Source of the DNA: Chiloscyllium plagiosum
Lineage: Eukaryota
Assembly (NCBI RefSeq): GCF_004010195.1
Contig: NC_057718.1
Coordinates: 60,708,795-60,772,794, forward strand
Direction of reading: 5' to 3'
DNA length: 64,000 nucleotides
Shown: positions 1-64,000 of the stretch, piece by piece
How positions within the stretch are numbered: the stretch's first letter is position 1
Layout: each line of letters opens with the position of its first letter
Notes under the pieces: generated by a model
What the model was told of the DNA's origin: nothing
The model's database searches: none
What the model saw: the letters and a program-made list of their open reading frames with translations, nothing else
Made by a program: the position numbers and the translations under genes

Positions 1-3000
1 GCATTGCCCTCTGGTTTGTCTTTAGTGCATGGGATAATTGGAATGTATACATAAAGGAGGTGTTTTATGTATAAACAGCATGCAAATGAATGCCAGTTGG
101 ACAAGCACTACTCACTAGCAAGATCTTCACTTGCTGTTCAAATATTGGTTTCAGCGTCAGACTATTTTATCTTAGTATCGAGAATTACATTCCTGCCAAT
201 CTCACCATATTTTCCCAATTTACTCGGCATTGCCCACTTCACCCAGGGCATGAGAAGATTCTGCCTTAGATTTTTCTTGCACCTTGCACTTTCTTCGGTT
301 CAGTCAAACATTTTGAGCAGACGATCTGCAAGCAATCTCTGTTATCACATGCAGATTTGACCTGTACCACAGAGGAGTTAAAACCAGTCCAGCCTTTTTA
401 ACATTGCTGTGAAAACATGATGGACTCCCTATGCCTTATTATATCTCAGTGCTTACTTTTATGGTAGTTACTTCAAAACACTTTCAAATTACTATCACAT
501 TTTTCATAATACAGATGGTTTCAAATTTTAACAGCAGGGAGGGAAGACAGGGAAAAAGAGATCGCCATTCACCAGAAAAGGGCTGATTGGAAGTAACTGG
601 CTTGCAAAATGGCCACATTGTTTTCTGAATAGTGTGTAGCTAGGAAATTGCCATAAATAATAGGTGCATTGTGTAGAGCCTGAAAGAGGAGTGCCATTTG
701 CAGGTGATTGTTTTTACTGATATTGCTTTGGGCAAAAAAATTGGCTCAGGATACCTGCTGTGAGACAAGTGAGACAAAAATGAACTCTTTTATTTAAATA
801 CTATATATATAATATGCTATTATTTCTTGAAGTGCATTGGTCATGGAAAACATGTTTTAGCATTGTACCCTTGAAAAGTAAATATATCTGTTCAGTAAAT
901 GGAAAAATTAAACTTTGAAAAGAAAATCTATATCTCTGTATACAATGTTTTCATATGCTGTGGTATTGGGTTTGAGATTATTTCAACATTTTTTCATCAT
1001 ACAGTTGCTGCATAGGCATTTATTAATCTCTCAGAAAGACTGTTGTTTAAATACTAAAAAATTTATTTTCTTAAACCCTTTGCTTCAGGTGGTCAATATA
1101 TATTGAACATTTTGGAACAGAACCTGGTTTGTAACAAAATAACACAGCCTTTAAACGGATTATGGACCAGCTACGATTATGTGGTTTAGGGAAAATATAT
1201 TGCTTGGTTATAAATGCATAAGGGACTTCTTTTCATATTCATTGTCAGCATCAGACATTCCCAGAACAGGCTCAGGAAGGCCAGCCACACAACAAAATTC
1301 CTTTTACTCCAACTCGTCAATGGGCAAATCTCAAATGAGTATCCCCCTGTGGGTTAAGCATAAACTTGTCCAGCTGCCCTCATTGCCAACCTGACTAAGA
1401 TAATGATTTTTCATGCCAATTTGTACTCAATTACAGGATTTTCTGTGTGGACTTGTGCCAAGCTAAACTGGGCTGAGGTTGCCCAAACGTATTTGAGTTA
1501 GAACTTGATGAGCTGTCAGGAGGAAGAAGCATCATTCTGTTGGACTGCATTGGATCCAAGCCAGGTTTGAGAAAGGTGCAGTGAGAGTAAGTCAATCCAC
1601 TAAAAAGATTGATTTAAGGAATGCTAAGATTAACTGGTACTCAAACTCTCCAGATTCTTCAGTTTCAGAAACTCCTCACTTGGGCTTGTACCAGCTAATC
1701 CGGGCTGCAGCTGTATCTCATAAATCATAGCCTGAGTCACACTGAGCATATTGGGAATGTTGCAGGAAAGAAACTGGATGCTGCAGGTATTGAAGTGAAA
1801 GCACTTGGATCTTGTGGGAGGATCAGAGAGGGGTGACAGTGGGGGTGGTGAAAAGTATGAAGAAACTCTAGGAATATGATTTAATGATGTAAAGGAGACA
1901 GAAATGGCTCCTATCCAATTTTTTTGTCCAAAAAATGTCTGGTCTTGTATGCACATGTTAATATGCAGGAAATAGCAAGGAAATTCACATACAGTGCCTT
2001 TTGTAAGTCAAATACAAGTTAGTAACTTGAATTTGACCAATTAGTTCCAGCAATGCGAATGAAGTGTTTGATGTGATCACTAACTATGGGGCAATGGAAT
2101 GTAAGAAACAGGCTATTCTGTGGTTAGCAGGTGATCATTGTGAATCAAAAATGAATTAAGGAATTCAGAAATAAAACTAAAATGGCCCAAATCTAGTCAC
2201 TTAGATGACTTAATACTAATTTCCACTCCTGTTCTAATTACACAAGGAATAACCAATAGAAATAGCCGCTGTACATATAAAGGGGTGAATAGCAAGTAAT
2301 TTTTCCTCATAAAACTACTGATTGATTAAAGTTTGTAAATTAGTTCCAGCAAATTGTGTTCATCTGTCCCATGTATTTTTTTTCCATTTGATCAATCAAT
2401 GTTTTGATTCCATTATGTGAGTGACCCTCTGTTGAACTCTTGAATAGTCTCTTGGAAATAACCATAATCACCATTGCTGACTGACAGATTACTCAGGGTT
2501 GTTTGGGATGGATTTGGGGAAGTTACCGAGCCTGGTTACCAACCAAGTACATCTTCCTAAATATGATTTATATTTTGTGAATGGTTCTTGTCCCACTTGC
2601 GCATTTTGCTCTACAAGCAGCCCAAAGGGTGTACCAGCTCAGCCTATTTCATGCATTGCATAATGTTTCTGCTGAAGCAAGTAGTTCTTGGCTTCCACCA
2701 GATCTAATAAATTGCAAATCATTTCATTTTTTATTTACAATTTTCAGTTTCAAAGCGGAAAACCAAATGTGTGGAGCATCCAATGAAAATCATATGGCAG
2801 ATTTTGTTGTATTGAATTATGATTCCAGTCCTGGAAACTCTCAACTCCTAGGCATCCTGCCAAAGCTTTCAATCTGGCCCCAGCTTGCAATTCAATATTC
2901 AGTGTAAGGCATAAGGACCATGGAGCCAATAATGAGTACATTTCTCACCTAAATTGGCATGACTGCTTTCAGCAGAGAAAATGGGGAGCAGTTACATGGC

Positions 3001-4199
3001 CTAGCACATTGTGGCAAGGATGATAAGAGGCATGGGCTGTGGGTTTCGATAAAACATGAAAACGGGTGCAAAGATCGCAATGCGTGATTAACCCGTGCCC
3101 TTTGATTCCAAGCAAATTTCAGACAGCGTGTTCAATGGAATGGTTGAAGTGTTCAGCCAGTCATAAAAGTATGGTGTTGAGTAACTGCATCAAAAACAAT
3201 GGTGCAAAATCCTGGGACCAGCATGACTGCACTCAAAACATTAACTCTGTTGGGTTTTTTTCTCTCTACAGCTGTTGCCAGACCTGCTGAGCTTCTTCAG
3301 CATTTTCCATTTTTGGTTATTTATGAGTTCCAGCAAGCCTGCACTGCATAAATGCAGTTTGCATATCTTACAATAAGGATGCATTGTGGATGCCATTGCG
3401 TTTCTGAAGCTGCCCTGGAAGCCTTGGTTGATACTCTGGTAGTCTAGGCTGATAAGGCTTGGAGGTGAAGCAATGTCATCTGTCCACAGAAACCAGACAA
3501 ACTCTCACTGAAACCATTAAAGATGACAGCACATTCCAACTGAACCTTACTTCTCATATCCTACTTTCCCTTCATCCCATTATCTATTCTGGTTTAGAAA
3601 CTGCATGCACCTCTTCCTTCAGCCCTCAAGCCCTTAACGCCAAATGCACAATCTTTCGAGGAGATGGAAGCTGCATTTGCGGAGACACATGGACAGTGCA
3701 AGGACTGAAATTCTTGGCCCTGGTTCACAGCTAGGTCCCTGGGACATGACACTGACCAAGCATAGTGGCGCCACCCCTTATCTGAGCACAAGGAGATGCC
3801 CCTGTATCTCCCAGTCCCAGGCCCTGCACATGAGGACTGCAGCTGGGGAACTGGGAAAGGATAAGACAGGTAGCTACTCACCAATGGATGAGATTTCTAA
3901 TGGATTGTGCTGTGGAGGACTCAGATAACCATGGTAATGAAGCAACATAATGAAAACTCCTGAGGGATTTACACAATGTAACAGTCAAATCCTTGTCAGA
4001 AAGTTTACATTCAATGTCAATACATGTGAAGGAGTTCAATGGTATTTTGGCAGAATGCTTTGCCGAAAGCTTAGTGTCCATTCCTCTAGAGTAGCTGAAA
4101 AAAAACTTGCATTGTCATCTCTGCTCAAGCGTTCATTGGTTAATGTCTCAGCTTGCAATACAGCAGACCCAGAAGACACCCAGTGTCTGGGGGCTACAA

Positions 4200-4380
4200 C
4201 TTTAAATACTCTCAGTGATCTAGCCTCCATGACTTTCTGGAGTCGAGGATTCCAGAAATTCACTATGGTCTGGGAGAAAAACAATTCTACTGCTTCTCTG
4301 TTTTAAATGAGTCTCTCATCATTCTGTAATTATGTCAGGTGAAAATCCTTCAAGAGCGACAAAAGCTGAGATAATAGAAC
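4200..4380 (-). mobile_element. Old CR1-type LINE 3' fragment
   Basis: Minus-strand peptide FFSQTIVNFWNPRLQKVMEARSLRVFK resembles the CR1 ORF2 C-terminus (compare FFTQRVVHVWNELP in the copy at 26504-27007). Confidence 0.6.
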
Positions 4381-4387
4381 CTTGGAA

Positions 4388-4680
4388 AAAGAAAGATTTA
4401 CAAGAATAGTGCCAAGGTTGGAGGATTTGAGCGAAAGGGAGAGGCTGAATAGGCTGGGGCTGTTTTCCATGGAGCGTCCGAGGCTGAGGGGTGACCTTAT
4501 AGAGGTTTATAAAATCATGAGGGGATTGGATAGGATATATAGACAAGGTCTTTTCCCTGCGATTGGGGAGTGCAGAACTAGAGGGCATCGGGTTAGGCAG
4601 AGAGGGGAAAATACATAAAGGGACCAAAAAGGCAAATTTTTCATGCAAGGGCTGGTGCGCGTCTGGAAGGAGCTGCCAGA
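4388..4680 (+). mobile_element. CR1/HER1-like LINE 3' fragment
   Basis: Peptide RFTRIVPRLEDLSERERLNRLGLFSMERPRLRGDLIEVYKIMRG is nearly identical to the copy at 26610-26800. Confidence 0.9.
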
Positions 4681-5322
4681 GGGTGCTCCGTGTGTGGAAA
4701 GAGCGACCGGTGTGTATGGAAGGAGCTGCCAGAGGGTGGTGCATGTATGGAAGGAGATGCCAGAGGGTGGTGCATGTGTGGGAGGAGCTGCTAGAGGGAG
4801 GCGTGTGCATAGAAGGAGCTGTCAGAGGATTGAGTGTTTATGGAAGGAGCTGTCAGAGGGTTGTGTGTGTATGGAAGGAGCTGTCAGAGGGTTGTGTGTG
4901 TATGGAAGGAGCTACGAGAGGGTGTTGCGTGTGTGGATGGAGCTGCCAGAGGGTGGTGAGTGTATGGAGTGAGTTGCCAGAGGATGGTGAGTGTATGGAG
5001 TATGCTGCCAGATGTGGTATGTGTATGGAGTGAGCTGCCAGATGGTGATGTGTGTGTGGAGTGAGCTGCCAGAGGGTGGTATCAGTATGGAGTGAGCTGC
5101 CAGATGGTGGTGTATGCATAGAGTGGGCTGTCAGAGGGTGGAGAGTGTATGGAGTGAGCTGCCAGAGGGTGGTGTATGGATTGAACTGCCAGACAGTGGT
5201 GTGTGTACGGAGTGAGCTGCCAGAGGGTGGTGTGTGTATGGAGTGAGCTGCCAGAGGGTGGTGTGTGTATGGAGTGAGCTGTCAGAGGGTGGTGTTTGTA
5301 TGGAGTGAGCTGCCAGAGGGAG
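4650..5322 (+). repeat. 31-bp minisatellite (about 21 units) derived from the CR1 3' region
   Basis: Unit ggagtgagctgccagagggtggtgtgtgtat; cagagggtgg recurs at 5221 and 5252; the array runs into the gap. Confidence 0.95.
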
Positions 5323-5822
5323 NNNNNNNNNNNNNNNNNNNNNNNNNNNNNNNNNNNNNNNNNNNNNNNNNNNNNNNNNNNNNNNNNNNNNNNNNNNNNN
5401 NNNNNNNNNNNNNNNNNNNNNNNNNNNNNNNNNNNNNNNNNNNNNNNNNNNNNNNNNNNNNNNNNNNNNNNNNNNNNNNNNNNNNNNNNNNNNNNNNNNN
5501 NNNNNNNNNNNNNNNNNNNNNNNNNNNNNNNNNNNNNNNNNNNNNNNNNNNNNNNNNNNNNNNNNNNNNNNNNNNNNNNNNNNNNNNNNNNNNNNNNNNN
5601 NNNNNNNNNNNNNNNNNNNNNNNNNNNNNNNNNNNNNNNNNNNNNNNNNNNNNNNNNNNNNNNNNNNNNNNNNNNNNNNNNNNNNNNNNNNNNNNNNNNN
5701 NNNNNNNNNNNNNNNNNNNNNNNNNNNNNNNNNNNNNNNNNNNNNNNNNNNNNNNNNNNNNNNNNNNNNNNNNNNNNNNNNNNNNNNNNNNNNNNNNNNN
5801 NNNNNNNNNNNNNNNNNNNNNN
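5323..5822. other. Assembly gap (500 N)
   Basis: Run of N. Confidence 1.
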
Positions 5823-6009
5823 TGTTTCTCTAAGATCATGTCTCAATCTTCTGAACTTTAATTGAGAAAGATCACACCCATTAGTCTTTTTTCTATTAAT
5901 CATTCATGGGATGAAGGCCAGACCAGCATTCATCGTCCTTCTATAAATGCCCAGAGGGCAGGTGAGAGTCACCCACATTGCTATGGGTCCTTCCATAAGG
6001 ACATACATG

Positions 6010-6130
6010 TTTGTGTCTCTTTAGTTTTAGAATCTCCTACCATGGAGAAAAGCTGTTGTCTATTTACATTAAGAAAGCCTCTCATTATTTTATTGACCTC
6101 TTAATGTCACCTCTCAGTCTCCTATGCTCG
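6010..6130 (-). mobile_element. Degenerate CR1 fragment
   Basis: Reverse complement resembles gagcataggagactgagaggtgac of the CR1 3' region. Confidence 0.55.
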
Positions 6131-6960
6131 AGTTTATTCGGCTGTCCTTGTAACTCAACATGCACTTCGATTGTTGATTGTCATATGCTATACTCTTGTG
6201 CAGTGAAAGGGAAGACCTTGCCAGTGACAGACATAGAGGAACCACACTCCTCAGCTAATAAGGAGTACGTGTCAGAACCAGCCAGTCTGCAAGTTGGGGT
6301 TGTATTACTAGACATCGGGGCTACAGAGACATTCATGAGGGAGGGTCCTTAGTCCCTTTGTTCAACAAGTTCGAGCAAACATGAAGCCTCCGAGAAGCTG
6401 ACAGCTTGATCTTGGGGTACACCAATAGGATGTCTGCATCTCCATCGGACAGTGCACCACTACCTTCCAATAAGCCACTCCGTCCTTGTCATCCAAAATA
6501 TTGTCAGTCCTCCCCTTTCACCCATACAGACTTGCAACTTCTTCTGTATGTAATCCAGCTGCTAACCACATCTGAACAGACAGGCCAACACTGCACATGA
6601 ATAAAATGAACAAGACTGTTTGACCACACACACTGACAAACTGAAATATAACATTTAAACTATCATGCAGCCACATGTTCTTGCATTTGTTTTTGGTTAA
6701 TCCAGAGTGATAGCCCAACGTTTGGAGCTAAAAGGGGGACAGGCTGCTCAGTGTAATGATGTACTGCCTGAGACAGCCCCCTTGGTTGTTGTTTAGTAAA
6801 CCTTGGAGGGCCCTGATAGGTTCCTGTCTATGTCCAGGTGCATCACCTTTGACCTTGGTTACTCGAAGCACAGGTAGGGAGACTCCTAGAAGAAGGAGCC
6901 TTGCACTCTTCTCCCTTCATTGTGATGGAGTCTCCCTGACAACCAAAACAGGGCAAGGTC

Positions 6961-7121
6961 AGAAGTCACATGACACTAGGTTATAGTTGAACAAGTTTAT
7001 TTCAAATCACAAGCTTTCAGAGTACTGCACCTTCGTCAAGTGATTTCAAATAAACCTGCTGGACTATAACCTGATGTTGTGTGACTTTTGGCCTTCCTAG
7101 TCCAATGCCAGCATCTCCACA
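6961..7121. mobile_element. Penelope-like family B palindromic mini-element (degenerate hammerhead)
   Basis: Arms gtcacatgacactaggttatagt and actataacctgatgttgtgtgac are inverted; only the right arm has the tail agtccaatgccagcatctccaca; same family as 31377-31590. Confidence 0.8.
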
Positions 7122-8079
7122 CCAGTGAAGGAGATTAATAAAGGAGGGTGGTCCAGGGGTCTCAGCCCCTCTTTCTTGATCACTATGGCTCATGTCCAGA
7201 GAGTGATGGTCTATAAGGTCCAAGCACAAACTCAGCAGCTGTTAACTGGACTTGTGGACTCAGCTGTCACAGCACTTACCAACCTCTCCATGAAGGAAAT
7301 CAATGAGCTTGCCTACCAGAGACATGGCAGAACCTTTAGTTTGGATGAATTCTTGAATCATCCGTATCCTATCTTCACAATGTTTCTGCTACATCCACCA
7401 TACAGTCCACTGTCTGGCTCTTCATCTCCAGAAAGTTTTTTTATGTAGATGAACAAAGGCTAATAATCAATTCAAGGCTCAGCATGGGACTGACCTCTAA
7501 CAATTGTTTGATTGGCTTGGTCTATTACTGTCACAGCCTCTGTTAGCTGCTCTGGTGTCTGATGTTCTAACAGGTTCATGATCCTGGCTCAAGTCACAAT
7601 CATATCCCCATCAAGATGACGATATCTGCACTGGTGGATGGTTACAGAAGCGATGTGACAGTATGCCCTCAGAGGCATCCATATCCTCATCCTCAGAGAT
7701 GGACTGCAGGGTAAAGCCCTGATGAATTTGGCCATCCCTTCAGAAGTTAAGGACCTGCTCTAATGCATATTGATCACAATCTCTCTTCATATCCCTCTGA
7801 CACATACCTTCTTTCTGTTCAATAGTTGGTACCAAGCTCGAGGCCTCCTCACTCTCTTTTCACAGTCCGGCCTCATAGCCAACTATTGTGCTATCTTCCT
7901 CTCTGAACAATTTCACAGCCGTCTCCTCTGCGCATGCAAGTGTTTTTTTTTGTCAGACGCACATCTACATGTCTTTACACATTCATTGGCATAATGTGTA
8001 GACAGAAGGGGACGAGGCATTGTAGCATGGATGGCATCTAAGCTGCTTGTCATTATGTATTCCTTTAATAATTAATGTA

Positions 8080-8530
8080 GCCTTTTGGGGAACTCTTTCC
8101 CATTTCCTCTCATGATCTCTGAAGCTTCGCCTTTTAGAACCCTGAGATACCACCTATCAGGTCCAGGAAACATATCAGCCTTTAGCTCTATTAGTTTACC
8201 TTGTACTTTTTCTCAAATTATAGCGTTATGCTCACAACCTTGGATCCTTCACTATGTAATATGCTTGGAATGCTATTCATATTCTCTACTGTTAAAACTA
8301 ATGCATTTTTAAACTTCAACCGCTCAGCCATTTCCTTATTCCTCATTGCTCTTTCCCCAGCCATGATCTCTAAGGAGCCTACGCTCACTTTGACTTCTAT
8401 TTTCTATTTTCTGTATTTAAAGAAGCTTTTACTGTCCATTTTTATATTATTTTCTAGTTTGCCCTCATAGTTTATTTCTTCCCTTTCAATTTTAATGTTC
8501 TACTTTGTTAGGTTTTACAATTTTCCCAAA
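8080..8530 (-). mobile_element. Degenerate CR1-type internal fragment
   Basis: Resembles the reverse complement of CR1 ORF2 (catcaggtccagga..., the PGPDG region); highly decayed. Confidence 0.45.
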
Positions 8531-11500
8531 CCTCTGGTTTATCACTAATCTTTGATTAATTTTTAGGTAGGCTATGTAAGTTGCTTAAGTAATCTTCATA
8601 ATTCAGTTTTGAAAAAAAAATAAGCTCACGGTGTTAAGTTTTTGAAAAAAAAATTACTAATTCACAGATCTTCCAATGCCAGGAATGTATAATGGAAATT
8701 TGGGCAAGGAATCCAGTGGGGCCTATAGGATTAAGGATCATAATAGACTTATGTCGTGCACACACATAAACTTAGTCCTTAAATTCCACATAGAGATTTC
8801 AGGTGTTCAAAATTCTGTACCAAGAGCATGAATTGAAAAGAAAAACTGCTCTCAAACAGAACATATATGTCAAATTAAATTTAATTGCTGAAATAGGTAA
8901 CAGTTAGCAGTAAATCCACAATCTGGTGTTCACAGCATGACATGATTCTTGGGAAATTGCAGGCATGTTGCCCATGATTTTCCATCCATTAAATTTCATG
9001 GTTGAAAGTCACAGGAAAAAATGCTGCTGCTTTACTGTTATGGACTTCCTGGAAGTGCTGGTACCTGTTAGGAGTGCCACACTACAGTATCACCAAGAAG
9101 AGCTATCCAGCAATAAGACAGACCAATTACCTACATGAAATACATATATGTATGTGCCACTATCCACTGAATAGCTATTGTAAGAAACCATTCTATCAAC
9201 AGAGTCTTGTATTTATGTAATGCCTTTCAGAGAGTAAAATATCTCAAGGTACTTCCCAAGAGCTGTTATCAAATCAATCTTATCAATTTTGGAAGTCTTG
9301 TTTAAAACTGCCTAATTTCTCTTCCTCAGTAACTTACGAGACAGAAAATTAAGCCTGTTAATAAACTAATGTGAGTATTAGTTTGCTTATGCACTGAAGT
9401 ATGCAGCACATGAGAACTGACTGCAATTGTTCACTTCAGAGAGAAGAAAAGTTTCTCATAATGGGAAGAATCAACTTTCAAGGTTCAGTATAGCCAAGTG
9501 TTTTCATTCATGAAGTTCCAAGTCAGGAGAGTTTGAATAAAACTCTTCAAGGTTTTCAATTTAAAAACATTTAGGTCATCAGAGTTGCAAACATTTCTGG
9601 GAGAAATCAGTTAAGTAAAGCATAAGAAATGAAAATACAATTGAAGTTTCTCTAGGATTGAGTATTTGTAAACTGACAGTTGAAAAACACGTCGAAATTT
9701 TAAGTTGTGTTTTTGTTAAGATATTTCTAAATGGCTTCGATTTTTTATACTCAATATTTTTTCCATTGTAAAATAAACTTATGTTCTGTTGCTAAAGAAC
9801 ACGTGCAGCCACATATGACTATATTTCAATGGCTGACCATGTTAAACAATTCAATATATGATCGATCAAGCTGGGTTTCCTTAAAAAATCTGACTTGCCT
9901 TATTATACAGTTTGCAGGGATCATAACACTACTTTGGAAAGGAGAGCAATGAAAAGGAGAACAGATTTGCAAGATGGAGAAGGTGCAACCTTTTAGTTTG
10001 GAAGATTTTAAAACAAAATCTTCCACAGAATGGTGAGAAATTCATAAAGTATAACATAGTTAATGCAGCAAACTCAACCACCACAAGTAAAGCATTACAT
10101 TTTGCATGACGTGTGTTATATATCAATGATATGAAATACACTGAATATTATGTTATTTCCATGTACTGAACAAACTCAGAAGCTGCAAACTAAGATATTC
10201 TGTGCTGCAGCTCCACAAAGGAACTTTAATATTGTAAATGAATAGCTAAGAGTTGATTAGTTGTTGGAACGGTAAGGAGCTTGGCTGGGTCATTTAATAT
10301 TAATTGCCATGGTACTTGATATGGATTAACTTCCTGAACTGAAAATTGCACCAATTTTAATACTGATATGTATAGTATCATATAAGTCAATTGTTTTAGA
10401 ATGATGAAATTGTGGTATTGTTCCTGTGCTATTCAAAGTATGGTTTTAATAAATTATTATAGTTTATAGCAAAACATTTGATATTTAAAATTTATAATAG
10501 TGTACAGTTATATGTAAGCTATATAGTTATTATTAGTTCTTCAAACTGGAGATGCCTAGTGGCATTATCGCTAGACAATTAATCCAGACATCAAGGGAAT
10601 GTTGGGAGACCTGGATTTGAATCGCACTATGGCAGATAGTGGAATTTGAATTCAATGAAAATCTGGAATTAACAATCCCATAGTGATCAGGAAACCATTG
10701 CTGATCGCAGGAAAAAGCCTCAGGTTCATGAATGTCCTGTAGCGAAGAAAACTGCCATCCTTACCTGGTCTGGCCTCCATGGGATTCCAGATGCACAGCA
10801 ATATAGTTCAATCATAACTGTCCTTTGAAATGTCATTCATTTGGAAAAATCATTAGAAAGTCTCAGAAAAGAAAGGAAACCAGATGGATCACCTGGCATT
10901 GATTTAGGTATTGAACATCCAATTACAAAAAAAGCCCTTTCAATTCCTCAAAATCCTCCTTTCTAGGAGATAGTGCCAAAAGTCAAAAACCTGTCTCACA
11001 TACTAGTTAAGATACAACCTGACATAGTTATACTCATGAAATTATACATCACAAACAATGTCCCAGAGCCCCAACATCTTTATCCCTGGGTATGCCCTGC
11101 CCCACAGGCAGTACAGACCCAGCAGAGGTGGCAGCACAGTGGCATTCATTCCAGAGTGGTTTTCCCTGGGAGTCTCATGGTACCAGGTCAAACGTGGACA
11201 AAGAAACATGCTGCTAATTACCATATACCCATCCTCCGTCAGTGAATGAATCATTGCTCCTCAGTGCTGAATCACATTTGAAGAAAGCGTGAGGGTGTCA
11301 AGGGCACATAATGCACTTTGAGTAGAGGGTTCAATGTCCAACATCAAGAGTGGCTCAGCAGGAACACTACTGATAGAGGTCAGGTCCTAAAGGCCATAGC
11401 TGCAAGACGAGGTCCGTAGCAGATGGTGAAGAGGGAACAACAAGAGGGAAAAATGTTCTTGGTAATTATCTGTTACAGTTTGCATCTGTCCATGACAGTA

Positions 11501-11596
11501 TCATTAAGAGTGAACGGCAAACAGTCCTCGTGGAGACGAAGTCTCATCTTCACATTGAGAATAACCTCCATTGTGTTGTATAACACTATCACCATG

Positions 11597-12174
11597 TGTG
11601 ATGATGCTACTCCTTTAACAAGGTTAGGTTGTCCTTGGTTTTTTTTTCAGGAATGTCTGGGGTTGATCTACTTGAGAATGTTTTCAAGTTTAAAAGAAAC
11701 ACTTGCATAATGAAAGGGAAATGGCCAGTTCTGCCAGCTCAATTTTTCTCTCGTCTGATTTGGTTCAATTTTAGCAGTCTGAAAGCAGTCAGTTCAGTTT
11801 GATGCCACTGATCCATGAAACAGTTACATGGAAGAGGGTGTTCCATGCTGCCAGCTCTCTCTCTCCTGTACAACCCTGTGTTTGATTTTACCTTTTGTGC
11901 CAAGGGGTGTTTATGGAGATTGTTGCAAGCATCATTAAGTTGGGATAATTTGCTGGGTTTTCAGACAGGTTAAGTTGTTCTATACTCTGTTCTCTTTTGT
12001 TTGTGTTACATTCAGTTATCTTGCAAATAAATTCTGTTTTGTTTGAAACTAAATGGTTTGACCAGCTGCATCCCTCCTGGAATATCCACATTACACCTAC
12101 TTAAACGACTAGCAAAGTTAGGGTCCGGGCCACTCCTTGAAATGTTTTGAGAGGGTCTGGCCTGGTCCATCACA
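11597..12174 (+). mobile_element. Solo LTR inserted in the LINE
   Basis: Perfect terminal inverted tgtgatg...catcaca (TG..CA); aataaa near 12026; LINE sequence resumes on both sides. Confidence 0.7.
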
Positions 12175-12787
12175 AAGGCTACATGAGACAGACTTCAAAC
12201 AGAGCTTGCAACTCAAGACTGGGCATCCATGAGGTGTTGTGGGCTATCAGCCGCAACAGAATTTTACACCAGCACAATCTGCAACCTAAAGGCCTGGCAT
12301 AACCATCGCTCTGTGATTACCATCAAACTTGGGGATCAACCCTGGCTCAATGGAGAGTGCAGGAGGACATGCCAGGAGGGGGATGGGGCATATCTAAAAA
12401 TGAAGTGTCAACCTGCTAGAGCTGCAAAACAGAACTATGCGCATGCTAAATGGCATAAGTAGCAAGTGATAGACAGAGCTAATGGACCAGATTTAAGCTC
12501 TGCAGTCCAGCCACATCCAGTTCATGAATGGTCATGGAGGCTCCACAAATATCCCCTTCCTCAATAATGGGGGAGACCAATAGACCATTGCAAATAAAAA
12601 GGCCGAAGCATTTGCAAAAATCTTCAGTCAGAAATGTCAAGTGGCTGATTGATTTTGACCAGCTCCTGAGGTCAACCAGTAAAGATGCTAGATTTCAGTC
12701 AATTCATGTCACTCCATGTGATATCAAGAAATGGTGAGGCACTGGTTATTGTAAAGCCTATGGGCCCTGACAACATTCTGGTAATAG

Positions 12788-13428
12788 GCGGAAGTGGGTA
12801 CTGCAGATGCTGGAAATCAGAGTCAAGATTAGAGTGGTGCTGGAAAAGCACAGCAGGTCAGGCAGCATCCGAGAAGCAGGAAAAATTGATGTTGCACGCA
12901 AAAGCCCTTCATCAGGAATGAGACTGGGAGCCTCAGGGGTGGAGAGATAAATGGGAGGGGGTGGGCCTGGGGAGAAAGTAGGTGATAGGTGCAATAGGTG
13001 GATAAAGGTGGGGGAAAAGGTGATAGGTTGGAGAGAGAAGGGTGGAGTGGATTGGTGGGAAGGAAGATTGACAGGTGGGATAGGTCATGAGGATGGTGCT
13101 GAGCTGGAAGGTTGGAACTGGGGTAAGGTGGCGGGAGGGGAAATGAGGAAACTGGTGAAGTCCACATTGATGTCATGGAGTTGAAGTGTTCCAAGGCGGA
13201 AGATGAGGCATTCTTCCTCCAGGCGTCGGGTAGCAAGGAAGTGGCAGTGGACCAGGCCCAGGACCAGCATGTCCTTGGCAGAGTGGGAGGGGAAGTTGAA
13301 ATGTCCGGCCACGGGGAGTGGGGTTAATTGGTGCGGGTGTCCCTAAGATGTTCTCTGAAGCACTCTGCAGGAAGTCGTCCAGTCTCCCCAATATAGAGGA
13401 GACCACATCGGGAGCAACAGATACAATA
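12788..13428 (-). mobile_element. 5'-truncated Penelope-like element (family A): GIY-YIG C-terminus, 3' region and hammerhead-bearing terminal repeat
   Basis: Minus-strand VYCICCSRCGLLYIGETGR..FREHL and HFNFPSHS..RRLEEECLIFRLGTLQ; perfect 16-bp TSD aacattctggtaatag at 12772-12787 and 13429-13444; degenerate core ctgatgaagggcttttgcgtgcaa at about 12892-12915. Confidence 0.9.
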
Positions 13429-14970
13429 AACATTCTGGTAATAGTACTGGACACTTGTGCTCCATGACATGCTGCATCGACAGCCAAGCAGTTCCAGTAC
13501 AGCAGCAACAGTGGCATCTACTTGACAATGTGAAAAATTGCCCAGCTTTGTTCTGGACACAGAAATGATAAATCTAACCTAACCAATTACTGTCCCAACA
13601 GTCTACTTTTAATCATCAGTAAAATGAAGGAAGTTGTCATCAACAGTGCTATGTTGTAGCACATGCTGAGCAATAACTGGTTTAGTGATGCCCAGTTGGT
13701 GTTCTGACAGGGTTCATTCAGCTTCTGGCCTGAATGCAGCCTTGGTTCAAACAGAGATAACAGAGCTGAATTCCAGAGGTAAGGTGAGAGTGACAGCCCT
13801 TGACATCAGTGCCACAATTGACTGAGTGTGGCATCAAATAGCATTTGCAAAACTGGAGTCAATAGCAAATGTGGGAAAACGTTTTGCTGGTTAAAATCAT
13901 AGCTGACATATAGGAAGGTCATTACGGTTGGTTGGAGGTCCAGCAAGTCATTGCCAGGATATCTCTGCAGGAGTTCCTCAGGTTAGTTTCCTTGGCTGAA
14001 ACATCTTCACCTGCTTCATCAATGAACATCCTTCCATCATAAGGTCAGAAGTTGGATGTTCATTGATAATTGCACAATGTTCAGCATCATTTACAATGCT
14101 TCAGATATTCAAGCAGCCCATGTTCAAATGCAACAAGACCCTGGACAATATTCAGACTTGAGATGAAAACTGGTAACTAACACTCATGCTGCACAATAGC
14201 TATCTCCAATCCCTCACTATTAACATTCTGTGGATTGTCACTGACCAGAAACTCAACTGGACCAGCCATGTAAAGTTAGCGACAGTAAGAGCAGGCCAGA
14301 GGTTAGGAATCTTACAGTGAATAACTACTTTCTGACCTCCTATAAGACACAAGTCAGGAATGGAATGGAATACTTCCCACTTACCTGAATGAGTACAGAT
14401 CAGAAAACATTCAAGAAGTTTGCTGTCATCCAGGTCAAAAGCTGACGTGGTTAGCAGAACATCCACAAACATCCACCCTCTCCATCATCGATGCTTAATC
14501 ACAGCAGTGTATACCATCTACGAGATGCACTGCAGAAATTTACTAAAGATCCTCAGTCAGCACGTTTTAAAGCAATCATCACTTCCGTATAGAAGGACTT
14601 GAGCAGCAGATGCATAGGAATACCACCACTATCTGTGAGGATCTAAAATCTGGATTTAGGCTGTTGTCAGGAGCAACCATTTAATGCATGCTTTTACTAA
14701 TTACAAAATGGTTTCTTAATGCAAGTAACGTAAAATAACATAACAAAATGGCTTCTAGGAGCAATGGCATCTAACTTCGCTGAAAACTGCATTCCTGAAC
14801 TAACTGAAAGAGATTAACAAACAATGCCCTGTTCATAGTATAAATTAACTAAGCAAGATAGGACATTATTAAAGTATTCAAATTGGCATTGGAAACCAGG
14901 TGACAAGGGATGAAGACGCGAAACCAAGTTAGTTCCCAAGAAATATCATTGGCTTAATTTTGTGTCTTCT

Positions 14971-15110
14971 AGGAGAAAGTGAGGACTGCAGATGCTGGAG
15001 ATCAGAGCTGAAAAAGGCTCCTGAAGAAGGGCTCATGCCCAAAACGTCGATTCTCCTGCTCCTTGGATGCTGCCTGACCTGGTGCGCTTTTCCAGCAACA
15101 CATTTTCAGC
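14971..15110. mobile_element. Penelope-like family A inverted mini-element
   Basis: Inverted tail aggagaaagtgaggactgcagatgctggagatcagagctgaaaa, then forward ctgaagaagggctcatgcccaaaacgtcg; flanked by gcttaatttt(g/a)tgtct (14952 and 15109). Confidence 0.85.
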
Positions 15111-15257
15111 TTAATTTTATGTCTATTTGTCACATCATTTCTTATTATTGGATTAATTTTGCAATTAGGACTTCTGTTTCTTAAGAGACCTATAAAAAGT
15201 TGTCTGTGTTTTAAGATTGTGTGCAGCTTTTCCAGAGTACACAGAGGTGTTTAACCT

Positions 15258-15550
15258 GCATGTCCTCAGCAGAGTGGGAGGGGAAGTTGAAATGTCCAGC
15301 CACGGGGAGTGGGGTTAATTGGTGCAGGTGTCCCTGAGATGTTCTCTGAAGCACTCTGTGGGAAGGCGTCCAGTCTCCACAATATAGAGGAGACCACATT
15401 GGGAGCAACGGATACAATAAACATTCTGGTAATAGTACTGGGCACTTGTGCTCCATGACATGCTGCATCGGCAGCCAAGCAGTTCCAGTACAGCTGCAAC
15501 AGTGGCATCTACTTGACAATGTGAAAAATTGCCCAGCTTTGTTCTGGACA
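15258..15550 (+). repeat. 293-bp direct duplicate of 13267-13559
   Basis: Colinear without gaps, about 14 substitutions counted by eye; spans the Penelope/LINE junction. Confidence 0.95.
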
Positions 15551-17094
15551 ACCTATGCCCAGCCTCATAAAAAGCTTGCTAAAAGAGACCAAGCTGCTAG
15601 TGTTTATTTGACCGAGCACGAAATCGAAAGGCCCCGCTTGGGTGTCCAGATTTACGTCTGCAAGATCCCTTCCAAGTTACTCATCATGCCAACTTAGAAG
15701 TATATCACATTTCCTTCCATGTCATTGGGTCAAAATCCTGAAATTCTCTCCCTAATGGCATTGTGCCAATGGCTGTTCAGGAAGGCAGCACACCCCTTCC
15801 CAAGAGCAACTAGGGACCAGCAAGACATACTGGCCCAACCAGCAATGTTCATACCTCATTTGTCAATTAAAAAATGTTTTGTTTCAGTTTTTAAGAAGAA
15901 AGTTGTATTCAGTTCATTGCTAATTTAAATGTCATATGCAAAGGAAATTAAAGTTTATCAGCTAACTATTTGAAGAAGATTTAGGAACAGATGTTCTCAT
16001 TTTGATTTAAAGGGGGAACGTTAGCAAACAAAAATGGGTGATTTGGGAGCGGGTAAAGAAAGCAATTAATGACCTGAGAGCAAATTAAAATCCCACCATG
16101 GTCGATACAAAACTTAAATTTAGTTGCTTAAAATCTAGAATAAAAGCTAATATCAATAATGATGATAATGAAGCTATAAGTCACAGCAAACGGAATGGCT
16201 CCTACTTGCCTTCAAAGAGGATCTGGCAAGCTACTCAGTAGTATTCAAGAAGACAGATATAGGAAAAAGGTGAGCACTTTTATAGTACTTCTGGTGAGTC
16301 AACAGTAGCAGGGTCCTTTCTCCATTTCCCCTAAGCTCTCTTATTAGAACCATCCCCAAAATAGAAAGGGGTCTAGAGTCTGGAATCAAGTGCACAGTGA
16401 GAATAGGGATTGGATTACCAAGAGATTGAACACTTCCCTATTGTTAGCAAATATTGTTATAAGATTGGACAGTCCCATCCTTTCTGCTCTCTGAGTCTGG
16501 GTTTATATCTTGCATTTCCCCAAAAGGAAATCAGACTGAATTCTGGATTGTTGATCATCCCGCCCCACCGACATACCACACTCTGGCAACTTATCCTTTA
16601 AGTTTAACAAGCCAGTCCATAGAAACATCATACGATTGCTCTAACAGAAACATCTAATTGACTATTATGGACTTCCCTGTGGTCATAGCTCCTGACGACA
16701 GTAAGCTATCTGCAGGTAGTAAGGAAAAACAATTATAATGAGGCATGAATTTTAGAAAAAATATACTATAAGCACTTGGAATTTATGTTTGAGCCATCTA
16801 CATAAATCTTGTGGAACCTTGTACAATATTCGAAGAAGAAATCTAGACTCATTGTTGTTACTTGTATTCTGCATAATGTTGTCACATAAATGAAAAACAA
16901 AATTGCTATTTATGTAGTTTCTAAATGATCTCAATGTCCCAAACTATTTCATTACTAATGAAGTACTTTGAAGTGTTTTCACTACTGTTATTCAGTCTCC
17001 TTCTTTTGCAAAATTAGGTAATCAATGCTTTTCAAAAACGTTTCCATTGACTGATGTCAATGATTGGATTAACATTACTGCTTTGCCACAAAAG

Positions 17095-17975
17095 TTATAG
17101 AGTCATAGAGTCTTGAGTCATACCGTGTTACGAAACTAAGCTAGTCCCACTTGCCTGCATTTGGCCCATATCCCTCCAAACTTTTCCTATTCATGAACTT
17201 ATCCAAATGTCTTAAATGTTGTAACTATACCCGCGTCCATCACATTCTCCAGCAGTTCTTTCCACACATGAATGACTCTATGTAAAAAAAAATTGTCCTT
17301 TTTTTAATCTTTCTCTTCTCACCTCAAAAATATGCTCCCTACTTTTGAACTCCTCCTCCCTAGGGAAAAGACTTGTATCATTTAGTTTATCTATGCCCCT
17401 TATGATCTTATACATCTCAATAAGGATAGCCCTCAACTTCCAAGGCTCCAGTGGAAAAAGTCCCAGTCTTTCCAATCTATTTTTATATCATAAACAGTCT
17501 ATTTCAGGCAACATCCTGGTATAAATCTTTTGTAAATCCTCTCCAGTTTAATAATATCCTTCCTGTAACAGGATAACCACAACTGTACATGTACTCCAGA
17601 AGAGACCTCACCAGTGTCTGCACAATGTCAACACTACATCCCAACTCCTATACTCAAAGATCTGAGCAATGAAAACAATCCTGCTATACGCCTTCTTAAC
17701 CACCCTGTCCAACCATGACACAAATTTCAAAGAACTATGCACCAGAAACCCAAGGTTTTGCAACATTATCCAAGGCCCTACCATTAATTGTACAAGTCAC
17801 GCCCTGGTTTGTATTACCAAAATGCAAAACCTTATAGTTATCCAAATTAAACTCCATTTGCCTCTCCTCAGCCTATTGACTCAATTGATCAAAATCTCCT
17901 TTTAATCTTAGATAATCTTCACTGTCCACTCTACCACAAATTTTACTGTCATCTGCAAACTTACGAACCATGACT
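17095..17975 (-). mobile_element. CR1/HER1-like LINE 3' fragment
   Basis: Minus peptide ERLGLFPLEPWKLRAILIEMYKIIRGIDK; tail tagagtcatagagtc at the left end. Confidence 0.85.
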
Positions 17976-18769
17976 CTTCCAGTTCATGAGCAGTCAATAG
18001 CAGCTGGTTCCATAATGCTTGTTTAGTGACAAAATCTATCTAATATGCAAAGTCAGTTTCACCATGAAGCTTTTGTGGACATTGATATTGTAAGAGTTGT
18101 CATCACCTGAAGAGTGCACACAAGTAAATAAAGAGACTTTTCTGATATATTACTGTGCTGAGATCCCCAGTTATGTAGGTTATTAAAATTCCATTGGATT
18201 GTCATTGTGTAATTGCTAGCTCATGACACAAGCAACTTATAAGACATGAAAGCTGAAGTGAGAACGATATATCCTTTAACCCACAGCATGCCATGGACTT
18301 GTTTATTCTTGGGACCAACAGGAAGACATGCATTTGCTTGTAACAATTCCTGTGATTGACATTCCCATACTTGAGTCACATCCAAAATTATTGGTGACTA
18401 CCTCTGTTGGAATGCCACTAAAAGCTATATCATTTTCTAAGCCATGGAGCTAAAGTTTTCCATGGGCTACTAAAATAAGTGATACATGTTTATGTTGATA
18501 GAATTGTTTTTTATTTATTTCCATACTATGTTTGAACGACAACCTGAAACATAGGTTCAGTATTCAAAGGTTTAATGAAAATCTATTAAAAAGCATAAAA
18601 ACACAAATACAGCTAATTTGATCATGGCAATTCTTGCATACTATGCATCTCCAATCTGTAGTGGGATCGAACATTACATCCTGTAGTTTTATAAAGGACA
18701 CAGCGGAAATTAGGGAGGTTACAATGAAGGTAACTAAATTGAAACTTTGAATTGGGCACTTCATGGAGA

Positions 18770-19150
18770 AGCTAAAGTATCTCGGAATGTTTACATGGGC
18801 ATGGGAGAAAATGCTTCTTTAAGGAAATCCTATTAAGGTGTTCAAGATTGCAATAATATGATTGACAATATCACAGCTCTACACAGAAAAAAAAGACTCA
18901 AACTCAGAAAAGGGAAGATCAACAAATAATTTAGAACTTATATAATGTCTTAAATACAGATAAAACAGACTGCATGAAGAGGCAGTGAAAGTGGATATTG
19001 TTGGCAAATTCAAGTGAAAATTGGACTGATATTTAGCAGAAAAACAATTGAAGGGCATGAAACATATTAGATTATGGAATCTTTCAAACTTTGGGACTAG
19101 CTAGATTGACTGCAATGGTGTGAGTTAGCACAGTATATCTAGACATTCCT
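18770..19150 (+). mobile_element. Very old CR1 3' fragment
   Basis: Weak similarity to the CR1 C-terminal region (gaggcagtgaaagtggat..ttcaag..ttggactgatatttag). Confidence 0.4.
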
Positions 19151-22125
19151 ATGTGCCTTGCAAGTGGTCAATATGGTGATGACAGATCCACTTGTTATTT
19201 TCAAAATATTCATTCAAATGACAATGCTTACTTTATCAGCTTTAACATACAGCCCCACACTTTGCCATTTAAATAATAGGGAACCAAGCAGGTCTTAACA
19301 TTATTCAGCTGAAAATCAGACAGCAACATCTGCAGACTACATTTGTGCACTTTAAAGCAATAAGTTGCTGTCTGAACTACCCTTTCCTCCAGAAATTATA
19401 CTTAATACTCAGCACTGAAATATATAGGAGCACATTTAAGGGGCATAAATCATGCTAGTGTACATCACCAGACGAGATGTGATATATAATCATGTGGTCA
19501 TTGGGCAGAAGATAAGAGCAGTCATAAAGATTAACTTTGTTAGCTAACCTCCCAGATTTTGATGTATGTAGTTTTGTCTCTTCAAATGAAGTAACCCAAG
19601 TAATTGAGTTAGAAATCTTCTTTGTGTAGTTGGCATTTTTGTGTTAGGTATAAAACACAAAATTGTCCTCCACTCTGATGGTGCTAACAGCTGTGAAACA
19701 GAATATTCTTTATTCTATTATAAAGAATACACACCACTGTATTCTATATACCTTCACTAGTAACTCCTCTGTTGGTTGCCCTCATGTTGCACTTGTTCTT
19801 GTTTCCCAATGGAGCTGCCATCCACTCAGTGCTGCAGCCCCTCCCAGTAGTTCTCCTACCTTGGGAACATACCATTCCACATTGGTTAAATGGTGAATAC
19901 AGAGATAATCTCTGAATTGACTACCAAACTATAATATTACAACAAATGGTGCACTGCAGAAGTGAGCAATGGGTCAACTGCAATTGGTCTGGCTCCTGAG
20001 AACTTTCAAAGCTAGTAAAATTCCACCCAGCTTCCCTGGCGTGAAAACAAACTTTTACAAATGAGAAGTCACACTGCTGTATTAGCTACTGTAAAGCAGA
20101 TGATTTCATAGAGTTAAAAATGCTCAAAAATTGCAACCAAAAATTGTTCCCTGATCTAATAAATATATTCAACATAATGATAGAGTTAATGATTAAACTG
20201 TAGTTTTATTATGAAATACACCAGCTCCATGCTCACTTTCCATTTTACAGTATATTTAGTTAAACTGCACCTCCTGTGTGATGATAAAATCCATGCTTTA
20301 AAATTTTATTTATTACAAATGTCATTTAGAAATAATTTGAAAGTTCCATCCACTGGCCAGCTGGACAAATGGACTGTCCATACAAACTAAATGGAATTCA
20401 TCTATGTGTTTACTTATCTTATTTTAAACAAAGCAGCAATGGAGACATAACAAGTGGGTTCAGTATCCTTCAGTTTTAGAGGGAAAAGTCAGCCAAGGCT
20501 CACAACATCACAGTAGCTGCTGCAAAGTGTACTTGCAGATATTGAATGAGGACAGCTTTGATGTCCCTTCTACCTCCATAGTGAAGCTCTGTGCCAACTC
20601 TCATTACTTGGTTGACACATGATAGATAACTGACTCAGGGAGGTAGCAGAGAGCCAATATAGTCAGTGGAATTGTAATCCTTCAGAAGAAGGGGGAAATG
20701 GTGAGCAGACTAGAGGGCTAGAAAAAAAACATCAACAGTAAACTTCTGAGTGTGAAGACATTTTATTACTTTGTATTGTCTTCACAATTTTTATCAGTGC
20801 AAAATAGAGAAAGTTTTGTGCAAAAATTTAATGTTACCTTACATTAGTATATATAATAGTTGTGCTGCTTTATAGAAGGATAAATAAAGGTTGTCTATGT
20901 AATATGATGCAGTGCAAGTTTGCACTTTTCAATGTCATAGCTAGCACTCTAACCACTCTATTTTTATGAGTAGCAACAAGCAAGAATATGTGTGGTACTT
21001 TAATTACAATCCATCTTCTCGTCACCATAGATACAGATATTGACATAAAATTAGACACATTGGCACATGCTGTTTGGGTGTTATGAGTGCCCACTGGAGC
21101 TCCAACTTGGCATTTGTAGGACTATGTGGAAATTACTCCAAATGCCATAATGGTGAGGGCACGAGCACACGCCAGAAACGTGTATTGCAGACAGATCAGA
21201 GAGAAAATTCGACGTGTTATGGCCTTTTGATGCAACCCATGCAACTTTGCAACTCAGCACCCTGTCTTAAGCTTGCAAAATGTGCAAATGTCAATGGATA
21301 TAAGAATCCTCCACCCTCTTCTAATGCTATTTAAAGAAATCATCAACTACATAGAGATTGATTACTGTTTGACTTATTTCACCTATTGCTATCATTCAAC
21401 ACATTTTGTTGCTTCCTCTAGTTGTTTAAGGTTGCAAAATTCTACAGGTAGTGGCATTGCAGGTGCAGAAAGAGGTTTTTCTGACTTTAAGGGTCTTGCA
21501 CAAGTCAGCTGCTCTCAGACATGGGCAAACTAACAGGAGTTTATCTTGGGATGTAGCAGGGCTTGGACACTGAATAGAGATTGCGAGAGTTAGATAAGCT
21601 GCTGAAGGGGGAGAAGAAGGACAGGGAGCTATTTCTTAGCAAGTAGACTGTATCCACTTAGGTTGCCTAGAAAGCAATTCCCGGCCTGCATGTCTGTGAA
21701 GAACACTGTATGTTGTGCATTTCAGAAAGGTAATCTGCTACCAGTTGCAACATACAATGGGAAACAGAGAATATGACAAGGTTGGAACTCCCTGTGCTCT
21801 TGAAGGTGATCATAGCCAAAAACCTTATGGGTTTAGCTCCTTCCAGCCAGAAGCTAGAAATGTTTGCAACATCTCATAGTTTGCCACCCATTGTTGTAAA
21901 AGAAGGACCGACATTGTGTTTAGTCTTCAAGGACTTAAAAAAAAAGTGAGCATGAAGTTTTCATAAGATTTCAAACTTCATGATACAAGCATCATATATT
22001 TTAATGTAGCCTTATGCAGGAACCGGACAACATTCCAGTTCTACAACTTTCAGCTCATGTATCCCCATCAGCAGTGAATTATGCAGGCCAATGCCAAAAA
22101 TTCTGGTTCCTATAATGGAATCATA

Positions 22126-22442
22126 GGATTAGATTACCTACAGTGTGGAAACAGGCCCTTCGGTCCAACAAGTCCACACAGACCCTCCGAAGAGAAACCC
22201 ACCCCCCCCTATATTTACCCCTGACTAATCCACCTAACACTACGGGCAATTTAGCATGGCCAATTCACCTAACCTGCACATCTTTGGACTGTAGTAGGAA
22301 ACCAGAGCACTCAGGGGAAACCCACACAGACACGGGGAGAATGTGCAAACTCCACACAGACAGTTGCCCGAGGTGGGAATTGAACCCGGGTCCCTGGAGC
22401 TGTGAGGCAGCAGTGCTAACCACTGAACCACCGTGCCGTCCC
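22126..22442 (-). mobile_element. HE1-like tRNA-derived V-SINE
   Basis: Reverse complement reads ggcacggtggttcagtggttagcactgctgcctcacagc..gggttcaattccc (A/B boxes), V-domain gtggagtttgcacattctccccgtgtctg, and the CR1-type tail gggcctgtttccacactgtagg. Confidence 0.95.
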
Positions 22443-23004
22443 CAAATGGCAGGAAATGGCAGGAAATAATTTGTCCTGTTAAGTTTGCATTAGCTCACTG
22501 GAAGAGCAGCTTGATTAGTCCTACGCCTGCACTCTGTTGTATAGCCCTGAAATGCACTTCCAGTAGCCAAACCAGAGGGCAGTGATTTAAGATAAATATC
22601 AAATGAACCAACATAAGTACAAAGGAAAATGTTTTTAATGTAGTGAATAGTTAAGAGATAGAATATACTGCCTTACAGTGTGATGGCGACAGATTAATCT
22701 CGGTTTCAAAGATAAATTTACTATGTTAATGTCATAGGTACCATTTTGCAACTTGGCATCCTCTTTTGTTTCAAACAACTGAACACAACTTCAAAAACCA
22801 TAAGCATCCTCCAAACCCTCTGAACACTATTGTAAGGAGTAAACCATGAATCACTGCTGAAATTCCGAACTATGTGCCATCTGCAAGCTTTAAACTTGTG
22901 TCCTATGTAGCCATGTCTAGGTCATTAATATATATCAAGAAAGCAGTGGCATTATTCCCAACTCCTGGAGAACTCCACTGCATAGCTTCCTTCAGTATGA
23001 ATTA

Positions 23005-23390
23005 GAATTAGGTTTATTATCACGTGTACTAAAGTTATAAAAGAACAGGAATACAATGAAAAGTCTACAATGTAGCCAACACAGCACCATCTTAAGTACA
23101 GAGTCCCGAGGTACAAATCTTAAGTCCAAAACAATCGAGAAAATAAAGAAAAAGTTACACTACATTATAGATATACATAGTATAAGTACAAGGTAGGAAA
23201 ACAAGAAATAAAGCTAAAAGTTAGACATTACAATCTTTCTATAAGGGCTTCCACATGGTCTGACTGCACTCCAGCGGTTTCCAAACCTCAGCAGTAATCT
23301 TCACTGCAGCCCACTGGTCACCCCTGCTCAGGTTTCAGGCTGCTCCTGCTTCACTCCAGCCAACTGACCATCCAGCCATTCACCACCACT
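23005..23390 (-). mobile_element. Unclassified non-autonomous retroposon; second copy at about 54085-54510
   Basis: Both copies share tttatt..aatacaRtgaaaagt..aaataaag..tt(a)Yaatctttct; the minus-strand end ttttcaYtgtatt..aataaa resembles a LINE tail. Confidence 0.4.
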
Positions 23391-24640
23391 CTGTTTCCTC
23401 TCAGTTAGACATCTTTATCTTCAAACTGCGTTTGTCACTTTCATTCCATATGCTTCACGTTTGCTGACAAGTCTACCTTTTGGGAGTTCATGTGCACCAA
23501 ATCAACCGTGTCACTCTCAAATACTCTCTCCATTTCCTCATCAAAATATTAAGTTATTTGTTCATTAAACACTTTTTTCCTTTATCAAATTCATGCTGAT
23601 TTTCTTTAGTTCACACTTGTGGTCTGACAATCTTCTCTTAGATTAATATTTCTAAAGCCTGGGCCAAGGTTAAACTGACTAGCCTGGTTTTATTCATACA
23701 CTTTTTTTGAACAAAGTTGCTACATTTGCAATCTTTCAATCCACTGGCCAAGCCTGTATCTAAGGAGGATCTTGGGAAATGATGATCAGTGTGATGGACC
23801 CAGTTGATGGTGGTAGTGGGCAAGTTAGATCCCAGAGCATAATCTGGCTTGATAAATCAAGTTTTACTTCTACATGGTTTGCTTACGTGGTGCTTTGTCA
23901 CTGAGTATATTGACATGAGACAGACAATGCTCTGTTAACAAAGCAACAAAGGTTCATTGCAGCTTTAAAAAGCTGTAGAAGACAATTTGAAAATATCTTA
24001 ATATAAACAGCAAAAAATGTCATCCCTTTTCCCAACAACATTCCACAGAAACTCATGCACAGTGAAGTGTCAGTTTTATCTTGCCTCTTACTTATCTGAT
24101 TCTCAGATAATTTTCCCAGTTCTATGGTCTGAATTCCTCTGGTTCTGATAGCAAGGATATTCCTACAAAATTAACAAACTGCCTTTCTGCTAGACTGAAA
24201 CTGCTATACTGAACTGAAACCTGACACTTCTGAACTGAACTCTAACAACTAGTGTTCTGAACCAATTATTTTTATTATAAAACTCAGCATTATGAACATT
24301 TCATCAACTAACTTTGCAGGTATCTTGTTGGGAATTTAACTTGCGTGCTTCCTTGGAAGTTATATATTCAGTTCACTGTTTCAAATTACTTTCTGACTGC
24401 TTGAAAAAACAGTCACCTTTGCAAAATTCAAACCAAGGATTCATTGGTCTCCACTTTACAATCCAAATTTCCAAATAATATGAATAATATGTTGCGCCTA
24501 CATCATTTCAGTACCTTCACAAGTTCCATTTTAATGCTTTCAGCATCCTATGCAGTCCTGGTGATTTAATTATCGTCAACCTTTGTTCAGAGTCCTCTTT
24601 ATTATTTTTTAAAACCATCTACTGTCTCAACTGTAAGCAG

Positions 24641-24968
24641 GTGACCCAGGCTAATGTTCTGGGCATGAGGGATTGAATTATCCTATCACAGAAGGTGAAA
24701 TTTGAAATCAATAAAACTCTGGAATAAAATAAAAACCAGGCTAAAGGTAATCATCCAACCATGATTGATTGTTGTAAGAACTTATCGGGTTCACTAATGT
24801 CCTTTACAAATGGAAATCTGCCATTCATTATGGACTGGCCTTCATGTGACTCCAGATACCCAGCAATATCGTTGTCTCCTAACTACTCACTGGGCAATTA
24901 GGGATGGGAAATAAATATTAGCCTAGTTAGTGACGACTGCATTCCATGAATAAATAAATGAATAAAAA
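24641..24968 (+). mobile_element. SINE-like element sharing its 5' body and 3' tail with the LINE at 10548-15873
   Basis: ggttcactaatgtccttt..ctgccat..tggccttcatgtgactccaga matches 10720-10800 and is joined directly to the tail gggcaattagggatggg..ccatgaataaataaa. Confidence 0.75.
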
Positions 24969-25664
24969 TAATGACAATAACAAAACTAATAATAATAAAG
25001 CTACCTCCTCGTTTATAATGACAGTTACAGATCATTTTGTTTGGTAAGGACGGATGAAAAGTAATCATTTTATCCCGTATTGATATCATCGCTTTTTGGA
25101 CCCTATTCATACCCACACCTCTTTCACTCCCCTTTTACTATTACTGCATCCTTTGAAGACTTCTAGGTTCAATTTTATATTACCTACGAGTCTCTTCTCA
25201 GATTTTCTGCTTGCCTCTAATTTGTTTTTCACTTCCTCTGTGATCTTTATGCAACTTTACCTCTAAAGTTCAGAAACTGGGAATTAAAATGGACACAATC
25301 TCACATGGAATCCAACACAGTTATTGAGAATTTTATGCAAAACTGTTTTAATTAAATTATGCATTTCCTCTCAGATAGTCATTTAGAGATCACTGTAGCT
25401 CTCTTAGGAATGATCTTCTACCAAGATTCCCTTTACTTGGTTCACTGGGACTGTTTTGTCTTCCTTTTTGAGGACTTTTGCATGGAATATTTTCAGAGGA
25501 TTACATACAGAATGCAATGTTGAATGAGCTCATCTTCAATTCGCTATATAGTGAATTCCATATACTGTACCAATATCTGGGGGAAGGGATGTTCAAAGAT
25601 AGTCGCCATTCTTAAAAGTAAGATGCAGTTTGGCAATGTTTAGCTCTCAGTCCCTGCCAAAATG

Positions 25665-25845
25665 ATGTGGAGGAGTTGGTGTTGGATTGGGGTGGACAAA
25701 GTTAAAAATCGCACAACACCAGGTTATAGTCCACCAGGTTTTTTTGGGAGCACTAGCTTTTGGAGCACTGCTCCTTCACCAGGATGCTCGTGCTTCCAAA
25801 TAAACCTGTTGGACTATAACCTGGTGTTATGTGATCTTTAATTTT
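25665..25845. mobile_element. Penelope-like family B palindromic mini-element
   Basis: Tail plus arm acaacaccaggttatagtcc, then inverted arm ggactataacctggtgttatgtg; hammerhead on minus strand is mutated. Confidence 0.85.
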
Positions 25846-26364
25846 ATTCCTGCTGAAAAGTGAAGTTTCCTAAGATTTTCAGGAAATCTACTTGAAAATA
25901 CAATTATCAGAAATTTGCAGCCAAAATCATGCCTTCTTTGGTGTTGGGTGCCCTGAATTGCTTGACTAGCATCCTTACAATTTCAACAGCAATCAAATGA
26001 GAAACATGCTTATGTAAATGCCTTACCGACAATAGTATTCATTTAATCAGCATCTCTCATACAATTATGATATTGATGGTAAACACATATTGAATAACCA
26101 ACTCAAAATTTGCATTGAACTCATATTTGTACTGAATTAAGTTTTATGCAAAATCAACATGCCTCCTCAAAAGTTATAGAAAATTGTGGATTGTTAGTGT
26201 TGTTCTGTCTCTTTTAGTGGATCTCTTTTATGTTTTTTTTTAAAATGTTGATTCTCATGATGTCACCAGGCTGGGAGATGTTGAATACCTCAGCATGAAG
26301 AAGCCAAATGAACTGCCCACAGAGAAAGTCATAGAATATAGCCATGTCCTTTTAATATGAGCTA

Positions 26365-27088
26365 GCTCAGGAGTGTTGCTGAACAAAAAGACCTTGCAGT
26401 AGAAAGTAGAGTCCTTGAAAGTAGAGTCACAGGTAGATAGGATAGTGAAGAAGGTGGTTGGTATGCTTTCCTTCATTGGTCAGAGTACAGGAGTTGGGAG
26501 GTCATGTTGCGGCTGTACAGGACATTGGTTAGACCACTGTTGGAATATTGCGTGCAATTCTGGTCTCCTTCCTATCAAAAAGATGTTGTGAAACTTGAAA
26601 GGGTTCAGAAAAGATTTACGAGGATGTTGCCAGGGTTGGAGGATTTGAGATTTAGGGAGAGGCTGAACAGGCTGGGGCTGTTTTTCCTGGAGCGTGGGAG
26701 GCTGAGGGGTGACCTTATAGAGGTTTACAAAATTATGAGGGGCATGGATAGGATAAATAGGCAAAGTCTTTTCCCTGGGGTCGGGGAGTCCAGAACTAGA
26801 GGGCATAGGTTTAGGGTGAGAGGGGAAAGATATAAAAGAGACCTAAGGGGTAATTTTTTCACACAGAGGGTGGTACATGTATGGAATGAGCTGCCAGAGG
26901 AAGTGATGGAGACTGATACAATTGCAACATTTGAAAGGCATCTGGATGGGTATATGAATAGGAAGGGTTTGAAGGGATATGGGCCGGGTGCTGGCAGGTG
27001 GGACTAGATCAGGTTGGGATATCTGGTCGGCATGGACAGGTTGGACCAAAAGGTCTGTTTCCGTGCAGTACATCTCTATGACTCTATG
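26365..27088 (+). mobile_element. CR1/HER1-like LINE 3' end (young, open C-terminal ORF 26504-27007)
   Basis: LYRTLVRPLLEYCVQFWSP...FFTQRVVHVWNELPEEV; 3' tail ctctatgactctatg. Confidence 0.95.
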
Positions 27089-27273
27089 GCTACCTCATCA
27101 TTCCACAACAATAATGAATAAACGTATTTCTTTGGAGAGCTACCAATAAATATTGTCAATTCAATTATATATTCATAGTTGAACTCAGCTTCAGATTACA
27201 AAATGGAATACTTTAAATATTCATAAAATCACAATTTTTAACTGAAGCAAACTATATAGTTAATCCAGATTAT

Positions 27274-28410
27274 GGGCTGAATCTTAGCATGGCTTGGTTA
27301 AGTGCCATTTATATCAAATTTCACAGAGTTTCTCACCACAAGATCTAGAGAGTTTTCTCATCCAATCAACCCATGCTCACTCCATTAATTCACACTGCAC
27401 CCTCTTGTCCAATTCTCCCACTCACCACAGCTGGAAATATTCACCAGTGGGATACCCTGGCATCTTTCGTGCTAGTACCATATTCAAAAGACAGCCAAGC
27501 AAGTACTGGCATTCTGGAACTTTCCTGCATGCAGTCTCTTAGATATTATGGCAGACAAAGGGAAATTGGTATCCCACTTGGCAGATACCTCGAGATCCTG
27601 GTGAATAGGGTCACACAAAGGAGGGCTGTCATCTCCCCTCAAGGACTCTGTCAGCTCAGACCAAAGTCTCCACAGTCCAGAAGAACACATAGCAGTGTCG
27701 GAATGAAGTCAATTACCAGTTGAAAAACCAGCATCTTTTTTCTTCCTACTCACTCAATATGTTGCCCACAGCTTTCACCAAGGCATATGGTCTACCTTTC
27801 TCACTGTTGCCTGCAACATCTTCCCTCACTCGTTTTGACTACCTATGCCACCTCCTACACAGAGCCCCTTCTTACCAACCATGTATCAACCCTGCACTGC
27901 CCACTGACCCACTCAGCACTCATAAATACCTTTACACCCCCATCTACATCAGTGTTAATGCCTACACCACCCACTTTCATCTCCTTCAATCCTTCCCTTT
28001 ATTCTATCCCAGGAGAAAATGACCCATAAGAGTGCAGAAAGGGCCAGGATGGGTGGTAGGGTGCCTGACATTCAGCTCATTGCTCCATACAAGGAGAGGA
28101 GTTCAGCCCTTGCTAGTGAAGACTGAGACCATTCCAGCAATATTCATGTCTCTGTAACCATGTAAGAACTGTTGATTGCTGTATACATATCTCCCGTTCT
28201 GTGGCTGTGTGTTTTTAATGCTAGCATGAAACAACATCTGCCCTCTGCTCACAACATTCTCACTTCCGACTCTTGCAGGGACAAGTGAGATATCCGTGCC
28301 TCATGAAGAGACCTTCCATACAAACCATCTCCACCACCAGTACTGAGGAAAAAAGCACTGATGTCTCAGAAGAAATGTCTCCTGCAACCCACACCAACTC
28401 AGAGACACCT
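27274..28410 (+). pseudogene. PIF/Harbinger transposon remnant: Myb/SANT-like DNA-binding protein gene with introns
   Basis: Exon-like LEILVNRVTQRRAVISPQG and frameshifted QCRNEVNYQL (27590-27725); acceptor ttctatcccag then EKMTHKSAERARMGGRVPDIQLIAPYKER (28013-28100); further acceptor tcttgcag near 28278; possible TIR start gggctgaatctt at 27274. Confidence 0.65.
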
Positions 28411-28424
28411 TGGAGGGTTTTGTT

Positions 28425-29400
28425 ATAGAGTTATAAAGTCATACAACACGTAAACAGACATTATGGCCCAAGCAGTGTGCTGACCATAATCCCAAGCTAA
28501 ACTAGTCCCACCTGCCTGCACTTGGCCCATATCCTTTCAAACATTTCTTATTCGTGTCATTGTCTAAATGTCTTTTAACATTTGTAACTGTACCCCCTTC
28601 CACCACTTCCTCTGGAAGTTCATTCAACACATGAACCATTCTCTGTCTAACCATTCTCTCATGGCTTTTTAAAGCTTTTCTTTCTCACTTTAAAAATATG
28701 CCTCTAGTCATGAAAACCCTCACTCTAGTGAAAAGACACCTGTCATTCACCTTATCCATACTCCTCAAGATTTATAAAGTTCGATAAAGTCACCTCTCAA
28801 ACTCCTACACTCCAGTGAAAAATGTCCCAGCCTATACAGCATCTCTTTATAACTCAAACTCTCTATTCCCTTTAAACATCCTGATAAATCTCTTCTGACC
28901 CCTCGCCAGCTTAATAATATCATTTCTCTAACAGGGAGACCAGAACTTAACACAGTACTCTAAAAGAGGCCACCCTAACGTCCTCTACAATCTCAAAATG
29001 ATGCCCCAACTCCTTTACTCAAAGGTCTGAGCAATAAAGGCAGGTGTGAGATGCATCATCTTAACCATCTTATTTATATGTGATACAAACTTCAAAAAAA
29101 CTATGTACCTGAATCCCTAGGTCTTTTCTGTACTGCAATACAGAAGGCCCCACTTTTAATTGTATAAGTCTTGCCTTTCTTTGTTTTACTAAAATTCAAT
29201 ACTTTGCATGCAACCAGTTGAACTCCATCTGCCATTCTACAGCCCATTGACCCAACTGATCAAGATCTCTGTAATCTTAGATAACCTTCTTCACTGTCCA
29301 CTATCCAACCAATCTTGGTGTCATCCACAAACTTACTAACCATGCTTCTATGTTTGCATCTAAGTCATTTATTTCAATGATAAACAAAAGTGGACTGAGT
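28425..29400 (-). mobile_element. CR1/HER1-like LINE 3' fragment
   Basis: Minus peptide LSYKEMLYRLGHFSLECRSLRGDFIELYK; same structure as 17095-17975. Confidence 0.85.
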
Positions 29401-29931
29401 ACTGATTGGATTAGACTGAGCACGTAAGTTTGGTACCTTCACCAAGTCGCTCATTAGAAGCAGAATGGGGAGAAAGCAGGAGATTGGCACGGGGTACTGG
29501 TGCTCACTTAAAGGTCAGATTCAGGTATAATGGGTAGAATGGTTTCTTTGTACTGTAACACTGCTGTGATTCTGTGAATATTCACTGTCAGATACTGTTA
29601 ATGCACTTACCTTGGAGGCCAGCATTTAGTTTGAATCATCACATGAATAACATTATTGCAGAGCCAATATTGCGGTTTGTCTTATCATTCAGTTTTAATA
29701 AAAAGGAAAACTTGACATGCAATGCCCTCATTTGGCTTCCTCACATCACCTCAATGGGTTGAACTGAGCTGGTTCAACAATGTTGAATAAATGCGTGTTG
29801 GAGCATCTGGGTCACAGGAGCAAAGGGACACAAGTCTTCTGGAACATGGTTATATTTGGCACTAAATAAGGCAATTTCATACACCCTGCTGTTTTCCCCT
29901 ACAAATGGGACTTCATCAGTATAGGAAACCT

Positions 29932-29993
29932 ACTCAGCATGGATGGGTTAGACTGAAGGGTCTGTTTCCATGCTGTATGATGCTATGACTATA
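29932..29993 (+). mobile_element. CR1 3' tail fragment
   Basis: cagcatggatgggttagactgaagggtctgtttccatgctgtatga. Confidence 0.7.
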
Positions 29994-30439
29994 GCATTCT
30001 CCCACTTTCTATTTTCATTTCAAATTTTTAATAATTTTGGTTTTTATGAGTCAATTACAATCATTCAGAATTACTTTCCTGTTTAATCCAGCTCTGATTA
30101 TGTCTTTATAAGAGGCATAAAGCAAGGTATCACACCTTCGTCAGATGCAATGGGCCCTGTGGAAGATTGGTAGCCAACCATGATGTATCCGAACACTTCC
30201 TACATTGGGCTTTGGAGATGGAAGTGTCCTTATTCTCTGCGAGTCCTGATCTTCACTTTTCTATTATCCTGAAAGAGGGAGGGTGGGATGTTTGTAATTA
30301 TTAGCACTGTATTTGGGTGATGTACCTTCCATAACCAAGTATGTGGAGGGACTGAGGGCTGAGTGTGACACTAACAATAACTGAGAGTGTGGTGGAGTAT
30401 ATTGATATTATTCTTGCCATCACAAAGATCATCTTCGAT

Positions 30440-30930
30440 AATATTACCTGATTCCATTGTGTCTCAGCTCATCTGCCACTGAAACTGTCATTCATACCTG
30501 TACTCCTGGCTGTTCTCCCACATATTATCCACTGTAAACTGGAGTTTGTCTCAATTTCTGTTGCCTATGTCTTAAATTGCAGCAAGTCCTGTTCCCCTAT
30601 CAGCCTTTTACCTGCTTACCTACATTGGCTCTCGTGGTCAAACAAGTGTCTTGGTTTGAAAATTCTCAGAATTGCTTTCAAATCTCTCCACCACTTTATC
30701 CTCCCTGTTTCTGTAATCTCTTCTAACCTCTCAACTTTCTGAGATATCTGCATTCATAGAATTCTGACTTATGAAGCAAGTCTGGTTTTGGTCACCCCAC
30801 TGCTGATGGCCATATCTTCCTTTGCCAACCTCTTGAATTCCCTTGTATACCTCTGCCTCCCTTACTCACGTTCCGCCTTTTAAGATACTCCTTAAACCAT
30901 AACTTGTCGACCACGTTTTTAGGAATTTGA
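30440..30930 (+). mobile_element. L2-type LINE 3' fragment
   Basis: L2-like motifs gaaactgtcattcatacc, ctacattggctc (LHWL), aaaattctc and ttttaagatactccttaaacc. Confidence 0.6.
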
Positions 30931-31099
30931 CCTCATAAACTCAGAGTAATTTCTAACAGTCCTGTGATATCTGGATGGGCTGACAACCAAGTGATGAATT
31001 TTGCCTTGCAACCCCTTGAGCATTTAGATAGGTGGAGAGGATTTCATCACATTTCTGACTTGTGTCTTGCAATTGGTGGACAGGAATCTAAAAATAAAC

Positions 31100-31210
31100 C
31101 TTCAGTTCCGAAGAAGGGTCATTGGACTCAAAACATTAACCCTGCTTTCTCTCCATGGATGCTGACCAGATCTGTTGAGTTTCTCCAGAAATTTCTGCCT
31201 TTGTTTGCTT
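31100..31210 (+). mobile_element. Older Penelope-like terminal repeat (family C) with decayed hammerhead
   Basis: ccgaagaagggtcattggactcaaaacattaac then gatgctgaccagatctgttgagtttctccag; related remnants at about 3225-3310, 33420-33515 and 49580-49690 (minus). Confidence 0.55.
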
Positions 31211-31376
31211 CAGGAAATAAGTTACTCAGCACAGAATTGCCAGCCCCTGACCTGCTCCTGCAGTTACCTTTCTGGTCAATTGCAACCTCCATGATTTGGT
31301 AGTGGGGGATTCAGTGATAGTAACACAATCAGATGTCAAGGGCATGTCATATCCAGGAATTATATGATATTCCTGA

Positions 31377-31590
31377 TTTGGAGATGCTGGTGTTGGAGAG
31401 GGGTGTACAAAGTTAAAATCACACAACACCAGGTTATAGTCCAACAGGTTTATTTGGAAGCACTAGCTTTTGGAGCGCCGCTCCTTCATCAGCTGGTTGT
31501 CACCTGATGAAGGAGCAGCGCTCCGAAAGCTCGTGTTTCCAAATAAACCTCTTGGGACTGTGACCTGGTGTTGTGTGATTTTTAACTTTG
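31377..31590. mobile_element. Penelope-like family B palindromic mini-element
   Basis: About 85-bp inverted arms around ctggttgtcac; tail on the left arm only; TSD tat(g/c)atattcctga at 31363-31376 and 31591-31604. Confidence 0.9.
31501..31535 (+). ncRNA. Minimal type I hammerhead ribozyme, intact core (family B)
   Basis: cac CTGATGA a GGAGC agc GCTCC GAAA gctc | gtg: stem I cac/gtg, 5-bp stem II, palindromic AGCT stem III, CUC cleavage triplet. Confidence 0.85.
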
Positions 31591-32139
31591 TATCATATTC
31601 CTGACTTTCAAGGTAAAGATTTTGTGCAAAATGGACTTCTGAAATGTATGCCTACACACATGCTAAGGTTTAAGTGTCCCTTTGTGATTTCTACTTAAAC
31701 AAAATTCAGGACTCTGGGTTGTTCTTTGCATGTACATAGCCATGTCTGCACCACCCTCCCACTCAAGATATGAAACTACTAGCTAATTTACACCTCCTAC
31801 TGACTGGATATTTACTGAAACTCAAAATCAATAGTTCAATGTCTGCAAATAATACACTTATCAAAGAGGAGCACAGAGAAACCAGTTTATCACAAGTAGG
31901 TGTGGACAGTCACCATTTGTATCCCATTGTGTAGCAACAGCTTTTAACTTTGAATCATTTATGTCAACTGTAGATCATGACCTCATTGGCCAAAGACCAT
32001 AGAACATTCTAGAATGATGAGTGTGAAGGGCATTAAAGCACACATACCTGGAAGCCAGCCCCTTATTGAAGAGGCAGTGAAGCATCAGTGAAGATTTGCA
32101 GCAAAGACTTACAGCAACACTTGTTGCAGAAGACTATAT

Positions 32140-32421
32140 TCTGGATTAGTGGTGCTGGAAGAGCACAGCAGTTCAGGCAGCATCCAAGGAGCAGTGAAAT
32201 CGACGTTTCAGGCAAAAGCCCTTCATCAGGAATAAAGGCAGTGCTGATAAGCTCTAGCTTATCTCTCCATGCTTCAGGCTCACTGTCTTTATTCCTAATG
32301 AAGGGTTTTGCCTGAAACGTCGATTTCGCTGCTCCTTGGATGTGGCCTGAACTGCTGTGCTCTTCCAGCACCACTAATCCAGAATCTGGTTTCCAGCATC
32401 TGCAGTCATTGTTTTTACCTC
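32140..32421. mobile_element. Penelope-like family A palindromic mini-element
   Basis: About 105-bp inverted arms, about 37-nt tail on the right arm only; perfect 14-bp TSD gcagaagactatat at 32126-32139 and 32422-32435. Confidence 0.92.
32198..32233 (-). ncRNA. Minimal type I hammerhead ribozyme, intact core (family A)
   Basis: Minus strand attc CTGATGA a GGGC tttt GCCT GAAA cgtc | gatt; palindromic ACGT stem III, GUC triplet. The partner copy at 32295 (+) has CTAATGA. Confidence 0.8.
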
Positions 32422-33224
32422 GCAGAAGACTATATGGCAACCCAAGGACACCTAGGAGAAGGTATGCCCTGACCCACCTTCATGGAAGAGAGCCTGCCCT
32501 ACATCAGAAAAGGAGATTCCAACAGTCCAGCTCAAACACGTAAATCATTGGGTTATATCCTTTCCCAAATGAATAGAGCTAGACAGAGAGTAAATATTGT
32601 GGCAATTTCAGAAGTGCCCCCGATAGTGTTTTAATAAGGAATATTTTGTTAATAAAATCAAGTTGAACTTCAAATTCTATGTCCCGTTATCCAGGTCACC
32701 AACAAAAGCATTTGAGTAAATTGTTTTTAATATATAAACTGGTTGAAGTATCCAAAGCATGGACAACACGATTATACAATTACAAACTCTACAATGTTAT
32801 CTCTATGCAAAAGTTACATTTAGTCACTTGCTTCACTTCTAAGACAAATTAAAGTAATACCAGGGCAATCGTACAGGTGTGACCACAATTTCTTGATAAG
32901 GGCTCCTAATGAGCTAAGGAAATCTCAACACTGCTTTAGGCAACTTTGAAGCCTGAATGTTAAATGCAAATAAGGCCCCTTGACCTTGTAGCTATCTTCC
33001 CAAAACGTCAGTGTTTTGTCTTCACTCTCTTCCCATGATGCATTTCTTTGTCAAGTGAGGCTAAGCAAAGTCACATGATATTAACAAACTAAAATCTGCG
33101 TTGGTTACAGCTAAGCAGAATAATACAACATTAGATTAATCAGTGCATATGCTTTCTGTGTTTACAGCTAAACTTAACCAATTATCAAATGCTACTCTTT
33201 CTACTAATCCTACAACAGAGAAGG

Positions 33225-33360
33225 ACTCATTCCTGATAAAGGGCTTATGCCTGAAACGTCAATTCACCTGCTCCTCGGATGCTGCCTGACTTGCTGTGCT
33301 TTTCCAGCACCACACTCTCGACTCTGATCTCCAGCATCTGCAGTCGTCACTTTCTCCTAG
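33225..33360 (+). mobile_element. Penelope-like family A terminal repeat
   Basis: cctgataaagggcttatgcctgaaacgtc...ctccagcatctgcagtcgtcactttctcct; TSD core cctacaacag at 33209 and 33362. Confidence 0.85.
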
Positions 33361-34069
33361 CCCTACAACAGCCTATGTTTTAAAAACAATCATTTCCTTT
33401 AATATCAGCGCAAGAAACAGCACTGACAAAGGGTTACTGGATCCAAAATATTACCTCTGTTTTCTTTCCACAGGAGCTGCTAGAACTGTTGGGTTTCTCC
33501 AGCAATTTCTGTTTTGGGTGTTGAGTGTTCATGCGGTAGGATCTTCCTGTTCTGCAACTCTTAGAGAATTTAGTGTTCAAAATATCTTGCAGTCTATTCT
33601 GGTATAGTTGGATGTAGATTGCAAAACAAATAATCTAAAGACAAAATTTGAATTTACTGCTGACCAAGCAATGAATGGAAATGAAAAAAGCTTCAGCCTC
33701 CAGTTTCCTCTAGTTGTGCCTATGAATGTGTTGGTAGCTCATCCTGAAAATGTGATAGGGTTCAACTTCCAAATCCTGGTGATCCACAAATCTTTCAGTT
33801 CAGGCTTGCACTGCCTTTGCAATGTCGAGGGATAGCCCAAAAATCCCCCACTAAGAGCTTCCTGACATGAAGTGGGGTATGATTTATTGATGATCTGTGA
33901 CTATCACACCATGATACTTGTATTACTTCTCATAATAAGGACGGGATGTGGGTCTCATTGTTTTGAAGAATTCAATGAAGTTTTATTACACTGATATTGA
34001 TATATGCAAACCACAATCTCAGGCAATTGCATATCTGAGCTCAAGCAAATTGGATGTATGGCAGTTGGT

Positions 34070-34912
34070 TCAAAATCACACAACACCAGGTTATAGTCCA
34101 ACAGGTTTATTTGGTAGTACCAGCTTTTGGAGCACTGCTCCTTCATGAAGTAGCTAGTGGAGCAGGATCACCGGATACATGAGTTATAGCAAAAGATCAT
34201 AGTGTCATACAACTGATGTGATATATTGGACAAACCTAGATTGCTGTTGTCTTGCATCTTTTAGAATGGGCTGCGTGTGTACGTGTGCGCACACACACAC
34301 AAACGCACGCGCGCACACACACAAACACACACACTCTCTCTCTCTCTCTCTCTCCCTGACATACACACGCGCACACATACAAGTCTATGGGGTGAATTTG
34401 ATTTGTAGAATTGTAGTTGCAAATACATTATACTTTGTTCAAAAAGCACACGATCTGTTGGGAGTCAATCCATATGAATTTTATAGATTCCTACTTTGGA
34501 ACTAGAACCAGTCTGACTCAAGATTGGAATACATACAGACTCTAACCTCACAACTTCAATGCATTGTCTGAGCTGAGATGCCACCTTTTTTTATAAAACC
34601 TTAAGTTTTCTCTGGAATGTGACTTGAAAGAAGTTCTGAGATTTACATATTAATGAATCAAAATCTGCAACCCATTCTAAAAGATGAAAGACTTAACAGC
34701 AATTTAGGTTTGTTCAACATATCGTTTCAATTGCATGACACTGGGATCTTTTGCTATAAATTTTGTGTCCTATGATCCTGCTCCACAGCTACCTGATGAA
34801 GGAGTAGTGCTCTAAAAGCTGGTACTATCAAATAAACCTGTTGAACTATAACCTGGTGTTGTGTGATTTTTAACTTTGTCCAACCCAGTCCAACAACGGT
34901 ACCTCCACATCA
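34070..34912. mobile_element. Longer Penelope-like family B element with about 200-bp inverted arms and an internal microsatellite
   Basis: 34072-34272 is the reverse complement of about 34666-34870; decayed hammerhead ctgatgaaggagtagtgctctaaaagct near 34793; possible degenerate TSD (12/16 match) at 34054 and 34912. Confidence 0.85.
34275..34380. repeat. Compound (CA)n/(CG)n/(TC)n microsatellite
   Basis: Directly visible dinucleotide runs. Confidence 0.9.
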
Positions 34913-36473
34913 TTTATAGCATTAGGTCACATGCTATGGTATGGTGTTGGTTTCACAAGCTTTTTCCTTAAAGGTATATTAGGCACCTGCTGCAAGACCT
35001 CGCATAACATTTTCCACCAATGGCATTACCCTAACTGCTGTAAAGAGTTTAAAGACTTAGACTTGATTTCAATGTCCTTCGTTGTTCATGTAGCCGAGAC
35101 AAATAAAAAATGATATATCACTGCTACAGCTTACAGCTCAGTCACTGACTGAGTTTTGTCTTGGTTGTCTTGTTATTTTAAAACGAGTTGAATGAACTGC
35201 CATTCATAATCTTTCATAGAACCTGGATGCTTTCTTGACTCAGAGGGTGTATCTATGATCAACTTCATTACACAGATGTTTTCATGTGGGTTTCTGTATC
35301 TGAGTATTCACAATTCTTCCTTCATGAATCGAAACACTAGTCATCTAAGCCAGTAAATCCAAACATTTTGATTATGTAGAGACATCTGTTCAAAATTACA
35401 GTATGAATTTTAGAATTTCTCAAAATACTGCATTGTCAAAGATGGAGTCCAGTCTTCACAAAATATATCAGTAAATCCATCAATAAACCAATTGTTAGTA
35501 AACCAATGCATAATAATACATAATACATACAGGCTTCCAGTTTATTCTCTCCTTTCATGAGCAAGAGTCTTAAGTTGATAAGAAATTTCAATGATAAACT
35601 TTGCAAAGGGCATTAGCAACTGATAAAACAACAAGAGAAAATTTTTGATAAATGTCAAATGTGTTGATAACATTGCAAATTGCAATTATCAGGTTATATT
35701 AATTTTTTAAATATTGAAATGTTTAAGGCTGAGAACTGAAATTGACCATTGTTAAGTGGGTGCTGAAATACTTACTTTCACCTTTCCTGACTGCAGCTAA
35801 GGAATTCTTTAACGTATACTCAGTTTCTATAAACCATGTTGGGTGGGTGAGAACAGAAACCAGTTGTCAAGGACAAAAACATCTTGGGTTGATGGGGTCA
35901 GGATTGGAATCCTCTGACCCCGATTAATGGAGAGACGTGAGGTATTTATGGCTCCACCTCGACTTTTAGCTACCAGGATAGAGCCGCTGAGAACTTGGTT
36001 CATGTGGAAATTTGTTGCTCAGTACGTTAATTCATTTTAATCCTACTACACACCACCCCATGTTTTAGACACAACCCAGGCATTAAAGATATGGGAATCT
36101 CTCTGGCAAGGTTTTCAAAAGTAAAACTTGGACTTTTCGCCCACAAACTTTATTACTTTATAAGACAAATCAAATGCCTGAATTAACTTTTTTTATTGTT
36201 GATTGCGCATATATGCAAATATGATATCAATGGATATATGATGCATTTGTAAAATTTTTCTGGCTGTAGCAGAGAACAAAATACAATTCTATCAAATAAA
36301 ACCTTAGCATTAGAAGGTAATCTTTGTGCACATCGCTGGTGGGTACTATCATTGATCTGTAATGATTTTGCTTAGGGCTGAGAGACTCCAGATCAATCGC
36401 TGGGTCAGTCCAAATAATCAGATTCTATTAAAATCACTGAAGTCACCCTGTAACCTGCCAAACTTGAACAAGT

Positions 36474-36660
36474 AGGAGAAAGTGAGGACTGCAGATGCTG
36501 GAGATCAGAGCTGAAAAATGGAGGGAGGGCTTATGCCCGAAACGTCGATTCTCCTGCTCCTTGGATGCTGCCGAAGGGCTTATGTCCGAAACGTCAATTC
36601 TCCTGCTCCTTGGATGCTGCCTGACTTGCTGCGCTTTTTCAGCAACACATTTTTCAGCTC
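36474..36660. mobile_element. Penelope-like family A inverted mini-element with tandem partial hammerheads
   Basis: Inverted tail followed by two tandem agggcttatg(c/t)ccgaaacgtc units lacking the CTGA part of the core; perfect 15-bp TSD caaacttgaacaagt at 36459-36473 and 36660-36674. Confidence 0.92.
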
Positions 36661-38939
36661 AAACTTGAACAAGTCGAAAGGTCAGTAATGACTAGAAATG
36701 ACATGTCTACAACACTGAAATTACAGGTACAGTGTCTCAAAACTAGCATCACTAGGACCAAGTCAGGGTTGGATTTTAGATCTTTCCAGTTTTGAGGGTA
36801 AGAAAATGAAACCTTTACTAGATTAATAGGAATTACATAAAATCACCTGAATCAGTTTATTTGTATTAAAGTTTGCAAAAAAAATACATAATAGAAAAGG
36901 AATAACACTTTTAAAAATACAAACAACGTGACAAGGAAAGCACATGGTTTCCCAGGCTGCGCTAGATTCAAAGCATGGATGTTCTAAGCAGCGTCAAGGA
37001 TTGTTCACACCACTGGATGCATGTGAAAATGCTGGCCCGCAAACTCACTGACTCATCCGGCACGCCACCATGCCAATGGCAACACCTGACAAGAATTGCT
37101 CCAGCAAATTATTTTTGTCATTTGATATCAATTCACATTGGAGGATGGAACTTATATGAATGTTTAGCTAACTCCAGTTTTCAGATAGTCAAACTTGTGA
37201 CACTGTACTTCTATTATTAAAAATAACATTATCTTCCATGAAAGAATGATTAGAGATGAAAAGTCTGTTTATTCATGGGACATGGTGTCATCAGAAAAAT
37301 CAGCATGTATTGATTAATTCCATTTGTGGTTTAATATATGGTAATCTATATGACATAAACTTGTGTTTTCTTGAGTCAGAAATCTTGAAGTTTATTTTTA
37401 CAACACTAACTACTAGCAAGGCTACAATATGCACACAAACAGTCTGAGTCTTGTGCTTACTGATGCTAAAGTATTTTTGCACATATATAACTGTCTCACT
37501 GAAGACTGCAGTCATTCCATTCGACTGATAGAATTACTGAAGATGGTGAAACATAACATCATGATGTCATGGCAGTGTATAGGCCTGACTGTTCTTAGGA
37601 TATGGTGATGGTGATGAATTGCCTTCTTGAATACAACTCAATAAATTTCAAAGGGCAGATAAGATTTAACCAAGTTACTGTGTTCTGGAATCACTTGTAG
37701 GCCAGGGTATGTAAGTAACTGACAGATATTTGTGAACTAGATGGGCTTTTACAATAATCCAATACATGCATTGTCATCATTATTGATATCAGTCTTTTAT
37801 TCCATTATACATTTAATTAATTGCTTTTAAATTTCCAGTTACAATGATAACATTTGAACACATGGATCAATCATTAATTGAGGACTCTGAATATTAGTTC
37901 AGTAACATACTAAGATACCACACACCTGCAAAGCTCTCCAACACCACCGTTACCCCTTTCAGTGGGATCATTTTAAAATGCTTGTTTAGTCTTAAAGTCA
38001 ACTATTGATCATTTTGATTATTGGATTAATTTATTGTCACCCTAACAAAGTACTACTGAATACCATCCATATAGGGAATATATTATGCCTCTTATTAGTC
38101 TCAATTACTGACAAAATGATGTACAGACAGGGTCATTGTAGTTATGAGTCCCTTCAGGCTTCATTAAAACTGGAAACATTGGACATTTCCTCATTAGTAA
38201 CAGTCTCCAAACCAACTAATAAGTTACTTGCTTGCTGAGATTTGAAGTGGGAAGGCGATTAATTCGCATGATGATCGATATTGCAGTTACTGTTAAAGCT
38301 TCTATGTAATGGGGAGACAACTTTACTCGTCTCAACTTCATGCTTGCCCACAACTGAGACTCAGACTGATTACTGTCAGAAATGCAAGCTGTGAATGTTA
38401 GAAACTTTCAAGCTCAGAACATTTACTAATTTCTTTAATGAGTTTTCTTGCACAGTTAATTGCTGGAAATGTTAGATCTGAGTCAAACTTCATATTATGA
38501 TCGAAAGCAGGCAATAGTTCTTTGTCACTTCAACTTACGTAATACTTTATTGAAATATTTATTTGAATGAATAATTTGGGTTATACAATTGGGGCTGGTT
38601 GCCTACGTTTGAATTCTTACCTTAGATGAGATTTGTCTATCGGTATGGCCCTGAGGTATGCTTTCTACAAGGTTGAGGGAGGGTTTCTGGATGGACGACT
38701 CAGAAGAAAGTCTTTTAATAGTTTTACGCATCTAACAACTGACCTAATTAACCAAGTGGCTGTCTGTTAGACAGGATATCAACAAAGAAAGTGTAGGCAG
38801 AAAGGAAGAGATTATGAACAGTGATGGGTGTAGAATCAGATCGGGATTGAGTAATGGGAGATGGTCGTTGAGGGGAAAAACCATGTAAGCAAAAATCCAG
38901 AGATTGTTGAAATCACAGAGAGAGAGTTCCAGGATGGCC

Positions 38940-39505
38940 AGTTATAGAGTCATACAGAACAGAAACATTCATTTCGGTCCAACCTGTCCATGCCAATCAA
39001 GCATGGTCTGGAGTAAACTAGGCCCATTTGACTGAATTTGGCCCATATCCTTCTAAACCTTGCCAATTCAAATCAGTTTCTATCCAAATTCTTTTAAATG
39101 TTGTAACTGTACCTGCGTCTACCACTTCCTCTGGCAATTCATTCCAGAGACCAACCTTTGTGTGAAATGGTGCCCCTCAGGTCCTTTTTAAATCTTTCTC
39201 TTCTCATCTTAAAAATATGCCTCTTAAATTTGAACATCCTCACCCCAGGAGAAAGATCTTTGCTATTCACCTTGTCTATATCCCATATACTTTTATAAAC
39301 CTCTATAAGATCACTGCTGAATCTCCTGTGCGCCAGTAAAAAGTAAGTTCCAGCCTATTCGGCTCTCCCTAAAACTTAAACTTCCTGTCTCAGTAACATT
39401 CAGGTAAATCTTTTCTGAACCCTCTTCAGTTTAATAATATCCTTGTTATAGCAAGGCAACCTGAACCGTGCACAATACTCCTAAAGAAGCCTTACCAACA
39501 TCTCC
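38940..39505 (-). mobile_element. CR1/HER1-like LINE 3' fragment
   Basis: Left end gttatagagtcatacag; colinear with the other minus CR1 copies. Confidence 0.85.
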
Positions 39506-39819
39506 AGCATGCTTTGTTCATCCCCAATTTACCTTTGAACTGAATAGCTTGAGTTAATCATATTACCGTGGGTCTGGAATCACACATTGCCGAGGTTAGG
39601 CAAGTGTGGCACATGTTTGCACTGTAGGATGTCATTTTTATGGAAGTTGATGCTAGTTTCATGTTCATCATTGCCCAAGACTAGATTTTGTTTCCAGAAT
39701 TATTAATTGAATTTAAATTCTACTACTGCTGCAGTGAGATTCAAAACTTTGTTCCCACAGCATTAACATGTGGCTTCTGGATTATGAGGTGAGCGATCTT
39801 ACCACTACATCATTGTCTC

Positions 39820-40057
39820 CCTCCCCAGATCCACTTACCATTGTGAGGAAATGTGCTTCCTGGCAGCTGTAATATTACAATATGTCGCCTCATTCTCAAC
39901 TTCTTTATCAGAGAAAACAGTTCAACTTCATCTCTAACTCCATTCTTCATCTTAAATGCCGCAATTAAATAACCAAAATATCTTGTATGCTCAAGAGAAT
40001 ACAACCCAAGTTTCAGCAACCTGTCCCCATAATTAAATATTTAACCTTGGATTAATT
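39820..40057 (-). mobile_element. Old CR1 fragment split by the Gypsy insertion (continues at about 46884-47040)
   Basis: Minus peptide LKLGLYSLEHTRYFGYLIAAFKMKNG; CR1-like text ctggtgaatct..gtgcccagaattg resumes after the 3' LTR. Confidence 0.6.
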
Positions 40058-40061
40058 CTGA

Positions 40062-40743
40062 TGTTATGAAAGTATAGATGTGCATTGTACCTTTAAGAGA
40101 GTGTGAAAGCTAACAAGGACTTAACAAGCACAGAGTGTGCTGAAAAAATTTAAAAATGTAACATTTAGCTGTGAAAACAATTGGTTGAGCTGTTGCTATG
40201 ATACACGACAAGTTCTAATTTGGCCAATTAGTTTAAATTATGCCCCAAGATACTAAAATCCAATTGATTTTGAATCTTACTGTTTTGACAACATCAAACC
40301 AATGAGACAATCCAATGTTTCGGGGTATAAAATTGGGCATTTTGAGCAGTTAGCCAGAATGGCGAAGAGCACTGACAAACACAGACGGCCTGCAGTATCG
40401 CTTTCTGAAATGAACCTGTTCATATGAAATCTGTGCACCAGAAGATCAAGGAAAAGATCCAGACAAATCTCCAGAGGAAAAGTCAGAGTAGAATCAACAT
40501 TGCTGACTAATTTGAAGTTTGAATTTTTTTTGTAACTCTTAATTCTGAGATTTTATCAGATCAGTATAGTGTTGTAGAGTGGGAGGTAGATATATTGATC
40601 AGACAAAAGAGGCTTACAGTGTAGATAGTTGCTACTTAATATTCCTTTTTTTCTTGGAGTTAAAGAATAAATTGTTAAAGCAAGGTGAGATTTTCTGGGT
40701 GTTTGATTTAATTAGCAGAAGGATTTTCCACCATTTTGTAACA
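40062..40743 (+). repeat. 5' LTR
   Basis: TG..CA ends, ggggtataaaa near 40322, aataaa near 40665; homologous to 46160-46879 but lacking about 60 bp near its 3' end. Confidence 0.92.
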
Positions 40744-40746
40744 GCT

Positions 40747-40756
40747 TGGGGGCTCG
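40747..40756 (+). promoter_or_regulatory. Primer-binding site, tRNA-Pro-like (partial)
   Basis: tgggggctcg lies 3 nt after the LTR and matches the start of the canonical Pro PBS TGGGGGCTCGTCCGGGAT. Confidence 0.7.
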
Positions 40757-41115
40757 GGTCAGTGATTTGGATCTGTCTTAAGAAGCTAGGCAGGTCAGAC
40801 AAGTCCAGACAAGTCATGGGGACAGTGATGAGCTGGAAGTTTGAAACTAGGATGAGGTGAGGGAAGGGGAAATGAGGAAACTGTTGAAGTCCACATTGAT
40901 GCCCTGGGGTTGAAGTGTTCCGAGGCGGAAGATGAGGCGTTCTTCCTCCAGGCGTCTGGTGGTGAGGGAGCGGAGGTGGAGGAGGCCCAGCACCTCCATA
41001 CCCTGGGCAGAGTGGGAGGGGGAGTTGAAATGTTGAGCCACGGGGCGATTTGGTTGATTGGTGCGGGTGTCTCAGAGATGTTCCCTAAAGCGCTCTGCTA
41101 GGAGGCGCCCACTCT

Positions 41116-41655
41116 NNNNNNNNNNNNNNNNNNNNNNNNNNNNNNNNNNNNNNNNNNNNNNNNNNNNNNNNNNNNNNNNNNNNNNNNNNNNNNNNNNNNN
41201 NNNNNNNNNNNNNNNNNNNNNNNNNNNNNNNNNNNNNNNNNNNNNNNNNNNNNNNNNNNNNNNNNNNNNNNNNNNNNNNNNNNNNNNNNNNNNNNNNNNN
41301 NNNNNNNNNNNNNNNNNNNNNNNNNNNNNNNNNNNNNNNNNNNNNNNNNNNNNNNNNNNNNNNNNNNNNNNNNNNNNNNNNNNNNNNNNNNNNNNNNNNN
41401 NNNNNNNNNNNNNNNNNNNNNNNNNNNNNNNNNNNNNNNNNNNNNNNNNNNNNNNNNNNNNNNNNNNNNNNNNNNNNNNNNNNNNNNNNNNNNNNNNNNN
41501 NNNNNNNNNNNNNNNNNNNNNNNNNNNNNNNNNNNNNNNNNNNNNNNNNNNNNNNNNNNNNNNNNNNNNNNNNNNNNNNNNNNNNNNNNNNNNNNNNNNN
41601 NNNNNNNNNNNNNNNNNNNNNNNNNNNNNNNNNNNNNNNNNNNNNNNNNNNNNNN
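41116..41655. other. Assembly gap (540 N)
   Basis: Run of N. Confidence 1.
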
Positions 41656-41690
41656 TCCTGATGAAGGGCTTTTGCCCGAAACGTAGATTT
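41656..41690 (+). ncRNA. Minimal type I hammerhead ribozyme, intact core (family A)
   Basis: tc CTGATGA a GGGC tttt GCCC GAAA cgta | ga: perfect stem II, ACGT palindrome, GUA triplet. Confidence 0.8.
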
Positions 41691-41919
41691 TGCTGAAGCT
41701 CCTCGATGCTGCCTGAACTGCTGTGCTCTTCCAGCACCATTGATCCAGAATCTGGTTTCCAGCATCTGCAGTCATTGTTTTTACCTTAGACAGATCCAGT
41801 CTGAGATTTGGACAGATTTGAACATAAACCCAGTAGATTTAAACACTTGTCGGTTAGTGAGGTGAGACAATTTGCTTACTTTTGGTTACTTATGGTTGGT
41901 TAAATTAAAAGTGAGAGAA

Positions 41920-43100
41920 ATGCCTCTTAAAGTTGCTAAAGATATTCTGGAGTTTGAAAATGAATCCCAAATTTGCCAAGAAAGTTTAGAAAGAAAAGAG
42001 CATACACTTAGAATTAGCAAAGATGTTAGAATTGGGTTTAACCAAGGACAAAAGTAAAGCAGATATTGTAAGGGAATTACTCAAACACTTAGTGTGTCAG
42101 AGAAACAGACAAGTGCAGTAGTGTTAGGAAAACTTAAATTACAATTGAGGAAAATGGACTTAGAAGATAAACAAAGAGCGAGAAAGGGGAAAGAGAGAGG
42201 GAGAGAAAAAGAGAAAGAGAGAGAAGAAAGAGAAAATGAAAGAATTTGAACTTGAGAAGTTGCGACTTAGTCAGCAAAGTCAAGTTAATAGGATGAAAAT
42301 TAAATGGGAAGGCAGTGATATACACAACTATGTTGAAACCCTACTGCATTTTGATGAGAATGATGTTGAAGCCTTCTTTATTTCACTTGAAAAATTGGCT
42401 AGACAGATGGAGTGGTCCGAGGACTTGTGGGTAATGTTAGTTCAGACTAAACTGGTAGGCAGTGCTAATGAGGTATTTGCCGCACTGTCAGACACGGGGT
42501 CAAGAGATTATGAACAGATCAAATAGGTTATTTTAAGTTTTTATGAATTGGCACCAGAAACGTATAGACCGGTTCAGAAATAAATAAAGAAGGAACTAGC
42601 TCAGACTTAAATAGAGTTCAAAAGAATTAAACATAGTCATTTTGATAGATGGGTGTGGTCTTAAAAATAGATAAGATCTATGAGGCTCTAAGAGAGATTT
42701 TTCTGCTGGAGGATTTTAAAAACTCACTACCAAAGATGGCAAGAATTCTCGTAGATGAATAGAATGTTCAGGAAGTGAGAAGAGTAGCAGAGTTAGCAGA
42801 TGAATACTCGTTGGTGCATAAGACAAGCTTCTGGCAAGAATTTCATCCTGTGTGGGATAGAATTTGGAGAAGGGGTGATCCTACATTACAAAACAAAGAC
42901 ATTGTTAATTGTTTACCACAGGTTTAAAAAAAAAGCCCAAGAGGATGAAAAGGAGGTGAAAGGCTTCAGGTATTTTCACTGTAATTGAATGGGCCACAGA
43001 AAATTACAATGCCAGTGGTTTAAGAAGGGCACTGGGAAAAGGTGATTTCACTGCCAGAAAGTGGGACACGTAAAATCACAGTGCTGGTCAATAAAGAAAG
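41920..43100 (+). pseudogene. gag: Gypsy gag (disrupted)
   Basis: VEAFFISLEKLARQMEWSEDLWVMLVQTKLVG..DYEQIK; R/E-rich coiled coil; two CCHC-like knuckles (FHCN*MGHRKLQC near 42975, FHCQKVGHVKSQCW near 43046). Confidence 0.8.
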
Positions 43101-44471
43101 GTATTATGGGAAAAGATGTGGTAAAAGAAGCTAGGCCAGTGAAGGTAGTAAAGAAAACCCCAAGGACAGCCGAGGAGCTGCAGGAGAGTGCATAGGCTAG
43201 GCAGGGGCTGGGTATGGAGTCTGATCTCTACAAAGAATTTGCCTCTGTGGGTAAAGTTTACTCAGAAAGAACAGGGGGAGAAGGGCAACAAGTTACAATT
43301 TTGAGAGATACAGGATCTAACCACTCTCTGACAGTTAGGGCTGAATGTACTTGAGCTCTTTCTGACCTGTTACACAAGAGGGTGGTAATTTGTTGGATAG
43401 ATGGACAGAAATTTAGCGCTCCCCTATGTAAGATCAGGTTGGAGTGCCAACTCTAGACTGGGGAAGTAACAGTGGGAGTGATTGACAGAGTGTCAGTTCC
43501 AGGTATGCAGTTTATTCTTGGGAGCAATTTAGCAGCGTCCAAGGTGGGAGTGACACCCCTTGTTTTGAAGAAACCCAAGGGAGACCAGTAAACTGAGGAG
43601 TTAAAAGAAAAATATCCTGGTGTTTTCCCAAATGTGTAGTAACAAGGTCCCACTATCAGAAGGTCACAGCAGGAAGCAAAAACTAAACAGAAAAATAAAG
43701 GATTTGAAGTTCAGTTAGCAGACACCCTGTTTGACATAATAGTGCTGGAAAAACATGAACAAGCAGCGTGTCAGACAGAAGTGTTTAGTCCTGAAAGGCT
43801 AATGGACTTGCAACAAAAGATGAGACAATAAAAGATATATATGTGGATGTGCACTCTGAAAAGGAGGCAAAGGATATTCCTGAGGTTATTATCTGAAAGA
43901 ACTAGAGAAACAGGTGTTAGTTACTGCCCCACAGAGTGAGGAAGCAAATTCAGATGTTGTGGAATTTGTTGTGCCTCAAAATATATTAAACAATGAGGAG
44001 GTCTTTGAAGTGTGGGATAGAATACAATTAAAACTTTGTTACAGCAGTAGGAAAACATATGTCGGTATAAGATTGGAAGAACTAATGCATTGTGCACGAG
44101 GTAGATGTAGGGAATGTTGTTCCAATAAATCAACACCCCTATTGGCTTAATCCTTTCAAAGCCAGACAGGTCCAGAAGTAAGTGGAGGTCATGCTCAATG
44201 AAAATATCATCAAACCAAGTCAGAGAGAGTGAAGTTCCCAGATTGTCTTAGTTCCCAAACCTCATGGGACTCAATGATTTTGCATGGATTATCGAAAGGT
44301 CAACGCCATACCAAAATTGAACTCATACCCAATACTGAGATTGGAGGACTGTATAGATAATGTTGGATAAGCCAGTTACATCACAAGGTTGGATTTACTG
44401 CATGGGTACCTTTATCTGAGAAGGTGAAAAGAATTTCTGCATTTGTAACCCCAGTGTTTTATCTTTATTGT

Positions 44472-44782
44472 GGGTGGCACGGTGGCACAGTGGTTAGCAC
44501 TGCTGCCTCATAGCACCAGGGACCCAGGTTCAATTCCCGCCTCGGGCTACTGTCTCTGGTGTTTGCATATTCTCCCCGTGTCTGCGCGGGTATCCTCCCA
44601 GTGCTCCAGTTTCCTCCCACAGTCCAAAGATGTGCAGGTCAGGTGAATTGGCCATGCTAAGTTGTCCGTAGTGTTAAGTGAAGGGGTAAATGTAGGGAAA
44701 TGGGTCTGGGTCAGTTGCTCTTCGCAGGGTTGGTGTGGACTTGTTGGGCCAAAGGGCCTGTTTCCACACTGTAAGTAATCGA
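44472..44782 (+). mobile_element. HE1-like SINE inserted in Gypsy RT
   Basis: Full HE1-type head, V-domain and tail between RT motifs AFVTP and NGLYQ. Confidence 0.95.
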
Positions 44783-45348
44783 AATGGGCTATATCAATTA
44801 AAAGTTATGCCCTTTGGAATGAAGAACACAACTGCCACATTCTAAAGACTCATGAACAGAGTTGTCGCTGAGTTAACAAACTGTGCAATCTATTTGGACA
44901 ACGTAGTGATCTTTAGTAAGTCCTGGAAAAGTCACATGATACAGTTGGCAGAGATCTTTGACCAACTAAAAGAAGCAAAACTGGTAATAAACTTAAATAA
45001 AACTGAATTTGCAAAAACAGAGGTGATGTTCTTGGGACATAACATCAGTCATGGAAGGTTGACCCAAGGAACACAGAGATGAAGGCAATCGAGAAAGTTC
45101 CAAGAGCAATCTTGAAGAAGAGGTGCTTCGACTTTTGGGACTAAGCGGATCCTATCAGAGGTTTGTTCCAAACTTCAGCAGCGGAGTGGCACCATTAACC
45201 AACTTACTGAAGAAGAACACAAAATTTCAGTGGACACAATAATGCCAGGAGGCATTTAACAATTTAAAAGCAATATTAACCACTGGACTAGCTTTAGCAA
45301 CACCAAACCTTTTGAAATGCTTTAAAGTTGCCATCAATGCTATTGACA

Positions 45349-45645
45349 TAGATTAGATTAGATTCCCCTAGTGTGGAAACAGTTCCTTCAGCCCAACCAG
45401 TCCACCGAAGAGTAACCCACCCAGACCAATTTCCCTCTGACTAATGTGCCTAACACTATGGGCAATTTAGCATGGCCAATTCACCTGGCCTGCATATCTT
45501 TAGACTATGGGAGGAAACCAGAGCACCAGGAGGGAACCCACATAGAAATAGGGAGAATGTGCAAACTCCACACAGACAGTTGCACAAGGCTGGAAGTGAA
45601 CCTGGTGCTGTGAGGCAGCAGTGCTAACCACTGAGCCACCATGCC
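45349..45645 (-). mobile_element. HE1-like SINE inserted in Gypsy RNase H
   Basis: Reverse-complement HE1 with (tagat)n end, splitting the DASD/GVGA-like motif. Confidence 0.93.
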
Positions 45646-46149
45646 AGAGTTGGAGCTGCACCGCTACAGGACGATGAAGATGGAATTGAACTGCCAGTTG
45701 GTTACTTTTCAAAGAAACTCAACACCCATCAGAGAAAATACTCTACGATTGAAGAAGAACTATTGAGTTTGGTACTGGCCTTACAACATTTTAATGTTTA
45801 TGTCGCGAACAATGTGTCAGAGATTGTTGTATACATGGATCACAATCCACTTACACTCTTGGAATACTTTAAAGACAAGAATATGAGACTATTTCATTGA
45901 AGTCTTATGTTACAGACTTTTAATTTACAAATTGTATATGTTGTGGTTGTAAGGATGTAATAGCAGATGTGTTATCGTGGATTTAACTGATAAAGTATAG
46001 ATGAGATTGGTATCCATTCAACACTTTATATGCGTGGGAAGAAGTTAATGTGAACTTAGATTAAAATCGTGTGTCTGTCATGGTAATGTGGTTAAGGAAT
46101 AGAAAACAATTGAAGCCATCTTTTCATTTTGATGGTTCATTCTATTCTT

Positions 46150-46159
46150 AAGGGGGAGG
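46150..46159 (+). promoter_or_regulatory. Polypurine tract
   Basis: aagggggagg immediately before the 3' LTR. Confidence 0.85.
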
Positions 46160-46879
46160 TGTTATGAAGGTGTAGATCTGTACTGTACCTTTAAGAAAAA
46201 GTGAAAGCTGGCAAGGACTTAACAAGCATAGCGTGTGCTGGAAAAATTAAAAAATGTGAAACACATAGCTGAGCTATTGCTATGGTACACAACAAATTCG
46301 AATTTGGCCAATCAGTTTAAATTATGCCACAAGTTGCCAAAATTCAGTCGATTTTGATTTTTACTGTTTTGACGACACCAAACCAATGAGACCATCGATG
46401 TTTAGGGGTATAAAAATCAGGACTTTTGAACAGTTAGCCAGAGTGACGAGGAGCACCGACAAACACAGTTGGACTGCAGAATCGCTCTCTGAAAGGTACC
46501 TGTTCATATGAAACTGTGCAGCAGAAAACTGAAGAAAAAATCCCAGAAAAATCTACAGAGGAAGATTCAGAGGAGAATTGACACAGCTGACTGGTTTTGA
46601 AATTTGAATTTTTTGTAGATCTTAATTGGTGGGTAGTATCGGATCTATAGTTTTGTAGAGTGGGAGGTAAATAGATTGATCAGACAAAAGAAGTTACAGT
46701 ATAGTTGTTGCTTAATATTCTTTTTTTTCTTGGAGTTAAAGAATAAATTGCTAACTTTTTCTTTAACTCGTGGGATTTGGTATTTCTTTGTCATTCGTAT
46801 TTTTACAGACTATGAGGCGAGGTGAGCTTTTCTGTGTGTCTGGTTTAAATTAGCAGAATGGTTTCCCTGTATCATAACA
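46160..46879 (+). repeat. 3' LTR
   Basis: tgttatgaagg..atcataaca; homologous to the 5' LTR. Confidence 0.92.
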
Positions 46880-47439
46880 CTGGTGAATCTGTGCGCCATT
46901 CAAATGTTTATAAATCCTTTTCTCAACTGTAGTGCCCAGAATTGAGACATTCATGATATAGCTGAGCCAAACTTTATACAACTACAATACAACTTCCATC
47001 CTTCCATATTTTAACTGCTTCAAGGTAAAGCCCTTGTTAATTATTGGGGTGCCTGAAAAACTGAATTTTCCTCCTATTTATTGTGTCGCATGAGAGTTAA
47101 TTTAACAGTTATCATATTAATACTTAACTTTGCAAAATTCTAGCTTATTAAAATAAAGGGAAGAATTGTGAAAAACACAGAGTGTTTTAATATGCACATA
47201 ATGCATGTTAAACTAGCATCAACAATGTGTCTGGTGCCACACGCACCCAACTATCAGTACATGGTTTTCAAAAATAAGAGTTACTTCTTAGAAGGATGAG
47301 AACTAACTTACAGATAAAGGTAAGGCAAGGTGACAATGATCATCCATCATTATTAGGGAACAGAAAATATGTAAGATGGTGGGGCTGACAAAACTACTCA
47401 TGCTTCTTGCATGTTAATTTATTCATGGTATGTGACTGT

Positions 47440-48362
47440 CACAGATGACACTAAAACTGGAGGTGTGGATTGCAAAGAAGGTTACCTCAGATAACAATGG
47501 GATCTTGATCAGATGGGCCAGTGGGCTGAGGAGTGGTAGATGGAGTTTAGTTTAGATAAATGCAAGGCGCTGCATTTTGGGAAAGCAAATCTTAGCAGGA
47601 TTCATATACTTAATGGTAAGGTCCTAGGAAGTGTTGCTGAATAACGAGACCTTGGAGTGCAGGTTCATAGCTCCTTGAAAGTGGAGTTGCAGGTGGATAG
47701 AATAGTGAAGAAGGCTTTTGGTATGCTTTCCTTTATTGGTCAGAGCGTTACGCATAGGAGTTGGTAGCTCATGTTGTGGCTATGCAGGACATTGATTAGG
47801 CCATTTTTGGAATATTGTGTGCAATTTTGGTCTCCTTCCTATCAGAAGGATGTTGTGAAACTTGAAAGGGTTCAGAAAAGATTTACAAGGATGTTGCCAG
47901 GGTTGGAGGCTTTGAGTTATAGGGAGAAGCTGAATAGGCTGGGGTTGTTTTCCCTAGAGTATCAAAGGCTGAGGGGTGATCTTATAGTGGTTTATTAAAT
48001 CATGAGGGGCATGGATAGAATAAATAGACAAAGTCTCTTTCTCTGGAGTGGGGAGTCCTTAACTAGAGGGCATAGGTATAGGGTGAGAGGGGAAAGATAT
48101 AAAAGGGACCTAAGGGGCAACATTTTCATGTAGATGGTATGCGTGTGTGGAATGAGCTGCCAGAGGGAGTGGTGGAGGCTGGTACAATTACAACATTTAA
48201 AAGGCTTCTGGATGGGTATATGAATAGGAAGGGTTTGGAGGGATATGGGCCAAGTGCTGGCAGGTGGGACTAGATTAGATTGGGATATCTTGTAAGCATG
48301 GACAAGTTGGACCAAATGGTCTGTTTCCATTGTGTACATCTCTATGACTTTATGACTCTATG
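47440..48362 (+). mobile_element. CR1/HER1-like LINE 3' 0.9 kb
   Basis: DDTKTGG start; LIRPFLEYCVQFWSPSYQKDVVKLERVQKRF; tail ctatgactttatgactctatg; inserted into the tail of another LINE. Confidence 0.95.
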
Positions 48363-50370
48363 CTTGCAAGGCTAGCATTTGTTTACTCATCTCTAAGTGA
48401 CCTTAATGGCAATCCACCTTCAAATCACTCCAGTCCGTATCCAATAGATGCACTCTCCTGGTTGTTAGGGAGGGATTCCCAAGTTTTCTGACCCATCAAT
48501 AGTAAAGTAATAGCGACACATTACCAAGTCAAGATGAAGTGTAACTTCGAAGGGAACTTACTGGTGACGGTCATCCCATGTGCAAGCTGTGCTTGTCCTT
48601 CTAGATGGTAGAGATTAAGAGTTCAGCTCACATAACTGAAGGAGATTTGAAGCAATGCATCTTGTCTATGGTACATGCTGGTGCTATTGTGCATTTGTTG
48701 TGGAGGCTCTGAATATGTAAAGTAGGTTATTTGTTTTGTATATGATCAAGCTTCTTGAGTATTGTTAGAGCCATATGCATCCAGCCAAGTGGAAAGTATT
48801 CCATCACATTCCTGACTTGTGTATTGTAATTGGCAGACAGGCTTTTGGAGTCAGAAGAAGAGTTACTTTGTCTGTCGTTGTAGTATTTACATATATGGAC
48901 TAATTATGTTTCTGGTCAATGGTGCATTCTGGGATGTTGATGAGGGAGATCACTCATGGCAAACATGTTGAACATCAAAGAGAGATGAACGCTGTTTGAT
49001 ACTTGCATGGCATAAATGTTTCTTGCCATTAATCAACCCAAGTATGAATGATTTCCAATTTTTTAAAATGCTAGTGATGACTGCTTTAGTATCTGAGGAG
49101 TTGCAATTGGTACTGACCACTATGTAGTCATCAGAAAACATTTTCTGCAGTTATTTTAATGAGGATGTTTGAACTTTGTACACTGTTATGTGGTATCTCA
49201 CACTCAGTATGTCAGTATATCTCCAAGAGATACACTTTGTCAGTGTACCTTTAACAGAATTGTTCAACATATGATCACTGTATCATACCATGTGACCTGA
49301 GAGTATTAAGATCTCTTTCTTCATCTTACCTTGGGTCATTTGAAACATGATATGCTGCTGAAAGAATGCTGCTCTGCTGTAATCTATTAATTTAATATTA
49401 GTCCAGACAGTAGACACCTGGGAAATATCATGTATGTATAATCACAAATGTATGTGGATTCTTTGGTACCACAACATCGATGCCAAGTTTCTAATATGGA
49501 AAGGAACCAAATAAACATTGCCACACTCAGTAAATATTCTGCTGGAAACAAAATCACATCAGGCATGACTTTGAGGAATAAAAACAAAATACTGGAAATG
49601 CTGGAGATCTGAAATAAAATATGCAATCTGGCAACATCTATGGAGAGAGAAAGGAGTTATTATTTTTAATGCAGTATGACTCTTCTACATTAAGAAACCC
49701 CTTTTGATGTCCTGAGGTTGAAATGTTTAACCCCAACAACTACAGCTGTCTTCCTTTTTGCCTGCATTGAAAGCATTGAGAGTTTTCACCTTGTTTCAAA
49801 TTGACTTTAGTTTTGTTAAGATCCTTTGATGCCACATCCAGTCAAATGCTGTCTTGATATCAAAGGACAGTCATTCTCACTCACCCCCTAGAATTCTGCT
49901 AATTTGTCCATATTTGATTAGGAACTGATTCCGGGTTGCATTAAGAAACAGACATTTTTGAAAAAATATTGGTCATCAATATGTTCATGATGTTTGGACT
50001 GAATTTTATGCTTGATTTCCTACAACTTCACTTGTTTGATGGAAACTTATAGCAGAACCCAAACAGAGCACTGACGAGCAGATTGGTGCTGAGTAAGTGT
50101 CACATGGTAGAATTGTTAACAAGACTTTCCAACATTTCTCTGATGATTAAAGGGAATCTGAATGGAGCAACAATGAATCATATTTGATTTCTTCTACTTT
50201 TTGGAACAGGTCTCACCAGGAGAAATTTTCAAAATTGTTGGGTAGTTGAAGTGTTGTAGCTGCACTGAAACATTTTGGCTCAGAATGCAGCCCATCTGGA
50301 ATGCACATCTTGGTGATGCAGCTGGTATTTGTTCCTATATCATTTTGTTGTATTCAATGCCTTCAGCAAT
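48363..50370 (-). mobile_element. Decayed minus-strand copy of the APE-RT LINE family seen at 10548-15873
   Basis: Tail remnant ttcatggtatgtgactgtcac | gcaaggctagcattt split by the CR1; ggaaagtattccatcacattcctgacttgtg (48790) and gatgccacatccagtcaaatgctgtcttgatatcaaagg (49828) are reverse complements of motifs in the + copy. Confidence 0.7.
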
Positions 50371-50449
50371 TTCTTGACACACAAGCAGTGCGGCAAATGT
50401 TTTCTGAGGCCTGGAAATCATGATTACAGTGGTTTAATGGTATAAAGCC

Positions 50450-52408
50450 TGTAAAAATGAAAGTATGTAACCTCTTCTTTCAATACATAAGAACCAAACG
50501 AGAGGCAAAAGTAGATATTGGGCCGCTCCAAATTGATGCAGGAAGACTAGTGCTGGGAGAGAAGGAAATAGCTGAACAACTTAATAAATACTTTGTGTCA
50601 GTCTTCACAGTGGAAGACATGAGTAATATCCCAACAATTAAGGAGAATCGGGGGCAGAGTTGAGTATGGTAGCTGTTACAAAAGAGAAAGTGCTAGAAAA
50701 GCCAAAAGGTCTAAAAATTGAGAAATGTCCTGGCCCTGATGGGCTACATCCTAGAGTTCTGAGGGAGATGGCTGAGGAAATAGCAGAGATGTTGGTTGTG
50801 ATCTCTCAAAAGTCACTGGATTCAGGGAAAGTCCTAGATGATTGGAAAATCACTGTAGTAACCCCCTTGTTCAAGAAAGGATCAAGACAAAAGATGGAAA
50901 ATTATGGGCCAATCAGCCTAACCTCGGTTGTTGGTAAAATTCTAGAATCCATCGTTAAGGATGAGTTTTCTAAATTTTTGGAAGTGCAGGGTCAGATTAG
51001 AACAAGTCAGCATGGATTTAGAAGAGAAGATCGTGCTGGCAAACCTGTTAGAATGCTTTGAAGACATAACAATAAGTTAGACTAGGGAAACCCAGTGGAT
51101 GTTATCTACCTAGACTTCCAAAAGGCCTTTGATAAGGTGCTTCGCGGGAGGCTGCTGAGTAAGATGAGGGCTCATGGTGTTCAGGGTGAGCTACTGGCAT
51201 GGATTGAGGATGGCTGTCTGATAGAAGGAAGACAGTTGGGATAAAAGGTTCTTTTTCAGAATGGCAGCTAGTGACAAGTGGTCTCCTGCAGGGTTCAGTG
51301 TTGGGGCCGCAGCTGTTCACTTTATATATTAATGATCTGGATGAAGGAACAGGGGGCATTCTGGCAAAGTTCACCGATGATACGTAGTTAGGCGGACAGG
51401 CAGGTAGTACTGAGGAGGTGGAAGAAGGGTTCATTGCCGAAACGTCGATTCTCCTGCTCCTTGGATGTTGCCTGGCCTGCTGCGCTTTTCCAGCAACACA
51501 TTTTCAGCTCTGATCTCCAGCATCTGCAGTCCTCACTTTCTCCTTGCAGAAAGATTTAGACAGTTTAGGAAAGTGGTCCAGGAAATGGCTGATGAAATCC
51601 AACATGAGCAAATGTGAAGTCTTCCACTTTGGAAAAAAGAATACAGGCCTGGACTATTTTCTAAATGGTGAGAAAATTCATAAAGTACAAAGGGATCTGA
51701 AAGTTCTAGTCCAGGAATCTCTAAAGGTTAACTTCTAGGTTGAGTCCGTGATTAAGAAAGCGAATGCAATGTTGTCATTTATCTCAAGAGGGTCGGAATA
51801 TAAGGCAGCGATGCACTTCTGCAACATTATAAAGATCTAGTTAGGCCCTGCTTACAATACTGTGTCCAATTTTGGGCCCCACACCTCAGAGTGGGCAAAC
51901 TGGCACTGGACCATGTCCAGCAGAGATCCACACAGATGATCCCTGGAATGGTAGACCTAACATACGATGAACAGCTGAGAATCCTGGGATTGCATTCATT
52001 AGAATTTAGAAGATCATGGGGAGATCTAATAGAAATGTACAAGATAATGCATGGCTTAGAAGGGTGGACGCTGGGAAGTTGTTTCTGTTAGGCAGGGAGA
52101 CTAGAACCCGTCAGCACAGCCTTAGAATTAGAGGGGGTCAATTTAGAACAGAAATGAGGAGACATTTCTTCAGTCAGAGAATGGTGGGCCTGTCGAATTC
52201 ATTGCTACTGAGCGCAGTGGAGACCGGGCTGTTAAACGTCTTCAAGGCAGAGATTGATAAATTCTTGGATCTCGCAAGGAATTAAGGACTATGGGGAGAG
52301 TGCGGGTAAGTGGAGTTGAAATGCCCATCAGCCATGATTAAATGGCGGAGTGGACTCGATGGCCAAATGGCCTTACTCCCACTCCTATGTTTTATGGTCT
52401 TATGGTCT
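50450..52408 (+). mobile_element. CR1-type LINE, 3' 2 kb (second subfamily)
   Basis: CPGPDGLHPRVL..VTPLFKKGSRQKMENYGPISLTSVVGKILE; YLDFQKAFDKV; QGSVLGP; tail ttatggtcttatggtc. Confidence 0.95.
51421..51544 (+). mobile_element. Penelope-like family A terminal repeat inserted in CR1 RT
   Basis: gaagaagggttcattgccgaaacgtcgatt...ctccagcatctgcagtcctcactttctcct; starts inside the hammerhead core; no TSD seen. Confidence 0.88.
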
Positions 52409-54548
52409 CTTTAAATTAATTTACCTGCTGACTTACTGCCTCCTAAGATGAGTTTGGTTGCTTACCATTGCATCTCACTTGCATCGAAACTGAAAATAGA
52501 TGAGTTTGAAATTTTTCAAATTTTAACAGCTAACTTGATGCAAACTCACTATTCTTGGTGGCAGGGTTAGTGGAGGGCGGCGGGGTGGGGAGGTGGGGTG
52601 GTGTTGCGTGGGAGGCCAAATATGTTACCTGCTGATTGTCTTGAGCTGATTATGTTATTTTCAGTTTTATACAGTGATTCCTCACATTATCATATTGCAC
52701 AGAAGCTAAATATTATCTGGTTGGTATAATGAATCAACTCAGATGCAATATTGCAGTCTCAATTTTATTTAATTATTTTTCATTAGTAGTTTGCAAACTC
52801 ATTTTCATATCTGTTACCAATGATTGTTTTTATTATACATGACCCTTTGGCAAAGTTCCACCTTCTTATTGCTTGCTCTAATTTTATGTGTTTTTAAGTG
52901 AACACCCCATCATATTGCCTCTCCATAGTTTGTAAGATTGTTCTATTTCCCAGGCCTCATGCAATTGCGTTAGTCCTGATTCCTGCCTAAGCCTGATTTC
53001 AATGACTTGAAGACAGAGAGTGGTGGCAGGTAAAGACAGAAAAGAAAAGCTACAACAAGAATTTATCTGGCAGGACATTTTATGTTTTAATGAAATTCTT
53101 AATACCTTGCAGTGAAGGTGTGTGCTCCCAGAGACCTGGGAGTTAAAGCACCAATTGACATAAGTGCCATGCCAAGTCTGGACTTTATCTTTATTGGAGC
53201 CCTTTGCGGTGCTCCAATCATGTCAACTGTAAGAGGTGAACATTGGACCTAGTATTTCATGATTGAGATCATGCCAGAGGAAGAACAGAAAGCAGGCAAA
53301 TCAGACCTTGATGCATTTATGGGTCAATGACCCAAAATAACAGCCTCAACTTGTAACAGGTCAATAAAGTAGATTTTTATAATTTGTAGGGATTTCAGAT
53401 AATTGTTTGGCTCGGGTTGGTGTTGACAGTGGTTGGCAATCTCATGACAGCACTTAGTTGTAATACCCACAGTTCATTGTCCATCAGGACTACAATGCCA
53501 AGCAATTTGCAGCCCACATACAGAGAGAAACCTTTTTTTTTAAGGCAACATATATTTTCTGATGACTTCAATAGAAAAACAGTCTCTGTTTTTAACACCT
53601 TGCTTTTATAACCACTTTGTCATTTTGTCAAATCTGAAACATCAGGTTGCATTTACAAACCATGTTTAGCCTTGGCACAATGTAGTTTTGGCTTTGTATT
53701 GACACTAGGTTTGCGTATAAATTTGGTATTAAGGCCTGAACTGACAAGCAAGGTGCAATGAGACCTGTATTCTCTATGGGGTATCAATCCACTTTTTTTT
53801 GTTAGGTCAGCCTGTGACTCCAATTTCTAGCTATATTTATGTCACAAGCACTTCACAGAGAATTATAGTGATAGTGCTAATCCACCTTCAGAGGAGCAAT
53901 TAATTAGATTCTTATTTAGTGAAATGAGTCAATGACCGACAGCATGTTTTATGTTCCATTCCATTTTTTTTGCAATCTTGAAGTGTTACTGGCCCCTTAA
54001 CTGCTGATGAATGTTATAGGAACTGTCATCAATATCAAAGGAAATCTTGAGACTGTGTTTTGGCACTAAGTTATGAACATTTGATTTGATTTAGTTATTG
54101 CCATTAATATCTGGTTACAAAATACAGTGAAAAGTGTTATGTAGTTTCACCAGTCTCCGGTGCCACCTGAGAACACAAAAGAAAAAAAATATACAAAATG
54201 TAAAGGCAGAAGAATGAAGAAATAAAGCAAGTGTTCAACTTTATAGTCTTTTTGTTAAGTGCTCTGACATGGGCCTTGAACCTGGTGCTCAGGTATGAGT
54301 CCCCTTTACTGTGCTGCCACTGCTGAAATAAAAGTCACTATCTCATCTCCACCAATGCCCTTACCACTATGAATCCTCTCTGGACTTCATCAATGCAGAA
54401 AACACCACTGCTGCCAGGCACTGAACCAGCCCCAAGCTCAGCTCCACTGCCACCATGAATCAGTTTCAGGTCCACCTCGTCAATGCAGACACTGCTGATA
54501 CCACCTGGTCTTGTACTGGGCTTTATTTTGTGAGTTACATATGTACCC

Positions 54549-54867
54549 TAGAGTTGCCAACTCTGACTGAATGGACTCCAGAATCTTTTGACTCCCATTC
54601 TCTTACCATTTTTCATCTAACACATTCGTCCTTTTGGTGCACTGCCTTGCTACACCAATTGCAAAGCAAAAGATTTCTCCATTACCAGTTTCTTTACATC
54701 CTGACATCTTTTTTGTAACTAATAAACAGAAAGAATCACAGGGCATATGAAGAGATAATGTTATTTTACCCTCCATGATTGCTAGCATTACACTTTACAG
54801 CAGCATCCGGAAATTAATCTTTAATTCCCAGAGACTCCAGGCCAATCCTAGAGTGGTGACAACCCTA
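54549..54867. mobile_element. hAT-like MITE
   Basis: Imperfect TIRs tagagttgccaactct ... agagtggtgacaacccta; no clear TSD. Confidence 0.45.
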
Positions 54868-55321
54868 ATCTTCTGCCATGAGCAAAGCTGTCAGCCTGTT
54901 TCTCTCGTACTTGCTTCAGTTGCTGGGTTTACATTGGATCAGGTTTACTTTCAGTTCTTAATAGTCTGAGAATTGCTTCTTTTTGCAGTACTCTATAGCA
55001 CCTTTCAGAAATCTGGAAATTTTATACTACAGGTAAAAAACCATTTGGCACATTGTGTCTTGGCATTAGGTCACAGAGCATTGCCAATTTGCCTCCTCTT
55101 CACTTTTAGCTCACATTATTATTGATCTCAATGTTTTACTTGGACCATTATTTGAGGCTCACTTGGTTATGTATACTGCTGGTTGACATTTATGTAACTA
55201 TACCAAATGGGACTGTTGGAAGGTAGACCTATTTAAAAACTGTATTCTACACGTCAGAGCCACATAGCCTCAAAGCACCCAGTTGATGCTCTGAACTAAA
55301 ATGAAAATCTCCCTATGAGCT

Positions 55322-55650
55322 GGGGGCAGCTCAGTGGTTCGGTGGTTAACACTGCTGCCTCACAGCGCCAGGGACCTGGGTTCAATTCCTGCCTCGGGCA
55401 ACTGTCTGTGTGGAGTTTGCACATTCTTCCCGTGTCTGTGTGGGTTTCCTCCGGGTGCTCCGGTTTCCTCCCACAATCCAAAGATGTGCAGGTTAGGTGA
55501 ATTAGCCACGCTAAATTACCCATAGTGCTGGGTGCATTAGTCAGGGGTAAATGTGGGGAATGGGTCTGGGTGGGTTACTCTTTGGAGGGTTGGTGTGGGC
55601 TTGTTGGGTCAAAGGCCCTGTTTCCACACTGTAGGGAACCTAATCTAGAA
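55322..55650 (+). mobile_element. HE1-like V-SINE
   Basis: gtggttaacactgctgcctcacagcgccagggacctgggttcaattcc, V-domain and CR1-like tail. Confidence 0.95.
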
Positions 55651-56009
55651 TAGAAATGTTATGGTCATTGTGGAAAGCAACAGTACAAATTTATCAACTA
55701 ATAATGTAATTATGATTTAACTTAGCATATCAACCAAAGCAAAACTTCAACCATGTGTGAAATTGTCCATACAGACCTACTGAGATTTTCCATTCCTTTC
55801 TGCATTCCCAGGAGTGTCATTTGGGGAAACCATATTCGAGACTTTGATCTTTTTCAATAAGTTAGTGTTATAATCAGATTCCTAGTCAGGTTCCTCAATT
55901 TATTACAGTTCTAGGTATTCAAGTCCCAGGTGAAGAGCAATGAATTGGCTCCCCTTGGGTATTCACTCATCCCATCAAACTGGTCTCAACAAGGTTCATA
56001 TTTGATGGT

Positions 56010-56325
56010 AGTTGTCTTTTCTCAAGGTTGGGGGATTTCAAGACAAGGGGGCACATTTTTAAGGTGAGAGGAAAGAGATTTTATAAAGACGTGAGGCAAT
56101 TTATTTTACACACAGGATGGTTCACATGTGGAATGAACTTCCTGAGAAAGTGGTGGATGTGGGTACAAATACAACATTTAAAAGACATATGGATAGATAT
56201 ATGAATATGAAATGTTTGGAGGGATCTGACCAGAAGCAGGCAGGCGGGACTAGTTTAGTCTGGGATTATATTCAGCATGGACTGGCTGGACCGAAGGGTC
56301 TGTTTCCATGCTGTATGACTCCGTA
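56010..56325 (+). mobile_element. CR1/HER1-like 3' fragment
   Basis: VHMWNELPEKVVDVGTNTTFKRHMD and tail ggaccgaagggtctgtttccatgctgtatgactc. Confidence 0.88.
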
Positions 56326-56709
56326 ACCCTTCCCTTATGAATATCTTTTTCCCAGACCCAAATAGACATAGGTTTTGAAAGGAGCCAATTTAACCAGACA
56401 TTCTTGAATTAACAAAAAGAGTGAATTTCTGAATTATTAAATGCAAAAGGAAACGGTATTGTAGTGCATATATACACTGCTTAGAAATAAGAGATGAGTC
56501 CAAAAATGTGAAAGTTAAAAAATAGATTTATGGATCAGTCTCTGAACTGTTTGCAAACAGTAAATAGTTGAACTTTGCAGAGAGTGTTACCAGTAAATGT
56601 GGTGCTGGTAGTTGAACAGCCAATTTCAAGATTCTGGCTTTGTAGAAAGTAGAAAGTCTTTACTCCTGGTTCCTTTTGGCAGTGGTGACTGGTAGCTCTC
56701 AGAATTAGA

Positions 56710-56765
56710 CAGAGAGAGAGAAAGAGAGAGAGAGAGAGATAAAGAGAGAGAGAAAGAGAGAAAAG
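56710..56765. repeat. (GA)n microsatellite
   Basis: Directly visible. Confidence 0.9.
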
Positions 56766-59700
56766 AATACCCTTTTCTTTTACCTGCAATGCAGAGCTGT
56801 TTAAATGTGCTCAATGCTATGACCCTAACAGCACACTGGTCAACTCTCAGATGACAGATTGCTAACACACATAGTCCAAGAATGTCATTTGTTTTCAATC
56901 CCTGCCTCTGTGTATTTATGAAATTGAAAAATGCAAATATGTTTCTTACCCAGATTGTTGACTTCATGTACCATCACATTCATAGTCTGAGATATTCTCA
57001 GGAGATTACAGATTTGATTTATGGTGCAGTTCTCCTTTTGAAGCTTCTTTATCCCTTCATCGGGGGTAACATTCTGGAGCGTCTCTCTCCAGGTAGCCAC
57101 TACCTTTACACCAGCAGACAACTTTTGGGTGCGCAGTCCTTTTTTTAAAAGTCCATAAATAGCCATTAAAGATCAAAGGGAGCAAAGGTGTTTCCAAGTT
57201 AGGATCATGGTTGTGACTGTTAGCAATATTATTTTAGCTCATATTTCTGTCTGTTAGTTAGTGATGAAACCAATTGTACTTCTTGCTTCTCTGATACACT
57301 CTTCAATCTCTCCCCGCCCCCCCCCAACTTTTGGCCAGTACAAGAATACTGGTTCATTTCCTTCTCTTTCTGCTGCAATCTCTACAGTACAGGCAGTTCT
57401 CACAAGCATAACTGCATTCCTTGTTTGTCTGGGGATTGCATTCCTGTCACCTTTCAATCATTGGTGTTTTATATGTTTTCCAACATATAGTCTCCATGCT
57501 ACGCAGAAACTAACATTCACAAATACTGAAGCAAAGTGAAATGGAACTATTAAAAGCTGTAGACCTCTCCATTGTATGACTTATGGATTTACATTATATT
57601 TGTTGGATTTTTTTTTTAGTTTTCTTCATTCCATTATCAATTCCTTTAGTTTGTGAAACTGATTTATCTGGCTTTAATTTTATTTCATTTTTTTAACCTT
57701 CAGTCATTTATAATTGAGCACTGCTCAGCCGCTATCAAAGATAACACGCAGAACAATGACAAGATCTATATAAGTGCTGAGTGCTGATCATAGCAAGTGG
57801 ATTCCCCCACTCCCCAAAAAAACTGTCCAGTGATTATTTTTCTGCAATGCTTCCAAACATTTTCCATGTATAGGCAGTCCCCAGGTTGCAAACTGGTTTC
57901 ATTTGGATTATGTTCATTAGTCTATTTGTACACAAGCCAGGGACACGACATAAAATATAAAATGAATATAAATGCCAAAATAACCGTTCTTAATTATGAA
58001 GTACTGTTCACATGTCAGATCTTTAAAATTAATATTAATGTTCCTCTGTATGGGATCTCAATCATAAGTACAAGTGCTCATAAGTTAGATGCTCATAAAC
58101 TAGAGAGGGCCTGTATACCAGAGGAGAATCATGGAGTGTGAGGAGTGAAGGCCCTCAGACAGGCTGCCTACACCAGCAGTAAAGATTAAGAAGGAGGTAC
58201 ACCAGTTAAGAAGTGATATTGGCGTCTTGCTGATTACAGAGAACAACACTAGCTGAATTCTGTCAGCAAAACAGCAGGAGTTCCACTCACTAACTGGCAG
58301 TGTGGCTTGTCAGTACTGATTCTGTTGCACAATGTAACCTAGATACTGTACACCCTAATCATGCAAATAAACCTCACTGTCTAAAAGAAACTAACGTGAC
58401 CTGCTGACCATTAATATCCATATTTTGCATAAAAGGCAATTGAGACAATATTACCAATACTTATAAAAATGCACATGCAACAAGGGTCAATAAAGTGGCA
58501 ACAAATAAGTAAGGCACCAAGGCTTTTCACATCAATTATTTTCAAAAATGTCATACACATTTGCTACTTCAGATGTATTAAATTTAATTAAACTTTGATC
58601 TTGGTGCAGTCATTTTTGAACTTGGTGTATATTAAGCATTGAGCTAAAATTAGCACTGTGGCCTTTCCCATATGACCATTGCTTTGTAAATAAAATGAAT
58701 TACAAATGTCAGAGTGTGATGATCACTGACAGTTAATGACAAGGTCGGTAGTGCTGTCAAATTCAAATGACATGTCACACTTGACTGGGGATGAGACAAC
58801 TGCATGTTCTAACATTCCAGGTAAAGAAAATGAGAACTGGTTCCTTCACTTGGCCTCCCCACATTCAGGAGGTCTGGGCTGAACTCATCCTGAATCTGTT
58901 GTGTTCCGAAAACAACTGCATCAGCCCCAGACACTGGGCCACAACAAAGAGGGTTTCATCTGGTTTAGAAAATAGAGTGGAGAGTCTCTTACATAGCAAA
59001 CAATAGGGAACGCTGTGGTATCTGAAAGCACAAGGCACTTGCGAATCTTCCTTTTCAAACACTCAGCTATGGCTATTGATTTCTTATTGACCTAAAGTGT
59101 CTTAAGTGCAGCTGTGGTTTTCTCTCTTATAGTTTATAAAGAAATTTAAGGGCAGTACTGGTTTAACATTGATTTTTCAGTCCCTAAAAGGTGCAGTTAC
59201 ACAGGCAATCTTGGTTTAGAGTCACACTCACCCTATAAAAAGACACCACTATTAAATGCCTATAGCATCATTTAATGTGGAAGACTCTGGAGTCCCTCTT
59301 GGTGATGAGACTCTCCGGTGACTGAAGCTGACTTTGCTACATGACCTTGTAAATGTTTTTTTTAAAACAAAGATTCTGGCAGATAAAAGTACAGCAAACC
59401 ACACTGAGCACACAATTAAAAAAATATGGAGAGTGAATGCGCAGAATGCAGAGGTTGAAACAAATAACTTGCTATTAGAACAACAATGCTATTAGGTGAA
59501 GGACAGAAGTCATGAGGTTATTATTTTTAAACTTGAGATTTTATTTCTTTCACACTGTATCTGTCAGTATCATAAACAGAGAATGAAGGGTCAGGATAAG
59601 TCAACATCAACTGTCAAATATTGATCTTGTTAGTTTACTTTACTAAAGCCAACATTAACTATGGGCATTATCCAGGTCTTAAGAAGAAGTGAACTTAAAG

Positions 59701-60174
59701 GGGAGCTACACATTTCTGTCATAAACAAAAAGCCTACTCAGCAGGGTCCAACATGGCAGTGTAGTGTTAGCCCGTCAGCATCTTTTCAACCTCAATATCT
59801 CTGAATAGTTCTAAAAAAGTGTAAAGGTAAGCAGTTTAATCTCTTCAGAAATTGTGGTATTGAACAAACTGTGTTGGAATTAGCATCAGCCACCATCAGA
59901 GAGTAGCACTGCTATTGTTAGCAATCCAAGTTGCTCTGAAGCCTTACATTGACTGCTGTTTTTAAGCCTCTTAACCCTGTGGATTGTTATTGCCCTTAAA
60001 TTTCATCTCTTCACCATGAATTGTTATGGGGATGAGCACCAGAATATACTACTGGAGGCTGCTGTTTTCATGTGAATGTACAGATCACTAACATTTTGGC
60101 ACATGCTCTTGCATGTAGTATGTTCCCAATATAAATGGAATCTGTACTCTTGAGACTCCAGCTTCAGTTATAAT

Positions 60175-60393
60175 CAGGTAGTTCTTCTATTAAGTGATGG
60201 TTGCATTCTTGTGCAACACCGCATTATAGAAAAATTGCACTTTAGAAACAGTGCTTAAAGTGTTGACGACGTAACCACATTATAGTCAACTCAAATTTTA
60301 AAAGCTTGTGCTTTCAAAACTACATCTTCAATCTGTCAATTGCATTACAGTGAATCCACGTTAACAAAACGCACATTATCGCAGAGTGACCTG
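60175..60393. mobile_element. Tc1/mariner (Tigger-like) MITE
   Basis: Imperfect TIRs caggtagttcttctatta ... ttatcgcagagtgacctg followed by TA; internal repeats of cattatag. Confidence 0.55.
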
Positions 60394-62384
60394 TATGTGA
60401 ATGATCTGGACGATTGGATACCATGCACAAACAGTTGAGAAAGAATTTCAAACTAGTGGATGTCAATTACCTTTAACTGTTCAGTGTCAAAGGTATACTG
60501 TGTTAGAAAATTAGAACTGGGTGAGATGAAGTTCAAGCTCATCTGCTACCTTGGAGTTAGTACAGAGTTTATTGGTTCTGTTAAATATGTTAACCAGGCA
60601 GATAGGAATTAAAATCATAACGCTACAGAGGTCTTTGAAGCTGAGCTGTCAATATTCTGAGAAAACAGCAAGCTACAAATTGAACAAGCTTCCATTTGTA
60701 TAAGATAACGAGTGCATCTTGTAATTCTCTGCCACACTGTTCCAAAAAATGGACATTGATATCCTGAATCAATGTATTGCTTCTTTTGAATCTTAGCTGT
60801 ATTATCAAGAAGGTGCTGAGAACAGGTCATGTTCCACAAGGAGGGAGAAATGCCATATGGTAAGATCTCCCGATTGCTCTTGACTACAACCTTACCATTG
60901 ATCTATAAATACCATTGGCAGAGGCCATTGAACTTCATCGTCAATCTTGACCAGAATATGATGCACATCCAAAATGAAATATATTTAAAATGGAAGACTG
61001 TTTTGCTTGTCAAGCTGTCACCTGAACAAAAAAAAATTCACATGTTTCTGTGAGCTATTTTATCAGTGTGACTTATTTGCCTCACTTTCTTCTACCTATA
61101 TTTATCCTTCTCTCATTGATTTGTGTCTGTTTGATACTGTAATTGGTGCAATTGCTAGTGACACTTTTTACTGCAGATTAACTTGTAAGGGAAAAGAATT
61201 TGACTAACAACTGCTACTTTGAAAGGGTGAAGCACAGGCAACGAGAAATGCAACAAGGATTGCAGAGAATAACTTACTATTTAGTTTTTGTATCATAATC
61301 CTCAAAAACCCACAAAGCAAGATCTTAGTGATTCAGTAAACCACTACAACTGAGATCTAATTTGCCAAAATGAATTAATGAAAATGAATTAATGAACTTT
61401 CACAGCACACATAGCAAAAACATTTGTATGGCATCATTGTCAGTTGTATATTCTATTTGTACTATTTGATTCACTACCACTTCATTTCCAGGAAGCAAAT
61501 CTTTTATTTTGTGTTTATTCACTTCTCTGTCTTTGGGGACAATGTTAATTTGGTTCACCAGAAAGGAAATCTATAGTAAACTCCTTTGTTGAAATCTGAA
61601 TTTCACACTAACATTCCTTGAGAATAGAATTTCTCATGTAGACATTACAGTGGGATTTTAACTCACTGCCCTAGTCAGCTGCTAAGGAGTACATGGAAGA
61701 AGTTAAAATGTCAGAATTCTAGCTCCCAGTCCAGTCTCCCACATTGTCGTTTGTTGTAATATTAAAGACAGCGACCCATAGCATCGATCCGGTTTGTGTA
61801 GCTGGCACGCAGGTACTGAATTAAGATTCAGAACTCATCATCACTACTCCAATAAAATCTTAACTTACAGTGGGGATGGTTTCTGTACTATCTGCAGCTC
61901 TGCAGTAACGCTGCAGTGGGGAACATCAGCTAATCAGAGGATATCAGCCAGATACTTAAAAGTTTTGCCAGAGGTCCTTGTGGGTGATGAGGAACAGAAA
62001 TACACTCCCCAAACCCAGTAAAGAATGCTTGAGATTTCCCTACAACTCCATGTCCATTTAGTATGGAACCTGCTTTTCCATCAAAAACCCCTTTCCCATT
62101 GCTCATCAGTTTCTGCTGCTAATGACTACAGGCACACTTTTGATAAATATCCTCTTGTGGAAGGATTATGACACAAAAACTAAATGAGACGTTATTCTCT
62201 GCATTGCTGCATTTCTCATTGCAACTACAGTCCTATTCCAACGTGCAGGTCAACTAGTGATTTTTATAGGATTTCAGGAAATGTTAATCTAATAGGCTCT
62301 GCTTTCAAATTGGCAGGACTTCCCTGTTCAAGACTGTTCCCTATCCTGCTGACTGTCTTGCCTATGTTGGGTGGTGAGAGGAGA

Positions 62385-62630
62385 TATCGGCTTTGTTGTA
62401 ATTTCATTGCAGAACTAATCCAGAGGCCCAGGTTAATGCTTTGGGGAAATGGCTTCCCATCCCATCATGATAGTTAGTGAAATTTACATCAATTAATATA
62501 ATCTGGATATGAAAGCTGGCTGAAACTATAATTAATGGATGTAAAATTCAGTCTGGTTTACTAATGCCCTTTAAGCAAGGAAATCTGAAGTCCTTACGTA
62601 GTCTGACATGTATATGACTTGAGATCTTCA
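62385..62630 (+). mobile_element. Decayed copy of the SINE/LINE head seen at 10548 and 24641
   Basis: taatccagaggcccaggttaatgctttgggg..tctggtttactaatgccctttaagcaaggaaatctg. Confidence 0.6.
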
Positions 62631-63221
62631 ATAATATGTATTCATAGGATCCTCTCAGTGTAAAAAGAGGCCATTTGGTCCATAGCATCTGCACCGAACA
62701 TCCAAACAGCATCTCAGCCAGACCCAGCCACCCCAACCCTATTCCCCTTAACCCTTGCATCTACCAGTTTTCTGAGTAAAGACCTCTTCTGAGGTGTATG
62801 TTTAAGCACATTTTTGGTGACTGGCACAAAGCCAGTGTTGGTTTTATAAAACATTGGGCTGCATTTACCTCCTTCCTGCAGAAAATGTGAACAATGACAA
62901 GTCAATTAGGAAAGTATGACAAAATAAAAAAAAATTCTAAAATTTGAGAAAAAGTCCAGTTTTGCATGCAAGGTTTGAACAATTTGATGGGAATCTTACG
63001 AGTGAGTAGCAAGAGACCATTTGCATATATCTGCATCTCATTGTTACCTTTTCTTGGCTCACTTAAATAGTTTGCTTTTCTCCCACACAGCAGAGAGAAA
63101 TTAGATAATTCCTGGCATGAAAGATGGGGGGTGGTGGTGATGGTGAGGGGTAGTACCTGGAAGCTTATGACTTGCCCTTCTGCACCTCCACCTTAGCCAG
63201 TTTTCCCAAAATCACAAGGCA

Positions 63222-63568
63222 CACTCCAGCTCAACACTGTCCTCATGACCTGTTTTACCTGCCAATCTCCCTTCCCACCTATCCACTCCACCCTCCTCTC
63301 TGACCTATCACCTCCATCCCCACCCCATTCACCTATTGTACTCTTTGCTACCTTCCCCTACCCTCCTCTCTGAACTAGCACCTTCACCCCCACCCCCAAT
63401 CACCTATTGTACTCTTTGCTACCTTCTCCCCAGCCCAACCCCATTTATCTCTCTACCCTGCAGGCTCCCTGCCTCATTCCTGGTGAAGAGCTTTTGCCTG
63501 AAACGTCGATTTTTCTGCTCCTTGGATGCTGCCTGACCTGCTGTGTTTTTCTAGCACAGCTCTGATCT
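63222..63568 (+). mobile_element. Penelope-like family A 3' fragment with a 70-bp internal tandem duplication and mutated hammerhead
   Basis: Reverse complement of about 12830-13110; units start at 63290 and 63360; core ctggtgaagagcttttgcctgaaacgtcg at 63480. Confidence 0.88.
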
Positions 63569-64000
63569 AAACATTCTAAGTAATGACCACTCTGCATCTT
63601 TTGTCCATGGAGGTTGGCATCAGTCGTGCACCAGCCCCGCCACATCACCAGGGCATATTTCTGACTCACTTAGAATATAGTTCTCCACTTAAATACTACA
63701 CTTGGGAGCACATACACATATTACATCGTAATGATGCAGCCAGGCCACTTGTACAAAGGCATCCATCTCAAGCATGGGAACAGAATGTTATGCATCTCAA
63801 GATGTTAAGCTTGCTTTCTTAGCTTTGATTTATTTTCCTCATAGATGGGTGCTTACATTATCTTTATTTTGCCTTACCTTGATTTTTGTGCCTGGCCCAT
63901 TCATTCATAATTGTTAGCTCACTGTATTTCTATTTTGCCTTGCCTTTTAGCACAGACATAATTCCAGGGAGCCTGTCATGATTTCCAGCAATGATCTGTC

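Follow-up and report, generated by a model that had tools for sequence, protein, structure and literature searches.

5' ends of Penelope-like element copies in Chiloscyllium plagiosum pile up at the 5' edge of their hammerhead motifs, not at the predicted cut site

The window, a stretch of 64,000 nucleotides of Chiloscyllium plagiosum DNA (NC_057718.1, 60,708,795 to 60,772,794), is crowded with small hammerhead ribozyme motifs, which raises the question of what carries them and what part the ribozyme plays in making the copies. A first-pass annotation had listed 16 sites, all of which were matched within about 15 nt. Positions are given as C3 of CTGANGA. Profile search and reference alignment placed family A at 12915-, 15021+, 32229-, 32295+, 33233+, 36519-36572+, 36573+, 41658+, 51421+, and 63480+, and family B was located at ~7039-, 25782-, 31492-, 31504+, ~34149-, and 34793+. 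The stems were as described, i.e. GGGC/GCCC followed by ACGT in family A and GGAGC/GCTCC followed by AGCT in family B. Two or three families had been proposed; the genome proved to hold at least five, and family E added two decayed window copies (31108+ and 33423+) that were absent from the first list. The window contains the following features.

6954..7118, both strands: family B head-to-head pair; short minus arm with decayed hammerhead (C3 ~7039), tailed plus arm starting past the hammerhead
12785..12920, minus: family A terminal repeat, decayed hammerhead (C3 12915) and tail
12921..13400, minus: 3' UTR with the broken end of a GIY-YIG endonuclease, lying immediately upstream of the 12915 hammerhead; frame match stops 217 nt before it
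14969..15115, both strands: family A; inverted tail piece on the minus strand, to which a short plus copy is joined (C3 15021, G12 lost)
25662..25845, both strands: family B head-to-head pair; tailed minus arm (C3 25782, decayed), short plus arm
31108..31200, plus: family E hammerhead copy, decayed
31370..31591, both strands: family B head-to-head pair; tailed minus arm (C3 31492, G12 lost), short plus arm (C3 31504, core and stems intact); the outer ends share a direct repeat of 10 nt, and AATAAA stands after each hammerhead
32127..32419, both strands: family A head-to-head pair; short minus arm (C3 32229, core intact, G-U at 10.1-11.1), tailed plus arm (C3 32295, broken); close to the outer ends, a direct repeat of 8 nt
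33226..33358, plus: tailed family A copy that begins at -7; C3 33233, hammerhead broken
33423..33505, plus: family E hammerhead copy, decayed
34068..34876, both strands: two divergently oriented family B copies and part of the 3' UTR; hammerheads decayed (C3 ~34149 minus, 34793 plus); helix I variant TAC/GTA, and a TATAAA lying 40 nt ahead of 34793
36473..36695, both strands: family A inverted tail piece and two same-strand 5'-truncated copies (36519, 36573), neither with an intact CTGANGA
40862..41071, minus: open stretch of 70 aa from the C-terminus of the family A GIY-YIG, which served as a query
41656..41786, plus: tailed family A copy next to an N run; C3 41658, core and stems intact
51421..51545, plus: tailed family A copy whose truncation lies within the core
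63358..63580, plus: family A copy that includes 123 nt of 3' UTR; C3 63480, hammerhead broken

A strict descriptor gave four matches in the window, one of which, at 51410, was out of register, and Rfam hammerhead families at gathering thresholds gave none there. Core, stem II, 15.2-16.2 palindrome, and two base pairs of helix I were all kept in three of the 17 scored window copies (31504+, 32229-, and 41658+), a set that includes two partner arms without a hammerhead and excludes the short 36519 piece. In evenly spaced genome samples totaling 1.38 Mb, the strict descriptor was matched 90 times versus 1, 0, and 0 times in three shuffles. Genome-wide, exact patterns were matched 59,945 times for family A and 5,172 times for family B, and reversed-pattern controls gave 0. 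Thus, the strict-descriptor matches are not due to chance. The motifs have the CUGANGA ... GAAA ... NUH core with stem II of minimal hammerheads from Penelope-like elements (PLEs). Helix III is loopless, with the palindrome ACGU in families A, D, and E and AGCU in family B; one extra base lies between 9 and 10.1 (A; in family D, T), the 10.1-11.1 pair was G-C in 15 of 15, and helix I of family D comprises 3-4 bp.

What carries the motifs is the terminal repeat of PLEs with a Neptune-type linker, and the fold is that of a minimal type I hammerhead; the first-pass annotation had rightly pointed to PLE terminal repeats and to such hammerheads with a palindromic, loopless helix III. Families A and B both lie behind RT-linker-GIY-YIG frames, with ~180-245 nt (A) or 465-710 nt (B) between frame end and hammerhead. 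The suggested linkage of family A to GIY-YIG coding sequence holds at 12915-, where the frame ends 217 nt upstream, and is shared by family B. Natural copies of both families carry a CX4CxxC linker ahead of the endonuclease; DKG and thumb motifs are present, and the union of RT and C-terminal GIY-YIG in one frame was read from natural broken copies (thumb, linker, and endonuclease). The linker conforms to the CX2-5CxxC of Neptune, a form common also to Nematis. Protein relatives come from cartilaginous fish. One of them, P0002, scored above the Pfam cut-off for GIY-YIG and only below it for RVT_1, and three fragments from the genome itself gave no Pfam matches. Twelve loci with long "open frames" were rejected as full-length intact frames, their length coming from N runs; no unbroken full frame was seen, because the long copies hold such runs. 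The tail continues into shared body sequence in six of 153 tailed family A copies, and into an N-terminal frame in locus L124, but in none of 55 tailed family B copies. The pseudo-LTR was accordingly seen on both sides of the coding body in family A and on the downstream side only in family B.

The annotation had further envisaged a very large reservoir of self-cleaving motifs. Its numerical side stands, with 59,945 exact family A matches; the reservoir itself does not. Core and stems were kept in 43 of 245 family A and 13 of 69 family B sampled copies. Catalytic G12 lies in a CpG and was for that reason altered in 16% of the family A and 37% of the family B copies scored. The copies decay like neutral DNA, and therefore they do not constitute a ribozyme reservoir. 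An actively maintained stock of self-cleaving copies would draw on the extrapolated ~110,000 family A and ~33,000 family B copies with intact core and stems and on the low variation (0.04) at non-CpG core positions, which is no clean test of selection because the flank columns used for comparison are inflated by indels between references. Against this, G12 decays at CpG rates, the copies are mostly truncated or broken, and in vitro monomers do not cleave and dimers do so weakly, according to the available text of PMC4209133; we consider such a stock highly improbable. The hammerhead fold nevertheless appears to be maintained by selection in master elements. A helix I pair of family B was C-G in 78, U-A in 12, U-G in 9, and C-A in 1 of the 100 matches listed. 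Structural covariation between families, as proposed earlier, was borne out for helices I and II; the covariation score was 0.52 and 0.49, reached in 0 of 500 shuffles, a test inflated by related sequences and run with family B one column out of register on the 3' side, which counts against structure. In cofolding, the dimeric helix III was not the lowest-energy form.

The ends of the copies were then informative in another way. With both arms of each pair entering the counts, 104 of 231 family A and 34 of 65 family B copies had their 5' end between -10 and +9 relative to C3, amounting to 5.2 and 1.7 ends per nt versus 0.24 and 0.04 upstream. The usual start was at about -4 in families A and E and at -8 in family B, often behind an extra G, and this edge coincided with the 5' arm of helix I in all three. 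By comparison, starts ≤2 nt from the predicted cut site numbered six of 231 (A) and two of 65 (B), no more than in the surroundings, and copy ends bore no genomic footprint of cleavage. The 110 family A and 35 family B copies that start at -15..+9 divide into those joined to an inverted copy (66 and 23) and those whose flanks are unique (43 and 12), plus one lying against an N run; shared flanks did not occur. The pile-up is therefore not a reference artefact. A splice acceptor before the hammerhead was rejected, the flanks being without a shared first exon, and a bump of family A starts at +24..+40 was found to consist of inversions, clipped alignments, and other families.

Near neighbors were mostly arranged head to head on opposite strands. 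Their outer ends shared at least 7 nt in 43 of 70 pairs (control mean 2.3), and among 71 pairs 62 were long plus short, nine short plus short, and none long plus long. The pairs are single insertions with features of endonuclease-positive (EN+) PLEs, namely a one-sided tail of 30-40 bp, an inverted 5' copy, and a target duplication. Because the arms lie on opposite strands, they cannot form a dimeric hammerhead within one RNA. At the 3' side, copies ended either at a short site or ~35 nt later (tail); ends before +50 were found in three of 141 family A and one of 35 family B copies (first 800 kb, no anchor required). Family B RNA was polyadenylated at +55/+57, ~27 nt past the predicted cut (601 and 487 reads), in a single sample whose organism is possibly a relative and whose reads may stem from host transcripts ending in B copies. 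AATAAA or ATTAAA was present in 54 of 59 family B copies. No such hexamer was found in 191 of 207 family A copies, and RNA reads of family A exhibited neither strand bias nor poly(A).

These boundaries bear on the published model, in which long tandem transcripts are cut by dimeric hammerheads, circularized, and copied as circles into tandem insertions, with later truncation creating the observed ends. The palindromic helix III in all families (ACGU, AGCU) and selection on the fold suit this model, as does the dimeric cleavage in vitro reported in the available text of PMC4209133 and of the review PMC6765202. It calls, however, for starts or ends at +28/+29, where those near the cut site and before +50 are as few as stated above; furthermore, circular RNA would lack a fixed 5' end at -4/-8, and most near neighbors are inverted. 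We regard the model as quite unlikely.

The extra G was most pronounced in family B. Directly before ACAAYCAC, where full copies carry C, G stood in 2,255 of the 3,293 non-C cases. Among the first 100 matches listed, a hand tally gave a G:A ratio of 67:10 at this position versus 53:47 two bases inward (Fisher p 1.7e-6), and this control position was itself above background (p 0.003). A modest excess was seen in families A (66:34) and E (45:27), tallied by hand among the matches listed. One base further out, the C of the UTR was found at none of 30 family B loci and G at 11 of 30; the G adjoined an inverted arm able to supply it in 23 of 30, and the remaining 7 of 30 were solo copies with unique flanks. 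The family B junction lies 30-32 nt after TATAAA, which was present at -40 or -38 in 21 of 75 family B contexts, and family A has TTATCT instead at about -35. The extra G in family B suggests a copied cap. Reverse transcriptases can also add C at uncapped ends. Untemplated G in L1/SVA has been attributed to the cap (PMC3287187). The hammerhead 5' edge is likely the capped transcription start of the element. The pile-up that this predicts failed to appear in family D, which has a hammerhead and TATAAA at -45..-53 (three of 31 copies start in -45..-20 and two in 0..+9). In RNA reads from a 3'-end type library, no position with many molecule starts was listed. Two loose read ends, L011:2590 and 1540, resembled the 5' edge and were set aside, as they match subfamily differences in the 3' UTR.

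Two other origins of the edge were weighed. It might be a processed RNA end, at which a 5'-3' exonuclease or a paused reverse transcriptase halts at helix I or a bound protein and the G is an untemplated addition. Such processing would fit an edge that falls on the helix I 5' arm in families A, B, and E alike, the frequent G one base further out, and the lack of a canonical TATA box in family A. On the other hand, the shift from -4 in A and E to -8 in B follows the TATA distance rather than helix I, family D has no pile-up despite its 3-4 bp helix I, and a reverse transcriptase, on its 3'-to-5' course, would halt ahead of the fold and not beyond it; we judge this origin unlikely. Alternatively, the edge might be made at the DNA level, by the endonuclease nicking its own repeat or by second-strand synthesis joining through microhomology. 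The endonuclease of a lizard PLE prefers ATT near its own ORF-repeat junction (available text of PMC11167929), family A has ATT at -4..-2, and many inverted junctions overlap by a few bases. Family B has no ATT there, though, and solo copies with unique flanks share the edge and carry the G, so that a DNA-level origin seems very unlikely.

Our preferred reading, a capped start at the hammerhead 5' edge with twin-primed strong-stop-like cDNAs and an uncleaved template, is probably the best overall explanation. RNA would start 30-32 nt after a TATA-type box that an upstream copy provides in its 3' UTR, and the hammerhead would therefore fill the first 35-40 nt of the transcript. The element protein would nick both target strands and prime reverse transcription at two internal sites. 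Each cDNA would run ~90 or 125 nt to the cap, copying it as an extra base, and such cDNAs would be inserted alone or joined head to head; alternatively, the cDNA would jump to the matching stretch at the RNA 3' end, giving a long copy. The RNA template would stay uncleaved, and the job of the hammerhead would likely be a slow, protein- or dimer-dependent cut removing the cap (5' copy) or the poly(A) tail (3' copy). Such a cut would therefore be a regulatory switch, not a step forming insertion ends. In the available text on the lizard PLE, reverse transcription in vitro had two internal starts with both strands extended, and cleavage was protein-assisted and dispensable for insertion (PMC11167929). 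The model predicts RNA that starts at -4 or -8, is polyadenylated at +55/+57, and serves, uncut, as the template for cDNAs of ~90 and 125 nt. A further-reaching proposal, which we put forward tentatively and with some doubt, is that the pseudo-LTR is a functional U3-R-U5, the hammerhead being R between cap and poly(A) signal and the 90-125 nt copies, hundreds of thousands in number, being twin-primed strong-stop cDNAs. If true, strand transfer through R would regenerate the repeat, telomerase-related retroelements would have an LTR-like cycle with no tRNA primer or integrase, and the ribozyme would be a decapping or de-tailing switch. The copy number of this genome is high enough to read the element cycle from its products, the edge position suggests how PLEs rebuild their terminal repeats, and hammerhead motif counts in animal genomes would mostly count dead insertions.

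The association of hammerheads with PLEs, which the first-pass annotation already treated as known, was published in 2014 (Cervera and de la Pena, PMC4209133); new here is the 5' pile-up at the hammerhead edge rather than the cut site. As far as the available text of that paper goes, its pseudo-LTR hammerheads likewise have a loopless helix III, palindromic 15.2-16.2, an extra base between 9 and 10.1, a fixed G10.1-C11.1, a short helix I, several families per genome, and mostly solitary truncated copies with some opposite-strand pairs. The scale differs, with 59,945 exact matches to one pattern here versus ~9,000 in Xenopus and ~4,000 in coelacanth; the available text includes no cartilaginous fish, and that study did not map copy ends. 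The EN+ PLEs of the Neptune clade (Craig et al. 2021, PMC8557442, available text) similarly combine RT thumb, CX2-5CxxC linker, C-terminal GIY-YIG, hammerhead pseudo-LTR, inverted 5' copy, and a one-sided tail of 30-40 bp, whereas most copies here consist of nothing but the terminal 90-125 nt and begin at a fixed 5' edge. In Anolis, the Poseidon element PAc (Frangieh et al. 2024, PMC11167929) also has two 3' ends one tail apart, a repeat that includes the first codons, and no sign of cleavage forming the inserted copy; it belongs to another clade, and start site, cap signature, poly(A) site, and long-plus-short pairing are undefined in the available text. Penelope of Drosophila virilis (Schostak et al. 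2008, PMC2377424, available text) likewise starts inside the pseudo-LTR, with an upstream copy driving a downstream one; here, by contrast, an upstream TATA-type box is predicted. The available text of PMC8557442 and PMC2377424 states the job of the hammerhead and the rebuilding of the terminal repeat as open. Animal non-LTR retrozymes are PLE-derived non-coding units with type I hammerheads, too, and one chondrichthyan genome was positive for them, but their units, each with a complete hammerhead, are arrayed in tandem, head to tail (available text of the preprint by Li et al. 2026, 10.64898/2026.07.22.740005), whereas here dispersed solo or head-to-head units with tails are found; the window holds one same-strand pair, with both cores broken. 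In the literature searched, outside subscription papers and Repbase, we found no paper on shark PLE hammerheads, no report joining a Penelope retrotransposon with an extra G and a cap, and none joining Penelope-like strong-stop with pLTR.

A U3-R-U5 LTR consists of a promoter, a stretch present at both RNA ends with the poly(A) site, and a stretch up to the priming point, and gives rise to minus-strand strong-stop DNA. The family B repeat would work like such an LTR. It is not a member of the LTR retroelements, since it has neither tRNA primer nor integrase, the target nicked by GIY-YIG primes, and the short product is itself inserted.

All sites listed in the first-pass annotation were refound, within ~15 nt, by profiles made from the window copies. 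The 64 kb yielded 4 matches to a strict descriptor, one being out of register, and core and stems were preserved in 3 of the 17 window copies scored, the majority being broken; an Rfam scan of the window at gathering thresholds returned nothing. Positions were counted from C3 of CTGANGA (zero), which places the predicted cut directly behind +27 (family A) or +28 (family B). In 138 evenly spaced 10-kb genome pieces (1.38 Mb), the two window neighbours not being among them, the strict descriptor found 90 matches (shuffles: 1, 0, and 0). Exact-pattern counts in the 3.56-Gb genome were 59,945 for family A, 5,172 for family B, and 0 for controls; extrapolated totals are ~630,000 A and ~180,000 B pieces. 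Of the "two or three families" annotated, A and B were borne out, but the number was too low: C (few copies), D (915 exact matches), and E (294) exist besides. Intact same-strand hammerhead pairs of family D (409 nt apart, G000:C3:16186542 and 16186951) and family E (177 nt apart, C4:54039858 and 54040035), on genome contigs C3 and C4, are candidates for natural dimeric cleavage. The window also holds a 31-nt tandem array (4649-5357) adjoining an N run, and LINE remnants that we take to be of CR1/L2 type:

26441-27007, LINE reverse transcriptase-end remnant
47756-48357, LINE reverse transcriptase-end remnant
50642-51061, LINE reverse transcriptase-end remnant

As annotated, family A is tied to GIY-YIG coding sequence, its hammerheads lying ~180-245 nt downstream of the frame end; those of family B lie 465-710 nt downstream of a different GIY-YIG frame (with a few outliers). 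For 17 listed frame ends no hammerhead match was found within 1 kb. Reverse transcriptase DKG and thumb motifs, a CX4CxxC linker, and the endonuclease are visible in natural broken copies; linkers of this type mark Neptune and Nematis in the sections consulted of PMC8557442. The named protein relatives of family A (4 of 7 matches) are unannotated and come from Chiloscyllium punctatum, Rhincodon typus, and Leucoraja erinacea, which makes a cartilaginous fish the probable host. Family E is linked to an A-like endonuclease and family D to a different, presumably Poseidon-like one. The tail continues into common body sequence in 6 of 153 tailed family A copies, and at locus L122 an ATG within the repeat, ~18 nt beyond the predicted cut, opens a frame that continues across the tail. 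Hammerheads also follow the frames; the repeat is thus placed on both sides of the coding body, as in other PLEs. At family D loci L197-L204, L169:5697, and L192:4955 the hammerhead lies within ~100 nt of the frame end, with a long stem II and a tail. At L019 and L133, family A pieces are fused to or inserted in family B copies, one starting exactly at the B core.

All families preserve the core, G10.1-C11.1, and the palindrome, but helix I varies on both sides, its first pair being C-G in A, B, and C, U-A in E, and A-U in D. The claimed structural covariation held: scores from pair counts were 0.52 and 0.49 for these related sequences, with family B one column out of register, 0 of 500 shuffles scored as high, and every slid control was lower. 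In one of the two runs (0.49), further pair types were no more numerous than in shuffles. The third helix I pair of family B was C-G in 78, U-A in 12, U-G in 9, and C-A in 1 (hand count, first 100 of 3,538 matches). G12 was changed in 16% of family A (116 copies scored) and 37% of family B (36 scored), a rate resembling that at other CpG sites. Sequence comparison indicates that the fold is under selection in master elements, not in copies. With intact copies numbering 43 of 245 in family A and 13 of 69 in family B, a large reservoir of self-cleaving motifs was an over-reading. In one A subfamily (L040:5050 and related copies) all 4 bp of helix I pair perfectly (ATTC/GAAT) and AATAAA occurs near +77, unlike the larger subfamilies, which have a U-U mismatch and no hexamer.

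For mapping of ends, copies were located via +50..+70, which is independent of the hammerhead, against 50 natural long copies; those <250 nt from a sample edge were excluded. In 104 of 231 A and 34 of 65 B copies the 5' end lay within -10..+9, a pile-up of >20 times the upstream density. Family E showed a pile-up as well (19 of 56 within -10..-1). Flanks at the pile-up were inverted copies or unique, none shared. Within 2 nt of the predicted cut there was no excess over surroundings (A, 6 of 231; B, 2 of 65). The 3' ends fell into two classes ~35 nt apart (A, 115 short and 104 long; B, 31 and 31). Head-to-head pairs, defined by 5' ends no more than 40 nt apart, numbered 71 with those of the window; 62 were long plus short, 9 short plus short, and none long plus long. 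Outer ends were alike over at least 7 nt in 43 of 70 pairs, mostly 9-17 nt (control mean, 2.3). These pairs are single insertions.

Judged from its bases, the 5' edge looks like a transcription start site. TATAAA occurs at -40 or -38 in 21 of 75 family B contexts, truncated copies included, and at -33 in 2 of 25 family E contexts. The edge base is an A, numbered -8 in family B and -4 in families A and E, ~30 nt past the box at the TATA position, in what we take to be a pyrimidine-A initiator-like context. On the opposing side, neither a canonical TATA box nor a poly(A) signal is present in family A, which has TTATCT near -35, and family D fails the prediction, no 5' pile-up having been found there. 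Family D, with hammerhead and tail, thus offers a natural comparison with A, B, and E. TTATCT (e.g. window 63445) is a GATA site in reverse and is conserved at the TATA position in A subfamilies whose 3' UTRs otherwise diverge. Before the edge A, G replaced the C of full copies in 2,255 of 3,293 family B copies with a non-C base. G:A there (hand counts over the first 100 rows) was 67:10, versus 53:47 two bases inward; it was 66:34 in family A and 45:27 in family E, with a background of ~39:61. All 30 fetched G-bearing B loci had junctions with differing flanks; 23 adjoin an inverted arm, and the extra G may in part stem from that arm or have been added independently of a cap. In the passages seen of PMC3287187, the untemplated G of full-length L1 and SVA insertions is ascribed to a copied cap.

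RNA data came from X20, a raw poly(A) run on single cells of which ~2% was read, the organism being possibly a relative. Family B poly(A) reads ended at +57 (601) and +55 (487), and reads in the poly(A)-site bin were 1,273 sense versus 234; host transcripts terminating in B copies may account for part. Family A had neither strand bias nor tail in this run. AATAAA or ATTAAA lies upstream of the site in 54 of 59 B copies, with a GU-rich tract downstream; the poly(A) site of the repeat at L011 (+38 to +80; also window 31504-31591) is complete and in use in RNA. The ~180,000 family B pieces may thus provide terminators for host genes. Since B copies extend 30-65 nt past this site, their 3' ends cannot derive from the polyadenylated end; they are compatible with priming within the 5' repeat.

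According to the portions consulted of PMC11167929, in PAc, the Poseidon PLE of the lizard Anolis, both target strands are nicked and extended, reverse transcription begins at two internal sites spaced one tail apart, cleavage is protein-dependent and dispensable for insertion, and RNA-seq ends at the cut site were not found. Together with the present data, this points to a likely cycle. Transcription would begin at the hammerhead's edge; priming at two sites would give cDNAs of ~90 and ~125 nt running off at the cap, to be inserted singly or joined head to head, one per strand. Alternatively, a cDNA might jump to the RNA 3' end, where the same stretch recurs. The hammerhead would rarely act, removing cap or tail, and its effect could go either way, because ribozyme cleavage in a 5' UTR can also allow cap-independent translation (PMC13725137, in part).

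Our literature search returned no publication dealing with PLE hammerheads of sharks, and none describing a cap signature or a strong-stop product for PLEs; Repbase and the supplements of PMC4209133 or a 2026 preprint may list such motifs. What was consulted of PMC4209133, PMC8557442, and PMC3846280 already describes PLEs with hammerheads in their repeats, with tails, and with inverted copies. The motifs thus belong to an already described kind but give a testable lead on PLE self-copying.

Follow-up and report, generated by a model that had tools for sequence, protein, structure and literature searches.

The question raised by the locus at 31377-31590 of the window (the whole 64,000-nucleotide stretch of Chiloscyllium plagiosum contig NC_057718.1 analysed here, numbered from its first letter) is what a short palindrome with a hammerhead ribozyme motif on each strand represents, and how it came to be inserted. 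An earlier note on this DNA had left the choice between an abortive insertion of a Penelope-like element (PLE) and a non-autonomous, retrozyme-like unit. In the following, "focal element" refers to the palindromic insertion at about 31377..31590, and "focal family" to its hammerhead-bearing family of PLE ends. We propose that the focal element is very probably a dead-on-arrival insertion of an endonuclease-bearing (EN+) PLE, in which both end copies were cut very short.

Layout of the palindrome and its target site duplication

The focal element is composed of two inverted arms flanked by a target site duplication (TSD), with the following features:

31363..31376, + strand: left copy of the TSD, identical to 31591-31604 at 13 of 14 positions; its final 3 nt overlap the tail end
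31374..31405, - strand: AC-rich tail of 32 nt, unmirrored and present in the left arm only; 824-894 contigs per run stop at 31374
31374..31500, - strand: left arm, the tail-bearing PLE end (3' part of the pLTR), 5'-truncated 8 nt upstream of hammerhead C3
31449..31454, - strand: AATAAA; poly(A) addition in family RNAs follows 12-15 nt further on (31437, 31434)
31461..31495, - strand: decayed minimal type I hammerhead, in which G12 is now A (31471, a CpG) and the base at 31493 disrupts the innermost pair of stem I
31500..31501: head-to-head junction, apparently blunt, with 0 bases in common with the family continuation of either arm
31501..31535, + strand: minimal type I hammerhead, core intact, scissile bond 31532/31533
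31501..31592, + strand: right arm, the tail-less PLE end, beginning 3 nt upstream of C3
31542..31547, + strand: AATAAA of the right arm, intact
31591..31604, + strand: right copy of the TSD; its initial 2 nt overlap the tail-less end

The inverted arms (31406-31495 and 31501-31592) are identical at 82 of 90 aligned bases with 2 gaps, and the RNA hairpin has a folding energy of -140.8 kcal/mol (z -17.5), equalled by none of 200 shuffles; the palindrome recognized in the earlier note is therefore far beyond chance. Its description as nothing more than two mirrored terminal repeats was wrong, because the tail of the left arm has no counterpart in the right arm and the element is asymmetric. The left arm aligns to -8..+119 relative to C3 of the copy at 34.9k, and a tail on one arm recurs in the insertions at 25.7k, 34.9k, and 7.1k.

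The duplication reported as a 14-bp TSD is present, with 13 of 14 positions matching. Since the ends of the element overlap it (3 nt at the left copy, 2 nt at the right), its length is better given as 9-14 bp and that of the insert as 214-219 bp. When 3000 random sites of the same span were scored with the ends fixed to ±3, none had more than 10 matches; with a slack of ±14, the score was tied by 1 of 294 random sites. From this TSD we infer a single insertion event.

Hammerhead motifs and their predicted folding

The + strand motif reads, in order, CUGAUGA, an extra A, a 5-bp stem II starting with G-C, GAAA, and GCUC. All the features of a minimal hammerhead are found in 31504-31532: CUGANGA, the extra base, G10.1-C11.1, GAAA, a palindromic 15.2-16.2, and NUH. 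Its stems are located as follows:

31501-31503/31533-31535, + strand: stem I (CAC/GTG)
31512-31516/31520-31524, + strand: stem II (5 bp)
31528-31531, + strand: stem III (AGCU), loop-less

Stem I has just 3 pairs because its outer part was removed by the junction, and the motif cannot fold as a monomer because stem III is a loop-less AGCU palindrome. What had been called a fully intact hammerhead is thus intact in its catalytic core, its cac/gtg stem I, its 5-bp stem II, and its CUC triplet, and falls short in the loop-less stem III and the 3-pair stem I. At the Rfam gathering score no match was obtained in the window.

The change from GAAA to AAAA noted previously in the - copy is real, and a second lesion, at 31493, had been missed. 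Position 31493 is a C in the focal element and a G in about 96% of the aligned contig depth (264,202/276,562, run X2); in the same run G12 at 31471 is retained in 67% of the aligned depth. The G12 change is common to four of the six arms in the window that span the core, as expected of CpG decay. In stems I and II of eight arms, 89% of cells are paired, a value not above that of shuffles, and one compensated pair (C-G to U-A) occurs in both arms of one insertion. The tailed arm has a CUA triplet and the tail-less arm a CUC triplet (31464 and 31532), and the 25.7k element shows the same distribution (n = 2).

Four + strand RNAs modelled to start at or before 31480 gave a probability of 0.000 for stems I and II, and two starting at or after 31495 gave 0.66-0.99. 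Forcing the hammerhead fold in the full focal RNA costs 39.8 kcal/mol, and two-strand MFE folding did not yield a hammerhead dimer. The models predict that in any RNA crossing the focal element the mirror arm sequesters the + hammerhead, which is most likely unable to cleave here, since a second same-sense copy would be needed, none is present in cis, and the motif is paired to the mirror arm. The available text of PMC4209133 reports no detectable cleavage in vitro for a single minimal hammerhead motif and low activity for dimers. The earlier expectation of a long hairpin is borne out by prediction, although "competing" with the ribozyme fold is too mild a word for a hairpin predicted to exclude it. 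Folding without protein may mislead, because the hammerhead studied in PMC11167929 required protein for cleavage. No pile-up of molecule ends (5'-OH ends) was listed among the RNA reads, which come from a poly(A) single-cell library unsuited to such ends.

Related insertions in the window

Three further insertions of the focal family are present in the window:

6951..7125: head-to-head sibling stub that belongs to a more distant subfamily, with a 3-nt GTG overlap at the centre
25663..25845: sibling head-to-head stub, arms starting near -1 and +25, with 2 extra nt at the centre
34068..34912: long-armed sibling, whose tail-less arm (207 bp, inverted, from -126) is fused to about 640 bp of 3' body, which terminates in the tail

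All four insertions are arranged head to head, with an inverted 5'-truncated copy and exactly one tailed arm. Relative to C3, the two arms start at -8/-3, about -1/+25, about -3/+29, and -126/below -393, so that four of four centres differ; overall, arms start anywhere between +35 and positions beyond -393. Alignment placed 17 arm starts, ten of them at -10 to +3 of C3, a clustering also shown by solo copies (an arm bounded by Ns, two stubs consisting of the tail alone, and three internal pieces are not among the 17). Within the focal element the two arms differ at 6 positions in 52 nt, and each differs from other copies at 2-9. The focal element is the only one of the four with a clear TSD.

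Two of the siblings have peculiar starts. The tailed arm of the 7k element begins no more than 3 nt from the predicted cleavage site (7040-7042), with GTG overlapping at its junction; this single example would fit a template that had been cleaved. In the 34k insertion, the main copy starts inside a (CA)n/(CT)n microsatellite that belongs to the body of the element (34275-34380), a possible stall point.

The head-to-head layout recurs in a second hammerhead family of the window, together with duplications of 10-16 bp and a GIY-YIG-like remnant. Two of its members are the following:

32140-32421 (32126-32435 with duplications): second-family stub with a one-sided tail, a perfect 14-bp TSD, and a short central palindrome, 550 bp from the focal element
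12785-13428 (12771-13444 with duplications), - strand: solo 5'-truncated second-family PLE with a perfect 16-bp duplication

The solo copy at 12785-13428 contains a decayed GIY-YIG-like reading with a YIG motif, whose Pfam E-value of 0.069 lies below the cut-off for a match. This was the one weak match in a Pfam search with nine shorter second-family frames. The peptide encoded at 40871-41071 matched, with a score of 0.91, an Atlas cluster of which 15% of the members are GIY-YIG. Two more second-family insertions (14952-15124 and 36459-36674) have an inverted part that extends little beyond the tail (38 bp), with duplications of 16 bp (1 mismatch) and 15 bp, and the one at 36.5k carries two tandem partial hammerhead arms. 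Over both families, duplications of 10-16 bp (10, 14, 14, 15, 16, and 16) flank 6 of 12 insertions; the other six have none beyond chance.

Elsewhere in the window, a tandem satellite-like array (4650-5322) adjoins an N gap, and decayed multi-copy fragments occur at 17133-17972, 26372-27091, 28425-29344, 38940-39510, 47442-48361, and 56010-56327, which resemble 3' ends of CR1/L2-type LINEs.

Copies in public contigs and RNA reads

Four runs were aligned to 31100-31520: contigs of organisms A, B, and C, and raw RNA reads of A. The aligned stretch extends from the left flank across the left arm into the first 20 nt of the right arm, and exact sharing of the junction is not countable from the alignments. 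Between 50,556 and 66,877 contigs per run were matched, which marks the focal family as very high in copy number with many different joints. Ten of the best 15 of 266 joints listed connect arms head to head, at positions that differ from one joint to the next and with a support of 0-5 contigs per run for each. Past 31500, the sequence of 310 contigs in X2, 348 in X18, and 514 RNA reads leads into the body of the element, starting with GGAG where the focal junction has CACC; among the copies listed no joint dominates, and most of those reaching 31500 enter body sequence. At least five listed contig pieces from other loci span the focal junction in a similar register, with 12-17 mismatches and 0-7 gaps. 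None of the listed contig pieces of organisms B and C spans the border between the focal flank and arm, and no empty site was seen among them. Divergence between subfamilies, instead of genuine truncation, may account for the position of some joints. Joints that go back from 31447 to 31415 reach a summed depth of 494 in run X2 and 1208 in run X7; this pattern suggests that the end of the pLTR has given rise to a tandem unit of about 36 bp. Pattern scans of viral, metagenome, and prokaryote genome contigs gave no match.

Of the 3609 aligned RNA reads, drawn from 2% of one poly(A) single-cell run, 108 match at 99% identity or more, and most come from other loci. The unique flank bins of the focal locus have an RNA depth of 0-1 and so give no sign of its transcription, a weak test at 2% of one run. 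A T-run is found at 31434 in 912 and at 31437 in 684 of the 3609 aligned reads, 15 and 12 nt past the AATAAA, and the focal-family end therefore appears to act as a poly(A) site. A GU-rich tract follows the AATAAA of the pLTR (31434-31454, - strand), and 1596 of 3609 reads end in poly(A) 12-15 nt on. Our literature search found nothing centred on a PLE end as a poly(A) site.

Identity of the focal element

Layout features of EN+ PLEs are present here, i.e., an inverted 5'-truncated copy, a one-sided 32-nt tail, a TSD that varies in length over the two families, and variable 5' truncation. The available texts of PMC8557442 and PMC8969392 give an inverted 5'-truncated copy and a 30-40-bp tail as standard features of PLEs, and that of PMC3846280 describes PLE units with an inverted pLTR, a 31-bp tail, and an 8-10-bp TSD. 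The focal element resembles the EN+ units in the accessible parts of PMC3846280 and PMC8557442 in its head-to-head inverted end, its tail at one end, a TSD of about 10 bp, and strong 5' truncation. It differs from the longer-bodied EN+ examples in those texts in that its copies are cut to the hammerhead edge with no ORF or 3' UTR left, and its TSD of up to 14 bp compares with 8-10 bp in the rotifer PLE (PMC3846280, as available). Very short PLE insertions are common according to the available text of PMC9977147, with a median of 128 bp in Chlamydomonas. The hammerheads agree with the PLE minimal motifs in the consulted portion of PMC4209133 in the extra base between 9 and 10.1, G10.1-C11.1, the palindromic 15.2-16.2, the lack of loop 3, and the short stem I. 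The same portion places opposite-strand minimal hammerheads about 100-700 bp apart in Schistosoma, whereas the focal cores are about 10 bp apart, with a 5-bp stem II and a 3-bp stem I. The focal element is thus the published PLE layout at its smallest size.

Membership in the PLEs is argued from layout and motif, since no focal-family ORF combining RT and GIY-YIG is present in the window. No focal-family ORF of any kind was found there, and a Pfam search of six read-through frames over 28-42 kb, insensitive on decayed frames, gave no match. The tail, the TSD, the minimal hammerhead, and siblings of the same layout with long bodies support the earlier suggestion of an abortive PLE insertion. 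In a literature search outside which subscription papers and supplements lay, no paper devoted to such stubs in sharks was found; the supplements of published work may already list these motifs in cartilaginous fish.

Several other identities were weighed against the PLE stub. The element might be a non-autonomous palindromic unit, transcribed and re-inserted in trans by a PLE enzyme with its junction kept. It has a TSD as well as both cis ends, the available text of PMC3846280 states that sequence can be mobilised in trans by PLE ends, and the contig pieces that cross the junction in a similar register would fit. This is improbable nonetheless, given that all four centres in the window differ, that no joint dominates and most listed copies at 31500 run into the body, and that RNA depth in the unique flank bins is 0-1, weak as that test is. 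The same junction check, with its four different centres in the window and many joints in public contigs, tells against the self-propagating unit considered in the earlier note. There is likewise a slim chance that a minority lineage has been re-mobilised as a hairpin RNA of about 215 nt with the junction preserved, i.e., as a hairpin retro-MITE. Such a unit, if true, would combine both PLE cis ends, an antisense arm locking the ribozyme, and a poly(A) signal in each direction.

Cycling through a self-cleaved circular RNA, as in the animal non-LTR retrozymes, is still harder to credit. The focal element shares with them its small size (214-219 bp), the absence of coding capacity, the type I hammerhead, and an origin from PLE ends (PMC7229834 and bioRxiv 10.64898/2026.07.22.740005, as far as available; the latter derives such units from PLE ends). 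However, the available text of PMC7229834 describes retrozymes as tandem direct repeats with canonical hammerheads that yield circular RNA, while the focal element is an inverted pair with a minimal, sequestered motif. Because its two motifs lie on opposite strands, no RNA holds two sense ribozymes to free a monomer, and neither same-sense tandem repeats nor a stem III loop is found in it. The inverted pair, the minimal loop-less motif, and the differing centres do not bear out the retrozyme-like unit. The resemblance of the focal element to terminal inverted repeats could point to a DNA-transposon MITE, and the long forms represented by the 34k sibling to a rearrangement after insertion, by inversion or by loss of the central part of a longer inverted pair, as can happen in long palindromes. 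We nevertheless give this group little credence in view of the asymmetric ends, variable duplications, common solo arms, and variable centres, and a later central deletion is made less likely by arm starts that gather at the hammerhead edge in solo copies as well. The asymmetric ends and variable duplications exclude a MITE; it was ruled out on the one-sided tail, the four different centres, and TSDs of up to 14 bp here and 10-16 bp in the second family.

How both ends may have been copied

For the PLE stub, we propose the following route. The element endonuclease would make a staggered double cut leaving 3' overhangs, and each 3' target end would prime reverse transcription, the first at the end of the tail and the second at the tail-less site, 32 nt further in, with overlaps of 3 nt and 2 nt between target and template at the two priming sites. 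Both cDNAs would stop at the 5' edge of the hammerhead and then be end-joined. The + hammerhead would be an inherited passenger, and the - copy would have decayed since. Each arm is the first-strand copy expected of its own target end, and within the PLE reading we consider priming from both ends to be, by a modest degree, the probable step. L1 twin priming offers a parallel, as both target ends prime cDNA and an inversion results inside the TSD; it inverts adjacent, non-overlapping parts of one RNA, whereas in the focal element one segment was copied twice. A purified PLE protein, PAc (Poseidon, Anolis carolinensis), cuts and extends both target strands in vitro, and it initiates reverse transcription at two sites, which delimit the tail (PMC11167929), as proposed here. 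That study differs in reporting priming without target homology and no joined head-to-head products, while the focal element overlaps its target by 3 nt and 2 nt.

A PLE stub could also have gained its mirror arm by fold-back and self-priming of the cDNA, with the hairpin then resolved by the endonuclease at the tail-less site. The available text of PMC3846280 interprets head-to-head repeats that have palindromes at their junctions as products of self-priming, the focal junction becomes a perfect stem with a 5-nt loop once the family base is restored at 31493, and the short palindrome at the centre of the second-family element 32140-32421 looks like a fold-back. We regard this step as possible but doubtful, since the family sequence behind 31500 offers no bases for pairing back, and the similarity between the two arms does not exceed their similarity to other copies, although decay blurs that comparison. 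The CUA triplet on the tailed arm and CUC on the tail-less arm, in the focal and 25.7k elements, hint at two templates (n = 2); together with the divergence of the arms, this contrast leans weakly towards two templates and so to the priming of both ends.

Conclusions

The focal locus alone matters little. As a class, PLE stubs are a fossil record of the PLE insertion mechanism, and their tens of thousands of junctions could discriminate between dual-end priming and fold-back and show what sets the 5' end. The risk of misannotation raised in the earlier note is genuine, for the focal element looks like a pair of terminal inverted repeats and such stubs can be annotated as MITEs. As an apparent poly(A) site in host RNA, the focal-family end may shape 3' ends genome-wide.
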